A stretch of DNA of 35,567 nt from positions 62,001-97,567 of the IMG/VR virus record IMGVR_UViG_3300013902_000010. One strand, given 5' to 3'. Made by a program: the position numbers and the translations under genes. The notes under the pieces were generated by a model. The model made no database searches and had not been told where the DNA came from. It saw only the letters and a list, made by a program, of their open reading frames with translations. This document shows, piece by piece, positions 1-35,567 of the stretch. This DNA is from an uncultured virus (IMG/VR IMGVR_UViG_3300013902_000010) (lineage: Duplodnaviria; Heunggongvirae; Uroviricota; Caudoviricetes). Within the stretch, counting starts at the first letter, position 1, and the number at the start of each line of letters is the position of its first letter.

Positions 1-646
1 GCTGCTGCGCCTGGCGTTTGGCATCTGTTTCTGCACGAATACCTGCGTTACGTCGCTCCTGCTCGGCTTGCAACTGCTGCATCAGTTGCAATTCGTTTTT
101 GTATTCCGAAGTGCCGCGTCTCGTAACATCTATCTTTTCTTGCTGCTGACGAATAGCCTTAGAAAGCCACTGGTTACTCTGATTGCTAAGGTCGGCCAAG
201 CCTTCACGTATCTTGACATACTGCCCCTTTAAGATACGCACTTGGTCGCCCACAGTACGCATCATCTCACGTAAAGCATTAGCCTGTCCTAATTCTGCCT
301 CACTCAATCCCTCAATCTGACGTTTGCCATCACCAAGAGCCTTGCGAAGGTTCTTGAGCGAAGTGTTGGCAAGATTATTGACCGCCGTTTGCAGACGCTC
401 GCTTGCCTCGATGTCCTTCACCTGTGCAGTGGAAAGGAGGTCATACTGGGTCTTGCACTCCTTCAGATGGGTAAGAAGAGCCTTGTAGGGTTCGGTGTTC
501 TTCGGACCCTCCCAATTCTTTATCTTATCTTGCGTGGCTTCCATCTCATCCTTGATCTTGGCAGCGGCATCGTGCAAGTTGTTGAGCACCTGCATCGGCT
601 GCTTACCATTCAGGGTGATTATCGCCTCGGTTTTTTGTGTTGCCAT
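1..646 (-). CDS. N-terminus of a long coiled-coil protein, probably the tail tape measure protein (runs off the window)
   Basis: ATG at 646 (MATQKTEAIITLNGKQ...) with an open frame to position 1. Helical and rich in Ala/Gln/Glu/Lys. Lies downstream of holin and putative tail genes. Absent from the ORF track because it is truncated. Confidence 0.6.
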   Translation of the reverse strand, partial: MATQKTEAIITLNGKQPMQVLNNLHDAAAKIKDEMEATQDKIKNWEGPKNTEPYKALLTHLKECKTQYDLLSTAQVKDIEASERLQTAVNNLANTSLKNLRKALGDGKRQIEGLSEAELGQANALREMMRTVGDQVRILKGQYVKIREGLADLSNQSNQWLSKAIRQQQEKIDVTRRGTSEYKNELQLMQQLQAEQERRNAGIRAETDAKRQAQQ

Positions 647-730
647 TTCTGTTAATGTTTAATGTTTAGTGTTTTGTGTTTTTGTTGCGCAATCGCTTGT
701 TGGAGATGAGTGAGCGATGGGAAATGGAAA

Positions 731-1285
731 CTACTCGGTAGATGTTTCCAGTGCATTCATTATCTGCAACAAGCCTTGGTAGCCGTAGTAATCGGCAAGA
801 TGATTCTCGTATCGCTGCTTTAGTCGGCGCACCGTTCGCATGATGGCAGGACGATGAGACTTACCCGCCCTACGATTCCACTTGCTGATATATCGGCTAT
901 TGAACTTGGCTCGTTTCGAGCGGTCCACCTTGTCGGCTGTGATATGAGCGGCTGGGTCTTTTGGATCTCCCGTTAAACCTACACCAATATCCACATATCG
1001 CAGATAGTCATTGTAGCGAATACCTACCATCAGCTCGCCCGATTCTTCGTCTGCCTGATATATGTGTCCCTCGAAAGATTTCGCTCCCTCACCAGTAGAA
1101 TACCACATACCATGATCCTTGCGATATTGATTGATTTTCTCGTAGCCTGGATAGACTTCAACCGGATAAACCTTTTGGGTCATTAACGCTACCTCAATAT
1201 CCATGATGGCTTGTTTTAGATACAAGCCTGCCACTTGCCTTAGCGGAGCAAAGGGTGATTTGATAGGAGTTGTTCTGATAGGCAT
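731..1285 (-). CDS. Phage protein, possibly neck/tail-completion
   Basis: Basic 184 aa ORF packed tightly between the 216 aa ORF and the putative tape measure gene. Function inferred from position only. Confidence 0.4.
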   Translation of the reverse strand: MPIRTTPIKSPFAPLRQVAGLYLKQAIMDIEVALMTQKVYPVEVYPGYEKINQYRKDHGMWYSTGEGAKSFEGHIYQADEESGELMVGIRYNDYLRYVDIGVGLTGDPKDPAAHITADKVDRSKRAKFNSRYISKWNRRAGKSHRPAIMRTVRRLKQRYENHLADYYGYQGLLQIMNALETSTE

Positions 1286-1288
1286 GGC

Positions 1289-1939
1289 TTATCCCTCCTT
1301 TCCGCTTTCGGTTGTCGCTCCATCACCCGATGAAGGGTTGTCGGTATCGTCTTTTTCGGATGGTGCAGGAATATTATACTTCTGTTCCTTCTCGCACTGA
1401 AAACTATAGAGCGGACGAATGGTCTGCCAATAGCAATCTGCCAATAGCCATGACGGGCCACGGAAGAGTGGATTTACACCGTAGGCAAAACTCTCGATGT
1501 CGATGGCGGATAGCTCCATGCCCAACTTAGGTTCTTCCTGCTTGAAGTTTTCTCCCGTGATAGGACAGATACCTGTACGTCGCAACTGGGTAAGATAAGA
1601 GGCGAGGTCTTCGCAATATTCCATCAGGTCGTCGGATGCCTGCTGCAACTTGCTGCCATCGTATCTGCCCAAGGTGGTGGATGAATCTTTGAGTTTGGTA
1701 AGGAAACAAACTTGATAAGTTACCAAGGCTTGTTTATCTGATTTCAACTCGCCAGAGTTTACTACTCGATAGAGCATACAAGGAGAGTGAATGATGTTGG
1801 CATTGCGAGAGAAAATGTTTTCTTCGTCGATGTCACGTATCTTGAAGAAACTCTTCTCTTCCAGTTTCTTGCTCAATGGGTCGTGAGACAAGGGCTTGTA
1901 GATTTCTGCCCAGTGCTCCAAAACGTCTGATATTGTCAT
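1289..1939 (-). CDS. Phage protein, possibly tail terminator-like
   Basis: 216 aa ORF in the leftward late operon. Function inferred from position only. Confidence 0.4.
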   Translation of the reverse strand: MTISDVLEHWAEIYKPLSHDPLSKKLEEKSFFKIRDIDEENIFSRNANIIHSPCMLYRVVNSGELKSDKQALVTYQVCFLTKLKDSSTTLGRYDGSKLQQASDDLMEYCEDLASYLTQLRRTGICPITGENFKQEEPKLGMELSAIDIESFAYGVNPLFRGPSWLLADCYWQTIRPLYSFQCEKEQKYNIPAPSEKDDTDNPSSGDGATTESGKEG

Positions 1940-1985
1940 AATTCAATGGATTATTAACACATTATTAACTTATTCCGTACCGAAA

Positions 1986-2669
1986 TTAAGGGTTGTTGGT
2001 ATCTCCCGATTTATCTGCATCATCTTCATCTTCATTTGATGCAGATAAATCGGGAGATGGTGCAGAATCGTTGTCGGGCGATGGGGATTTCCTGTCAGAA
2101 GAAACATTGCTTCTTTCGTTCTCCTCTATCTCGGAATTGCTTTTATGCCCGTAAGGGTCTTTGCCTTTGATTTCCTCTTCCTCTTCTATCAAGTCTTTCA
2201 TCTTGACATTGAAATGCCGTTCCGTCTTATCAGCCACAATCTTCTGCATCACTTTTGCCCAGGCTGCACCATTGCAGGTACTCTCGTTTTCGAGAACGCT
2301 GATAAACTGGACGCTGCAATAGATGGCAGCGAGATAGTTGGCGAGGTGAAGAGGATTCATGTAGTCGAGTATCACGGTATCGATGAGTGTGGCAAGGAAT
2401 ATCGCCATGATGAGCACCGAGAAATCTTGCACCATCTTTGCCATCTTCTTCGATTTCAGCTTGCCATCTATCTTACATCGAGGGTCTTTCTTGATGGCTT
2501 CTCGATAGCGGCTGTAGATGCGTCGGTTCAATCGCCAGGCTGTATAGCAATCCAGGAGGAGAGCGAAGGCGCATACGGCGATGTAATTGATGGAAGGTTC
2601 GATGTAGCACCAGATAATGCCGATGATGGCTGCCAGGAACCTTGTGACATAAGGAATGATAGTTTGCAT
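1986..2669 (-). CDS. Phage holin family protein
   Basis: Three to four hydrophobic segments, an LLLDCYTAW motif, an SVLEN motif after the last TM segment and a charged C-terminal tail, as in Bacteroidota phage holins. Confidence 0.7.
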   Translation of the reverse strand: MQTIIPYVTRFLAAIIGIIWCYIEPSINYIAVCAFALLLDCYTAWRLNRRIYSRYREAIKKDPRCKIDGKLKSKKMAKMVQDFSVLIMAIFLATLIDTVILDYMNPLHLANYLAAIYCSVQFISVLENESTCNGAAWAKVMQKIVADKTERHFNVKMKDLIEEEEEIKGKDPYGHKSNSEIEENERSNVSSDRKSPSPDNDSAPSPDLSASNEDEDDADKSGDTNNP

Positions 2670-2753
2670 TGTCTTTTCTTTGTTATATAATAAATGTATG
2701 TTATCCTGAGTCTCAGTTTCTCGTTTTGCGATGATGAAACCAAAAATCTAAGG

Positions 2754-2790
2754 CAAAGGTAATGGTTTTGTTCTGATTGGTGGGGACAAA
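2754..2790 (-). promoter_or_regulatory. Phage-type promoter TTTGTCCCCACC...TACCTTTG driving holin/tail genes
   Basis: Bacteroidota -7 box TAnnTTTG lies exactly 25 nt after the TTTG of a TTTGTCC motif. The same geometry occurs at four sites. Confidence 0.7.
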
Positions 2791-2800
2791 GACCATTAGC

Positions 2801-2837
2801 TTTGTCCCTACCGTTTATGGGGAATTTTATAATTTTG
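2801..2837 (+). promoter_or_regulatory. Phage-type promoter TTTGTCCCTACC...TAATTTTG driving the PAPS-reductase/terminase operon
   Basis: Back-to-back partner of 2754-2790 with the same 25-nt spacer. Confidence 0.7.
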
Positions 2838-2881
2838 TAGGCGAAGTAATAAACATTGTTGAACTAATAATATAAAAAGGT

Positions 2882-4100
2882 ATGCAAACAAACGTAACCT
2901 TGGAGGAAGCCTTGCAGCGTGCCTCCCGACCTTTGCAGAAAAAGATAATGCATTCCGTGGAGTTGTTGAGGAAAGCGGAAAAGATTGCGCTTTCCTACGA
3001 TAAGACGGATGGCTTCTATCTCACTTTCAGCGGAGGCAAGGATAGCCAGGCTCTTCTACATATAGCGCAAATTGGGGGGGTGAAATTCAAACCTCACATG
3101 AGCCTCACGAGCGTGGACCCACCCGAAGTTATTCGTTTCGTGAAGCGAAATTACCCCGAAGTGGAATTGATAAAGCCAAAGGATTCTATCTATAATATCG
3201 CCATTAAGCGCAAGATTCTCCCTACGATGAGAGTAAGATGGTGTTGTGCGGAATACAAGGAGAATGCCGGTGCAGGAAAAGTTACTTTGATAGGCATTCG
3301 TCATGCAGAGAGTTCTCGTAGAGCCAAACGCAACGAAGTAGAGATTTCTTCCCGAAAGTTTAGTGGCTCGCTCGAAGAATTGGAAGAGTACCGACATGAA
3401 CAACGAGTAAAACGTGCCAAGAAAAAATCGCAAAAGGATGGCATCAATATCATGAATGCCGACCAAGAGCAAACATTGGGCTGCATCCATGGAAAAGAAT
3501 CCCTGCTTATCTCTCCTATCATCCATTGGACGGAGAAAGATGTTTGGGAGTTTCTGAACGGCGTAGTGCAAGTGCCGCATTGCGAACTATACGATGAGGG
3601 CTGGCATCGTATCGGCTGCATCGGTTGCCCGATGTCAAACAAGAAACATCATTTGATGGAAGAGAAACGTTGGCCTCACGTAAAGCGCAACTGGATTAAG
3701 GCTATCAAAGCCATCAGAAATGGGGGGGTATTCAAAGGAGAATATATTTGGTGGAATATCCAAGCGAACCCAAGAATGTGGGGGGGTGGTCGGAAGTCCA
3801 AACCCAAGGTACGTTATCAACAGAGAATGGTTACAACGACCAGAACAATGGCTACGAGTTCCGAGCCAACAACCAAGGCTTCTACATCAACGACAAGGTT
3901 ATGCAAGCCTTTCGACCATTTTCGGGTTTTCTGAAAGCTCCTCGCCTGACCGCTTGACTGAGGAGCAAGAAAATGAAATAGCGGAAAACATCTATGATTG
4001 GTGGATTTCGGGCATCGGCTACCGAGAATGGTATGCCAAGAAGTTCCTTCAACAAAAGATAGATTTCGATTTCTCGGAAGAGAAAGAGGACGATACATAA
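2882..4100 (+). CDS. PAPS reductase-family (CysH/DndC-like) protein; C-terminus out of frame across G7 tracts
   Basis: SGGKDS PP-loop, RWCC and RIGCIGCP motifs in ORF 2882-3934. The plausible natural C-terminus (ENIYDWWISG...QQKIDF) is in ORF 3720-4100. G7 runs at 3074-3080 (in frame), 3722-3728 and 3780-3786. Confidence 0.8.
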
Positions 4101-4133
4101 CATACACAAACACTATAAGACAATGATACAAAC

Positions 4134-4922
4134 ATGAGTCAACTGACACAAAACACCCTTGCCCGCATCGACAAGTGGCTATCCAATGGGGTAAGCCTGG
4201 AAACGATGTTCCCCAAGCTGGAGCAACGCTACCGGATGCAGCTCTGCAAGGAGTTTTATACCCGATGGGTGCAAAACAAGGACATAGACCCTCGCACCAC
4301 CTGCCGCAACATCGCACGACGTGACTACGAGATGCTCTTGAACCAAGCAGGACAGGGCAACCAGGAGGCACAGGCGATGGTGATGGCTCTGCATATCGAC
4401 ATCGACGAGAATGGCGACATTAAGCCTCGCACCATCACCGAACTCAACAATGATGTGGCTGTCTGCAACCACATCATTCGCTTCTTCACTACCGACGAGA
4501 GTCCCCGACACAAGCAGATGTATATCTCTTCCGCCGAATGGCTCATTCGTACGGGCAAGATGCAGAACAACGACCGCTCCGTTTCCAAGGGTATGGATGC
4601 CTTGGCGAATATCTACGGTAACTTCCAGGAGGAGAAGGATGCCACCGAGGAGATGCCGGACATGAGCCGCATTGCCATTACGCAAGACGTGAGCATCGTG
4701 AAGCACGACCGCGTGAACTATACCGATGAGTACAAGCGCAAGATGGCTCGCAAGTATGGTCTTACGCAAAAGGATATGCAGGAGATAGCCGAGGAAGAGA
4801 ACCTTCATTCCGTAGGCGATGGCAAGGTGCCAGACTATATGGAGTATATGGAGGAGATGATGGACGATAAGGAGAAAGGAGGTAATGGCGATGAGGAGCA
4901 AAAAGAGCAACCATTACCATAA
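4134..4922 (+). CDS. Phage protein, candidate terminase small subunit
   Basis: Helical 262 aa ORF upstream of TerL in the same operon. Positional inference. Confidence 0.4.
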   Translation: MSQLTQNTLARIDKWLSNGVSLETMFPKLEQRYRMQLCKEFYTRWVQNKDIDPRTTCRNIARRDYEMLLNQAGQGNQEAQAMVMALHIDIDENGDIKPRTITELNNDVAVCNHIIRFFTTDESPRHKQMYISSAEWLIRTGKMQNNDRSVSKGMDALANIYGNFQEEKDATEEMPDMSRIAITQDVSIVKHDRVNYTDEYKRKMARKYGLTQKDMQEIAEEENLHSVGDGKVPDYMEYMEEMMDDKEKGGNGDEEQKEQPLP

Positions 4923-5139
4923 TAAGGTGCCGCCGTTCCGTCCCGATCCTGAGCACTGGACTCGAAAGGGACCGCATGGGTGGAAGGCGAAGGTGGCTTA
5001 TGAGACGGAGGACGATGCCTGCGAATACTTGCAGTTGCACCCTAAGATTGTGGCGCAAGGGTATCGGGCGTACCAGTGCAAGGTTTGCCAGAAATGGCAC
5101 ATCGGGCACGAAAATACATTAACATTTAAAGACAGATGA
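4885..5139 (+). CDS. Small basic protein with a CxxC...H motif
   Basis: AYQCKVCQKWHIGH; overlaps both neighbours. Confidence 0.55.
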   Translation: MAMRSKKSNHYHNKVPPFRPDPEHWTRKGPHGWKAKVAYETEDDACEYLQLHPKIVAQGYRAYQCKVCQKWHIGHENTLTFKDR

Positions 5140-5803
5140 TAGAACTGAATAAAGTATATAATGAGGATTGCTTGGAGGGCATGAAGCGAATACCCGATGC
5201 AAGTGTGTCGCTCGTACTTACGGATATTCCTTATAACGAATGTAATCGCCCAGATAATGGATTGCGTAGTTTAAATAAAGAATATGCGGATGTAGGTTTG
5301 TTTAATCTAAAAGAATTAACATCTACCCTTTGCAGAAAAACAAAAGGTAGCATTTATATGTTCTGTGGTATTAATCAACTTTCTACTATTCGTTCCGTGA
5401 TGCAAGAGTATAAGCTTAGCACGAGGGTTATAGTTTGGGAAAAGACAAACCCTTCACCGATGAATGGCAATAAAATTTGGTTAAGCGGTGTAGAGCTGTG
5501 CGTATATGGCAAGAAAACGGGGGGGTGTTTAACCTTCATTGTAAGAATACCGTGTTACGTTATCCTTGCGGACATAGCAATATACACCCCACACAAAAGC
5601 CCACTAAACTGTTTCGTAAGCTGATTCTTGCAAGCACTAATGAAAACGATACGGTTTTAGACCCATTTTTGGGCAGCGGCACTACTGCCATCGCTTGCAT
5701 CAAGGAGAAGCGCAACTTCATCGGGTTTGAACTAAACAAGGAGTATTACGACAAGGCTTGCAAGCGCATCGAATTGGAGATGATGCAGCCTACCCTATTC
5801 TAA
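5136..5803 (+). pseudogene. Beta-class N4-C/N6-A DNA methyltransferase, frameshifted at G7 (likely phase-OFF)
   Basis: LTDIPY catalytic motif in ORF 5136-5624; HPTQKP and DPFLGSGTT in ORF 5477-5803. Adding one G to the run at 5519-5525 joins them into a 222 aa protein. Confidence 0.85.
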
Positions 5804-5824
5804 AGATTTCAAAACATTAAGATT

Positions 5825-6148
5825 ATGGCTAAAATTATTTATTTCGGAACGAACGGAGGTTCGGGTCATGCCCCAATAGGTATGGATAAGACTTTGACAC
5901 CAGAGGAGTATTCTATATGGTATGAATGCGATAACGAGATGTGGATTCATAACATTCAAAAGAATCCAGGTCGCCATCTCATCACACATCATGGAGTGGT
6001 TTACACTAACTACGGGGTACCTTTTTCTGTTGATGAAAAGCGATGCATGGACCATACTGAACTATTCTGGGAAGGCAAACATACTGAAGAGGAAATCGTC
6101 AACCTCATAAAAGGCGATAAGTTTCTGAAACGACAATTCAATATGTAA
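5825..6148 (+). CDS. Hypothetical protein
   Basis: 107 aa ORF with an AT-rich leader, within the operon. Confidence 0.6.
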   Translation: MAKIIYFGTNGGSGHAPIGMDKTLTPEEYSIWYECDNEMWIHNIQKNPGRHLITHHGVVYTNYGVPFSVDEKRCMDHTELFWEGKHTEEEIVNLIKGDKFLKRQFNM

Positions 6149-6153
6149 GGACT

Positions 6154-6420
6154 ATGATTGTAATTAGGATTAAAACTTGGAAAGACTGGAAGAAAGATTT
6201 CCTTGACTGGGTAAAGGAACCACGTAAGGCGATTAGTGAATCTTACGTAAATTATATGAATGCTGTTGCACAAACTACCATAGAAAAGCGATTCAAGAAT
6301 ATCCAAAAGGATTTGGGCGTATCGGATGATGTTCTTCAAACCATCATCGACACGGCTCAAATCGCCGTTAGCGACGCAGAGACAGCTGCCCATAAATTGA
6401 TAAATGGGGATTTCGATTAG
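6154..6420 (+). CDS. Hypothetical protein
   Basis: 88 aa ORF starting 5 nt after the previous stop. Confidence 0.6.
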   Translation: MIVIRIKTWKDWKKDFLDWVKEPRKAISESYVNYMNAVAQTTIEKRFKNIQKDLGVSDDVLQTIIDTAQIAVSDAETAAHKLINGDFD

Positions 6421-6479
6421 CTTTCTCAAAAGGATTTGTATTCAGGATAACACTTAACATTTAACATTGCAAGACTCAA

Positions 6480-8480
6480 ATGCTACAACCACATCAAATA
6501 TATCTCAACAAGTTCCAGCAGCAGTCGCTCTACATGGCTGCCAAGGACGAGCGAGTTATCGCTGCCCGCCGTCTGGGTAAGACCGACGGATTGGTGGCTC
6601 CCTACGTTTGGATGGCATCCAACTCGATGCCTGGTATGTTGGGAGCCTGGGTAGCCGTATCTCGCCAACAGGGTTTCGGCAAGACCATCCCTGGTACCAT
6701 GTCGGCGATGGAGCGAATGTTTGGCTTCACCCAAGGCGTTCACTTCGGCTGGGGGCGACCACCCAAACACGTTAAGGAAAGTATCTTCAAGCCGAAGAGC
6801 TACGACAATATCATCTGGTTTGCCAATGGCGCACAATGGGTGCTGATTTCCCTCTCGCAGACTGCTTCCGCCAACTCTTATACTTTCTCGGCGATGGTAG
6901 GCGACGAGGCGCGATTCTTCCCTTATAAGAAAGTAACCGATGAATTGATGCCTGCCCTATCCGGTCAGACTCACCCCTTGGGCAACATCGCATTCACCGA
7001 TTACAATCCGCTCTACAAATCCACCCGATTCCTCAGCGATGCCTCGCTCACCACCAAGGGCAGTTGGCTGGAACGAGAGGAAGAGAAGCTTGACCTTATG
7101 GTGGAGACGGGTATGTTCAAAGGCAAGACTTACCGATGGGTGCAGGAGCAACTGGAGGAGTATGCCGACAAGATTATCTTTTACAACGACCTATTTTACA
7201 ATGCCAAGAAGACTGGGCACACGCCTCGTGTGGTGCAACCGGAGCAAAGGCAGATATATCGTGCCGTGGCTCTCAAGATGATTCGCCATGAGGGACAGTT
7301 TAAGATTCTGCCGAACCATGGTGATAAGCTTACCAAGAATATGGTGGATATGGCGGTAAATTACAAGCTCGTCTCTGCCGAGGATGCGGAGTGCATCTTC
7401 GATTACGAGTATCTAATGACTCCCGACCAATACTTTGAGATGCAGATGTTCGACCGTTCCAAGAAGTTCCACGATGGATATTTGAGGGAGCTACGCCGTG
7501 TCGCCTTCCTGGTTCGCCGTGCCTCTACCCTCGATAATGTGGACGTTTTGGGTGAGAGTTACATCCGCCAAATGAAAAGAGATTTGCCTGCGGCGACCTT
7601 CGCTATTTCAATTCTGAACGTGAAAATCAAGAAGTCGAACGATGGCTTTTATTCCAACCTCGACATCGAGCACGTACATGGTTACATACCCGACGAGATA
7701 GACCCTCTATCCAATGCCAACTTCAAGACCACCAAGGCTACGGGCATCATCGACGGCAAGAAAGTAACCGCCGAAAGTTATCAGCCCGACTTCCAGGAGT
7801 TGGCTGAAAGAAACGATTGCCGCATGGATGCCGACTGCATCATGGACTTGCCTCTCTACATAGCCCTCGATTACAATGCCAATATCAATACGCTCGTGGT
7901 AGGGGAAGTATATGAGCGAGACGGCGTGCAGGCAGTGAATGTTATCAAGAGTTTTTATGTGAAGAATGAGCGAAAACTTCGGGAGCTGATTTCCGATTTC
8001 TCTCATTATTACGCACCAAAGCGAGCCATCAACCGAGACGTGACGTATTTCTACGATGCCACGGCAAAGCAGGGTGCCAGTTACGCCTTGACCGATGAGC
8101 GTTTCTACATGGCGGTAATAAAAGAGTTGGAGCGCAATGGTTGGAACGTGGTTGCGATAGATATGGGTGTGCCGGAGAAGCACGAGATTAAGCATCGCAT
8201 CATCAACGATGCCTTGGCTGGTATCGAATATCCTGCCATCCGTATCAATCAAACGCAAAATCCAGACCTCATCATCGCCCTCCAACTTTGCGAGGTGAGT
8301 ATCGGCTACCAGGGCTTCCGTAAGGATAAAAGTCAGGAGAAGAAAGCCGAGACGGAGGATAACTTGCCATTGCAGCAGAGAACGGATTTCACCGATGCCT
8401 TCGATAGCCTCTTCCTTGGCTGCAAGTATTGGCGAGGAAATATCGGTTGGTTTGTGTTGCCGGATGGAAGGAATGTGTAA
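6480..8480 (+). CDS. terL: Terminase large subunit
   Basis: N-terminal Q motif (LNKFQQ), Walker A AARRLGKT, Walker B MVGDEA, and RNase H-like nuclease acidic motifs IALDYN and TDFTDAFD. Confidence 0.8.
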   Translation: MLQPHQIYLNKFQQQSLYMAAKDERVIAARRLGKTDGLVAPYVWMASNSMPGMLGAWVAVSRQQGFGKTIPGTMSAMERMFGFTQGVHFGWGRPPKHVKESIFKPKSYDNIIWFANGAQWVLISLSQTASANSYTFSAMVGDEARFFPYKKVTDELMPALSGQTHPLGNIAFTDYNPLYKSTRFLSDASLTTKGSWLEREEEKLDLMVETGMFKGKTYRWVQEQLEEYADKIIFYNDLFYNAKKTGHTPRVVQPEQRQIYRAVALKMIRHEGQFKILPNHGDKLTKNMVDMAVNYKLVSAEDAECIFDYEYLMTPDQYFEMQMFDRSKKFHDGYLRELRRVAFLVRRASTLDNVDVLGESYIRQMKRDLPAATFAISILNVKIKKSNDGFYSNLDIEHVHGYIPDEIDPLSNANFKTTKATGIIDGKKVTAESYQPDFQELAERNDCRMDADCIMDLPLYIALDYNANINTLVVGEVYERDGVQAVNVIKSFYVKNERKLRELISDFSHYYAPKRAINRDVTYFYDATAKQGASYALTDERFYMAVIKELERNGWNVVAIDMGVPEKHEIKHRIINDALAGIEYPAIRINQTQNPDLIIALQLCEVSIGYQGFRKDKSQEKKAETEDNLPLQQRTDFTDAFDSLFLGCKYWRGNIGWFVLPDGRNV

Positions 8481-8502
8481 CTTTTTAAAAAGATAGAAAG
8501 AT

Positions 8503-9414
8503 ATGTATATTTCAATTTTAGATTACAGTAGTGGAACTGTCACAATTATCAACGACGAGGATAATGCGACTAAGAATTTGCAGAATGACGATATAGAAGC
8601 TATCCTATATGCCTTAGGATTTAAGGATTCCCAAATCAGCTATATGGTGACAGAGGATGATCCGATGGAAGACGCGTATGGCTACGTTACGCTAAACGAG
8701 TTGGCCGAGGATGCTGATGAAGACATCATAGAGTGGATAAACCGTCAAATCAATGTTTCTGCCGAGAGTGAAGAAACCGATGGGGATAACATTTCAAATA
8801 ACAATAATAATATGGATAACAAAAAAGATTGGGTAGGCGGGACTGCTTCCGTCTTTAAAACATTAGGCGCAAGTAATCATACCGATACCGACCGCCAGCG
8901 TGAAGACTATTATGCCACGGAGCCTGCGGCTACGGAGTGGCTATGCAAGATTGAGAAATTCGATGGTCCGATATTGGAGCCATCGTGCGGCGAGGGTCAT
9001 ATCAGTAAGGTCTTGCTGAAGAATGGCTACGAGGTAGAGAGTCGAGACTTGGTAGATAGAGGTTACGGCGATGGAGGCATAGACTTCTTGGCGATAGACA
9101 ACCTCTCGTGGAACGGCGATATTGTTACCAATCCGCCATACAAATATGCCAAAGAGTTTGTAGAGAAGTCTTTGGCGATTATTCCAGATGGGCATAAGGT
9201 AGCGATGTTTTTGAAGCTTACTTTCTTAGAGGGTAAGGGTAGAAGACATCTGTTTAACACTACCCCCCCCTCAAGGGTTTGGGTATCAAGCAGCCGCTTG
9301 AAATGTGCGCCTAATGGCGACTTCAACGCTTTGCAGGGTAGTGCAGCCGCTTACGCTTGGTTCGTATGGGAGAAAGGTTACAAGGGCGACACCATTGTGA
9401 AATGGTTCAACTGA
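8503..9414 (+). CDS. N6-adenine DNA methyltransferase with an acidic N-terminal extension
   Basis: DYYAT, ILEPSCGEG (SAM binding) and VTNPPY (catalytic) motifs. Possible internal start at 8812. In-frame C8 run at 9263-9270. Confidence 0.85.
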   Translation: MYISILDYSSGTVTIINDEDNATKNLQNDDIEAILYALGFKDSQISYMVTEDDPMEDAYGYVTLNELAEDADEDIIEWINRQINVSAESEETDGDNISNNNNNMDNKKDWVGGTASVFKTLGASNHTDTDRQREDYYATEPAATEWLCKIEKFDGPILEPSCGEGHISKVLLKNGYEVESRDLVDRGYGDGGIDFLAIDNLSWNGDIVTNPPYKYAKEFVEKSLAIIPDGHKVAMFLKLTFLEGKGRRHLFNTTPPSRVWVSSSRLKCAPNGDFNALQGSAAAYAWFVWEKGYKGDTIVKWFN

Positions 9415-9492
9415 TAGCCACCATTTTGCCGACGTTAGCAAAATGAAATTAGGCTATCATTTCCCATCATTGGGAAAATGATAGAGAAATGC

Positions 9493-9536
9493 GAAGGGCA
9501 GAACGTTATCACAACGTCCTGCCCTTCTTGTTTTTG
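9493..9536 (+). terminator. Intrinsic terminator between convergent operons
   Basis: GAAGGGCAG...CTGCCCTTC stem followed by TTGTTTTT. Two further hairpins precede it (9422-9445, 9454-9484). Confidence 0.7.
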
Positions 9537-9635
9537 ATAATTAACCTTTCAAACAATTAGAGATTTTTTCTCCGCCGAGAAAAACATACAGTACAAAATG
9601 AAGAATCATCTTTTTGCTTTCTTACTTATTATTCT

Positions 9636-9949
9636 CTACAACTCTACGAACACGCATAGCTGCTGCCCTTGGCTTGTAAGGGCATTGGCGAGCCTACCCC
9701 CCCGATTGTTCTACTTCGACGTATCGCCGACGTAGGATAGGCGAGGTCGCAAACGCCACCCACGGGACAATCGGTATAACCCTGTTCCGTGGCTTGGCGA
9801 ATGCGAAGGAAGGTATCGCCCGATGCGGCATCGCTCACCATCTGAAGGAATGGCAACGATGTGTCGTATATTCTATATAATGTACCATCTGGATAGAAGC
9901 CGTATCGCTTGCCATTCTTGATGATGGTACCTCGCTTGTATTGTGGCAT
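9636..9949 (-). pseudogene. Orphan C5-MTase target-recognition-like module, frameshifted at G7
   Basis: LRIRQATEQGY...CDLAYPTSAIRRSRTI followed by G7 (9697-9703). G8 gives GGGRLANALTSQGQQLCVFVEL*, 104 aa in total. Confidence 0.65.
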
Positions 9950-9993
9950 TGTCTTTTGCTCTTTTACTTTTTTACCTTTTTACCTTTTTACTC

Positions 9994-10971
9994 TTACAAA
10001 GGTTCATTACATTTCAACTCGTTCACCAACTGCATGTAATCATCGTGCAGGTGGGCTGGTATCTGCCTGTATAATCGCTCATCGAAGAAACTCTTCTTTA
10101 GTACCACCTTGGTTTCTGGTGTGGCTCTCGAAGCTGCCACCAAGTACTGCAAGAACTCTATCAACTCATCAGGCTCGTACCTATCCTTCTTGAATGGCGA
10201 CTGCAAGCCCAGGCGTATCTCGTCGGTCTCGCCCATCACATCCATCAATACGTCCTTAGCACGACAGAACTTAACGATAGGCTCCATGGATACAAAGGTC
10301 TTATAGCCCAAGGCTCTCACTCGTTCCAGGGCATTGATGCGCTCGGCTGTAGATGGAGCCTTACCCTCCATCTCGTCCATGCCTGTGATGGTGAAGCCGA
10401 TGGTAAGGAGGTTGCTACTCCTCATGCTTGTTGTATATATCTCGCTATCTTCATCATCAAGCCAAGCGGTGTTCTTGGTAAGAATGGTAACAGGAATCTT
10501 GAAATAATATATCAGCAGTGTCAGAGCCTTGGTGGTGACAGCAGTGGTGCTTGGCTCGAAAGGATCACACTTGAACGACAGAAATATTCCTTCCTTGCGA
10601 AGTCTTTCTAAGCCTATCTTGTTTACGTCCTTCTCGAAAATCTGAGCGAGAGCCTCGTAAATAGACTCTTGCTCCATCCAATCCCAGTGCTTCTTAATCT
10701 GATTACTGGTTAGCTGGTTAGTCTTGACGTAGGAACGTACCAACTTTTCTTTCAATTCCTTGATAGGTGCCGCCAGCTTTGGCTCATCGCCAAAGGCATG
10801 ACTCAACACGCCTCTTCGGTTATAACAATACTCACACCCATTGCTGCAACCATTGCATAGGTTTATCGCCCACTTGGCATATTCGCCTGCTGGTCCCTTG
10901 GGCTGATAAATGAGGGTGCCATTAATAGGCTGTTTATTCTTTGCAGTTATATCTTGATGATTTTGCTCCAT
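9994..10971 (-). CDS. Radical SAM protein (spore photoproduct lyase-like / phage type)
   Basis: CSNGCEYC (CxxxCxxC), plus CDPF, ILTK, GFTIT and VSMEP motifs. Confidence 0.8.
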   Translation of the reverse strand: MEQNHQDITAKNKQPINGTLIYQPKGPAGEYAKWAINLCNGCSNGCEYCYNRRGVLSHAFGDEPKLAAPIKELKEKLVRSYVKTNQLTSNQIKKHWDWMEQESIYEALAQIFEKDVNKIGLERLRKEGIFLSFKCDPFEPSTTAVTTKALTLLIYYFKIPVTILTKNTAWLDDEDSEIYTTSMRSSNLLTIGFTITGMDEMEGKAPSTAERINALERVRALGYKTFVSMEPIVKFCRAKDVLMDVMGETDEIRLGLQSPFKKDRYEPDELIEFLQYLVAASRATPETKVVLKKSFFDERLYRQIPAHLHDDYMQLVNELKCNEPL

Positions 10972-10992
10972 AGCTATATGAATTTACACGAA

Positions 10993-11208
10993 TCAATATA
11001 AGTTTCTGAACTCTTCTTTGTCGAACGACCAAGGAAACTCTATCAGTAGGTTCGACAGCCTCCAATCCTCCATGGCTTTTTTCTGTACATCGAAATCCTT
11101 GCCGGGATAGGTGGCAGTGATGTTATCCACCGTAGCTTTCCTTGGTGTGATACGGAAGGGGATTTTACTCCCCTTTACCGTAACGATGTAAATAGTGGCT
11201 TTCTTCAT
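10993..11208 (-). CDS. Hypothetical protein
   Basis: 71 aa ORF filling the gap in the operon. Confidence 0.55.
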   Translation of the reverse strand: MKKATIYIVTVKGSKIPFRITPRKATVDNITATYPGKDFDVQKKAMEDWRLSNLLIEFPWSFDKEEFRNLY

Positions 11209-11220
11209 TGTGCCAACACT

Positions 11221-11949
11221 TTAGAAAGCATCTTTGATGTCGCACCCTGCCACGGCTTTGTATTCTGCTTTCAGGAAGGCGACTTGCTGCCTTAGTTTCT
11301 TAATTTGCTCATCGGGCGCATTGCGCTCCATGATGTTCACTCGGTTGCGCCAGTTGTAATAAAACTTGTCGCAAAGCTTCAGTTCCTCGTCGGTGTACTT
11401 GTTGTCATGCAACATCGGCGGCTTCTTGATTTCGTTCAATCTGCCGTCCTCCATCAACACTATCAAGCCAGCGTAAGGGGGAATGTGCGGAAGTACTTTT
11501 CCACTAAGGTACCATGGTACGCAATAGGAAAAGTAGTTGGGTCGGCGTGCCTTGCTATTTGTAGGCGACTGTGCCTTGATGAAGACGTTCCAGCCTCCCT
11601 TGGTTGGCTCGATGTGGTAGCCAGGGTAGTCTTCGTACTTTTCGAGTGCATCGGCATCGGTCTCACGGCGAAGGAACGTAGAATTGTACCACTTGCCTGT
11701 GCGCAACAACTCGTGCTTCTGCCACTTGGAAGTGAAGTCCTTCTCGAAGTCGGCAAAGGAAATCTTGCATTCCATCTCATACCAATACCCGCTGCGGGTC
11801 TTGATGAGCATATCGCTCTCCCAGCCGAAAACGTATAGGTTCTCGGCGATGTACTTCGGGTTGCTCTTGTAGGTACGTAAGTGCTGCTGCAAGAGGAGTT
11901 CCGATACGTCGTCCTTGGCGATGAGAGGGGGTGAAGTTCGTTTTATCAT
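11221..11949 (-). CDS. PD-(D/E)xK-fold (MmcB-like) protein
   Basis: ESDML...YEMECKISFADF and PNYFSYCVP...AGLI pattern. Confidence 0.6.
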   Translation of the reverse strand: MIKRTSPPLIAKDDVSELLLQQHLRTYKSNPKYIAENLYVFGWESDMLIKTRSGYWYEMECKISFADFEKDFTSKWQKHELLRTGKWYNSTFLRRETDADALEKYEDYPGYHIEPTKGGWNVFIKAQSPTNSKARRPNYFSYCVPWYLSGKVLPHIPPYAGLIVLMEDGRLNEIKKPPMLHDNKYTDEELKLCDKFYYNWRNRVNIMERNAPDEQIKKLRQQVAFLKAEYKAVAGCDIKDAF

Positions 11950-11975
11950 AACTCTATAAATCCTTTAATCAAAAA

Positions 11976-12623
11976 TTAATACTTCTTGCGCTTATCCTCT
12001 TTTAGCTCCAGACATTGAAAATTATAGAAAGTATCCATGCGCTGACGATAATTTGGACTATTCAAAAGAGCAAAATAGAGATAGGCGTACATCATACTCT
12101 TTAAGTCTGAGATATTCCTATTCGGTGCAAGACTTAGATAACCATTTACCGATATGCCTCCAGCGTGAATTTGATAAGATGTACCATCGAGCTGATGATG
12201 ATACAAGGTGTAACCCTTTTTATCGCATAAGTCTTGCAAAGCCTGCTTCCAGGAACAATATGTTTCATCATATTGTGGGCTATCATCCAAATACACGTCG
12301 ATAACATTTAGGTCTAACCGCGCTGCCTTTTTGTTTAGCTCTGCGATGATGTGTTCGTCTCTTATGATATGGAAACAATTCAAGTCATAAGGAAGAAAAG
12401 AGAACTCTTCATTAAGCAATCTACCGCATGGACCGTAATCCTTATTATAACCATCACGACAAGCTCGGCAATCACAAGAACTGCATCCGTAAGCCAAATG
12501 GGTAGGCTTCATCCATTGCAGCGGCTTCTTGTTCCATGGCTGCATGATGTAGGCTATCATGCTTGTCTCGGTATCAAGCAATACGATATAGCCCGCTATC
12601 AAAAATTTTATTCGTTTTATCAT
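11976..12623 (-). CDS. Hypothetical protein
   Basis: 215 aa ORF sharing a 30-bp start region with the next gene. Confidence 0.6.
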   Translation of the reverse strand: MIKRIKFLIAGYIVLLDTETSMIAYIMQPWNKKPLQWMKPTHLAYGCSSCDCRACRDGYNKDYGPCGRLLNEEFSFLPYDLNCFHIIRDEHIIAELNKKAARLDLNVIDVYLDDSPQYDETYCSWKQALQDLCDKKGYTLYHHQLDGTSYQIHAGGISVNGYLSLAPNRNISDLKSMMYAYLYFALLNSPNYRQRMDTFYNFQCLELKEDKRKKY

Positions 12624-12650
12624 AACTCTATAAATCCTTTTAACATTAAA

Positions 12651-13289
12651 TTAATTATCCATAAATATCGGCAATCTGCGCCACACACCGCCGTTAGGCT
12701 GAAACTCTTGCTGAAACTTGCGCTGCTCTATCTTGTATTGCTTACAAAGGTTACTTTGGGCATAACACGCATTTTCGAGATGCAAGCTTTTGATAAATTC
12801 ATCATCGTTGGTTTGCTTTCCAAAATAATCGATAAGGATAAATCTATTCTCTGGAATATCCTTCATGTAGCCACAAAACGTACGATTGCTGAATAAATCA
12901 CGAATGCAATATTCATCGAAGTAGCCCTTTGGGGAAAAATTGATGCCATCCACCAGTATAGCGAACTCTTTTGACATCCAATAGTCTTTAGTGAGATACA
13001 TCGCTGCACCGGATGTATAAACGTATAATCGACGAATATTTTTGTATTGATGACGCAAACTGCGAAGAAACCCTAACAAGCCTTTCATCGCAAAAGGCTC
13101 TCCACCTGTTATCATGACGGTATCGGCTTGCTTCAACTCTTCGACTGCCACCACGGGTACGGAAGTCAGGTCGTACTGGAGATTGCAGCAGTCGCGGCAC
13201 TTGTTAGTGCATTTTAAGTTTACCATCAGATGAATATGGGTTTTATCGGCTCCTATTTCGTCTTTGTAAATTCTTTTATGATTTTCCAT
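12651..13289 (-). CDS. Radical SAM / 4Fe-4S protein
   Basis: CTNKCRDC and ITGGEPF motifs. Confidence 0.8.
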   Translation of the reverse strand: MENHKRIYKDEIGADKTHIHLMVNLKCTNKCRDCCNLQYDLTSVPVVAVEELKQADTVMITGGEPFAMKGLLGFLRSLRHQYKNIRRLYVYTSGAAMYLTKDYWMSKEFAILVDGINFSPKGYFDEYCIRDLFSNRTFCGYMKDIPENRFILIDYFGKQTNDDEFIKSLHLENACYAQSNLCKQYKIEQRKFQQEFQPNGGVWRRLPIFMDN

Positions 13290-13645
13290 AATCCTACAAA
13301 TATTGTTTTGAAAAAATACTTTAACGGCGCGAAAGGGTTACGTATCTCCGTAAGCTTGCCTGCATCGAAAATGGCTCCATTCGTCATAGCAATTTTGAGG
13401 TGCTTCGCCTTTACAAAACGAAAACTTTTATATCGCTCTATAAGTCCATTGCGTAATACGATATTATGATTAGGGGTAAAAGATGCAATACAGCCAGTGT
13501 AATCCTCAAAACCTACAATGAAATATTTGCAATCTTTCGTGAAACCCACTAAAAACGCACCTATGTAGCAATCTTTATATATTACTTCGCAACCACAAAA
13601 ACGCTGAAAGATTTCAACTGGATAATAAAGACTTTTATAGCACAT
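13253..13645 (-). CDS. Hypothetical protein
   Basis: 130 aa ORF overlapping both neighbours. Confidence 0.55.
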   Translation of the reverse strand: MCYKSLYYPVEIFQRFCGCEVIYKDCYIGAFLVGFTKDCKYFIVGFEDYTGCIASFTPNHNIVLRNGLIERYKSFRFVKAKHLKIAMTNGAIFDAGKLTEIRNPFAPLKYFFKTIFVGLWKIIKEFTKTK

Positions 13646-14066
13646 TATTTTTGAATCTTATTACATACATATACTTATCCAGCCACTCGTCAGGGCACAT
13701 GCCTGACTTGGGCTTATCGACGGTGATGTCGTCTATCTCCTTGATGATGCAAGGCTCGTTGTCCTTGGGATAACCGAGAACGAAGCGAACTTTCTTGAAT
13801 GGCTTCAGCTTGCGCTCCCATCTATCTTTCTTTTCCTCTTCCGTAGAATAGGGACCGCCACAAAGGTAGCCAAGCATGAAGTAATCTTGCTTGCATCGAG
13901 ACTTCACCACTCTGATTACATCCTCTCGATTGTAGGCTTCATCGGAAAGGAGTCGCCTGGTCCAATAGAGAGAGATTTCCCGATACTCCTCCGTCTTCTC
14001 GCCACTGGCTACCTTCTGGTACCATTCATCGGTGAGATGGAGGGTCAAAATTTCTTCTTCTTCCAT
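13635..14066 (-). CDS. ASCH (PUA-like) domain protein
   Basis: LTLHLTDEWYQKVASGEKTEEYRE matches the ASCH GxKxxExR signature. Confidence 0.75.
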   Translation of the reverse strand: MEEEEILTLHLTDEWYQKVASGEKTEEYREISLYWTRRLLSDEAYNREDVIRVVKSRCKQDYFMLGYLCGGPYSTEEEKKDRWERKLKPFKKVRFVLGYPKDNEPCIIKEIDDITVDKPKSGMCPDEWLDKYMYVIRFKNNVL

Positions 14067-14265
14067 AGACTTCTTGTTGTTTGTTTATTTAACTTGTTGT
14101 TTATTTATTTTTCCTATTGATTCGTTAGTTAAGCGAATTATTATTTATCTTTCGGGTAAAACGGATCGCTGTACTTTACTAATAACTGCGCCGTCTTGTA
14201 TATGTTTATCAAATCCCTTATCGTTAGGATGACTGTTGCGCCTTGGCGAAGAGGTGGAAGTTTGC

Positions 14266-14862
14266 TTATTCTTTGTTCCAATCTATCTTTTGCATTTCGT
14301 AGTCCTTAAACTCATAACCTACCTGACGGAGAATGTCGTCCAATTCCGCCACCTCTTTCTTTGTCGCCATGGCAAAAACGTAGTCAGCAAGCGGCGGAGT
14401 ATTGTAATATGGAGCGATGATGTTGGCGAAATTAGCCGTTCGTTCGCTGCAAAGATGCTCGCATTTATCGTCAATTACATAAAGCATACGACCGTAAAGT
14501 GCTCTCGTCAACATGAAATGGAATATAATATCATCCTTGTCTTCGCTGCACAAGTTGACTCTGACACAAACATAACCAAAAACGTCTGGGTCTTGCTGAC
14601 CGCGAGCTTTTTTGTGTATTATCTTATAGATTCTATCCTCTTCCAAGTCTCGCATCGGAATATACAGATGGTTGTCTATGTCCGGATATTCCTTTGGCTT
14701 TACTCGGTACTTATAGTTCTCGGTATCAATCTCGCACTCCGTAGGGTCGAAGTCGAACCAAGACTTATCTTCCAACAAGCGATATTCTACAGGCTTACCG
14801 TCTTTGATAGCTTGCAATACGCGAATCAAGCCATCGACATCTACTAAACAATTCTTATCCAT
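14266..14862 (-). CDS. Hypothetical phage protein
   Basis: 198 aa ORF (QAIKDGKPVEY...YRVKP) preceded by the repeated leader AAAGGATTTATAGAGTT. Confidence 0.6.
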   Translation of the reverse strand: MDKNCLVDVDGLIRVLQAIKDGKPVEYRLLEDKSWFDFDPTECEIDTENYKYRVKPKEYPDIDNHLYIPMRDLEEDRIYKIIHKKARGQQDPDVFGYVCVRVNLCSEDKDDIIFHFMLTRALYGRMLYVIDDKCEHLCSERTANFANIIAPYYNTPPLADYVFAMATKKEVAELDDILRQVGYEFKDYEMQKIDWNKE

Positions 14863-15103
14863 AACTCTATAAATCCTTTTTCTTGTTACTAAAAGTTCTA
14901 TTATTATCTCTTGCGCTTGCCACGCTTATTTCTCTTCCTGCCTCTCATAGCCTTGCCAAACTCATCGACGGATGAAAGTCTTTCGGATAGCCTCTGCAAA
15001 TCGTCCTGCAAATGAGAAATGACTGGATTGGGATAATAAGGATGAGAAAGCTCATATTCTCTATCTTGCATCATTTTTCAGTTTTTGTCTTTTAAAGTTT
15101 CAA

Positions 15104-15147
15104 ATAAAGAGAAAGCCTCCAATATTTTACCGCTTTATCTGGAGGCT
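15104..15147 (-). terminator. Probable intrinsic terminator downstream of the HU-like gene
   Basis: AGCCTCCA/TGGAGGCT stem followed by TTCTCTTTAT on the minus strand. Confidence 0.5.
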
Positions 15148-15297
15148 CCCATGTTCGGGTGCATGATGGTTTCGATGATACAAACAGACGGGCGTCAAAA
15201 TTACATCGACTTCTTATGTCCTATAGGTTGGCTAAAATAATATCAACTCTTTATCCCTTTCGGGTCTTTCGTCACGATTCGAGAGATATTCTACTGA

Positions 15298-15804
15298 TTA
15301 TCCCTCATTATCATCACCTTCGCCTGATGGAGTGCCGGTAGATGAAGAACCGCTGCCCTGCGAAGGCTTGCCGCCCTGCTGGGTATTGTCGCCATCGGAT
15401 GAAGGCTCATCGCCCTCGCCGTCCTTGGTCCATGAAGTCTTGGCAGTCTGCACGGCTGCGTTCACCTCCTGGCTTGGATAGAAGGCTACGCCAATTTTGT
15501 GCTCTACAAGCTTCTGCTCGTCGGCAGTCTCAGTCCACGCACCAGAGCAAGAGAAACCGATGGTACCAATGCCCTTCAGCTCCACGGTCTGACCGTTGGT
15601 AAGTGCCTCGCTTACGGCATCAAGTGCCAGCTCGAAAGCCATGCGAAGCTCAGCTTTGTGCATGGTGGTGTTCTTACTTGCAGACTCGATGATGGTGTCC
15701 ATGTCTGCCTTACCGTTGGACTTGACGGTGGTTCTGTAACCCATCTTCTTGGTAGAAGGGTTGATAGCTTTCGATTTAGAAAGCTTTAAAGTTAGTTTAC
15801 TCAT
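15298..15804 (-). CDS. Bacteroidota HU/IHF-like DNA-binding protein
   Basis: EALTNGQTVELKGIGT HU-type motif and a Gly/Ser/Asp-rich tail. Confidence 0.8.
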   Translation of the reverse strand: MSKLTLKLSKSKAINPSTKKMGYRTTVKSNGKADMDTIIESASKNTTMHKAELRMAFELALDAVSEALTNGQTVELKGIGTIGFSCSGAWTETADEQKLVEHKIGVAFYPSQEVNAAVQTAKTSWTKDGEGDEPSSDGDNTQQGGKPSQGSGSSSTGTPSGEGDDNEG

Positions 15805-15883
15805 AATGAAAATCTGTTTTTAATGAGTCAAACATATATGGTACCTACCCAAGCAAGAAGCACTCCGATACCCAAGGCATAGA

Positions 15884-15922
15884 AATACCTATTCCTATGA
15901 GATAGGAATACCTATTCCTATG
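15884..15922. repeat. 16-bp direct repeat AATACCTATTCCTATG x2 with a nested 9-bp inverted repeat
   Basis: Copies at 15884-15899 and 15907-15922; TATTCCTAT-GAG-ATAGGAATA at 15890-15910. Confidence 0.8.
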
Positions 15923-15985
15923 TAGGAGGAATAGTAGTTCCTATCACGAGGGTATCGGGATGGTCTGTTTATCGGATACCTATTG

Positions 15986-16022
15986 CAAAGATACAAAAAG
16001 TATTTTTATCGGTGTGGACAAA
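15986..16022 (-). promoter_or_regulatory. Phage-type promoter TTTGTCCACACC...TATCTTTG for the HU-like gene
   Basis: Same motif and 25-nt spacer as at 2754, 2801 and 33039. Confidence 0.7.
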
Positions 16023-16034
16023 CCCTGTCGCTCA

Positions 16035-16241
16035 CTATATTGAAATCTTTTTCGTTATCTGCGGAAACGATTCCTTTAGTTTACTAAGGGGAGAACTTTC
16101 ATCGTGCCCCATAGACACGTTTCTTCTCGCCTCCATCTGCTGGATGATGTTCTCGATGGTCTTGCCTGGATAGTCCTTGGCTACCTCTCGAAGAATGGCG
16201 AGCTGCTTGGTGAACAGCATTGCGTTTATTACATTATTCAT
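16035..16241 (-). CDS. Hypothetical protein
   Basis: 68 aa ORF with an A-rich leader. Confidence 0.55.
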   Translation of the reverse strand: MNNVINAMLFTKQLAILREVAKDYPGKTIENIIQQMEARRNVSMGHDESSPLSKLKESFPQITKKISI

Positions 16242-16285
16242 TGTTGGCTTTGTTTTTATTTGGATATTGTTATATCAGTTTTATA

Positions 16286-16507
16286 TCATATCCCGTCCTC
16301 CTCTTCGTGAAAGATGATGCGGTCGGCGGGAGTGATAGGCTCGTTCTTCGATGGGTGCTTGGTACCATCCTCCATGCGCTCCTCTCTTTCCGTATGCTCT
16401 CGCTCTTCGTCCCTGCCTATCTTGGAGAAGCCTACCAGACTGCAAGCCCCCGCGAGGATCAGGAAGAGGACGGCAATGATGAGACAGGCTAAAAATATTT
16501 CTCTCAT
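16286..16507 (-). CDS. Small membrane-anchored protein
   Basis: N-terminal hydrophobic segment and a charged tail. Confidence 0.55.
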   Translation of the reverse strand: MREIFLACLIIAVLFLILAGACSLVGFSKIGRDEEREHTEREERMEDGTKHPSKNEPITPADRIIFHEEEDGI

Positions 16508-16510
16508 CGC

Positions 16511-17104
16511 CTAACCCTCCTTTCCTTGGTTGTCCGATGGAGTGAGCACGCTCTTCACGTCCTCGTACATCGCCATTTCCAACTTGCCTGGCTCATCACT
16601 CTCGTCGAAGGAGTAATGACCCACTGCCAATAGCTGTCCGTTCTCCTGGGTAGCGTCTGCCTCGCTCTTAGCAGTGGCACGGATTACCATGATGTCGAAC
16701 TCCTTGATAAGTCCTTTCAGCTTGCGAGGGTCGATGGTGTGCATATCGCTTCGGGCGTTGAGACGGATGCGCTGAATGTCGGTCTGCGACAATACCCTGC
16801 CCACATCCTTGTCGGCATCACGCACAGCCTGGGCTTCGATGTCGATGCGCTGCTGCTCGTAGGCTTGCTGCAGCAGTTGATAGTTTTGCCATTGTGCTGC
16901 GTGCTCCAGGAATCGGCGGAATCCTTGCTCGCCTTGTGCCAACTCTACGATGGCAAGCTGCTCCTCTATCAAGAGAATCTTGTCTTTCTCCTGCCAGTGG
17001 AGCAAGCCACGGCGGTTGAACTCATTCACGATGGCGAAGGCTGTGGAGAGATTTCTTAGCTCTCGAAGCTGCCTCTTGTTTTTCTTTCTTCTGAATGGCC
17101 ACAT
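16511..17104 (-). CDS. Hypothetical protein
   Basis: 197 aa ORF with an A-rich leader. Confidence 0.65.
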   Translation of the reverse strand: MWPFRRKKNKRQLRELRNLSTAFAIVNEFNRRGLLHWQEKDKILLIEEQLAIVELAQGEQGFRRFLEHAAQWQNYQLLQQAYEQQRIDIEAQAVRDADKDVGRVLSQTDIQRIRLNARSDMHTIDPRKLKGLIKEFDIMVIRATAKSEADATQENGQLLAVGHYSFDESDEPGKLEMAMYEDVKSVLTPSDNQGKEG

Positions 17105-17148
17105 AATTTCCTTTGTTTTTATATTGTTATTGTTGTATGTAAATTCTT

Positions 17149-17305
17149 TTATTCATACCCGATGATGATTAAGAAGTCCTTGGCGATGGAAGAGATGGCA
17201 TTGCTAACTCCACCCCCCCCGTATTTCCAGCCTTTGCTCATGCTTGGAATGATACCAATCTCCATCGCTTCTGCCACGGCTTGCGCACGTCCTTACTTGT
17301 AACAT
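17149..17305 (-). pseudogene. TRD-like module G (OFF; G8, in frame as G7)
   Basis: MLQVRTCASRGRSDGDWYHSKHEQRLEIR, then G8 (17213-17220). G7 gives GGGVSNAISSIAKDFLIIIGYE*, 51 aa. Confidence 0.7.
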
Positions 17306-17472
17306 ACTCCTATCAAGTTATCGGTTGTGAGAAACGTGCCGATGCACTGCATCGTCTCGTGGGCAAAGATGAGCGAGACTTGCTTGTCTCGGAAATCATT
17401 CCTGCCCGTAAGCTTGCGCACCTGCTTGGCGTGCTCGGTTCTGGCTTCTCTTATCAGAAATATTCTGTGCAT
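17293..17472 (-). CDS. TRD-like module F (intact)
   Basis: MHRIFLIREARTEHAKQVRK...MQCIGTFLTTDNLIGVCYK*, 59 aa. Resembles module E. Confidence 0.7.
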   Translation of the reverse strand: MHRIFLIREARTEHAKQVRKLTGRNDFRDKQVSLIFAHETMQCIGTFLTTDNLIGVCYK

Positions 17473-17638
17473 AATAAATTGTCTTTTGTCACAGTGGAAA
17501 TCGTGTTGCTCCACGGCTCACGACTCATCCTGTGATATTTGTCTTGATACTTGCACCCCCCGTATCTCCGTAAAGACGGCGGAAGGCTTTTGCCTCTTCC
17601 GTGCGGTAGTGGGTAAGGATGGCTCTGCGCTCACTCAT
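17454..17638 (-). pseudogene. TRD-like module E (OFF; G6, in frame as G7)
   Basis: MSERRAILTHYRTEEAKAFRRLYGDT, then G6 (17556-17561). G7 gives GGCKYQDKYHRMSREPWSNTISTVTKDNLLCTEYF*, 61 aa. Confidence 0.7.
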
Positions 17639-17780
17639 AGATTAACAGAAGCATAGTATGTTGACCATGGTTGTCGTAGAGGCCGCCCCAGCCATCGTAT
17701 CTGGAAGAGAGTGCCGTGGAATACCTCCCCCGAAAACTTATCGTGTCACCTCGCTTCACGAAAGGTCTTGTCTTATTCAT
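17631..17780 (-). CDS. TRD-like module D (intact; G5)
   Basis: MNKTRPFVKRGDTISFRGRYSTALSSRYDGWGGLYDNHGQHTMLLLIYE*, 49 aa, with 8-nt overlaps to both neighbours. Confidence 0.7.
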   Translation of the reverse strand: MNKTRPFVKRGDTISFRGRYSTALSSRYDGWGGLYDNHGQHTMLLLIYE

Positions 17781-17919
17781 AACTTACTAATATTGCTTGT
17801 GCTTTAACCTTAGACGTTGTATTAGGGATGATATTAGCGAATCCCTCCTTGTGATAATGCGCAGTAATCGCCCCACCGATTCTCTGCGAAGGAGTATTGA
17901 TGAAACAGATCTCAATCAT
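17773..17919 (-). CDS. TRD-like module C (intact)
   Basis: MIEICFINTPSQRIGGAITAHYHKEGFANIIPNTTSKVKAQAILVSYE*, 48 aa. Confidence 0.7.
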   Translation of the reverse strand: MIEICFINTPSQRIGGAITAHYHKEGFANIIPNTTSKVKAQAILVSYE

Positions 17920-18063
17920 ACTCTATCAATATCTTTGGTTTATCAACATCATGCCCTTTACCCCCCCAGATATACACAGGGCGATACCCTTGGGCGATAC
18001 CACCACGCCATTTTGTGATGGCGAGTATTTACCGAGGATGATGGGGAAGAAATCTTGCCTCAT
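17912..18063 (-). pseudogene. TRD-like module B (OFF; G7, in frame as G8)
   Basis: MRQDFFPIILGKYSPSQNGVVVSPKGIALCIS, then G7 (17961-17967). G8 gives GGGKGHDVDKPKILIEYD*, 50 aa. Confidence 0.7.
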
Positions 18064-18244
18064 AATTCTATCATTACTACCGTCATAGGATAATGCGCTA
18101 ACGAAAGAATATTGGTTGGCCCGATATTCTCGTACCTTGTGGTAATTGTCGCTGCACACATATCGCTTGTTACGTTGACCGGTTGTTGCCGCCCCCCTCA
18201 TTTAAGAGGCGAGATTTTCCAACCTTGGTTAGACAAAATTTCAT
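18060..18244 (-). pseudogene. TRD-like module A (OFF; G6, in frame as G7)
   Basis: The ATG overlaps the MTase stop (ATGA). MKFCLTKVGKSRLLNE, then G6 (18192-18197). G7 gives GGRQQPVNVTSDMCAATITTRYENIGPTNILSLAHYPMTVVMIEL*, 61 aa. Confidence 0.7.
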
Positions 18245-19644
18245 TCTTCCGAAGCCTTTCTATTCAGATTCTCCAAATATCTCTCACGGAAACCAGAGTA
18301 TTCGCTTGGCTCTGTGCCATCTTGTTTCCACGAAGAATAATCGTAGGTAAACTTGCCGACAATCATTTTCTCGCAGATAACTTTATCCAGTTCCGTAGGC
18401 TTCATTTCCCAGCCATTCACTTCCTCCATCCAAAACGAGAGCCATGTCTTGAGGAACATCGCATCCTCATGCTTGGGTGGAAGGTCGAACTGCACGAACA
18501 ATGCGCTGTCCTTGTCGTTTGCCTTGAGGAATTTTGATACCGCATCGTCTTTCAGGAAATATCTCTTATCCACCTCTTCTTCCAAGACATCCTCCAATTT
18601 CTTTTCCAGTTTGACAGGCTCAGGGAATTGGTAATCGAAAGCCACGTCTCTTCTCATCGAGAGGCAGAATACTCGGTCTCTGTTCTGTGGCACACCGTAA
18701 TCCTTGGCATTCAGTCTCGCCCATCGGTTCACGTAGCCAAGGCTCTCCAACTTCTGCAACCATTTCTTGAAGTCGGGCATGAACTTCTCGCTTACCAGTG
18801 CCGCCACATTCTCTTGCAGGAGATACTTAGGTTGCAATACTTCGATGGCATCGGCTACTCGCCAAAGCAAGGCACTTCGGGTGTCGCTACCCTCTTTCAG
18901 TCCCATCTGCTTGCCAGCCTGGCTGATGTCTTGGCAAGGAGATGAATAAGTAAACAAGTCCACCTCTCTGCCTTGCAAGCTATCCTTTACTTTGTGCCAA
19001 TCTATCTTGGTAATATCGCCAAGTGCTCGGTCGGCATATTGCGGAAACACGAGGTTGTGCATCTGACAGGCGTACTTGTCGATGTCGCTCCAACCCATGC
19101 ACGTCCATCTGAAATCGGGATGATCCTCACGCAAGGCATCAGCCGCCATCAACTGGCTGTCATATCCGCTGAAGGTAGTGATAATCACTTTCTCCTCTGG
19201 AGCCACCTTGTCGCCAGGCTGGATATTCGCCTTGTCGCTTGGGTCTTTCTCCACCGGCATAGACGGCAACACGTCGTCGGGAAAGAAATCATCGAAGAGC
19301 GATGCTTGCTGTGCCTGTGGTTGCTTGGGTGCTGGGTACCAAAGCTGCGAGTAGATGCTTTTCAGCACATCTACTACGATGGAGTTGCCAGCCTGCTTGT
19401 ATTGTTGGCTCGCCGATATAACCATATCATTATCGTTACCTTTTACAGCCTTGCCAAAGATATGTGCCCAAGCATCTTTGCCGAATGCGCTTGATATGCG
19501 AGTCTTGGCAAGGGATATGCTTGCTTGCATCAGGAGGATTACTCCGTCCCGAATGCCCATCAATCTGAAACACTCCTTGGGAGTCAGCTTTCTGATGGCA
19601 TACGATTTTATCGTTCTGTCCTTGAAGTTTATTTTTGTTATCAT
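18241..19644 (-). CDS. Circularly permuted C5-cytosine DNA methyltransferase core
   Basis: Motif order: IX (RKLTPKECFRLMG), X (YKQAGNSIVVDVL), linker, I (FSGYDS variant), II (WSDID), III (GDITKI), IV (SSPCQDIS), VI (QENV), VII (AKDYG), VIII (PQNRDRVF). Confidence 0.9.
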   Translation of the reverse strand: MITKINFKDRTIKSYAIRKLTPKECFRLMGIRDGVILLMQASISLAKTRISSAFGKDAWAHIFGKAVKGNDNDMVISASQQYKQAGNSIVVDVLKSIYSQLWYPAPKQPQAQQASLFDDFFPDDVLPSMPVEKDPSDKANIQPGDKVAPEEKVIITTFSGYDSQLMAADALREDHPDFRWTCMGWSDIDKYACQMHNLVFPQYADRALGDITKIDWHKVKDSLQGREVDLFTYSSPCQDISQAGKQMGLKEGSDTRSALLWRVADAIEVLQPKYLLQENVAALVSEKFMPDFKKWLQKLESLGYVNRWARLNAKDYGVPQNRDRVFCLSMRRDVAFDYQFPEPVKLEKKLEDVLEEEVDKRYFLKDDAVSKFLKANDKDSALFVQFDLPPKHEDAMFLKTWLSFWMEEVNGWEMKPTELDKVICEKMIVGKFTYDYSSWKQDGTEPSEYSGFRERYLENLNRKASEE

Positions 19645-19657
19645 TGTTACTTTGTTT

Positions 19658-19831
19658 TTATAATTCTATCAAAACATTACCAACGTTTCCACTTACCACG
19701 GCATAGGCAGGTTTTTTTGCATTGCTGATACAAAGTTCACTTACACCTCGCTTGTCTGGTGTATCGCGATAAAAGCGAATAGTATCATCTGCTCGCCACA
19801 CCATACGGATAAGGTCTTTTCTATTACTCAT
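19658..19831 (-). CDS. TRD-like module U3 (intact; in-frame A7)
   Basis: MSNRKDLIRMVWRADDTIRFYRDTPDKRGVSELCISNAKKPAYAVVSGNVGNVLIEL*, 57 aa. Confidence 0.65.
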   Translation of the reverse strand: MSNRKDLIRMVWRADDTIRFYRDTPDKRGVSELCISNAKKPAYAVVSGNVGNVLIEL

Positions 19832-19980
19832 ACTCTAATAATATTGCGGGTGGGTGGCTATCTGCCTTTACGCAACGAGATGTTCCATTAAAGAATATCC
19901 GATGCTCGAAACAATCAGAAAGATTGAAATATACCCCCCCCTATTTTGGGGATATGATAGTCTATCTTAATTTTATTCAT
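19824..19980 (-). pseudogene. TRD-like module U2 (OFF; G8, in frame as G7)
   Basis: MNKIKIDYHIPKI, then G8 (19934-19941). G7 gives GGVYFNLSDCFEHRIFFNGTSRCVKADSHPPAILLEYE*, 51 aa. Confidence 0.7.
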
Positions 19981-20155
19981 ACACGATTGCTATTACTGGT
20001 GTCTGCCCACCGCCTAACCCCATTGCCGAGGTGAGCGTGAAGCAAATATCCTTCAAAGAGCAAAAAGTATTCATTCCATGCGCTTGCATATTGCCAAACA
20101 CGGAAGTAGTCTCTATTTTTTTTACGATGATGGCTATAGCCTCTGCTCTAATCAT
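19973..20155 (-). CDS. TRD-like module U1 (intact; in-frame A8)
   Basis: MIRAEAIAII...ICFTLTSAMGLGGGQTPVIAIVYE*, 60 aa. The ORF-track start at 20266 runs through the tRNA, so the ATG at 20155 is preferred. Confidence 0.7.
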   Translation of the reverse strand: MIRAEAIAIIVKKIETTSVFGNMQAHGMNTFCSLKDICFTLTSAMGLGGGQTPVIAIVYE

Positions 20156-20181
20156 TGATATACCTTTTTTATTTATAATAG

Positions 20182-20254
20182 AGCTGAATACAGGACTCGA
20201 ACCTATGACCTTTCGCTTACAAGGCGAACGCTCTGCCAACTGAGCTAATCCAGC
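20182..20254 (-). tRNA. tRNA-Thr(UGU)
   Basis: Cloverleaf GCTGGAT-TA-GCTC AGTTGGCA GAGC-G-TTCGC CT TGT AA GCGAA-AGGTC-ATAGG TTCGAGT CCTGT-ATTCAGC-T, 73 nt. CCA is not encoded. Confidence 0.92.
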
Positions 20255-20579
20255 GAGAAGACTCATCTATCCTCACGAACCGATGAGCTGAGTAGAATAA
20301 AAAAAATTACTTTTATTCTGTACTTTATTTTAAGAAAGCAATCCTCTATACTCACGCACCAAGGATATGCAAGATTTTTGATGATAATATTTTTAGATGT
20401 CAAAGTCAAGTCATAATGCAGCTTCCGCCGAAGCCATGACACTTTTAACATGGGATCTATCTGCTATGTTTTGCTTAGAAACATTTGCAGCTCTTTTTCC
20501 TAAAAAGAAGATAAAATCCAAAAGTATTCACCTTATTACTATTTATCACTTATGCGAATATGAAGTATCTTATAACGAA

Positions 20580-20891
20580 TCAATGCGTGATGAATCGGGT
20601 GCCATCCACCTCCAACACCAAGATGTCGTTCACCATTCTTATCTCCTTGCTCTTTACAAACTGAACCATGCGTTGATGGCGAAGCACATCTACCTTTAGG
20701 CAAACGCACTCACCTTCATCCACGTGCCCAGTCTTGGTAAGAAACTTGATGTAGAACGGCTTCCGCTCCACCTTTCTTGCGGTTTGTGGGTGGATATACC
20801 CCGTAACTTGTTGCCCGCTACGTGGGTCTATCCACTGCCACTTCTCGCAGAATTGTCTAAGATTGGTATAACTTTGTCGATATTTTGCCAT
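20580..20891 (-). CDS. Hypothetical phage protein
   Basis: 103 aa ORF in the leftward operon. Confidence 0.65.
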   Translation of the reverse strand: MAKYRQSYTNLRQFCEKWQWIDPRSGQQVTGYIHPQTARKVERKPFYIKFLTKTGHVDEGECVCLKVDVLRHQRMVQFVKSKEIRMVNDILVLEVDGTRFITH

Positions 20892-20952
20892 GATATAAAA
20901 TCCGTGTAATCCGTGTAATCCGTGCCTTATTCATTCAGTCGCACCCAAAGCC

Positions 20953-21654
20953 CTACCCCATCTGTCCGAAGTCGTGGTGGTCGCCGTGACTCAAAGGTTG
21001 CTCCTTATCATCGTCATACGGTGGGAACGAGGCTTTCAGGAATCTTGAGAGCAATCTATCCTTCACCTCTCGCTTATCCTTGATAACCTGCTGTCGTTGG
21101 TGCAGCACATCGGGGAAACAGACGTTCTTCACAGGGTTGCCCCAGGTGAGCGCATTTAGCCAGTTGGCTTGGTCGGGCAGGAACTGGAGCGAGTAAGCGG
21201 AAGTCTTGCCGCTCATCTTCTCCAACATCGGCCCCGATAGAATAAGAGCCTTGTCTTTCTTGTAGAGCACCATGTGAGAAGCTACGTTGCTCACGTCCTG
21301 GCTGCGGGCATAGAGCAACCTATCCTTATACTCGGCGAGGTGAATATCCATCAGGCTCTCAGCATTCTTGCTGGTGGTGAGCACCAAGTGGGTAATCCAT
21401 TCTCGCTCGAAACACTGCTGTAAGAACACCGCCGTCTCTGGAAGTATCTGAGGCATGGCGAGCACCATCACCGTATAAGTTTTCTTGTGGTTGGGTGCAT
21501 CGTCCACCAAGAAGCCGATGGCTCTGAAGAACTTCTCCATCGTTACGTCGCCATGCGTATAGAACGTGAGCGTTCGTCTTGGTGCCTCACCCACTGCCTT
21601 GGGTAGTTTCCTATCCACGCAGCAGGGAGGTATGAAAAGTAATGTATCATCCAT
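20953..21654 (-). CDS. Hypothetical phage protein
   Basis: 233 aa ORF in the leftward operon. Confidence 0.7.
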   Translation of the reverse strand: MDDTLLFIPPCCVDRKLPKAVGEAPRRTLTFYTHGDVTMEKFFRAIGFLVDDAPNHKKTYTVMVLAMPQILPETAVFLQQCFEREWITHLVLTTSKNAESLMDIHLAEYKDRLLYARSQDVSNVASHMVLYKKDKALILSGPMLEKMSGKTSAYSLQFLPDQANWLNALTWGNPVKNVCFPDVLHQRQQVIKDKREVKDRLLSRFLKASFPPYDDDKEQPLSHGDHHDFGQMG

Positions 21655-21706
21655 ATCAGAAGAGAGTTTTTTCTAATCCTTGGAAGTTTCTTTATCGGGA
21701 ATTTTC

Positions 21707-22903
21707 TTAGTCGTTGAGCAACATCGGCATCACGAGGGTCGTTACCTTGCTGGCAGGATTATCCTCCGTAACCGTAATGGCACGGCTCTTGTCGATGAAG
21801 TTCAATCGAACGTTCTCTGTAGGGATGGCGTTCACGCTATCCATCAGCGTAAGCCAAGAGAAGCCGATAAGGAAACCCTCTGGGCACTCGCTATCCGTAA
21901 CCAACACTTGGTCTTCGCCCGATACCGAGAAGTCGATGTCCTGTGCGGAAATGTCGAAGAACATGCCATCCTTCTTCATCGAAATCAGCTTGGAGCTTTC
22001 GCTACTGAAGAGGGAGATACGCTTGATGATGCTCAACAACTCTCGCTTGTTGCATACCGCATAGTAAGGAGTATCTTTCGGGATAACCGAATTGTAGTTA
22101 GGATATTTGCCATCCACCAAGGTACAAACATACTCAATATCGCCCGAAGCGAAGCGCACCGTCTTGCCGTCGCACTGGATATTGATGTCCTCGCAATCCT
22201 CGAATACGGAAAGGACTTTCAGATACTGGGAGTGAACCAAAATCTTCATGGCTGCACCCTGGCGATAGAAGTCGCTGCCTCCCTGCTCTGGCTTGTTAGG
22301 GTGAATCTGTTTGAAGAGCTTATGGCCGTCGGAAGCCACAAAGACTGCCTCCGAGAAGTCTTCGGTCACGTCGATGCAAAGGCAGTTCATCACTGGGCGC
22401 AACTCATCGGCTGCCACAAACTTGCCAGCGTTGCCCAGAACGGACTTGAATACTGACATCGGGAAGACTACCTCTGTATATCCATCGCCGATTTTTCTTG
22501 CCAAAGGGAAATCGTCTGCCTTGTCGTAGCCGAGCGATACCTTACCTGTCTTCACGTTCTCGCCATCGCCTGTGCAATACTCGATGGTGAAGTCTTGCGA
22601 GTCTTCCGAAATATCGAATGTCACCACGCAATCGCCTGGCAGGGTACCGATGAATGATGTAAGCATAGCCACTGGCAATACGATGTCCTTGCTGTACTTG
22701 CCCTCCACGATGCTGAAAGGCGCAGGGATGGTGAGCTGTGAGTCGGATGTGGCAGATATAAAGAAGAACTTGCCATCGCCATCTCTTCGTTGGGTGAGCA
22801 ACACATTGGCGAGGATAGCCATGCTTGCCTTATTGTCGATGCACTTGGAGGCTTTATGGAGAGCCAGTTTCAGTGCCGCTGCTGAAGAAACTTGAATTTT
22901 CAT
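21707..22903 (-). CDS. dnaN: DNA polymerase III beta subunit (sliding clamp)
   Basis: AILANVLL, DELRPVMNC, VASDGHKL, GKYPNYNSVIP and C-terminal LVMPM motifs. Confidence 0.92.
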   Translation of the reverse strand: MKIQVSSAAALKLALHKASKCIDNKASMAILANVLLTQRRDGDGKFFFISATSDSQLTIPAPFSIVEGKYSKDIVLPVAMLTSFIGTLPGDCVVTFDISEDSQDFTIEYCTGDGENVKTGKVSLGYDKADDFPLARKIGDGYTEVVFPMSVFKSVLGNAGKFVAADELRPVMNCLCIDVTEDFSEAVFVASDGHKLFKQIHPNKPEQGGSDFYRQGAAMKILVHSQYLKVLSVFEDCEDINIQCDGKTVRFASGDIEYVCTLVDGKYPNYNSVIPKDTPYYAVCNKRELLSIIKRISLFSSESSKLISMKKDGMFFDISAQDIDFSVSGEDQVLVTDSECPEGFLIGFSWLTLMDSVNAIPTENVRLNFIDKSRAITVTEDNPASKVTTLVMPMLLND

Positions 22904-22964
22904 ATCGTTATTTTGTTTTTGAAGTTTTTTATGTTTGAAGTTTTTTTATGTTTGAAGTTTGAAT

Positions 22965-23579
22965 TTAGAATGGCAAATCGCTGTTAGGATCATCGTAGCC
23001 CTCCATCTTGGTTGGGTCGTAACCGCTGCCATCCGTAGGTGGTACCCAAGATGTGGCATTGCCAGCCTGGGCATAGCCGCCTTGTGGGTAGGCTTGCTGA
23101 TTGTTGGTAGGCTGTGGCTGATAGAGCTGGGCGATACGTTTGTTCATACGATTGCGGATAGCCTTGAAAAGGTGGGTATTCTCATCGTTGAAGTCTTGAC
23201 TCACGATGGCTGGGTCTTTTTCCTTGTTAGCCTCCTTCACCTCTTCTACAAGTTTAGGGTAAGCTTTCGCTACCGCCTTGATGTATTCCACGGAGAATGA
23301 AAGCTGCATCTCGTGGGTAGGCACGCTGACGTTGCTATCACCACGCTCCTGTGCGCTTCGACGAGCCGCATTCTTGTATTGCTCACTGAAAGGCCAGATG
23401 TTCACTCTCAACTTCGCCATCTGCTTGTTGGGGTTGTTCTTCGATGCCTCTACTCTAATCTCGTTCACATCGAGAGGAATGCAGATGTAAGGACGCTGTG
23501 CATTCTTCTCGTCGAGACCTACTAAGACCTTGGACCCATTCAGAGCCAGGAGGTCGATATTACCATTATAACTTGCCAT
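22965..23579 (-). CDS. Probable ssDNA-binding protein
   Basis: Q/G/P-rich linker and acidic SDLPF tail resembling SSB; lies in the replication module. Confidence 0.5.
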   Translation of the reverse strand: MASYNGNIDLLALNGSKVLVGLDEKNAQRPYICIPLDVNEIRVEASKNNPNKQMAKLRVNIWPFSEQYKNAARRSAQERGDSNVSVPTHEMQLSFSVEYIKAVAKAYPKLVEEVKEANKEKDPAIVSQDFNDENTHLFKAIRNRMNKRIAQLYQPQPTNNQQAYPQGGYAQAGNATSWVPPTDGSGYDPTKMEGYDDPNSDLPF

Positions 23580-23600
23580 ACTTTTTAGTATTTATTTGTT

Positions 23601-23840
23601 TTACAAAAATTTCAATTCACCTTCTATAAACTTAATGTATGTCTTAAAGAATTGCGTTACCCACTCGCAAGCTCCGCTACCATTGTAGGTACATCTGCCC
23701 GTGCAGTTGGTTCGGGTACCATCGAAGTGCTGGCAATACTCGCCTACTCCCATGCCTCCCCGATGCTGTGGGCAAAGATACACGAAGGTATCTACCCAAG
23801 CTTGTCGGTTCGCAATCCTAACGCCTTTCTTCTGTTTCAT
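23601..23840 (-). CDS. Small Cys-rich protein
   Basis: 79 aa with five Cys, inside the operon. Confidence 0.55.
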   Translation of the reverse strand: MKQKKGVRIANRQAWVDTFVYLCPQHRGGMGVGEYCQHFDGTRTNCTGRCTYNGSGACEWVTQFFKTYIKFIEGELKFL

Positions 23841-23862
23841 ATTCTTTTATTGTTTTGTTGCC

Positions 23863-26800
23863 TTAGAACGGCAAATCGCTCTTGTCTATTTGCGATACCA
23901 TATCGGCACCACTGCCAGGAGTATTGCCATTGTTACCAGCCGAAGAACTCCTTCTGCCCTGCCTACGAGAAACGAAGCTCTTCCAGCGTTCCTCCTCTTC
24001 CATCGTGAGCGATACGATGTTTCCATCATCATCACGATATGGCATTGGGTCAGGCGACTCGGCATATTCTTTTGCGATACGTTTCAGTTCGCTGTAATCC
24101 TTCGGTATCGGGTCCTTGCCTGGACGGTAGAAGAAGAAGACGTGCGAACTGGTCTCTATCCGTCGGATATACTTAGGTTCCACGCTATCATCGTTCTCCC
24201 ACTCCCTGCCTACGAAGTATTCTTGCGTTACCCAGGCTTGCAGCTTGAAGCAACCACGGTGCTTGTCGCTGTTGTTGGATAGCAACTGAGGAGGGTTACA
24301 GGTAATGCCCATATTCTCGCAGTAGTCCTTGATTTTCTTCTTGAACGTGGCACGAGAGTATTCTTTCGACTTGCCCTCACTAGCATCCGCCCAGTCTCTC
24401 ATAAACTCTCGGAACATATCTTCCGTGCAGATAGGCACGCCATACACCTCGTTTCTCGCAAAGAAGTACTCGAAGTATCTCACGATGCTCTCGGTCAGCT
24501 TCTGCACCATCTGACGGCGGCGAACGTTCTGCTGAGGAGCGATGGCAAACGTATGGTACCGCATGATAAACTGCACTGCCAAGGCGCATACATATATCGT
24601 TTGATTGCGGTCGGTATCTGTCAGATGCTCCGGCTCCATACGGAAGTGCTTCATCACGTCCTTGGGCGATCGTGCCGGCTTGCGCTTCTGCGGATTGGCT
24701 CGTGCAAATCTATCCGAGAACGATACCAAGGGAAAACGACCGATGGTGGAATCATCATCATCGCTCAATGGATTGTTGCTCGTGATAACGTGCTCTGGCG
24801 AGTCTTCCATCTTGAAAGTGATAGGGTCTCCAAACTTTCGCTCTACGTCGGTACCATTCGTTACCTTGTTGTAGAAGTATTTCATCGGGAAACTCTTGGG
24901 CTTATCCTCCCAATGCACCACCCTGTACTTGCCAGGGAATAGGAGCAATGCCGACAAACTGAACTTGGCATCCGAGATAGTGGCGAAGCTCTTCATGTTT
25001 ACGCTCAACACGTTCACAGCCGAGCCTACCACCAAGTTTATCATCACGCTCTTGCCCGAACCACCGCTGGCTTGCTTCTCGTCTTGGATATTGTCTTCCA
25101 GGAGATAAGGGCAGATACTCTGCATATCATCCCAGGAGCGATAACAGACACGTCCGATGCAAGAAATCATATTGGCGAAATGGGAATTGATAACCGCCAT
25201 CTCGTCGGGCGACAAAGGCTCCTTGTTTCTCATCGCCGATTGCTCCACCTCCCAAAGGGTATTAGAACATCCTCTGATGATACGCAGGATAGGCCAAAGG
25301 TCTCTCTCCTGCTTGCCTTTCCAATCTACCGTCCATCGGTAGGTCTGGCTCCACTCTTCCAGCTCTGCCCTCATACGACCTATCTCGTCGATGGTGAAGA
25401 CAGGAGAACCGTCCTCGTTGCGCATCTCTTCCTTTTGGTTGATGGCATTCAGCCGTTCTCGATAATCCTGGCTTTCGCTGATAATGAAAGGTGGATTGAA
25501 CACCTTCATCGTGAAGTCGTATGGCTTTCGGGCGAGCGATGGAATGAAGAAGTTTATCTTGTCGTAAGATACCGGTGTTATCGCTTCGGGTGTTATCTTC
25601 AGTGCCACATTATGGAAGTAGAAATACTCCGTATGGGCATCGAATGATTCCGCAAAGTCTATCACCATGCTCTGCAAGCCGCCAGCCGATTTCTCCGAAA
25701 AGTTCTTGTCGATGAGATTGGCGCAATCCGACATCATCTTTCGTTCTTGGTCGTTGTGTCGCCAACTCTGTTCGATAAACTCAAGGAGCAATGTCTTCGC
25801 TGCCTGGATGATGCTCTTGGCATCTATGTATTCCACGAAGCACCTATCAAGGTGGATGTATTGCCCCACGAGGTCGGTGCTGTCAGGGTCTATCATTCTA
25901 TAATATCCGTGGCACGTCATAAACAACCATACCTTTGTAGGCGACACCTTGCAGGTAGGTGGCTTCGGCTTGCCGCTTCTTGGGTCTCTCGAATAGTCGA
26001 TTTCAAAAGGGTCGGTGTTCTTGGCATCCCTTAGCTTGGAATAGAGCGGAATCTTGATGTCATGGTCGAACTTGAAGTTATCGGCATCCGTCATGTGGTA
26101 AGACATCATATAGTCTCTCACCGAGCGAGGGGTGCAACCATACAACCATTTCCACCTTTGATTATACTTGCTGCGGAATGGCTCGGGAAGCATCGCATAG
26201 CATAGGTCGCTATACTTGGAGGCGATGGCTCCACAATCCCTTTGACTGGCGATGTCGTTAGGATAGAGGATAATCACCCTCTCGGCAAATCGCTTCATCT
26301 TCTGATATTGCACGGCATTGAAGTCAAGCTTCTCTTGCCTCCACTGCCCATGGTCGATATACCAGAAGTTTCTCCTACCGATGGAGAAAGCCACATGGTA
26401 CCAACAATATTTCTGAAAGTGATTGTCCGAAAACTTCTCGCTTCGCAAGGAGCGCATAGCGTAATAGATGCTCAATGCATCTTCGGGCGTACGACAAAAC
26501 ACGATGTTCTGTGCCTTGATTTCGCCCGCCTCAATATCTATCTGCTCGGAATGGAAGGTGCCTTTCGGCGTACCGTCCTGTTTCTCGTTCTCTACCCAGA
26601 TTTCTTCTTGCTCGGTATATTGCTCGTAAGGGTCGAATTGTTCGATGGCAGACTTTACTGCCGTCGATTTCTCACTGCGATGGTCCATCGCCCAGGTGAA
26701 CACCTTGTCGCCCATAAGCCACTTGCTTACCTTTCTCACGGTATGTCCCTCGGCTGTGCTGAAGACAATCGGGTCTTGCTGCATGGCAGGACGAAAGAAA

Positions 26801-27555
26801 CAACCGCATGAGCCTTGTGGGGCTATTACGTCAGTAGCGAAGCAAACAAACAGTGGATTCCAAGGCGTGCCATATATCACTTCGCTCACCAGTTGCCCGT
26901 CCCTCACCACATTAGGCAGGGTAACTTGATCTACCGCATAGATACGGAAGTCATTATTGAGCATCGTGGTGTCGAAGTCCTTACCAAAACCAAAGACCGG
27001 CAAGCCTTGCTGCAATGTGACTTCGCACCCCAAGGATGCAAGCTCCTGGGGGTTGAAGTCAGTCTTGGGTAAAAAAGAAAATGTCTCGATTGTTTGGGGT
27101 GAGATGGTACGATAATCCATCTTGGCGAAGAGCATAGGCCACTTGGCTCTCGTCTGCTCATTGTCGCCATATACTCGTACCACAAGGTCGTGGCAGAGCC
27201 TTAGCAAACTGGCTCCGTGCATCGGTAGGTTGCGCATGGCAGCATATAGCTCAAGCGCACCATACCCCGACTTACCCGTCTTGGTACACATCCATCGGAT
27301 AGCACCATGCTCGGCTTGCTTGTTGCCATCTACCCCTATACCATTATAAAGACCGCCTCGCTGGTTCTTATAGATGATGAAGTGAGGGGTCTGCTTGGAA
27401 TGGGCATCATCCGATGCACCATCGTCAGCCACCTTCTTCTGGCAGAACGGACAGAAGCAGGCTATCTGATTTTCTATGTTTTGCTCGTCGGCAGGCTTCA
27501 CCAAGAAAGTCATGTCGATGTTAGCAAGCTGGTTCATTATCGGATGATATAACAT
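23863..27555 (-). CDS. Large primase-helicase-like replication protein
   Basis: N-terminal CPFC zinc-finger-like motif, TOPRIM-like PEDALS/ILYPND segment, Walker A GGSGKS with VHWED and ITSN (SF3-like), and an SDLPF tail. Confidence 0.7.
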   Translation of the reverse strand: MLYHPIMNQLANIDMTFLVKPADEQNIENQIACFCPFCQKKVADDGASDDAHSKQTPHFIIYKNQRGGLYNGIGVDGNKQAEHGAIRWMCTKTGKSGYGALELYAAMRNLPMHGASLLRLCHDLVVRVYGDNEQTRAKWPMLFAKMDYRTISPQTIETFSFLPKTDFNPQELASLGCEVTLQQGLPVFGFGKDFDTTMLNNDFRIYAVDQVTLPNVVRDGQLVSEVIYGTPWNPLFVCFATDVIAPQGSCGCFFRPAMQQDPIVFSTAEGHTVRKVSKWLMGDKVFTWAMDHRSEKSTAVKSAIEQFDPYEQYTEQEEIWVENEKQDGTPKGTFHSEQIDIEAGEIKAQNIVFCRTPEDALSIYYAMRSLRSEKFSDNHFQKYCWYHVAFSIGRRNFWYIDHGQWRQEKLDFNAVQYQKMKRFAERVIILYPNDIASQRDCGAIASKYSDLCYAMLPEPFRSKYNQRWKWLYGCTPRSVRDYMMSYHMTDADNFKFDHDIKIPLYSKLRDAKNTDPFEIDYSRDPRSGKPKPPTCKVSPTKVWLFMTCHGYYRMIDPDSTDLVGQYIHLDRCFVEYIDAKSIIQAAKTLLLEFIEQSWRHNDQERKMMSDCANLIDKNFSEKSAGGLQSMVIDFAESFDAHTEYFYFHNVALKITPEAITPVSYDKINFFIPSLARKPYDFTMKVFNPPFIISESQDYRERLNAINQKEEMRNEDGSPVFTIDEIGRMRAELEEWSQTYRWTVDWKGKQERDLWPILRIIRGCSNTLWEVEQSAMRNKEPLSPDEMAVINSHFANMISCIGRVCYRSWDDMQSICPYLLEDNIQDEKQASGGSGKSVMINLVVGSAVNVLSVNMKSFATISDAKFSLSALLLFPGKYRVVHWEDKPKSFPMKYFYNKVTNGTDVERKFGDPITFKMEDSPEHVITSNNPLSDDDDSTIGRFPLVSFSDRFARANPQKRKPARSPKDVMKHFRMEPEHLTDTDRNQTIYVCALAVQFIMRYHTFAIAPQQNVRRRQMVQKLTESIVRYFEYFFARNEVYGVPICTEDMFREFMRDWADASEGKSKEYSRATFKKKIKDYCENMGITCNPPQLLSNNSDKHRGCFKLQAWVTQEYFVGREWENDDSVEPKYIRRIETSSHVFFFYRPGKDPIPKDYSELKRIAKEYAESPDPMPYRDDDGNIVSLTMEEEERWKSFVSRRQGRRSSSAGNNGNTPGSGADMVSQIDKSDLPF

Positions 27556-27925
27556 TTATTCTTCTATATTTTAATATACCAACGACAATAGACCCAGCGA
27601 AATAGGCGAGGCCAAACTTTCAAGTGTTACCATCCTGCTTTCCAGATTAGATGCTCGCGATATGTCGTTATCGAGTACCAAAGGCTTACTCGCATCACGC
27701 TTCCCGAAGCCTTAAATTCGGGGGGGTACCGCATAGGGTAGGAGCAGTTAGAATCTTTGCTATCTCGGCTCCCCTCCCCGACTGATTCAAATTAAAGCGC
27801 AAGACGTTTCAGCGCAGAATGGGTGGTTACATATTCGCAGGGGCGTTTCCGCTACCCTTCGCCCTTCGTGGGTCTATATCGTCAATATCATTTTTCATAC
27901 TTTGTTATGGTTCTCCCTGATGTAG

Positions 27926-27957
27926 CCTTTCGGAAAATCCAACCTTTCGGAAAATCC
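27926..27957. repeat. 15-bp direct repeat CCTTTCGGAAAATCC x2
   Basis: Copies at 27926-27940 and 27943-27957. Confidence 0.85.
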
Positions 27958-28416
27958 TGATAGTTACAAAAGAGAAAGAAGACCTTGGAGTGATGCTGTC
28001 AAATTTCAAGAGACTGCATCCACATCCCCGATTCGTGTACGACTACCTTTTGATGCAAGTTTCCTACGCTTTTCAAAGCCATGATGTTCGACTATGAGCA
28101 TTAGGTACTGATGTAAGTATTCTCAGGCTTTTTATTCAGACTTTGCCTGCATCGTTTTGTAAGCCGGTTGCCGATATGGAGGGATGGATGGTATATACCT
28201 ATCAGCGAGACGTTGCCGTTCTCGCCATCGCTCCTCGGTCTTCTTGTTGTTGCCATTTAACCGATGGCTCGGTTGTCTAAAAATTTAAAAGTTCAAGTAG
28301 CAGAACGCATACCTTATCTTTTACGAAATCCCGCTTCTCACGAAGAAGGAGTTTCTTCTTTTCGCTTATGTTCTATTTTATGTAATTTCTTATGTGCTCA
28401 AGAAAGTTTCCAGCTA

Positions 28417-28833
28417 TTACAGATTGAGAAAGGTTTCCAACCTATAATGCCTTATCTTGCAGTTGCAGATGGTCTCCATTCGATGCAGAAGCATCTGGGT
28501 GAAGCTCTCGAAACTGAAAAACTCCTCGTTCAATCCAAGCACCTGCACTTCCGTTCTCCAATAGCCTTTGCCGTTCTTTCGTCGGCAGCTATGCGAGGTG
28601 AGGATTTTGATGTCCTCCAGGTTGCCAGCCATCATCTTGTAGAGATACTGGCAAGCGTCCCTCAACAATGAGAATGGAGCGTAGAAGAGCAGCGTGGGAA
28701 TATCTTCCTTGATGCCCCTCATCGTCTCGGTATAGGCGAAGCGATGCAGATACTTATACTTAGATAGGTTTCTGTGCTTCTTCTGTATGCCGCTACGATT
28801 CGGTGTATAAGGCAAATCAAATATTCTTGGCAT
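28417..28833 (-). CDS. Hypothetical protein
   Basis: 138 aa ORF starting 6 nt after the exonuclease stop. Confidence 0.65.
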   Translation of the reverse strand: MPRIFDLPYTPNRSGIQKKHRNLSKYKYLHRFAYTETMRGIKEDIPTLLFYAPFSLLRDACQYLYKMMAGNLEDIKILTSHSCRRKNGKGYWRTEVQVLGLNEEFFSFESFTQMLLHRMETICNCKIRHYRLETFLNL

Positions 28834-28839
28834 AAACTT

Positions 28840-29583
28840 CTACGAGATATTCAAGTCCTGATGCTTGTCATCACACTGCGCAAACGTTACGTTCTCCCTC
28901 AGCCGACGCATGATTTGCCAAGTACTATAGATACTTCGTTTGCAATCAAAGAGAGGGTCGTGAGCTGCACCATCATCCACAATATCCTTGTAGTCCCTTG
29001 TCTGCTGGTAAGCCCAATCAATGCTAAATGGATCCATATTTCCACCATGCGCATGGACCATCTCAAAACTTTTCGCGTCCCAGAAAATTCTCGCTGCTTC
29101 CAGATAGAATGTGCGATGGTCTCTAAACTGGGTGTGCTCGATGCCAAACTTGATTCCCATCTTATAGCAGATGTATCTCAAGATAGCCACATCAAAGTCA
29201 GTACCCTGTGCCCAAAGGCAAAGATCATCGTCGCCAAGCTTTTCCATCACATCTTTTTTGACCCAATCGAGAAATTCTGTTATCACGATGTCTATCGGCT
29301 GGCATGGCTCATCGTCGCTATCGTTGGCAAGCAATGCTTGTTTTGCCTCGTCGCTCTGACGGCTCCACCAGTCCGCTGTGCTCTGGTCGAAAGTGAAGCC
29401 AGCCAGGAACATGCTACGCAAATCGACATGAGCCGAATACGTAGGATATTTCAGCAAGCCATCACCTTCCCCAAAGAACGGCGAATGTTCGTCGTATCGC
29501 TTCCACGCCACCGCCCCGATGCTCATCACGGCTGCGGTGGGTGCCAGCGAACAGGTTTCCAAATCAAAAGTTATGTCAACCAT
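28840..29583 (-). CDS. DEDDh 3'-5' exonuclease (phage type)
   Basis: FDLET (ExoI), WAQGTDFD (ExoII) and HDPLFD (ExoIII). Confidence 0.85.
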   Translation of the reverse strand: MVDITFDLETCSLAPTAAVMSIGAVAWKRYDEHSPFFGEGDGLLKYPTYSAHVDLRSMFLAGFTFDQSTADWWSRQSDEAKQALLANDSDDEPCQPIDIVITEFLDWVKKDVMEKLGDDDLCLWAQGTDFDVAILRYICYKMGIKFGIEHTQFRDHRTFYLEAARIFWDAKSFEMVHAHGGNMDPFSIDWAYQQTRDYKDIVDDGAAHDPLFDCKRSIYSTWQIMRRLRENVTFAQCDDKHQDLNIS

Positions 29584-29626
29584 TTGTAGTTATGAATGAA
29601 TTTCTTTTGTCTCTTAACTTTTCTTC

Positions 29627-30142
29627 TTATTCTCTATTCTTGCTCTTTACCTTAGAATCATATTCCTCCAGCAAGTTTTTGATACCCGCCTGCTCCCAAG
29701 GCTTCCAATCATCAGCAGAGAAACGCTTGATGATGGTCGTGCGGCTCATACCTCGCTCCTCCATAAAGGAAAAGAGCTTCATGCACAAGCCACTACCCGC
29801 CTTTTTAAGACAAGTATAAAAGACACCTGGCTTATCACTCTTGGCAAGTGTGTAGAGATAGCCCTTATCGCCAATCTCGTTGCCCAAGGCATCGCACTCC
29901 ACATATTCCAACAATAGCTTACCAACATCGGGTATAGCTAAGAATTGACTTTTGCAGTTGTCAATGCCCTGGATTTCCCAAGCATCGAAACCTTTCTGAA
30001 AGAAACGAAGGTAAAATGTCGAAGTCGTAAAGCCTTTTGCCGATAAAAACTCGGCTAAAACTTTCTTTTCTTCGGGTGAAACATCACTCACATCTAGTGG
30101 GGTGTTGTTTTGGAAGATTTTTTTCTTATTTTCCTTTGTCAT
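29627..30142 (-). CDS. First gene of the early operon; putative Cro-like regulator with an internal duplication
   Basis: Start moved to the ATG at 30142 because the promoter lies at 30169-30200. Repeated segments GFDAWEIQGIDN and DWKPWEQAGIKN. Confidence 0.55.
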   Translation of the reverse strand: MTKENKKKIFQNNTPLDVSDVSPEEKKVLAEFLSAKGFTTSTFYLRFFQKGFDAWEIQGIDNCKSQFLAIPDVGKLLLEYVECDALGNEIGDKGYLYTLAKSDKPGVFYTCLKKAGSGLCMKLFSFMEERGMSRTTIIKRFSADDWKPWEQAGIKNLLEEYDSKVKSKNRE

Positions 30143-30168
30143 TTCAATTAAATTTCTTAATTTTGGTG

Positions 30169-30200
30169 CAAATTTAAATATTAAAATTGAAACAAACAAA
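30169..30200 (-). promoter_or_regulatory. Canonical Bacteroidota primary-sigma promoter TTTG-N20-TAAATTTG
   Basis: -33 TTTG at 30200-30197 and -7 box at 30176-30169. An imperfect inverted repeat (TTACCTAT...ATAGGTTA) lies in the divergent intergenic region. Confidence 0.7.
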
Positions 30201-30308
30201 TGTTACCTATATTTTTCGCTAAAAATTAGGGGAATTTAACATAGGTTATCATTATTAATTAGATTTGAGATACGTTTTTGATATATTCACCTTATAAATA
30301 TAACAGAT

Positions 30309-31022
30309 ATGAAGTACCATTTCAATTACAGCTTCCTCAAAAGATGGATGCAAGCCAACGCGGATATAACAGACCGACAAGTTCTTTACGCCATGGGTAC
30401 CACCAGCAATGCGGGACTAGACAGTTGGGAGAAAATGAAAACACCTATCCCTACTATTCAGCTTCTTCGCTTCTGCAATGCCTTTCAGGTGCCAATATCG
30501 GCATTCATTGTGGATGCCGATGCAGATTACAGCCAAGGTATCGACCAATTCGACTATGTGCAACCGGACGTTAACGACCAGTTTGAGCCAGATGGAGGCT
30601 ATATCCCTAAAGACGAGCGACGACCACTCGGCACCCGTGCCCTCCGTGATCCTACCGACGTGGAGCTTATCAAATCTACGGTGCCAGGTTTGGTAAAGGA
30701 GTCTAAGTCCACCCATAACGATAACAATACTATCCACCAAAACCATAACGAGGGCAATAATATCCAACAGCACATTAACAAGGCGCAAGCCGTGGTGGGA
30801 AATATCACCGACACCAGCAGAGGAGAGAATGACAGTGCCTTAGCCTCTCGCCTACTCGACATCATCGCCGAGCAACAGAAACAGATTACCAACCTGTCTC
30901 AACAGGTAGGCGAGCTTGCAGGTCAGGTGGTGAAGTTAAGTAGTGAGTGTATGAGTACGAATGTCGGCAACAGCATGAATGCGTGCATGGTGGCAGAGGA
31001 TAGCCCTCGCCATCGCCAATAA
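30309..31022 (+). CDS. Putative CI-like HTH repressor
   Basis: Divergent from the early operon. Xre-like pattern (GLDSWEKMKTPIPTIQLLRFCNAFQVPISAF) and a C-terminal coiled coil ending VAED. Confidence 0.6.
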   Translation: MKYHFNYSFLKRWMQANADITDRQVLYAMGTTSNAGLDSWEKMKTPIPTIQLLRFCNAFQVPISAFIVDADADYSQGIDQFDYVQPDVNDQFEPDGGYIPKDERRPLGTRALRDPTDVELIKSTVPGLVKESKSTHNDNNTIHQNHNEGNNIQQHINKAQAVVGNITDTSRGENDSALASRLLDIIAEQQKQITNLSQQVGELAGQVVKLSSECMSTNVGNSMNACMVAEDSPRHRQ

Positions 31023-31056
31023 CCCAGCAATAGAGTTTTTTTATAAGATGCCACAT

Positions 31057-31098
31057 AAAAAAACCGCCATCTATCCCTCTCGGACGGATGGCGGCTCT
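31057..31098. terminator. Hairpin terminator between convergent genes
   Basis: CCGCCATC...GATGGCGG stem with an A-tract on the left, giving a U-tail on the minus strand. Confidence 0.6.
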
Positions 31099-31304
31099 TC
31101 CCTATTAACTTTTGCGGGCTTCGCTAAGCCCAGAAGACAATAAGAAAAATAAATAAATAATTAATTAACAATCAACTTTAATCCTAACTAAGAATCATCT
31201 ATAAATTAGTATCATGGAACCTAAAACTAATAACCAGTATATATATGATAAGAAGAAAAATCTCCTTTATAATTTTGTCGCAGCTTGCACGATGAACATG
31301 CAAG

Positions 31305-31874
31305 TTATTTCTGCTCATTCAGTGCAGCCATTCTTCTGCGGCAAAACTCCTTCTCCGTGATTGCCTGGCAATCTCCTGCCAAACTATCATAAGGAATATC
31401 AACGTACCAAAAGTCATGATGCAAGAATACCATCGGTGTCTCGTTACCAAAAGTGAAAGGCACAGGCATATCTTTCTTTACCTCCTTAGGCTTAAACTGC
31501 AAGATACCTATCAGTTCCGCCTCGCTCACCAATGGCAAGGCTTGCATCTCTTTTTCGATGTCGCTTCCCTCGGTAGGAATCCAGAAGCATCTGCCATCAT
31601 CATCCTTCAGATACTCCATACCTTCCTTGCCAGGAACCTGCACCTTCTGCCAGCCATCCTTGCTTAGTACGTTTGCATCAAACTGCACCATCACGACACC
31701 ACCAGCCATACCATCAGGCGACTCGTAGTAAGACGATGCTCCTTGTTTCTCTACCCACTTTCGGGCTTGCTCATCTACCTGCGCACACTTGGCCATGAAT
31801 GCCTCCAACTTCTCGCCTACCCCACTCTTCGCTGCAATCTTGAAGAAGAAATGAGGCTTTTTTACTCTTCCCAT
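31305..31874 (-). CDS. Hypothetical protein
   Basis: 189 aa ORF. Confidence 0.7.
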   Translation of the reverse strand: MGRVKKPHFFFKIAAKSGVGEKLEAFMAKCAQVDEQARKWVEKQGASSYYESPDGMAGGVVMVQFDANVLSKDGWQKVQVPGKEGMEYLKDDDGRCFWIPTEGSDIEKEMQALPLVSEAELIGILQFKPKEVKKDMPVPFTFGNETPMVFLHHDFWYVDIPYDSLAGDCQAITEKEFCRRRMAALNEQK

Positions 31875-31947
31875 AATATCCTAAAAATTAATTAATAAAA
31901 ACTTAATATATATTTTGCCGAAAATATTGTATATATTTTTGCCGAAA

Positions 31948-32035
31948 TATTGTACTTTTGTACGTAAGTACTTTGGTACGTTTCTACCTTGACACTTTCG
32001 TGCCTTGATGCTTTCGTACCTTTGCGCTTTTGTAC
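31948..32035. repeat. Eleven contiguous degenerate 8-bp units (consensus ~TTTNGTAC); centromere candidate
   Basis: tattgtac ttttgtac gtaagtac tttggtac gtttctac cttgacac tttcgtgc cttgatgc tttcgtac ctttgcgc ttttgtac. Confidence 0.7.
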
Positions 32036-32066
32036 AATTCAACAATCAACATTTAACACTCAACAT

Positions 32067-32369
32067 TCATTTTGGCTTGCAGTAGATAACAGGCTCACCA
32101 CTCTCATCGGTCTTCATCCTAAAGCCACGATACCCCAGTTCGGCGATATACAATGCCAATGGGTCGCCAAGTGGAGTAACCACAGCCTTGAAGTAAGAAC
32201 GAAGCTGATAGTCGGTGAACATATCGCAACCCTCGCTCCAATGATCCTGCGGTGCATACTGATTGCAGAATGCCTCTATCTTGGCAGGTATCACGAAATC
32301 GTCGAGCGTTACTTGTGTTTGCTCATTGTTCTCCACCACATCGAAGTCTTGTTTTTTCTTCTTTGCCAT
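32067..32369 (-). CDS. Hypothetical protein
   Basis: 100 aa ORF starting 12 nt after the lipoprotein stop. Confidence 0.65.
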   Translation of the reverse strand: MAKKKKQDFDVVENNEQTQVTLDDFVIPAKIEAFCNQYAPQDHWSEGCDMFTDYQLRSYFKAVVTPLGDPLALYIAELGYRGFRMKTDESGEPVIYCKPK

Positions 32370-32381
32370 AACACGATTTTT

Positions 32382-33008
32382 TTATTTATCCTTGTTTAGC
32401 TTATCGTCTCGTTTGCGCTTCAACGTCAGCAACAGGATAAACACTACCATCAGGAGAAATAACTGGAAGGCGTTCTTTCTCGCCTTGGCTCCAAAGGATT
32501 TCTTCTTTACGTCCTCAGTGTTCTTCTCCTCGTTGTCCGACAACGTGTCCTTGGCTGCCCAGTGAGTGCCCACATCGCTCTTGCTGCTCAACGCTGAACT
32601 ATCCACGCTCTGCTTCATCTGTTCTATCTCGTGCCGCTGATAGTCGGCATCGGCGGTAGATGCAGCTTGCTTCTGCTTGCCGTGCTTGCGCTGGATGGTT
32701 CTATCCGTAGTAGTCGTCTTGTTGCCCTGGGCATCGGTGGTCTCGGTGATATGCTCACGGATGATTTCGTCCAAGCTATCTCGCTCCCAGACGGAAGACG
32801 ATACCTGTACCGTCGATTGCTCGCTCTTCTGCACGCTGTCCGATGCAGCCACCTTCACATGACTGCTATCCACCTGCTCGCTCCTAACGCTATCCATCGC
32901 CTCGGTGTGGCTCACGTTAGCCACATGTCGGGAAGAGGCGCAAGCGGATACCATCGCCATTATTACGACCGCTATCAAGAGCGGTCCGATAATTCCTTTC
33001 CTTTTCAT
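32382..33008 (-). CDS. Lipoprotein with a C-terminal TM helix; candidate unimolecular spanin
   Basis: Signal peptide with lipobox VSAC, and a C-terminal FQLFLLMVVFILLLTL segment followed by KRKR. Confidence 0.6.
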   Translation of the reverse strand: MKRKGIIGPLLIAVVIMAMVSACASSRHVANVSHTEAMDSVRSEQVDSSHVKVAASDSVQKSEQSTVQVSSSVWERDSLDEIIREHITETTDAQGNKTTTTDRTIQRKHGKQKQAASTADADYQRHEIEQMKQSVDSSALSSKSDVGTHWAAKDTLSDNEEKNTEDVKKKSFGAKARKNAFQLFLLMVVFILLLTLKRKRDDKLNKDK

Positions 33009-33038
33009 ACGTAATTTCGTTTATTTATTTCTTCGGTG

Positions 33039-33075
33039 CAAAGGTACGAAGAAATAAATAAATGGGTGGGACAAA
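33039..33075 (-). promoter_or_regulatory. Phage-type promoter TTTGTCCCACCC...TACCTTTG for the lipoprotein operon
   Basis: Same motif and 25-nt spacer as the other three sites. Confidence 0.7.
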
Positions 33076-33126
33076 GTAAGTGAAGAGTGAAGAACGAAGA
33101 GTGAAGAATCATTACCCAAAACACAA

Positions 33127-33176
33127 AAAAATAATCACTGGCTTTCTGAAAACGTAGAAAACCAGTGATTATTTTT
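33127..33176. terminator. Long inverted repeat / bidirectional terminator downstream of rep
   Basis: AAAAATAATCACTGG...CCAGTGATTATTTTT. Confidence 0.7.
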
Positions 33177-33202
33177 AGAGGTCTATAACGATGGAGATTT
33201 TT

Positions 33203-34381
33203 TTAAGTCGCAACCTTGTAGCCCAAATTGACAATCTTACCAAAGACAGCGTTCATGCTCTCCTTAACAGCCTGTATGTTTTCATCGGTTAGATTTCGTT
33301 CTACTAAATCTCGCTGCTGGGCTGTAGCAGATAGAACGAGTGAAGCCCCATCGAAAGAATAAAAAGACAAAGGTAGAAAGAAATCAGCTATAGGACTGCG
33401 CAGTTTTACCAGGTGCGACACAAAAGCTTTCCACTTTTCTAAGCCCGTCTCATTGACTTCAAACAATATCATTTGTTGCTGTTGGGCGTTAGCTTTTTCC
33501 ATTTCCTCAATGGTATCAAAGATATGAAACTTAATAAAAGCAGGATTACCAACCTTACGCTTTCCATTATAAACAGGTTCGTAACTGACACATATATCCA
33601 ACAAACCCTCTTTTCTTAACCTATTGATGTCGTTAATGCTCGTATCGAGCACCATCTTCTTGAATTGAGAAAACTTTGGGTAAGCCTCTTTTATCTCACC
33701 AGCTTTCAAAGGTCTTCCAGCTCTCTTCTTCTCGATTTCATTTTCGCCAGAAGAAGCCTTTGTTTTAACGCGCATTCCAAGATAGTCTTTGATTTCGATA
33801 ACCGTAAGATGCACCTCCCTGTTCTTCCAACGTTCCGAAACCTTGAACAAGTAATAGTACATCATAGGCATACGTTCCACTCGTCCTAAACGAGCAATGT
33901 CGGCAGGATGTCTTACATATCCCTGACTCATGTCAAATACGTAGTCCACCACTTCCGGATTGAGACTGAAAACAACGCCGTTTCCCTCCTTTGACGAAAG
34001 GTTGGCTTTCGTGAAGATGTTATATGCAATAATAGCGGGATTGCCATCCTTATCCACACCTGGTGCGTCAACGGTTAGCTCCAACACCTCTTTTACCGCA
34101 GCACGAGCCACCTGATAATTGTTGATACTCACGCCCAACTCGGCATAAGATATAACGAAATCGGGCATACCATTATTCTTTTCTGCTTCGGTGAATAGCG
34201 GTCGTGGAATATCACGAGACTTGCAAAGATCGCTCCCGAAATATTTCTGCACATACCCCTGCAAATGTTCACTTACCTTGTTTAACATCGACTGCTGAAG
34301 AAGAGACAGGTTCTTCGACAGTTTGGTATATGCAAAAGGCGTGTTTATGTATTGTTGTGGAAATAAAGTATTACTATTCAT
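33203..34381 (-). CDS. Plasmid replication initiator (Rep_3/RepB-like)
   Basis: Winged-helix initiator pattern (EIKDYLG...YPKFSQFKKMVLDTSINDI). Lies directly downstream of the iterons. Confidence 0.8.
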   Translation of the reverse strand: MNSNTLFPQQYINTPFAYTKLSKNLSLLQQSMLNKVSEHLQGYVQKYFGSDLCKSRDIPRPLFTEAEKNNGMPDFVISYAELGVSINNYQVARAAVKEVLELTVDAPGVDKDGNPAIIAYNIFTKANLSSKEGNGVVFSLNPEVVDYVFDMSQGYVRHPADIARLGRVERMPMMYYYLFKVSERWKNREVHLTVIEIKDYLGMRVKTKASSGENEIEKKRAGRPLKAGEIKEAYPKFSQFKKMVLDTSINDINRLRKEGLLDICVSYEPVYNGKRKVGNPAFIKFHIFDTIEEMEKANAQQQQMILFEVNETGLEKWKAFVSHLVKLRSPIADFFLPLSFYSFDGASLVLSATAQQRDLVERNLTDENIQAVKESMNAVFGKIVNLGYKVAT

Positions 34382-34413
34382 AACCTCTTATTTTTTATAG
34401 TCTAAAGTAAACG

Positions 34414-34750
34414 AGGTACTAATGTTTTTTACCTCACACCCCTCAAAAACGATGTTTAGGTACTAATGTTTTTTACCTCAGAAAATTCCTAAATACTGAT
34501 ATTCAGCCACTTAATGATTTTTCTACACCCTATAATATAATATAAGTAATATTTATCTAATTAATTACATTATTATATAAGGTAAAAAACATTAGTACCT
34601 ACTTCACCTTTCCGCGATAAGTAGGTAAAAAAGTTTAGTAGTTTTGGTAAAAAACATTAGTACCTACTTTACCAAGGTAAAAAACATTAGTAGTCGTTTT
34701 ACTTTATCTAATAGTTCTATTAGGTAAACTACTACTAAATCGTTTTACCT
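34414..34750. repeat. Iteron origin: AGGTAAAAAACATTAGTA(CCT) repeats in both orientations around an AT-rich tract
   Basis: Reverse copies at 34414-34436 and 34458-34480. Forward copies at 34580-34600, 34623-34640, 34646-34665 and 34675-34692. Degenerate reverse copy at 34733-34750. AT-rich tract at 34531-34580. Confidence 0.85.
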
Positions 34751-34998
34751 TAATCTCCCTTGTGTCTATCCAGATACTCAATGACAGCCTGGAGAGCGAT
34801 GTCCTTGATAGGCGTACCCGTCTCCATCTTCAAGCGCAATATCTGCATATAGTAATCCATCGGCACGTAGATAGTGATACCATTCTGTGTCTTCTTGCCA
34901 ATTGTCTTGGCAGGCATTACTACTGTGTCAATATCCTCAACTCGCTCTTCTTTGTTAGAATGAGACAAGTTTACATTTATCTCAATATTTTGCTTCAT
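34750..34998 (-). CDS. Ribbon-helix-helix (ParG-like) protein
   Basis: ITIYVP strand followed by helices YYMQILRLKMETG and IKDIALQAVIEYLD. Lies downstream of parA. Confidence 0.65.
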   Translation of the reverse strand: MKQNIEINVNLSHSNKEERVEDIDTVVMPAKTIGKKTQNGITIYVPMDYYMQILRLKMETGTPIKDIALQAVIEYLDRHKGD

Positions 34999-35013
34999 AG
35001 CGATTCTCCTTAT

Positions 35014-35388
35014 TTACATAACCTTGTTTCTTTCTACGAACTCATGTATCGCTTGCAAGGCAAGTTCTTTGATATAGTCTTCCAATGGAACATTTACTAC
35101 GATTCCATTAGTAGCCTTACTCACCTTTGCCTCTTCAATTACCTTGTTAAAGTCGCCTGATTTTTTTGTTTTTGGCTTGGCGGTCTTTACAGGTGTTGGC
35201 TGCTCTGCTGCCACGACGGTATTCTCCTCGTGCCCCTGCGAAACTTCTTCTTGCGCCTCACTATCAGTCATTACGGAAGGCGATGGTGGCACCAATGGAG
35301 TTTTATTCTCGCCGTCACTCTTACCTTCTCTTATCTCGCCAGCAACTTTTGCTACCTTGGATGCCTCAAACTTGAAATTCTTGCTCAT
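35014..35388 (-). CDS. Second RHH-like partition protein, apparently lacking helix 1
   Basis: Disordered N-terminus; C-terminus NGIVVNVPLEDY-IKELALQAIHEFVE is paralogous to the next gene. Confidence 0.55.
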   Translation of the reverse strand: MSKNFKFEASKVAKVAGEIREGKSDGENKTPLVPPSPSVMTDSEAQEEVSQGHEENTVVAAEQPTPVKTAKPKTKKSGDFNKVIEEAKVSKATNGIVVNVPLEDYIKELALQAIHEFVERNKVM

Positions 35389-35450
35389 ATCGTCTAAATC
35401 TATAAATCCATAAAACCAGTGATTAAAATCCCATACCTATAACGAGTCAA

Positions 35451-35567
35451 CTACTCGCTATAGGTATCAATAATCTCTTTGGCAAATGCTGCATAGCTTT
35501 GCGCTGCATCACATTCGGGAGCATACGTAAAGATGTCTTGCATCATCGCCTGGGCTTCCACAATCTT
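35451..35567 (-). CDS. parA: ParA/Soj family ATPase, C-terminal end (partial)
   Basis: KIVEAQAMMQDIFTYAPECDAAQSYAAFAKEIIDTYSE* matches the typical ParA C-terminus. Confidence 0.8.
   Translation of the reverse strand, partial: KIVEAQAMMQDIFTYAPECDAAQSYAAFAKEIIDTYSE

Follow-up and report, generated by a model that had tools for sequence, protein, structure and literature searches.

The stretch of DNA analysed here raises the question of where long runs of G or C lie in a phage genome, and what a change in their length does to the genes that carry them. The window (the whole stretch; 35,567 nucleotides) is part of the 97,567-bp genome of an uncultured virus, and positions refer to the window unless stated otherwise. 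The first-pass annotation had listed 12 runs of at least six G or C in the window, had assigned 11 of them to DNA-modification genes, and had read the whole modification toolkit as a set of selected contingency loci.

Placement and length of the G/C runs

An exhaustive scan recovered all 12 runs and no further ones. Runs on the minus strand are given below as G, in the coding sense, and read as C on the displayed strand (C8 at 17213 and 19934; C7 at 9697 and 17961; C6 at 17556 and 18192).

3074..3080, plus strand: G7, PAPS-reductase-like gene; in frame, encoding Gly-Gly-Val
3722..3728, plus strand: G7, near the 3' end of the same gene
3780..3786, plus strand: G7, 58 nt downstream of the tract at 3722
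5519..5525, plus strand: G7, N6/N4 methyltransferase gene; OFF as assembled, G8 would restore the frame
9263..9270, plus strand: C8, N6-adenine-type methyltransferase gene; ON, with C on the coding strand encoding Pro-Pro
9697..9703, minus strand: G7, orphan fam1 mini-gene; OFF, G8 would be in frame
17213..17220, minus strand: G8, downstream array; OFF, G7 would be in frame
17556..17561, minus strand: G6, downstream array; OFF, G7 would be in frame
17961..17967, minus strand: G7, downstream array; OFF, G8 would be in frame
18192..18197, minus strand: G6, first mini-gene after the core; probably OFF
19934..19941, minus strand: G8, upstream array; OFF, G7 would be in frame
27720..27726, plus strand: G7, in a 545-nt region lacking a convincing ORF, 165 nt before the start of the primase-helicase gene

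Eleven of the 12 were indeed in genes that annotation or homology links to DNA modification, and ten of these 11 were G on the coding strand, as first described, with the tract at 9263 as the exception. Four genes in which the first-pass annotation had seen no run were free of G/C runs of at least six:

6480-8480: terL
21707-22903: dnaN
23863-27555: primase-helicase gene, 1230 aa
33203-34381: rep

The complete genome contained 17 such runs, five beyond the 12 of the window. Two of the five were in orphan TRD mini-genes (genome positions 26834 and 37977); the others were an in-frame G6 in a tail-region ORF, a run in an unannotated 145-aa ORF, and a C10 in a region without an annotated gene. Modification genes defined by Pfam and PHROG together with the C5 array occupied 6.0% of the genome and held 10 of the 17 runs (binomial P = 8e-9). 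With the orphan modules added, 13 of the 17 runs fell within 6.75% of the genome (P = 1e-12), made up of the PAPS-reductase-like gene, two amino-methyltransferases, and single-TRD mini-genes around a TRD-less C5 core. Control runs were not enriched in the same gene set (10 of 159 G/C runs of 4-5; 2 of 19 A/T runs of at least 7). Near-confinement of the runs to modification genes, as first claimed, thus held for 13 of 17 and was overstated, four runs lying outside recognised modification genes. Neither the complete genome nor 80 loci of relatives had an even distribution of tracts over structural and replication genes, in agreement with the earlier claim: 183 of the 216 tracts of at least 7 in the relatives were within the 5 kb upstream of terL that hold the modification genes, with none in 160 kb of terL and none in bins -10 to -7 (290 kb).

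Three of the four tracts outside modification genes were also variable in length. The tract at 27720 was G8 in a near-identical comparison genome (G001; 99.6% identity over the main aligned blocks), and no Rfam family and no promoter- or terminator-like site was found in its region. Variation of these three tracts indicates that slippage itself is generic, which favours an account that is improbable overall, namely that the tracts are tolerated hot spots: chance G runs at Gly-Gly codons would slip and persist where loss of the gene is cheap, through relaxed selection and decay. Against it, other apparently dispensable genes (GNAT, LysR-type, ACP, ketosynthase, MazG, ThyX and many small ORFs) carried no tract.

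Run lengths and codon choice also argued against tolerated hot spots. Numbers of G/C runs of length 5, 6, 7 and 8 in the genome were 14, 3, 8 and 5, a non-geometric series in which 6-runs were rarer than 7- and 8-runs; the pooled relatives had 504, 59, 113, 69 and 29 runs of length 5 to 9. The total of 17 runs of at least 6 was not above the first-order Markov expectation (mean 17.75, n = 60), and the excess was confined to runs of at least 7 (14 observed; order-1 mean 4.3, maximum 9; order-3 mean 0.62, maximum 3). GGG was the rarest Gly codon, and GGGGGG encoded Gly-Gly at 5 of 14 sites in modification ORFs vs 1 of 111 elsewhere (P = 4.8e-5).

Tract-bearing genes and their reading frames

Tracts were carried by the PAPS-reductase-like gene (three), a beta-class amino-methyltransferase (one), an N6-type methyltransferase (one), and eight TRD-like mini-genes. 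The first three genes are:

2882..4100, plus strand: PAPS-reductase-domain gene (PF01507 E = 7.6e-19; phrog_424 E = 3.4e-38; weak BrxP match, 3e-12)
2882-3934, plus strand: its main ORF, 350 aa
3720-4100, plus strand: its C-terminal tail, in a different frame from the main ORF
5136..5803, plus strand: N6/N4 (beta-class) DNA methyltransferase, ORFs 5136-5624 and 5477-5803, split at the G7 tract
8503..9414, plus strand: N6-adenine-type DNA methyltransferase (phrog_799 E = 1.5e-65), intact, with an NPPY motif in its translation

The PAPS-reductase-like protein matched PF01507 with 68.8 bits (Pfam gathering cut-off 22.5), and all NCBIfam equivalogs were far below their own cut-offs, so its role in DNA modification is putative. 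Its C-terminal tail was conserved in orthologs, and one G fewer at 3722 or at 3780 gave a 407-aa frame; judged from the reading frames, the two tracts would jointly determine the C-terminal frame. In orthologs the run at the 3074 site was either G7 one base short, which breaks the frame (L010), or interrupted, reading GGGAGGGG or GGCTGGGG; the 3722 site had G5, G6, G7, G8 or an interrupted run. The gene was missing in L005/G001; its absence from a near-identical genome means that it behaves as a cassette, and indicates that such genes are dispensable, which is in favour of tolerated hot spots.

The N6/N4 methyltransferase matched PF01555 on its C-terminal half (E = 3e-27) and phrog_67 on both halves, and addition of one G gave a 224-aa frame. 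Its tract was G9 and likewise out of frame in G001, the gene being OFF in both near-identical genomes, and was an in-frame G8 (AAAT-G8) in relative L073. A paralogous allele (ATGT-G7) was in frame at 24 loci and out of frame, as G6, G8 or G9, at 8 loci; such predominance of the in-frame length (24 of 32 tract-bearing loci) is not what tolerated hot spots would predict. Of 31 loci lacking a run of at least 6 between the two halves, 11 also had the halves in different frames, which may reflect paralog mix-ups in the choice of HSPs.

The tract at 9263 was C7 in G001, splitting the phrog_799 gene. In relatives this tract was C8 and in frame at 3 loci and C9 and split at 2, and a G tract in the same methyltransferase family was G8 and in frame at 6 loci and G6, G7 or G9 and split at 14. 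One lineage had the G tract near residue 155 and another the C tract near residue 255, and tracts at two sites of one family in two lineages count against tolerated hot spots. So does the condition of the OFF alleles, which had no secondary lesions; split methyltransferase alleles still aligned to the end of the query.

The remaining tracts of modification genes in the window were in mini-genes, most of them flanking a C5-methyltransferase core:

18241..19644, minus strand: C5-cytosine methyltransferase core, 467 aa, circularly permuted (IX-X, then I-VIII), without TRD and without tract
9644..9955, minus strand: orphan TRD-like mini-gene, fam1, cut off at the tract (HMM positions 4-88 of 108)
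17152..18236, minus strand: downstream array, made up of seven TRD-like mini-genes of 40-60 aa whose stops and starts overlap
18066-18215, minus strand: fam2, first along the strand
17915-18057, minus strand: fam3, second
17776-17919, minus strand: fam4, third
17634-17780, minus strand: fam6, fourth
17460-17635, minus strand: fam0, fifth
17299-17472, minus strand: fam0, sixth
17152-17235, minus strand: fam0-like, seventh
19661..20155, minus strand: upstream array of three TRD-like mini-genes, by HMM matches
19976-20155, minus strand: fam18, intact
19827-19980, minus strand: fam10, split
19661-19831, minus strand: fam9, intact

The core matched PF00145 (E = 8.8e-52; profile positions 23-218 of 324), TIGR00675 (162.9 bits, over the cut-off) and PDB 4dkj (E = 2e-34). 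It had the catalytic motifs I-VIII, PC and ENV among them, and its motifs IX-X were at the N-terminus, not the C-terminus. Core residues 189-348 corresponded to residues 112-274 of the 4dkj chain and 16-56 to 334-374; among solved enzymes, 16-56 and 66-91 corresponded to chain residues 334-374 and 365-390, matches that were weak alone (i-E about 1.7 and 1.6e3). Chain region 275-333, the TRD site between motifs VIII and IX, had no counterpart in the core. The core ORF was kept as a single unit in the 80 loci, and no fusion of module and core was seen in the loci examined.

Mini-genes were evaluated with HMMs built from ORFs of intact relatives. In the downstream array, the three tract-free mini-genes were intact and the four tract-bearing ones frame-broken. 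A change of one G lengthened the HMM match in all six broken modules of the window, to full or near-full in five and modestly with the tract at 18192 (62.6 to 70.5 bits with one G added). The fam1 mini-gene with one G added matched all 108 positions; across relatives fam1 was intact with G8 (10 loci) and G11 (1 locus) and split or partial with G6, G7 and G9 (12 loci). Compared with G001, the tract at 9697 was G9 there, that at 17556 was G8, that at 17961 was G8 with an intact module, and those at 17213 and 18192 were of equal length. In run X1, the one public sequencing run found to contain the sequence and kept as low-depth contigs, the tract at 17961 was two bases longer in one contig.

Tracts were present in 8 of the approximately 14 TRD-like mini-genes of the genome. 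Relatives had a median of about 12 modules per genome, of which tract-bearing modules were broken in 103 of 180 cases, vs 115 of 755 tract-free ones. The 77 intact tract-bearing modules (43%) were near one third. In the present genome the states looked random, with about 8 of the 12 gene-internal tracts OFF, near the two thirds expected without selection. An ON fraction close to random, with about 4 of 12 gene-internal tracts ON, is consistent with tolerated hot spots.

The fam0 profile returned no PDB sequence at E up to 10, and a fam1 search for longer proteins returned a single one, of 154 aa. As the mini-genes had no sequence match to solved TRDs, their putative identity as TRDs rests on position, size, resemblance of motifs and a model of the module-core complex. 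The model placed the conserved C-terminal strand of the module against residues 13-20 of the core, immediately ahead of motif IX (ipSAE 0.71, best control 0.00; at least 41% of contacts shared by three runs; partner pLDDT only 37-42). Among solved complexes 116 of 157 reached this ipSAE mark, as did 2 of 215 mismatched pairs, and, module plus core being a split form of a solved fold, its attainment here may reflect likeness to that fold. With this qualification, the model supports predicted docking of the mini-modules beside motif IX of the core.

Length change between genomes and the proposed switching model

Tract length differed from G001 at 8 of 13 comparable G/C tracts, and at 2 of 58 A/T runs of at least 6 and none of 12 G/C 5-runs (Fisher P = 4.7e-6). 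Between window positions 4068 and 18472 (99.65% identity), five of six indels fell in tracts. These comparisons support hypermutability of the G/C tracts.

Sequencing or assembly errors at homopolymers, with only the tract positions being real, are the least probable of the explanations, with next to no weight. All compared genomes were metagenome assemblies, with the platform not given, and run X1 contigs broke at two tracts, one of them that at 17213, where two contigs ended or started; low coverage could also explain the breaks. Errors of this kind should affect A/T runs too, which hardly differed from G001, and lengths over 80 independent contigs tracked the reading frame, with in-frame lengths at period 3. 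Placement and length spectrum are moreover independent of the exact lengths.

It is also very unlikely that slippage of RNA polymerase or ribosomes (transcriptional stuttering or programmed frameshifting) lets every allele yield some in-frame product. The length of the tract in DNA would then matter little, and the tracts would set the level of expression and not be genetic switches. Nothing direct was found for it, although it would account for out-of-frame alleles that are common yet undamaged. Lengths differed at the DNA level between near-identical genomes, and the predominance of in-frame lengths in some genes, as in the N6/N4 paralog, would be needless if decoding ignored the frame. Efficient transcriptional slippage in bacteria is described mainly for long A/T runs.

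Since runs of 7-10 G were, here and in about 80 relatives, nearly only in DNA-marking genes and changed length between near-identical genomes, random on/off switches are most likely: the G/C homopolymers are probably hypermutable repeats that switch each DNA-modification specificity on and off independently. Over-long repeats, polymorphic length, and frame toggling with intact OFF alleles would, as sequence features, class the runs as simple-sequence-repeat contingency loci, and to that extent the first-pass reading stood. Its extension to the whole toolkit did not, as the C5 core, six TRD mini-genes and a radical-SAM gene carried no tract, and with tracts in 180 of 935 modules of the relatives, most of the toolkit of the family does not switch. 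Selection, the other part of that reading, was put too firmly; it is suggested by codon choice, by tract sites that recur, and by OFF alleles that are otherwise intact.

Under the switching model, slipped-strand mispairing in phage DNA replication would add or remove a G, and the gene behind the tract would shift in or out of frame. Mini-gene modules would act in trans as subunits of the single TRD-less, circularly permuted C5 core, with specificity presumably following the module. Slippage, if frequent enough, would give in each burst genomes with differing methylation repertoires. Methylation would be a shield against restriction-modification, yet a liability where defences target modified DNA, and the benefit is likely bet-hedging across host strains.

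A more specific version, which could equally well prove right or wrong, is a combinatorial and heritable "methylome lottery", in which the C5 core is served by about a dozen mini-TRDs in trans, many of them toggled independently by polyG slippage, together with the amino-methyltransferases and the PAPS-reductase-like enzyme. If so, one lineage would sample up to thousands of modification states (2^13 for the 13 tracts of the genome) and could move between hosts whose defences are restriction-modification systems and others whose defences depend on modification. Such a system would be a phage counterpart of the bacterial phasevarion, with a subunit architecture not described for C5-methyltransferases.

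Comparison with known systems

Phase-variable methyltransferases and phage polyG tracts are already known, and the toolkit-wide, per-TRD form is new. Hypermutable polyG tracts were reportedly described in Campylobacter Fletchervirus phages by Sorensen and colleagues in 2021. Tracts of that receptor-binding type were considered here and rejected, the only candidate being the one in-frame G6 in the tail-region ORF. Contingency loci of T2/T4 phages are presented in a preprint (bioRxiv 10.1101/2025.10.21.683753). As in the present genome, homopolymer tracts occur in phage genes in both cases, with reversible frameshifts and mixed populations there; those tracts are reported to be in receptor-binding genes or in many gene classes, whereas 13 of 17 here are in DNA-modification genes. 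The same preprint, citing Liu et al., mentions a polyG tract in a Bordetella phage methylase gene, not followed up there (bioRxiv 10.1101/2025.10.21.683753), which is the nearest single-gene precedent.

In Haemophilus, Neisseria, Helicobacter and Moraxella, phasevarions involve mod genes that belong to Type III systems and to some of Type I (PMC7383803, PMC6902483). Slippage of a simple-sequence repeat within a methyltransferase gene, toggling its frame, is common to both systems; random switching of methylation at one motif follows in bacteria and is predicted here. Unlike phasevarions, the present system consists of orphan phage methyltransferases with many parallel tracts, mostly in recognition mini-genes and not in the catalytic gene, and its presumed purpose is protection of the phage's own DNA, not host gene regulation. 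No family of cognate restriction endonuclease was found among 120 ORFs with Pfam and PHROGs.

Multispecific C5-methyltransferases of Bacillus phages SPR, phi3T and rho11s were reportedly described by Trautner and colleagues in 1996. They share with the present system one catalytic scaffold and several short recognition modules (about 40-60 residues), with one target presumed for each. Their modules follow one another within a single polypeptide, between motifs VIII and IX; here each module is a gene apart, with a start and a stop of its own, the core has a circularly permuted order and no TRD, and many modules have a slippery tract. An enzyme of the SPR/phi3T type was therefore rejected, the modules being separate ORFs with stop/start overlaps and not tandem TRDs. 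M.AquI and M.EcoHK31I are two-subunit C5-methyltransferases, and M.BssHII has a permuted motif order; they indicate that activity from two polypeptides and a permuted order are possible. M.AquI and M.EcoHK31I have one fixed partner, whereas the core described here would have about 12 alternative partners per genome, in arrays on both of its sides.

Distribution of G/C tracts along the genome

The window corresponds to bases 62001-97567 of a single contig of 97,567 bp (46% G+C), whose 120 ORFs were annotated with Pfam and PHROG scans. Besides tail, lysis, replication and Rep3 genes, and a reverse transcriptase outside the window, these scans identified four known or presumed modification genes. 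Tiny separate genes, each a candidate target-recognition domain (TRD) and here called mini-genes or modules, were located with HMMs of about 17 module families, obtained by clustering intact ORFs across 80 related loci. Coordinates are those of the window unless marked as genome.

Modification genes and modules
2882-3934: PAPS-reductase-domain gene
5136-5624 and 5477-5803: beta-class N6/N4 methyltransferase, split into two ORFs
8503-9414: N6-type methyltransferase, phrog_799
18241-19644, minus strand: C5-cytosine methyltransferase (core)
Around the core: 3 modules upstream and 7 downstream (HMM)
9644-9955: orphan module (HMM)
Genome 37,818-38,104, outside the window: further orphan modules (HMM)
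About genome 26,780-26,905: orphan module (by-eye likeness to a relative's module)

The terL-like gene had no Pfam or PHROG match and takes its function from the first-pass annotation; its distant tblastn matches in GenBank phages (27-31% identity) included annotated large terminases. Acyl carrier protein and beta-ketoacyl synthase genes, an unusual auxiliary pair for a phage, lay among the structural genes (genome 20411-21897, minus strand).

The first-pass annotation had reported 12 G/C runs of at least 6 in the window, almost confined to DNA-modification genes. The scan recovered exactly these runs at matching coordinates, and confirmed that runs of at least 6 were absent from terL (6480-8480), the 1230-aa primase-helicase gene, dnaN and rep.

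G/C tracts in the window scan
G7: 3074, 3722, 3780, 5519, 27720
C8: 9263, 17213, 19934
C7: 9697, 17961
C6: 17556, 18192

The whole contig contained 17 G/C runs of at least 6. Run counts for lengths 4 to 10 were 145, 14, 3, 8, 5, 0 and 1, dropping about tenfold between lengths 4 and 5 and climbing again at 7-8. Tracts were not evenly spread through the genome, with 13 of the 17 falling in modification genes, orphan modules included, which occupy 6.75% of it (binomial P = 1e-12). With regions defined before tract inspection, 10 of the 17 fell in 6.0% of the genome (P = 8e-9). Neither G/C runs of 4-5 (10/159) nor A/T runs of at least 7 (2/19) were enriched in the modification set.

Location of the 17 tracts
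Mini-genes, 8/17: window 9697, 17213, 17556, 17961, 18192, 19934; genome 26834, 37977
PAPS-reductase-like gene, 3/17
Amino-methyltransferases, one tract in each of two genes
Outside modification genes: G6, in frame, in a 1115-aa tail-region ORF
Outside modification genes: C8, near the end of an uncharacterised 145-aa ORF
Outside modification genes: C10, genome 53510-53519, in a region without annotated gene
Outside modification genes: G7 at 27720, in the 545-nt gap that precedes the primase-helicase gene

The C10 tract was the longest of the genome, was C8 in the near-identical related genome G001, and was flanked by a 192-aa ORF on one side and the end of a BT4734-type primase gene on the other. 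No Rfam family and no promoter- or terminator-like site was found at the 27720 tract.

The total number of runs of at least 6 (17) was not above first-order Markov expectation (17.75), and the excess was confined to runs of at least 7 (14 observed versus means of 4.3 with an order-1 and 0.62 with an order-3 model). An order-5 null was discarded because it reproduces the runs by construction. Modification ORFs used GGGGGG for 5 of their 14 Gly-Gly pairs, versus 1 of 111 elsewhere (P = 4.8e-5), GGG being the rarest glycine codon. The main rival explanation, that tracts are merely tolerated in dispensable genes, sits poorly with this codon bias, with the dip in run counts at length 6 and with the lack of tracts in other accessory genes. 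On the G strand, every one of the 14 runs of at least 7 in this genome continues as G(n)-T-purine. Relatives break this rule, with T (119 of 216), C (85) or A (12) as the following base, A being under-represented, so the idea of a fixed motif behind the tract was dropped.

The concentration of tracts extended to related phages. In 80 related viral contigs found by terL-like protein search, G001 (106,521 bp) among them, the pooled terL loci (1.62 Mb) had 504, 59, 113, 69, 29, 2 and 3 G/C runs of lengths 5 to 11. Runs of at least 7 fell mostly (183/216) within the 5 kb directly upstream of terL, the site of the modification genes; none occurred in terL (160 kb) or in bins -10 to -7 (290 kb) of the 80 loci.

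Reading frames and length variation at the tracts

In the assembly, adding one G would give the N6/N4 methyltransferase an intact 224-aa frame, and the conserved tail of the PAPS-reductase-like gene lay out of frame by one G. The tract of the phrog_799 methyltransferase and the first PAPS tract were in frame. All six tract-bearing modules in the window were broken, and all modules without a tract were intact in this genome. A one-G change lengthened the HMM match in all six broken modules, to full or near-full length in five, and gave a modest gain for the module at 18192 (62.6 to 70.5 bits). HMM comparison revealed no lesion other than the tract in the six. Slippage on the tract at the RNA or ribosome level is a minor rival to switching at the DNA level.

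Identity between G001 and this genome was 99.4-99.7% over the main aligned blocks. Window 4068-18472 differed from G001 by 41 substitutions and 6 indels, 5 of which were in tracts. Genome-wide, 8 of 13 comparable G/C tracts differed in length, versus 2 of 58 A/T runs of at least 6 and none of 12 G/C 5-runs (Fisher P = 4.7e-6). That control runs were nearly invariant beside the tracts argues against generic homopolymer sequencing error; length differences arising as assembly artefacts are considered a minor alternative. In one public sequencing run (X1), 79% of the words sampled were present; the sequence exists there only as contigs of low depth from a related strain, which give no readout of within-population heterogeneity. 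Two of its contigs ended or started at tracts 9697 and 17213 and one had two extra C at 17961, at most a weak hint. G001 lacked the whole PAPS-reductase-like gene (window 2850-4067), the flanks being clean at about 2849 and 4068, and in the modification region this gene behaves like a mobile cassette.

In-frame lengths at homologous tracts recurred with a period of three. A module of family fam1 was intact at G8 (10 loci) and G11 (1 locus), and broken at G6, G7 and G9 (12 loci). The ATGT-Gn allele of the N6/N4 methyltransferase was in frame at G7 (24 loci) and out of frame at G6, G8 and G9 (8 loci); among N6/N4 loci without a long run between the halves, 11 of 31 still had the halves in different frames. 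In phrog_799, a G tract near residue 155 was in frame at G8 (6 loci) and split at G6, G7 and G9 (14 loci), and a different lineage, which includes this window, had a C tract near residue 255, in frame at C8 and split at C7 or C9. The occurrence of tracts at two sites within a single gene family suggests that they arose more than once. In a core-centred set of 80 loci, taken partly from the same contigs as the terL set, 935 modules surrounded the core (median 12 per locus). A tract of at least 6 was present in 180 of these, 77 intact and 103 split or partial; without a tract, 640 of 755 were intact.

Fractions of ON alleles (frame across the tract intact) near random are in line with tracts being tolerated in dispensable genes. 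The OFF alleles, with the frame broken, are otherwise intact, which together with the recurrence of tract sites speaks against tolerance, and we regard that explanation as unlikely. The simplest reading of the sequences is that the tracts would be contingency loci.

The C5 core and its candidate recognition modules

Unusually, motifs IX and X, which are C-terminal in solved C5-methyltransferases, were matched by residues 1-100 of the core, and motifs IV-VIII by residues 189-348 (PDB 4dkj); comparison with solved C5-methyltransferases revealed no segment corresponding to the TRD. The usual place of the TRD in these enzymes is between motifs VIII and IX. The structure predicted for the core from a 38-row alignment had a mean pLDDT of 57.4, too low for a fold search. 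In about 20 relatives (loci L128-L162, locus position 5588) the core had a G6-G7 tract of its own, and in one related locus (L146) the core ORF ended at 280 aa; the catalytic subunit may thus also switch in some lineages. In Streptococcus phages Javan129, 131, 141 and 172 (GenBank hits H7-H10), the core matched, in two pieces, two adjacent genes annotated "methylation subunit" and "DNA-cytosine methyltransferase", which may be another split C5 enzyme.

Mini-gene arrays flanked the core on both sides. Each mini-gene had 40-110 codons and a conserved C-terminal hydrophobic-x-Tyr-Glu/Asp motif, with the stop codon overlapping the next start. A tRNA-Thr gene (anticodon TGT; 20181-20254, minus strand), the sole Rfam match, lay at the upstream edge of the array; a mechanically listed 97-aa ORF (19973-20266) spans it, which puts the true start of the module beyond the tRNA. 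The modules are candidate single TRDs, produced as separate polypeptides, in view of their size and position and because they end exactly at the point where motif IX starts in the core.

When the core was modelled in complex with a single intact module, the C-terminal strand of the module came to lie against core residues 13-20 (ipSAE 0.71; best control 0.00). In benchmarking, 116 of 157 solved complexes attained the mark that this model passed, against 2 of 215 mismatched pairs. Three runs shared at least 41% of contacts, with a partner pLDDT of only 37-42. The model supports docking of the module onto the core; its pass may instead reflect likeness to a solved fold and not binding, since core plus module would be a split form of that fold. 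Sequence searches did not tie the modules to known TRDs: the fam0 family profile had no match against PDB sequences at E up to 10, only one longer protein (154 aa) with the fam1 module was recovered, and the loci examined showed no natural fusion of a module to the core on its upstream side.

Proposed function and relation to known systems

If the tracts are contingency loci, slippage in replication would switch each modification function independently, and each burst would contain genomes with differing methylation repertoires. Such variety would be useful among hosts of which some restrict unmethylated DNA while others target DNA that is methylated. The modules would set the target specificity of the core.

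A diversity-generating retroelement was also present (genome 6612-8036, minus strand; reverse transcriptase PF00078, phrog_1423). Its 109-nt repeats (genome 7849-7957 and 8719-8827) were 90% identical, with 11 of 11 mismatches at A of the copy beside the reverse transcriptase (template repeat), and the variable repeat lay at the 3' end of a 1975-aa tail-region gene (genome 8706-14633). The genome thus appears to have two separate hypervariation devices, one for adsorption (retroelement, tail protein) and one for DNA modification (tracts).

Phage methyltransferases are usually regarded as unchanging tools against restriction. Were each specificity a stochastic switch, a single phage lineage would be a cloud of epigenetic variants. 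This would bear on gut-phage persistence across strain-diverse hosts, on methylation motifs as a phage-host link, and on the reading of host range from metagenomes, because a consensus assembly fixes a single arbitrary state and labels many such genes pseudogenes. The mini-gene architecture would constitute a natural modular C5 recognition set for one scaffold, with which TRD-target determination becomes directly testable.

Near-identity search of window 2800-20300 against GenBank phages gave no match, and protein searches of GenBank phages returned only distant terL relatives and ordinary C5-methyltransferases. The BT4734-like primase domain makes a Bacteroidota host probable. Full-text literature searches turned up neither a phage with tracts concentrated in modification genes nor per-TRD mini-genes or mini-TRD arrays in phages. 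Phase-variable methyltransferases are classical in bacteria, and Campylobacter phages are reported to have polyG tracts in receptor-binding genes. A 2025 preprint reports contingency loci in T-even phages and mentions, as unstudied there, a polyG tract in a Bordetella phage methylase gene (bioRxiv 10.1101/2025.10.21.683753).

Follow-up and report, generated by a model that had tools for sequence, protein, structure and literature searches.

The window analysed here, a stretch of 35,567 nucleotides from an uncultured phage (positions 62,001 to 97,567 of IMG/VR record IMGVR_UViG_3300013902_000010), carries a single circularly permuted C5-methyltransferase core within an array of ten mini-genes, five of which are thrown out of frame at runs of G. 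Judging from the sequence and from structure prediction, we consider it probable that these mini-genes supply the one core in trans with a library of specificity subunits, toggled by poly-G slippage. The first-pass annotation had likewise proposed interchangeable TRD subunits serving one core in trans. The TRD homology of three module types (M8, M9 and M10), the predicted docking of M5 and the presence of modules tens of kb from the core agree with that proposal, whereas its activity side is carried forward here as conjecture. The ten mini-genes it described are indeed tiled modules with orthologues; what it missed is that half of them are frameshifted, apparently as on/off switches.

The permuted core and the mini-gene array

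The core lies at 18241..19644 on the minus strand and encodes 467 residues. From its N-terminus it comprises motifs IX-X and, after a variable linker, motifs I-VIII; next come the conserved start of the variable region and a hypervariable helical tail of ~70 residues. In the profile search, PF00145 positions 23-218 correspond to core residues 181-378 (E 8.8e-52), and positions 294-320 together with a second stretch match the N-terminal 100 residues. A whole-genome scan shows that a 474-aa open frame carries PF00145 positions 261-291, 294-322 and then 23-219 consecutively, and that this is the one PF00145 match in the 97.6-kb genome. Since the segments follow that order in one frame, the permutation first read from the motifs is real, with motif X ahead of motif I within one polypeptide.

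All conserved C5-methyltransferase motifs, IX and X included, sit in this chain. Motifs I-VIII of PF00145 are represented, with the catalytic Pro-Cys (IV), ENV (VI) and QxRxR (VIII) all present, and SPCQ, QENV and QNRDR are invariant or almost invariant across 55 aligned cores. The chain has no TRD between motifs VIII and IX, and none N-terminal to motif IX, which the core's N-terminus precedes by just 17 residues. Moreover, the 55-core alignment contains no TL-like or Gly-rich recognition element in the C-terminal tail, and the core alignment contains no module homologue inside the core. An AlphaFold2 model of the core built on 55 close relatives is poor overall (mean pLDDT 64). In five relatives the core is interrupted by a nonsense codon, which indicates that the system is dispensable at times; recoding of the stop codon was considered for these cores and rejected, as the in-frame stops replace Q, E, Y and W. 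A Megablast comparison of the region with 50,697 phage records gave no match, and tblastn queries with the core and the neighbouring 1230-aa product gave distant matches only, the nearest being a Polaribacter phage primase at 21%.

The mini-genes tile the minus strand as first described, three upstream of the core and seven downstream. Every module is a separate ORF with its own ATG and its own stop; the junctions are compact (ATGA or ATGAxTAA overlaps), with 4 to 19 nt of overlap between a start and the stop before it, and the gap between M3 and the core is 13 nt. Immediately after tRNA-Thr comes M1 (19973..20155, 60 aa, C-terminus ...FTLTSAMGLGGGQTPVIAIVYE), intact by its ORF and orthologues. 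The start of M2 (19824..19980) overlaps the M1 stop by 8 nt; this module, recognised from 50-aa single-frame orthologues, is out of frame at a G8 run (19934..19941) located by three-frame translation. M3 (19658..19831, 57 aa, C-terminus ...GNVLIEL) is intact on the same grounds as M1. Downstream, M4 (18060..18244), whose ATG overlaps the core stop (ATGA), is defined by its orthologues and is out of frame at a G6 run (18192..18197, three-frame translation), while M5 (17912..18063) is out of frame at a G7 run (17961..17967), as seen by comparison with the related locus L003, where it is intact, and with an X1 contig. M6 (17773..17919, 48 aa) and M7 (17631..17780, 49 aa, with a G5 in frame) are intact by ORF and orthologues, and M6 by dN/dS as well. 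M8 (17454..17638), known from orthologues, is out of frame at a G6 run (17556..17561, compared with L003 and the X1 contig). M9 (17293..17472, 59 aa) is intact by ORF, orthologues and dN/dS, and its first half is related to M8. Finally, M10 (17149..17305), which has intact orthologues, is out of frame at a G8 run (17213..17220); its start is placed at the ATG at 17305, rather than at the GTG of the listed 42-aa ORF, because the intact M10 of relatives begins there. Only M1, M3, M6, M7 and M9 are thus intact here. Each of the others needs one frameshift, in every case at a coding-strand G run, and three-frame translation recovers all ten C-terminal strands and all six TL-like peptides that the first-pass annotation had listed. 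No inverted repeats and no expression slot were found in the array.

Conservation, TRD homology and predicted docking

All ten modules have single-frame orthologues of 46-60 aa in related phages, those of M1 occurring in 17 segments. In 79 of 81 loci, counting the window and 80 relatives, homologues of the window's modules adjoin the core and share its strand, with their order and side shuffled among genomes; M3, for instance, sits downstream of the core in many relatives. The inferred module frames are under purifying selection, with dN/dS of 0.10-0.27 in nine families (0.19 for M1) and 0.5 in the M2 family. The relatives fall in metagenome bins under several names, Prevotella in two.

The library is also larger and more dispersed than the ten modules around the core that were first annotated. 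Three further modules (G000:26901-26770, about 38100-37946, and 37949-37818) lie 42-53 kb from the core, and in a complete relative, G001, the sole modules found are ~5 kb from the core. The total is at least 13 in this genome and ~22 families across relatives; module counts obtained by ORF chaining are lower bounds, as chains break at gaps >60 nt. A 482-aa fusion of core and M5 (P0013) was rejected as evidence of function in cis: its module frame is read back, frameshifted, through the core's 3' end.

For three module types (M8, M9 and M10), homology to the PF00145 variable region is shown by sequence comparison. The M10-type profile matches 695 proteins at E<=1e-3 among 1.84 billion representatives; among the best 150 of these, 50 are 50-78 aa long and 69 are 200 aa or longer, and PF00145 was confirmed in 29 of 30 long matches scanned. 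In P0183 the match covers residues 269-314 and ends right before motif IX. The M8 type aligns to residues 388-442, in the variable region, of the full-length PF00145 enzyme P0211, and long PF00145 proteins carry tandem TRDs of both the M8/M9 and the M10 type. The link to variable regions, which the first-pass annotation suggested checking by profile searches, was obtained for these types but not for single modules: 12 natural intact modules gave nothing meaningful in Pfam or PHROGs at E up to 10 and up to 1, and PDB sequence profiles searched with M10 and M5 alignments gave no match at E up to 10. An hhalign comparison of M10 with M5 aligned only five C-terminal residues, at a probability of 1.3%. 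The modules carry none of the conserved methyltransferase motifs, and M1-M7 are counted as TRD-like on shared layout and context.

The complex prediction covers one module, M5. With the core it scored an ipSAE of 0.87 (runs 0.88, 0.86 and 0.87) against 0.00 for the best of three controls, a score that may echo the model's memory of single-chain C5-methyltransferase structures, as split halves of known folds tend to pass. Of 157 solved complexes 116 reach this mark, as do 2 of 215 mismatched pairs, a calibration that is only rough here because our own alignments were used. The runs share at least 91% of contacts, with a partner pLDDT of at least 72. In the predicted complex, M5 residues 45-49 lie on core residues 14-18 and M5 residues 24-29 lie against core residues 319-321 and 350; the last strand of M5 is thus predicted to pair with the first strand of the core (residues 13-20), as had been suggested for the strand that the modules share, and the TL-like loop to rest on motif VIII.

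Poly-G runs and frame state

Among relatives, modules with a G run of at least 6 are shifted in 32 cases and in frame in 27, compared with 14 shifted and 308 in frame for modules with a shorter run or none. As at contingency loci, a homopolymer inside the coding frame sets that frame by its length, and run-length polymorphism is present between near-identical genomes. In one sequence context, M5 is off at G7, on at G8 and off at G10. Its run is G7 in the window, G8 in L003 (a locus 99.5% identical to the window, with M5 intact) and G9 in the X1 contig. The M8 run is G6 in the window and G8 in L003, and since no change in its length relative to the window is listed for the X1 contig, it reads six there as well. 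In the main context of M3 in relatives, G7 is in frame and G6, G8 and G9 are shifted, while M7 ranges from G6 to G9, with G8 in frame in its main context. Downstream of the core, the window, L003 and X1 differ by indels at poly-G runs only, a comparison that for X1 rests on assembled contigs, which break at the M10 run.

We propose the following mechanism. One catalytic chain would be made, bearing motifs IX-X and I-VIII as well as the conserved beginning of the variable region, with the DNA-reading piece absent. That piece (two recognition loops, a TL-like turn, a Gly-rich turn and the last beta-strand ahead of motif IX) would instead be encoded repeatedly, in genes for 43-60 residues of which ten surround the core and at least three lie at other places in the genome. 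A mini-protein may dock in trans, its C-terminal strand with the N-terminal strand of the core and its TL-like loop on motif VIII, to complete an enzyme bearing that module's specificity. Modules would compete for the one core, so that several motifs could be methylated in one infection. The Gly-rich turn of many modules in this lineage appears to be written as an unbroken G run, and replication slippage would alter the length of that run and so restore or break the module's frame; a population of phages would therefore hold a shifting mix of methylation repertoires. Such a mix could serve as bet-hedging against host restriction enzymes and methylation-dependent nucleases, although protection against restriction is pure conjecture. 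At its fullest, the arrangement would be a phage combinatorial methylome generator, in which one permuted core draws on a genome-wide pool of at least 13 subunits (43-60 aa, ~22 families across the phage group), seven of them with independent poly-G switches, to give up to 2^7 repertoires per lysate; for this fuller version we judge the chances to be evenly balanced.

Competing explanations, related systems and implications

The library could be real and act in trans while its frame breaks are homopolymer errors of assembly or sequencing, or neutral decay of modules, with no switch at all. We think this unlikely. It draws support from the run-bearing modules beside the core, of which 0/5 are in frame in the window, 0/7 in L002 and 1/5 in L003, so that 1/17 are on in the three closest genomes combined, fewer than random switching would yield. 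It is also favoured by the fact that the X1 sequence is kept as contigs that break at one run, and by the interrupted runs that encode the same glycines, stably in frame, in most relatives. However, 27 of the 59 long-run modules across relatives are in frame, the frame of M5 tracks run length in a single context, and the indels between 99.5%-identical genomes are confined to these runs. Furthermore, G/C runs of at least 7 are enriched in the genome (14 versus 5.5 expected from shuffles), A/T runs of at least 8 are not (5 versus 4.6), and 5 of the 17 G/C runs of at least 6 fall within the 3-kb array.

More doubtful still is a self-sufficient core that uses its own C-terminal ~130 residues past motif VIII as TRD, which would make the mini-genes remnants or spare parts of cis multispecific enzymes, perhaps silent cassettes, rather than subunits. 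The hypervariability of the last ~70 residues between relatives fits this reading, as does the tail from residue 381, which folds confidently as a strand plus four helices (pLDDT 74-92); cassette recombination follows from the shuffled order and side of the modules, and relatives with TRDs in cis do exist (P0169, P0059 and P0211). Yet every module keeps its own ATG overlapping the previous stop and is under purifying selection, modules lie up to 53 kb from the core, and inverted repeats, the expression slot and a TL-like element, Gly-rich element or module homologue in the core are all missing. The sole core-module fusion found, P0013, is a frameshifted read-through, and 50 of the best 150 M10-type matches are free-standing proteins. 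Least probable, in our view, is that programmed frameshifting, transcriptional slippage or read-through links modules with one another or with the core into one long cis multispecific enzyme. G runs can promote slippage of polymerase and ribosome alike, and the compact junctions are suggestive in the same direction, but the frame changes needed are opposite (one G fewer in M2 and M10, one more in M4, M5 and M8), the same module is in frame and out of frame in near-identical genomes, and at every junction the module's frame meets a stop codon. A 1-nt deletion is tolerated in the M3-core spacer, and the dispersed modules could not be joined in any case. The switched library of trans-acting subunits is hence the reading that we retain.

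The multispecific C5-methyltransferases of Bacillus phages (M.SPRI, M.Phi3TI, M.Rho11sI and M.H2I) carry several TRDs of ~40-70 aa in cis, placed between motifs VIII and IX, and each TRD presumably sets a target of its own. The system described here resembles them in its single catalytic framework, its several short TRDs, its phage setting and a presumed anti-restriction role; it differs in that every TRD is a separate gene, complete with start and stop; some of these genes lie far from the core, and many contain a poly-G run. At least 13 modules accompany one core in this genome, three types having TRD homology, and P0169, whose motif X region is nearly identical to that of the core, combines the permuted layout with TRDs in cis. 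Published work shows that a C5-methyltransferase can retain activity when split or permuted (PMC3404938, PMC5944983). M.AquI is split between motifs I-VIII and IX-X, and M.EcoHK31I has motif IX detached; both, as proposed for the present system, consist of separate polypeptides, the split lying within the variable region or next to it (PMC3404938). As described there, they have one fixed partner, whereas here all ten motifs are in one chain and the recognition piece alone is detached, with many alternative partners. Natural permuted enzymes (M.BssHII, M.Alw26I, M2.Eco31IC, M.Esp3I and M2.BsaI) share with our core a motif X ahead of motif I and a break within the variable region but, in the portion of PMC5944983 at hand, mostly keep a TRD in the chain before motif IX (type H), unlike the core here, which lacks recognition loops.

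Phasevarions of Mod and switching of Type I hsdS likewise toggle methylation specificity by in-frame simple-sequence repeats, the Type I specificity being on a separate subunit. In the accounts available to us, those systems are N6-adenine Type III or Type I enzymes of bacterial chromosomes with one or few switches, whereas the present one is a phage C5 enzyme with up to seven independently switchable 50-aa subunits per core. For contingency loci in T2/T4, a preprint (PMC12633550) similarly proposes that slippage at homopolymers within phage genes is a form of bet-hedging against host defence; it concerns coliphage genes such as agt and rIIA, a word search of its text finds no use of methyltransferase, and it describes no modular specificity library. 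A search of the literature, with subscription journals and REBASE outside its reach, returned no description of free-standing TRD genes or switchable phage C5 modules.

Domain-swap work on multispecific enzymes has long hinted that the recognition unit is portable. Should the core indeed be programmed by the mini-proteins, recognition in a C5-methyltransferase would reside in a portable unit of ~50 residues working in trans, which to our knowledge has not been seen before as a natural design. The subunits would be smaller than any autonomous DNA-specificity subunit known, and the enzyme would be the first of the C5 class to pair a catalytic chain with an exchangeable S-like subunit in the manner of a Type I system. 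Such an arrangement would explain how abundant gut phages track changing host restriction repertoires; it would give the epigenetic camouflage of phages a second layer, one that can be switched, and offer a natural scaffold toward programmable cytosine methylation. The core-plus-mini-gene design itself is common: the viral collection contains 138 confirmed related stretches, and free-standing mini-proteins of the M10 type account for 50 of the best 150 representative clusters.

The core and its mini-genes

The window spans bases 62001-97567 of the source virus record, which is 97.6 kb long, is judged 98% complete and carries the modular array on its minus strand. The permuted C5-methyltransferase core (19644-18241, minus) is an intact gene of 467 residues, of which residues 181-378 align to positions 23-218 of the Pfam profile for C5 enzymes (PF00145), corresponding to motifs I-VIII, and the N-terminal 100 residues match profile positions 294-320, plus a second stretch. 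When the entire genome was scanned in six frames, one open frame of 474 aa matched profile positions 261-291, 294-322 and then 23-219 in that order, and there was no further PF00145 match. Among 55 aligned cores, IRKLTP.ECFRLMG (motif IX) and then QQYKQAGNSI (motif X) are invariant, followed by a variable linker and by FSGYDSQ, SSPCQDIS, QENV and PQNRDR. The start of the variable region is conserved to about residue 400, while the C-terminal ~70 residues are hypervariable, and in this alignment the core tail shows neither a TL-like nor a Gly-rich recognition element. Only 17 residues precede motif IX. The AlphaFold2 model of the core is poor overall (mean pLDDT 64), with residues 381-461 confidently predicted as one strand and four helices.

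On the minus strand the 5' to 3' order is M1, M2, M3, core and M4-M10, with a tRNA-Thr gene (20181-20254) immediately upstream of M1. The first-pass annotation described ten mini-genes sharing TL-like peptides and C-terminal hydrophobic strands. All ten modules, and all of these peptides and strands, are present in the three-frame translation, but half of the modules are not open reading frames here, each carrying one frameshift. Thus M1 (20155-19973), M3 (19831-19658), M6 (17919-17773), M7 (17780-17631) and M9 (17472-17293), all on the minus strand, are intact, whereas the likewise minus-strand M2 (19980-19824) and M10 (17305-17149) are broken at G8 runs, M4 (18244-18060) and M8 (17638-17454) at G6 runs, and M5 (18063-17912) at a G7 run; every break sits at a run of G on the coding strand. 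Relatives hold single-frame orthologues of 46-60 residues for all ten modules, and these settle the start of M10 as the ATG at 17305, with its shift at the G8 run. Module starts overlap the stop codon before them, usually in the form ATGA or ATGAxTAA, which accounts for part of the conserved final Tyr-Glu/Asp.

No close relative was found among 50,697 deposited phage records. A viral metagenome collection yielded 138 confirmed core relatives, 80 of which were retained with 4-kb flanks. In all but two of 81 loci (79; the exceptions are L004 and L006), homologues of the window's modules stand next to the core and share its strand. In the inferred frames, nine families have pairwise dN/dS values of 0.10-0.27, and M2 has 0.51 from just 7 informative pairs. 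Module order and side vary: M1, M3 and M4 types are upstream of the core in one set of genomes and downstream in another. Across the 76 loci with an unbroken core, ORF chaining gives 5 modules per locus as the median and 12 as the maximum, and at least 381 modules in 27 clusters, about 22 of which were judged credible; these counts are lower bounds, as chains break at gaps. One cluster (cluster 13) is a zinc-ribbon-like protein of 63 aa containing two CxxC pairs, which comes first after the core in eight loci (for example L045, 5299-5490), where a TRD-like module would otherwise stand (TRD, target recognition domain). The metagenome bins that hold relatives (L091-L097) are named for Prevotella (two), Oscillibacter, Oscillospiraceae, Clostridium, Anaerobutyricum and one bacterium without a name, a diversity that is probably due to mis-binning; one Prevotella bin contains a contig of 94.5 kb, about as long as an entire phage genome.

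Modules are also found far from the core. A genome-wide search (G000) with HMMs of the module clusters detected three more, 42-53 kb away and outside the window, all on the minus strand: one of 43 aa with a G7 run in frame (G000:26901-26770), an M5-like one reading ...RVYSPDGIAPACHTCGGGGQHPKILIEL with a G8 run in frame (G000 about 38100-37946), and another of 43 aa (G000:37949-37818). G001, the complete genome from which L004 comes, has no module next to the core, and three lie about 5 kb downstream (G001:35442-36117, plus strand). Given a single core per genome, such distant modules can act only in trans, if at all. In five relatives (L026, L031, L043, L044 and L063, with the core positioned at 4001- or 1437-) the core carries a single nonsense codon, replacing Q, E, Y and Y codons (TAA) or a W codon (TGA), with modules still present. 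These codons indicate that the modular system is lost at times, and such loss would be consistent with methylation being costly, for example in hosts with methylation-dependent nucleases.

Similarity to recognition domains and predicted docking

A profile search of the modules against C5-methyltransferase variable regions, as proposed in the first-pass annotation, was borne out for the M10 and M8 types, which match PF00145 enzymes, but not at the level of single modules, none of which is recognized by Pfam, PHROGs or PDB sequence profiles. The M10-type profile (13 sequences) has 695 matches at E<=1e-3 among 1.84 billion representative proteins; the best 150 of these comprise 50 free-standing proteins (50-78 aa), 31 of 81-199 aa and 69 of at least 200 aa, and 29 of the 30 long matches scanned are PF00145 proteins. 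In P0183, a canonical enzyme of 379 aa, the match covers residues 269-314, reads ...ASRGRNPSNPSDRTVGNPTEQRLEPNSQGISNALSSVQKDNMVLE and directly abuts motif IX, so that the end of the module corresponds to the beginning of the core. In P0169, TRDs in cis stand ahead of motifs IX-X-I-VIII, and its motif X region is nearly identical to that of the core. The M8 type is 43% identical to residues 388-442 of P0211, a full-length PF00145 enzyme of 492 aa, in which the aligned stretch follows another TRD-like stretch and shows, by eye, similarity to M9 in its first half as well. Profiles of M5 and M10 have five C-terminal residues in common and nothing else; for M1-M7, the case for recognition domains comes from their context and from a common layout of a TL-like turn, a Gly-rich turn and a last strand.

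The docking of modules through their C-terminal strand, suggested earlier from the sequence, agrees with the predicted complex of the core and M5. With custom alignments supplied for both chains, the pair reached an ipSAE of 0.87 (runs 0.88, 0.86 and 0.87) versus 0.00 for the highest-scoring of three controls, a mark that 116 of 157 solved complexes and 2 of 215 mismatched pairs attained. At least 91% of contacts are common to the runs, and the partner pLDDT is at least 72. The contacts of lowest error bring residues 45-49 of the module (ILIEY) to core residues 14-18, which form the strand ahead of motif IX, and residues 24-29 of the module to residues 319-321 (motif VIII) and 350 of the core; additional contacts are predicted with core residues 82-87 (motif X) and 345-399. 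The predicted position of M5 is that of the TRD in single-chain enzymes. The prediction supports binding of M5 to the core, although the high score may derive from the model's memory of the C5-methyltransferase fold.

Multispecific phage C5 enzymes carry tandem TRDs. Among the proteins found by our searches, P0059, P0065, P0081, P0133, P0170, P0190 and P0089 (369-541 aa) are made up of long TRD arrays with motifs IX-X after them but no motifs I-VIII, and have the appearance of multi-TRD subunits belonging to split C5-methyltransferases. An apparent core-M5 fusion, P0013, proved to be a frameshifted read-through and was rejected as evidence.

Poly-G runs and module reading frames

Among modules with a G run of at least 6, 32 are shifted and 27 in frame, versus 14 shifted and 308 in frame among those with shorter or no G runs. 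Within one flanking context, the frame state tracks run length, as compared between assembled genomes and contigs: in one context each, M5 is on at G8 and off at G7 and G10, M7 is on at G8 and off at G6, G7 and G9, and M10 is on at G8 and off at G7 and G9. M3 is on at G7 and off at G6 and G9 in two contexts, with a less simple fit in a third, offset by 1 nt. Between the window and L003, a locus 99.5% identical to it, the only indels downstream of the core lie at the M5 run (7 in the window versus 8 in L003, where the frame is restored) and the M8 run (6 versus 8). In contigs of the only public run holding the sequence, the M5 run is 9, and contigs break at the M10 run. Genome-wide, G/C runs of at least 7 number 14 versus 5.5 expected from shuffles, and A/T runs of at least 8 number 5 versus 4.6; the 3-kb array holds 5 of the genome's 17 G/C runs of at least 6. 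In the window's closest lineage, just 1 of 17 run-bearing modules adjoining the core is in frame. Together these patterns are the signature of contingency loci, and switching within a population is putative.

We consider it fairly probable that a single core works with recognition modules supplied in trans, many of them toggled by a G-run switch. The computation confirms the earlier observation of the locus, supports its interpretation and extends it by the switch layer and a larger library, both missing there. The single parts are known: C5-methyltransferases permuted in the variable region (PMC5944983), two-chain C5 enzymes and fragment complementation (PMC3404938) and contingency loci in coliphages (preprint, PMC12633550) are described, and repeat-driven switching of bacterial methyltransferases is likewise known. 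No description of the full combination was found in literature whose coverage leaves out most subscription journals. In this apparently new combination, a single chain has all ten motifs and lacks just the recognition piece, which is supplied by many alternative partners of 50 residues with individual putative switches.

Other genes in the window carry similar runs. A G7 run (5519-5525) marks the exact point at which a second DNA methyltransferase (5136-5800, plus strand; phrog_67), amino-methyltransferase-like and containing DPFLGSGTT and HPTQKP, breaks into two overlapping frames, 5136-5621 and 5477-5800, so the C5 modules are not the sole modification genes with a possible switch. A PAPS-reductase-like ORF (phrog_424; 2882-4097, plus strand) has G7 runs at 3074, 3722 and 3780, at the last two of which an alternative frame (3684-4097) opens that could switch the C-terminal tail. 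An ORF of 101 aa (9647-9979, minus strand) contains a G7 run (9697-9703), and its N-terminus, YKRGTI.K.GK.YG.YPD, is like the start of P0137, a free-standing module-type protein; the ORF is possibly another recognition gene, of larger size. It adjoins a phrog_799 methyltransferase (8503-9414) with an in-frame C8 run at 9263-9270.

Follow-up and report, generated by a model that had tools for sequence, protein, structure and literature searches.

The window, i.e. the whole stretch of 35,567 nt that was analysed here from the 97,567-bp genome of an uncultured virus (IMG/VR record IMGVR_UViG_3300013902_000010, positions 62,001 to 97,567), carries on its minus strand an array of ten mini-genes of about 50 aa, placed on either side of a circularly permuted C5 cytosine-methyltransferase core. 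Five of these modules are broken by a single base, each time at a run of six to eight G's coding for Gly-Gly(-Gly). The question raised by this locus is whether such modules are decaying genes, assembly artefacts, templates for recoding, or switches. We consider it likely that the observations as a whole are best explained by G-run contingency loci gating mini-genes whose products would be recognition subunits that set the methylated sequences.

The module array and its G tracts

The array lies directly downstream of a tRNA-Thr gene (anticodon TGT; 20181..20254, minus strand; ARAGORN). Its first module, U1 (19973..20155), is intact with 60 aa and an in-frame A8 run, and its stop codon overlaps the ATG of U2 (19824..19980). 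U2 is OFF: the in-frame length of its G8 tract (19934..19941) is G7, and minus one G it forms an ORF of 51 aa whose stop falls on the ATG of U3 (19658..19831; intact, 57 aa, in-frame A7). The catalytic core follows (18241..19644; 467 aa, Pfam PF00145), with a stop codon overlapping the ATG of module A (ATGA). Module A (18060..18244) is OFF with a G6 tract (18192..18197) and is in frame at G7 or G10, and module B (17912..18063) is OFF with a G7 tract (17961..17967) that encodes Gly-Gly-Gly and is in frame at G8. Modules C (17773..17919; 48 aa, interrupted run GGTGGGG) and D (17631..17780; 49 aa, G5 run) are intact, the latter being the one taken for the docking model described below. Module E (17454..17638) is OFF with a G6 tract (17556..17561); at its in-frame length, G7, it yields a 61-aa ORF ending 19 nt into the intact module F (17293..17472; 59 aa). 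The last module, G (17149..17305), is OFF with a G8 tract (17213..17220), is in frame at G7 and ends the array at 17149. All these features are on the minus strand; the five tracts read as C on the plus strand and as G on the coding strand.

The five tracts had been described in an earlier note on this DNA, and all were found where it placed them, with lengths of 8, 6, 7, 6 and 8 (U2, A, B, E, G). Frame arithmetic agrees with the mixed direction of the shifts that it reported, U2 and G requiring -1 and A, B and E requiring +1, and bears out that U2, A and B, once corrected, end on the next ATG. It had also noticed, correctly, that the intact modules have no long G run, as in C and D, or carry in-frame A runs, as in U1 and U3. 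According to the frame test, every module starts and stops at codons of its own and overlaps its neighbours, the start being an ATG. A single-chain multispecific enzyme of the SPR type was thus rejected, the modules not being recognition domains fused in tandem. Because the modules overlap in their stop and start codons, an OFF module may lower the translation of the next one.

For U2, B, E and G, comparison with natural ORFs of relatives that have no tract backs the frame by homology, the best frame scoring 67-102 bits and the other frames 29-67 bits. U2 reaches 67 bits against the natural ORF L011:3838-3987 (other frames 29 and 46), and the corresponding values are 89.4 vs 60.5 bits for B, 102 vs 66.6 for E and 83.6 vs 58.2 for G. 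For module A, homology stays within the margin (79.3 vs 75.1 and 72.8 bits); this module is naturally in frame with G10 in the 99.2%-identical genome L094, as a 62-aa ON allele. Module E has 39 unique tract-free natural orthologues, and the Gly-Gly-Gly of the B tract belongs to a motif conserved across 25 aligned B-type modules.

Run-length distribution and codon usage both speak against a chance origin of the tracts. The genome contains 14 G/C runs of at least seven, compared with 4.1 expected from 100 first-order Markov simulations (maximum 10), whereas runs of six are seen three times at an expectation of 14.65. The 2.8-kb array alone holds 5 of the genome's 17 G/C runs of at least six. GGG is the rarest Gly codon in 64 long ORFs (107 of 1505, 7.1%) and opens 5 of 106 Gly-Gly pairs.

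Ten of the 12 tracts in the window sit in the module array, in two other methyltransferases and in a PAPS-reductase-like gene. An 'orphan' N6/N4-type DNA methyltransferase (5136..5803, plus strand) consists of two overlapping ORFs split at a G7 tract (5519-5525) and would be in frame with G8 by frame arithmetic. PHROG phrog_67 aligns with positions 120-244 on its first half and 266-348 on its second, which also matches Pfam PF01555; in G001, a near-identical genome, the tract has nine G's. Another DNA methyltransferase (phrog_799; 8503..9414, plus strand) carries a C8 tract (9263-9270) that is in frame here, the profile alignment running through it, and is C7 in G001. Over 6,031 nt compared with G001 (99.4% identity), 5 of 6 gap columns fall in three further G/C tracts with lengths of 7/9, 8/7 and 7/9 (window/G001). 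The number of array states given in the earlier note, 32, or 64 with the orphan, is an arithmetic count, and the window has further tracts in other DNA-modification genes. PHROG matches further show an endolysin, a protease and a reverse transcriptase, the last next to a tail-fibre-like gene.

Tract lengths among relatives

Four genomes (L003, L093, L094 and L095) share 99.2-99.4% identity with the window across about 3.0-3.3 kb, and 16 of the 17 gap columns in these alignments fall in the tracts of modules A, B, E and G. In this order, the tract lengths are 6,7,6,8 in the window, 6,8,8,8 in L003, 6,8,8,7 in L093, 10,8,6,7 in L094 and 6,7,8,7 in L095. The five genomes thus show five distinct ON/OFF patterns, and all four combinations of B and G occur. 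Natural in-frame alleles can be read directly from these loci for A, B (ON in L003, L093 and L094) and G (ON with G7 and 51 aa in L093, L094 and L095). Module E was not seen ON (G7) in this strain cluster, its tract being G6 in the window and L094 and G8 in L003, L093 and L095. The stretch was also found, as contigs, in one run only (X1), with no cover in runs X2 and X3. An X1 contig has G9 at B without an indel at E (G6), and the X1 contigs break at tract G; the B tract thus occurs with 7, 8 and 9 G's across near-identical genomes.

In 11 pairs of loci that differ by no more than 1% substitutions, the length of G runs of at least eight differs in 11 of 17 cases and that of A/T runs of at least seven in 4 of 21. 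No length difference was found in these pairs at G6-7 (0 of 11) or at A/T6 (0 of 51). Three of the five window tracts are of G6-7 length, the class with 0 of 11 differences.

In a wider set of 81 related loci, frames were called by homology at orthologous sites, excluding 42 ambiguous cases each for runs of 3-5 and of at least 6. Up to G5, 328 of 339 classified sites are in frame, and the exceptions are spread over G3 (3 of 82), G4 (4 of 106) and G5 (4 of 151). With runs of at least six, 118 of 187 classified sites are out of frame in either direction (G6 27 of 41, G7 42 of 54, G8 29 of 67, G9 17 of 20); 62 of these calls need -1 and 56 need +1, and 69 sites are ON. The tracts that relatives have at these sites range from 5 to 11 in length, in frame or shifted either way. 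At the B-type site, which was followed in 73 loci, runs of at most five are ON in 57 cases and OFF in one, and runs of at least seven are ON in 6 and OFF in 7. Coding-strand runs of at least six in 80 relatives comprise 231 G runs vs 17 C runs, with a peak at G7-G8.

An alignment of related loci, proposed as a check in the earlier note, therefore shows that tract lengths and ON/OFF states do vary. Its preference for slippage over a uniform -1 frameshift holds up as well, near-identical genomes differing almost only at the tracts and relatives being shifted in both directions. As to its combinatorial phase variation, the tract-length breaks and the differing ON/OFF sets among near-identical genomes (contigs) are found, while the methylome hedge is something that we infer.

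The methyltransferase core and the modules

The core is a C5 cytosine methyltransferase by its motifs I, IV, VI, VIII, IX and X and by its permuted alignment to the M.MpeI and M.HhaI chains. It matches PF00145 over residues 181-378 (E 8.8e-52). Motifs IX-X come first, then I-VIII, and a counterpart of the recognition domain is absent. On M.MpeI (chain 4dkj), core residues 203-363 align to 100-274, 14-30 to 332-348 and 75-103 to 362-390. Relatives of the core in viral contigs number 138. Two complete relatives (G003 and G004) have the core without a B-type module and without module-like ORFs adjoining it. A megablast search of window positions 16500-21700 against GenBank phages gave no match, and a protein search gave partial matches only, all below 60% identity. 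Apparent permuted matches in Bacillus phages turned out to be two neighbouring ordinary methyltransferase genes.

Permuted or divided enzymes of this class are known: M.BssHII is circularly permuted and M.AquI consists of two subunits, i.e. motifs IX-X precede I-VIII or two polypeptides assemble. Neither is known to combine alternative recognition subunits in an array or to be switched by repeats. Bacillus phages (SPR, phi3T, rho11s) have multispecific C5 methyltransferases that combine one core with several recognition domains of about 40-60 aa. There, the domains stand in tandem within one polypeptide and all are expressed, whereas here the putative domains are separate ORFs, half of them with a slippery tract.

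No similarity of the modules to known recognition domains or full-length methyltransferases was found in Pfam (0 of 11 modules) or the PDB (0 hits). Their 70 matches among representative proteins are 33-178 aa long, save one of 1277 aa without any matched stretch, and a search for longer proteins with an E-type module gave only hybrids of neighbouring modules with 107-144 aa. A docking model of the core with module D scored 0.70, the best of three controls reaching 0.00; of 157 solved complexes, 116 attain the mark applied, as do 2 of 215 mismatched pairs. Agreement between runs is at least 36% of contacts, with a partner pLDDT of 36-75 and an uncertain partner fold in two of three runs. Within this model, residues 42-48 of the module form a pairing with residues 13-20 of the core, just ahead of motif IX, and the module lies against core residues 13-20, 78-87, 314-323 and 346-399. 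The pass may reflect a resemblance to single-chain methyltransferases. It is on this docking model that we take the modules as putative target-recognition domains.

Alternative explanations and known switching systems

The G runs might simply be mutation-prone stretches in accessory genes that the phage can do without, the OFF modules being young pseudogenes without adaptive role. The ON:OFF ratio of 69:118 is close to the 1:2 expected without selection on frame, and neutral slippage predicts the same; moreover, a nonsense codon interrupts the core in 5 of the 81 loci, core-only relatives exist, and no member of the strain cluster has module E in the ON state. Such decay is nevertheless improbable. 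GGG being the rarest Gly codon (7.1%), pure runs at many sites should not arise or persist by drift, and genome-wide the runs of six are depleted and those of at least seven enriched. The frames past the OFF tracts are intact and conserved (by construction for the 118 OFF calls), ON alleles recur among near-identical genomes, and the tracts are concentrated in DNA-modification genes.

That the true tracts are all in frame and the breaks are homopolymer errors of sequencing or assembly is suggested by the disagreement in tract length between assemblies of similar strains, but this is very unlikely. Differences are confined to G runs of at least six, with 328 of 339 orthologous runs of at most five in frame, and near-identical pairs are without difference at A/T6 (0 of 51) and G6-7 (0 of 11). 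Differences of two and four bases occur as well, also in a contig labelled with 34x coverage; truncated products ending at the tract are present among representative proteins; and errors are unable to create tracts or a codon bias. Programmed recoding would yield full-length modules from out-of-frame DNA by ribosomal frameshifting or transcriptional slippage. RNA polymerase can slip on long homopolymers, and this could add low-level expression from OFF alleles. A recoding signal would, however, be kept in one out-of-frame configuration, while the same site is in frame, +1 or -1 across genomes (69 ON, 56 +1, 62 -1) and most orthologues are simply in frame with short or interrupted runs; we hold this explanation to be exceedingly improbable.

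The sequence data fit slipped-strand contingency switching and neither programmed frameshifting nor assembly error. As in other contingency loci, a mononucleotide repeat lies within the coding sequence, its length is polymorphic among near-identical genomes, and a change in length toggles an otherwise intact frame, with ON and OFF both natural. DNA-polymerase slippage during phage replication would add or remove G's. Tract length sets each mini-gene in or out of frame separately, and near-identical genomes carry different intact sets. The products would act as stand-alone target-recognition subunits, the shared C-terminal strand of each module presumably docking on the N-terminal strand of the permuted core. 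Tract states would then determine which sequences the phage methylates, possibly as a bet-hedge between restriction enzymes that cut unmethylated DNA and methyl-dependent nucleases.

That bacteria switch methyltransferases by means of repeats is textbook knowledge. In bacterial phasevarions, a change in repeat length switches Type III mod or Type I hsdS/hsdM genes (e.g., PMC7383803). The likeness lies in repeat length as an ON/OFF switch, there of a DNA methyltransferase or its specificity. Phasevarions belong to cellular restriction-modification, act on N6-adenine and usually have one or two switches; here, the enzyme is a C5 methyltransferase of a phage, with as many as ten putative specificity modules, each gated on its own. 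A phage DNA-modification gene with repeat switching has been reported only recently: agt of phage T2 contains an A-run contingency locus whose switching was measured, and its frameshifts hedge against defences that hit modified vs unmodified DNA (Gomez, Barrick and Waters, bioRxiv 10.1101/2025.10.21.683753). Both cases share a mononucleotide repeat in a phage DNA-modification gene that causes frameshifts, which are reversible in T2. T2 agt is one gene with A runs and measured switching, in contrast to the many G tracts and separate mini-genes here, for which the evidence is comparative only. Several G tracts in phage genes are also shared with Fletchervirus phages of Campylobacter, where poly-G tracts of 7-11 in receptor-binding genes are reported to create subpopulations (Sorensen et al. 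2021, Cell Rep.). Those tracts are described there as gating receptor-binding proteins, and hence host adsorption, and not the specificity of DNA modification. We found no open-access paper or preprint that describes a phage methyltransferase with recognition mini-genes gated by poly-G.

The switch is multiplied here, with up to ten putative specificity modules per core, and conservation of this layout extends over many genomes of uncultured phages. Small ORFs that look 'frameshifted' at G runs should be left as they are in such phage assemblies, neither mended nor thrown out as errors. As judged from sequence comparison, this lineage probably keeps changing the DNA sequences that it methylates to escape host defences. 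The more specific picture, to which we give about even chances, is that of a widespread lineage of large phages whose core would be completed in trans by interchangeable poly-G-gated recognition mini-proteins of about 50 aa, with a methylome cloud as hedge. If the modules are trans-acting recognition subunits, the array would be a phage counterpart of the phasevarion and a compact natural system to reprogram C5-methylation specificity.

Five G tracts and their reading frames

The earlier note described five of the ten roughly 50-aa modules (U1-U3 and A-G) beside the C5 cytosine-methyltransferase core as broken by one base at a G run. All five runs were found where it placed them, in U2 (19934-19941), A (18192-18197), B (17961-17967), E (17556-17561) and G (17213-17220), and a one-base change in length indeed restores the full module, by -1 in U2 and G and by +1 in A, B and E. 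Scored against natural ORFs without a tract from related phages, the corrected frames of U2, B, E and G reach 67-102 bits versus 29-67 bits for the other frames. This comparison leaves the frame of A undecided; A is naturally in frame with G10 in L094, a contig 99.2% identical to the window. With its G6 run, module E (17454-17638) falls into two ORFs, one of 37 aa and one of 24 aa that carries the C-terminal part of the module; the stop of the first and the start of the second overlap in ATGA.

The tracts are not a product of chance. In the 97,567-bp genome, G/C runs number 14 of length 5, 3 of length 6 and 14 of at least 7, while first-order Markov simulations predict 14.65 runs of 6 and 4.1 of at least 7 (maximum 10 in 100 simulations). 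Five of the 17 genome runs of at least 6 fall within the 2.8-kb array. Every one of these five tracts codes for Gly-Gly(-Gly), and they exist against codon bias: GGG makes up 7.1% of Gly codons (107/1505), and in long ORFs it opens only 5 of 106 Gly-Gly pairs.

Variation among near-identical and related genomes

Four contigs, L003 from a viral collection and L093-L095 from metagenome assemblies, match the window at 99.2-99.4% identity over approximately 3.0-3.3 kb, with 15-21 substitutions, and tracts A, B, E and G account for 16 of the 17 gap columns. In this order, the run lengths are 6, 7, 6 and 8 in the window (none in frame), 6, 8, 8 and 8 in L003 (B in frame), 6, 8, 8 and 7 in L093 (B and G), 10, 8, 6 and 7 in L094 (A, B and G), and 6, 7, 8 and 7 in L095 (G). 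Each of the four contigs thus holds a natural in-frame B or G, while E is G6 or G8 throughout and the in-frame G7 occurs in none of the five assembled genomes. No two of the five genomes share an ON/OFF pattern, and B and G occur in all four combinations, which requires recurrent change. In a public run, a contig with 12 of the substitutions of L003 has G9 in B, and contigs of that run break at tract G. Outside the array, 5 of 6 gap columns between the window and the near-identical genome G001 (6,031 nt, 99.4% identity) lie in three further tracts. Among 11 pairs of loci whose substitutions do not exceed 1%, G runs of at least 8 differ in 11 of 17 cases and A/T runs of at least 7 in 4 of 21; G runs of 6-7 (0/11) and A/T runs of 6 (0/51) never differ. 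Tract length changes far faster than the surrounding DNA.

The note had proposed an alignment of homologous loci, and in related phages both tract length and frame vary by genome. From 138 core relatives in viral contigs 80 loci were kept, which carry 231 G but 17 C runs of at least 6 on the coding strand. The G runs, with lengths of 6 (53), 7 (80), 8 (70), 9 (23), 10 (3) and 11 (2), concentrate in arrays on both sides of the core; the sites form 49 orthologous clusters, with same-site run lengths from 2 to 11. By homology, 69 of 233 tracts are in frame, 62 need -1, 56 need +1, 42 are ambiguous and 4 are without homologue. The classified tracts have an ON:OFF ratio close to 1:2, which is what a lack of selection on frame would give. 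The out-of-frame fraction at orthologous sites, with 84 ambiguous sites left out, varies with run length: 3/82 for G3, 4/106 for G4, 4/151 for G5, 27/41 for G6, 42/54 for G7, 29/67 for G8 and 17/20 for G9. At the site orthologous to tract B (73 loci), 57 of the 58 short or interrupted runs keep the frame, as do 6 of the 13 pure runs of at least 7, and both runs of 6 are out of frame. The modules themselves are, by alignment, conserved proteins, with 22 invariant columns in 25 B-type sequences.

Origin of the length changes

The tracts toggle intact frames in both directions, and differing combinations are found in nature. Assembly error is an unlikely source of the out-of-frame tracts: G runs of at least 6 are specifically affected, differences of 2 and 4 bases occur, also in a contig whose name gives 34x coverage, and the existence of the tracts would be left unexplained. 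Programmed frameshifting at the G runs does not fit, since one and the same site can be in frame, +1 or -1, depending on the genome. Neutral decay by slippage invokes the same mechanism but no function; the codon bias, the intact frames downstream of the tracts and the concentration of tracts in DNA-modification genes make it less likely. Slipped-strand switching of modules one by one, as the note had suggested, is well supported at the genome level. Polymerase slippage during replication would cause the length changes, and switching would be frequent within one population. The stop/start overlaps between modules suggest translational coupling, so that expression of one module may depend in part on the switch of another.

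Further tracts lie elsewhere in the genome. In an N6/N4-type DNA methyltransferase gene (5136-5803, plus strand; phrog_67, PF01555), a G7 tract (5519-5525) divides the frame into two overlapping ORFs, and G8 would restore it; G001 has G9, so both genomes are OFF, one on each side of the ON length. A third DNA methyltransferase (8503-9414, plus strand; phrog_799) is in frame with a C8 run (9263-9270), which is C7 in G001. A PAPS-reductase-like gene (2882-4100, plus strand; PF01507, phrog_424) has three G7 runs, at 3074, 3722 and 3780, and overlaps a second ORF in another frame (3720-4100); a counterpart of 2850-4067 is absent from G001. A 101-aa ORF on the minus strand (9644-9949) carries near its end a G7 in coding sense (9697-9703), G9 in G001, and an intergenic G7 run (27720-27726) lies upstream of a 1230-aa gene (23863-27555). 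Beyond the window, short ORFs and intergenic stretches hold four more G/C runs of 7-10, one of them C10 (G000:C1 26834, 37977, 42923 and 53510). Also outside the window, a 474-aa reverse transcriptase (G000:C1:6615-8036, phrog_1423) adjoins a tail-fibre-like gene, a pairing that points to a diversity-generating retroelement in this phage.

The core enzyme and its putative recognition modules

The virus record has 97,567 bp (98% complete by CheckV), and the window is its final 35.6 kb. On the minus strand of the window, a tRNA-Thr lies upstream of a series of short ORFs (48-62 aa), each stop overlapping the following ATG; the gene order is U1-U3, the 467-aa core methyltransferase gene (PF00145, E 8.8e-52) and modules A-G. 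A counterpart of 19660-20177 (U1-U3) is absent from L003, otherwise 98-99.6% identical, and the upstream set appears to have been swapped as a cassette. M.BssHII is a permuted and M.AquI a two-subunit enzyme, and multispecific single-chain C5 methyltransferases of phages exist. Alignment to M.MpeI shows a circular permutation of the core: motifs IX and X of that enzyme (chain positions 332-348 and 362-390) match core residues 14-30 and 75-103, and positions 100-274 match residues 203-363, while no counterpart of the recognition region (~275-331) was found in the core. Five of 81 loci (L026, L031, L043, L044 and L063) carry one in-frame nonsense codon in an otherwise collinear core, always at a conserved residue (TAA in four, TGA at a Trp position in L063). 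No B-type module was found anywhere in the complete genomes (~97-99 kb) of loci L004 and L006 (G003 and G004), both with intact core, and no module-like ORF adjoins the core in L004.

We infer that each module may be a recognition subunit acting in trans on the core. A docking model of the core with module D scores 0.70 versus 0.00 for the best of 3 controls, a mark that 116 of 157 solved complexes attain, against 2 of 215 mismatched pairs. Between runs at least 36% of the contacts are shared, and the partner has a pLDDT of 36-75. The shared C-terminal strand of the module (residues 42-48) runs antiparallel to core residues 13-20, just before motif IX, with further contacts near motifs X and VIII. 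This modelled place is where a recognition domain would sit; the pass may also reflect mere likeness to single-chain enzymes. No sequence homology of the modules to known recognition domains was found. A B-type profile search of 1.84 billion representatives gave 70 matches, all small proteins (33-178 aa), many ending at the tract position, except one 1277-aa match without matched stretch.

Repeat-switched methyltransferases are described as well known in bacteria. For phages, the DNA-modification gene agt of T2 is reported as a contingency locus (bioRxiv 10.1101/2025.10.21.683753), where poly-G tracts in Fletchervirus receptor-binding genes are also cited. Our literature search of open-access papers and preprints turned up no account of a system in which recognition mini-genes are gated one by one. 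Predicted consequences of tract switching for the methylome, and bet-hedging of the phage population as put forward in the note, are plausible.
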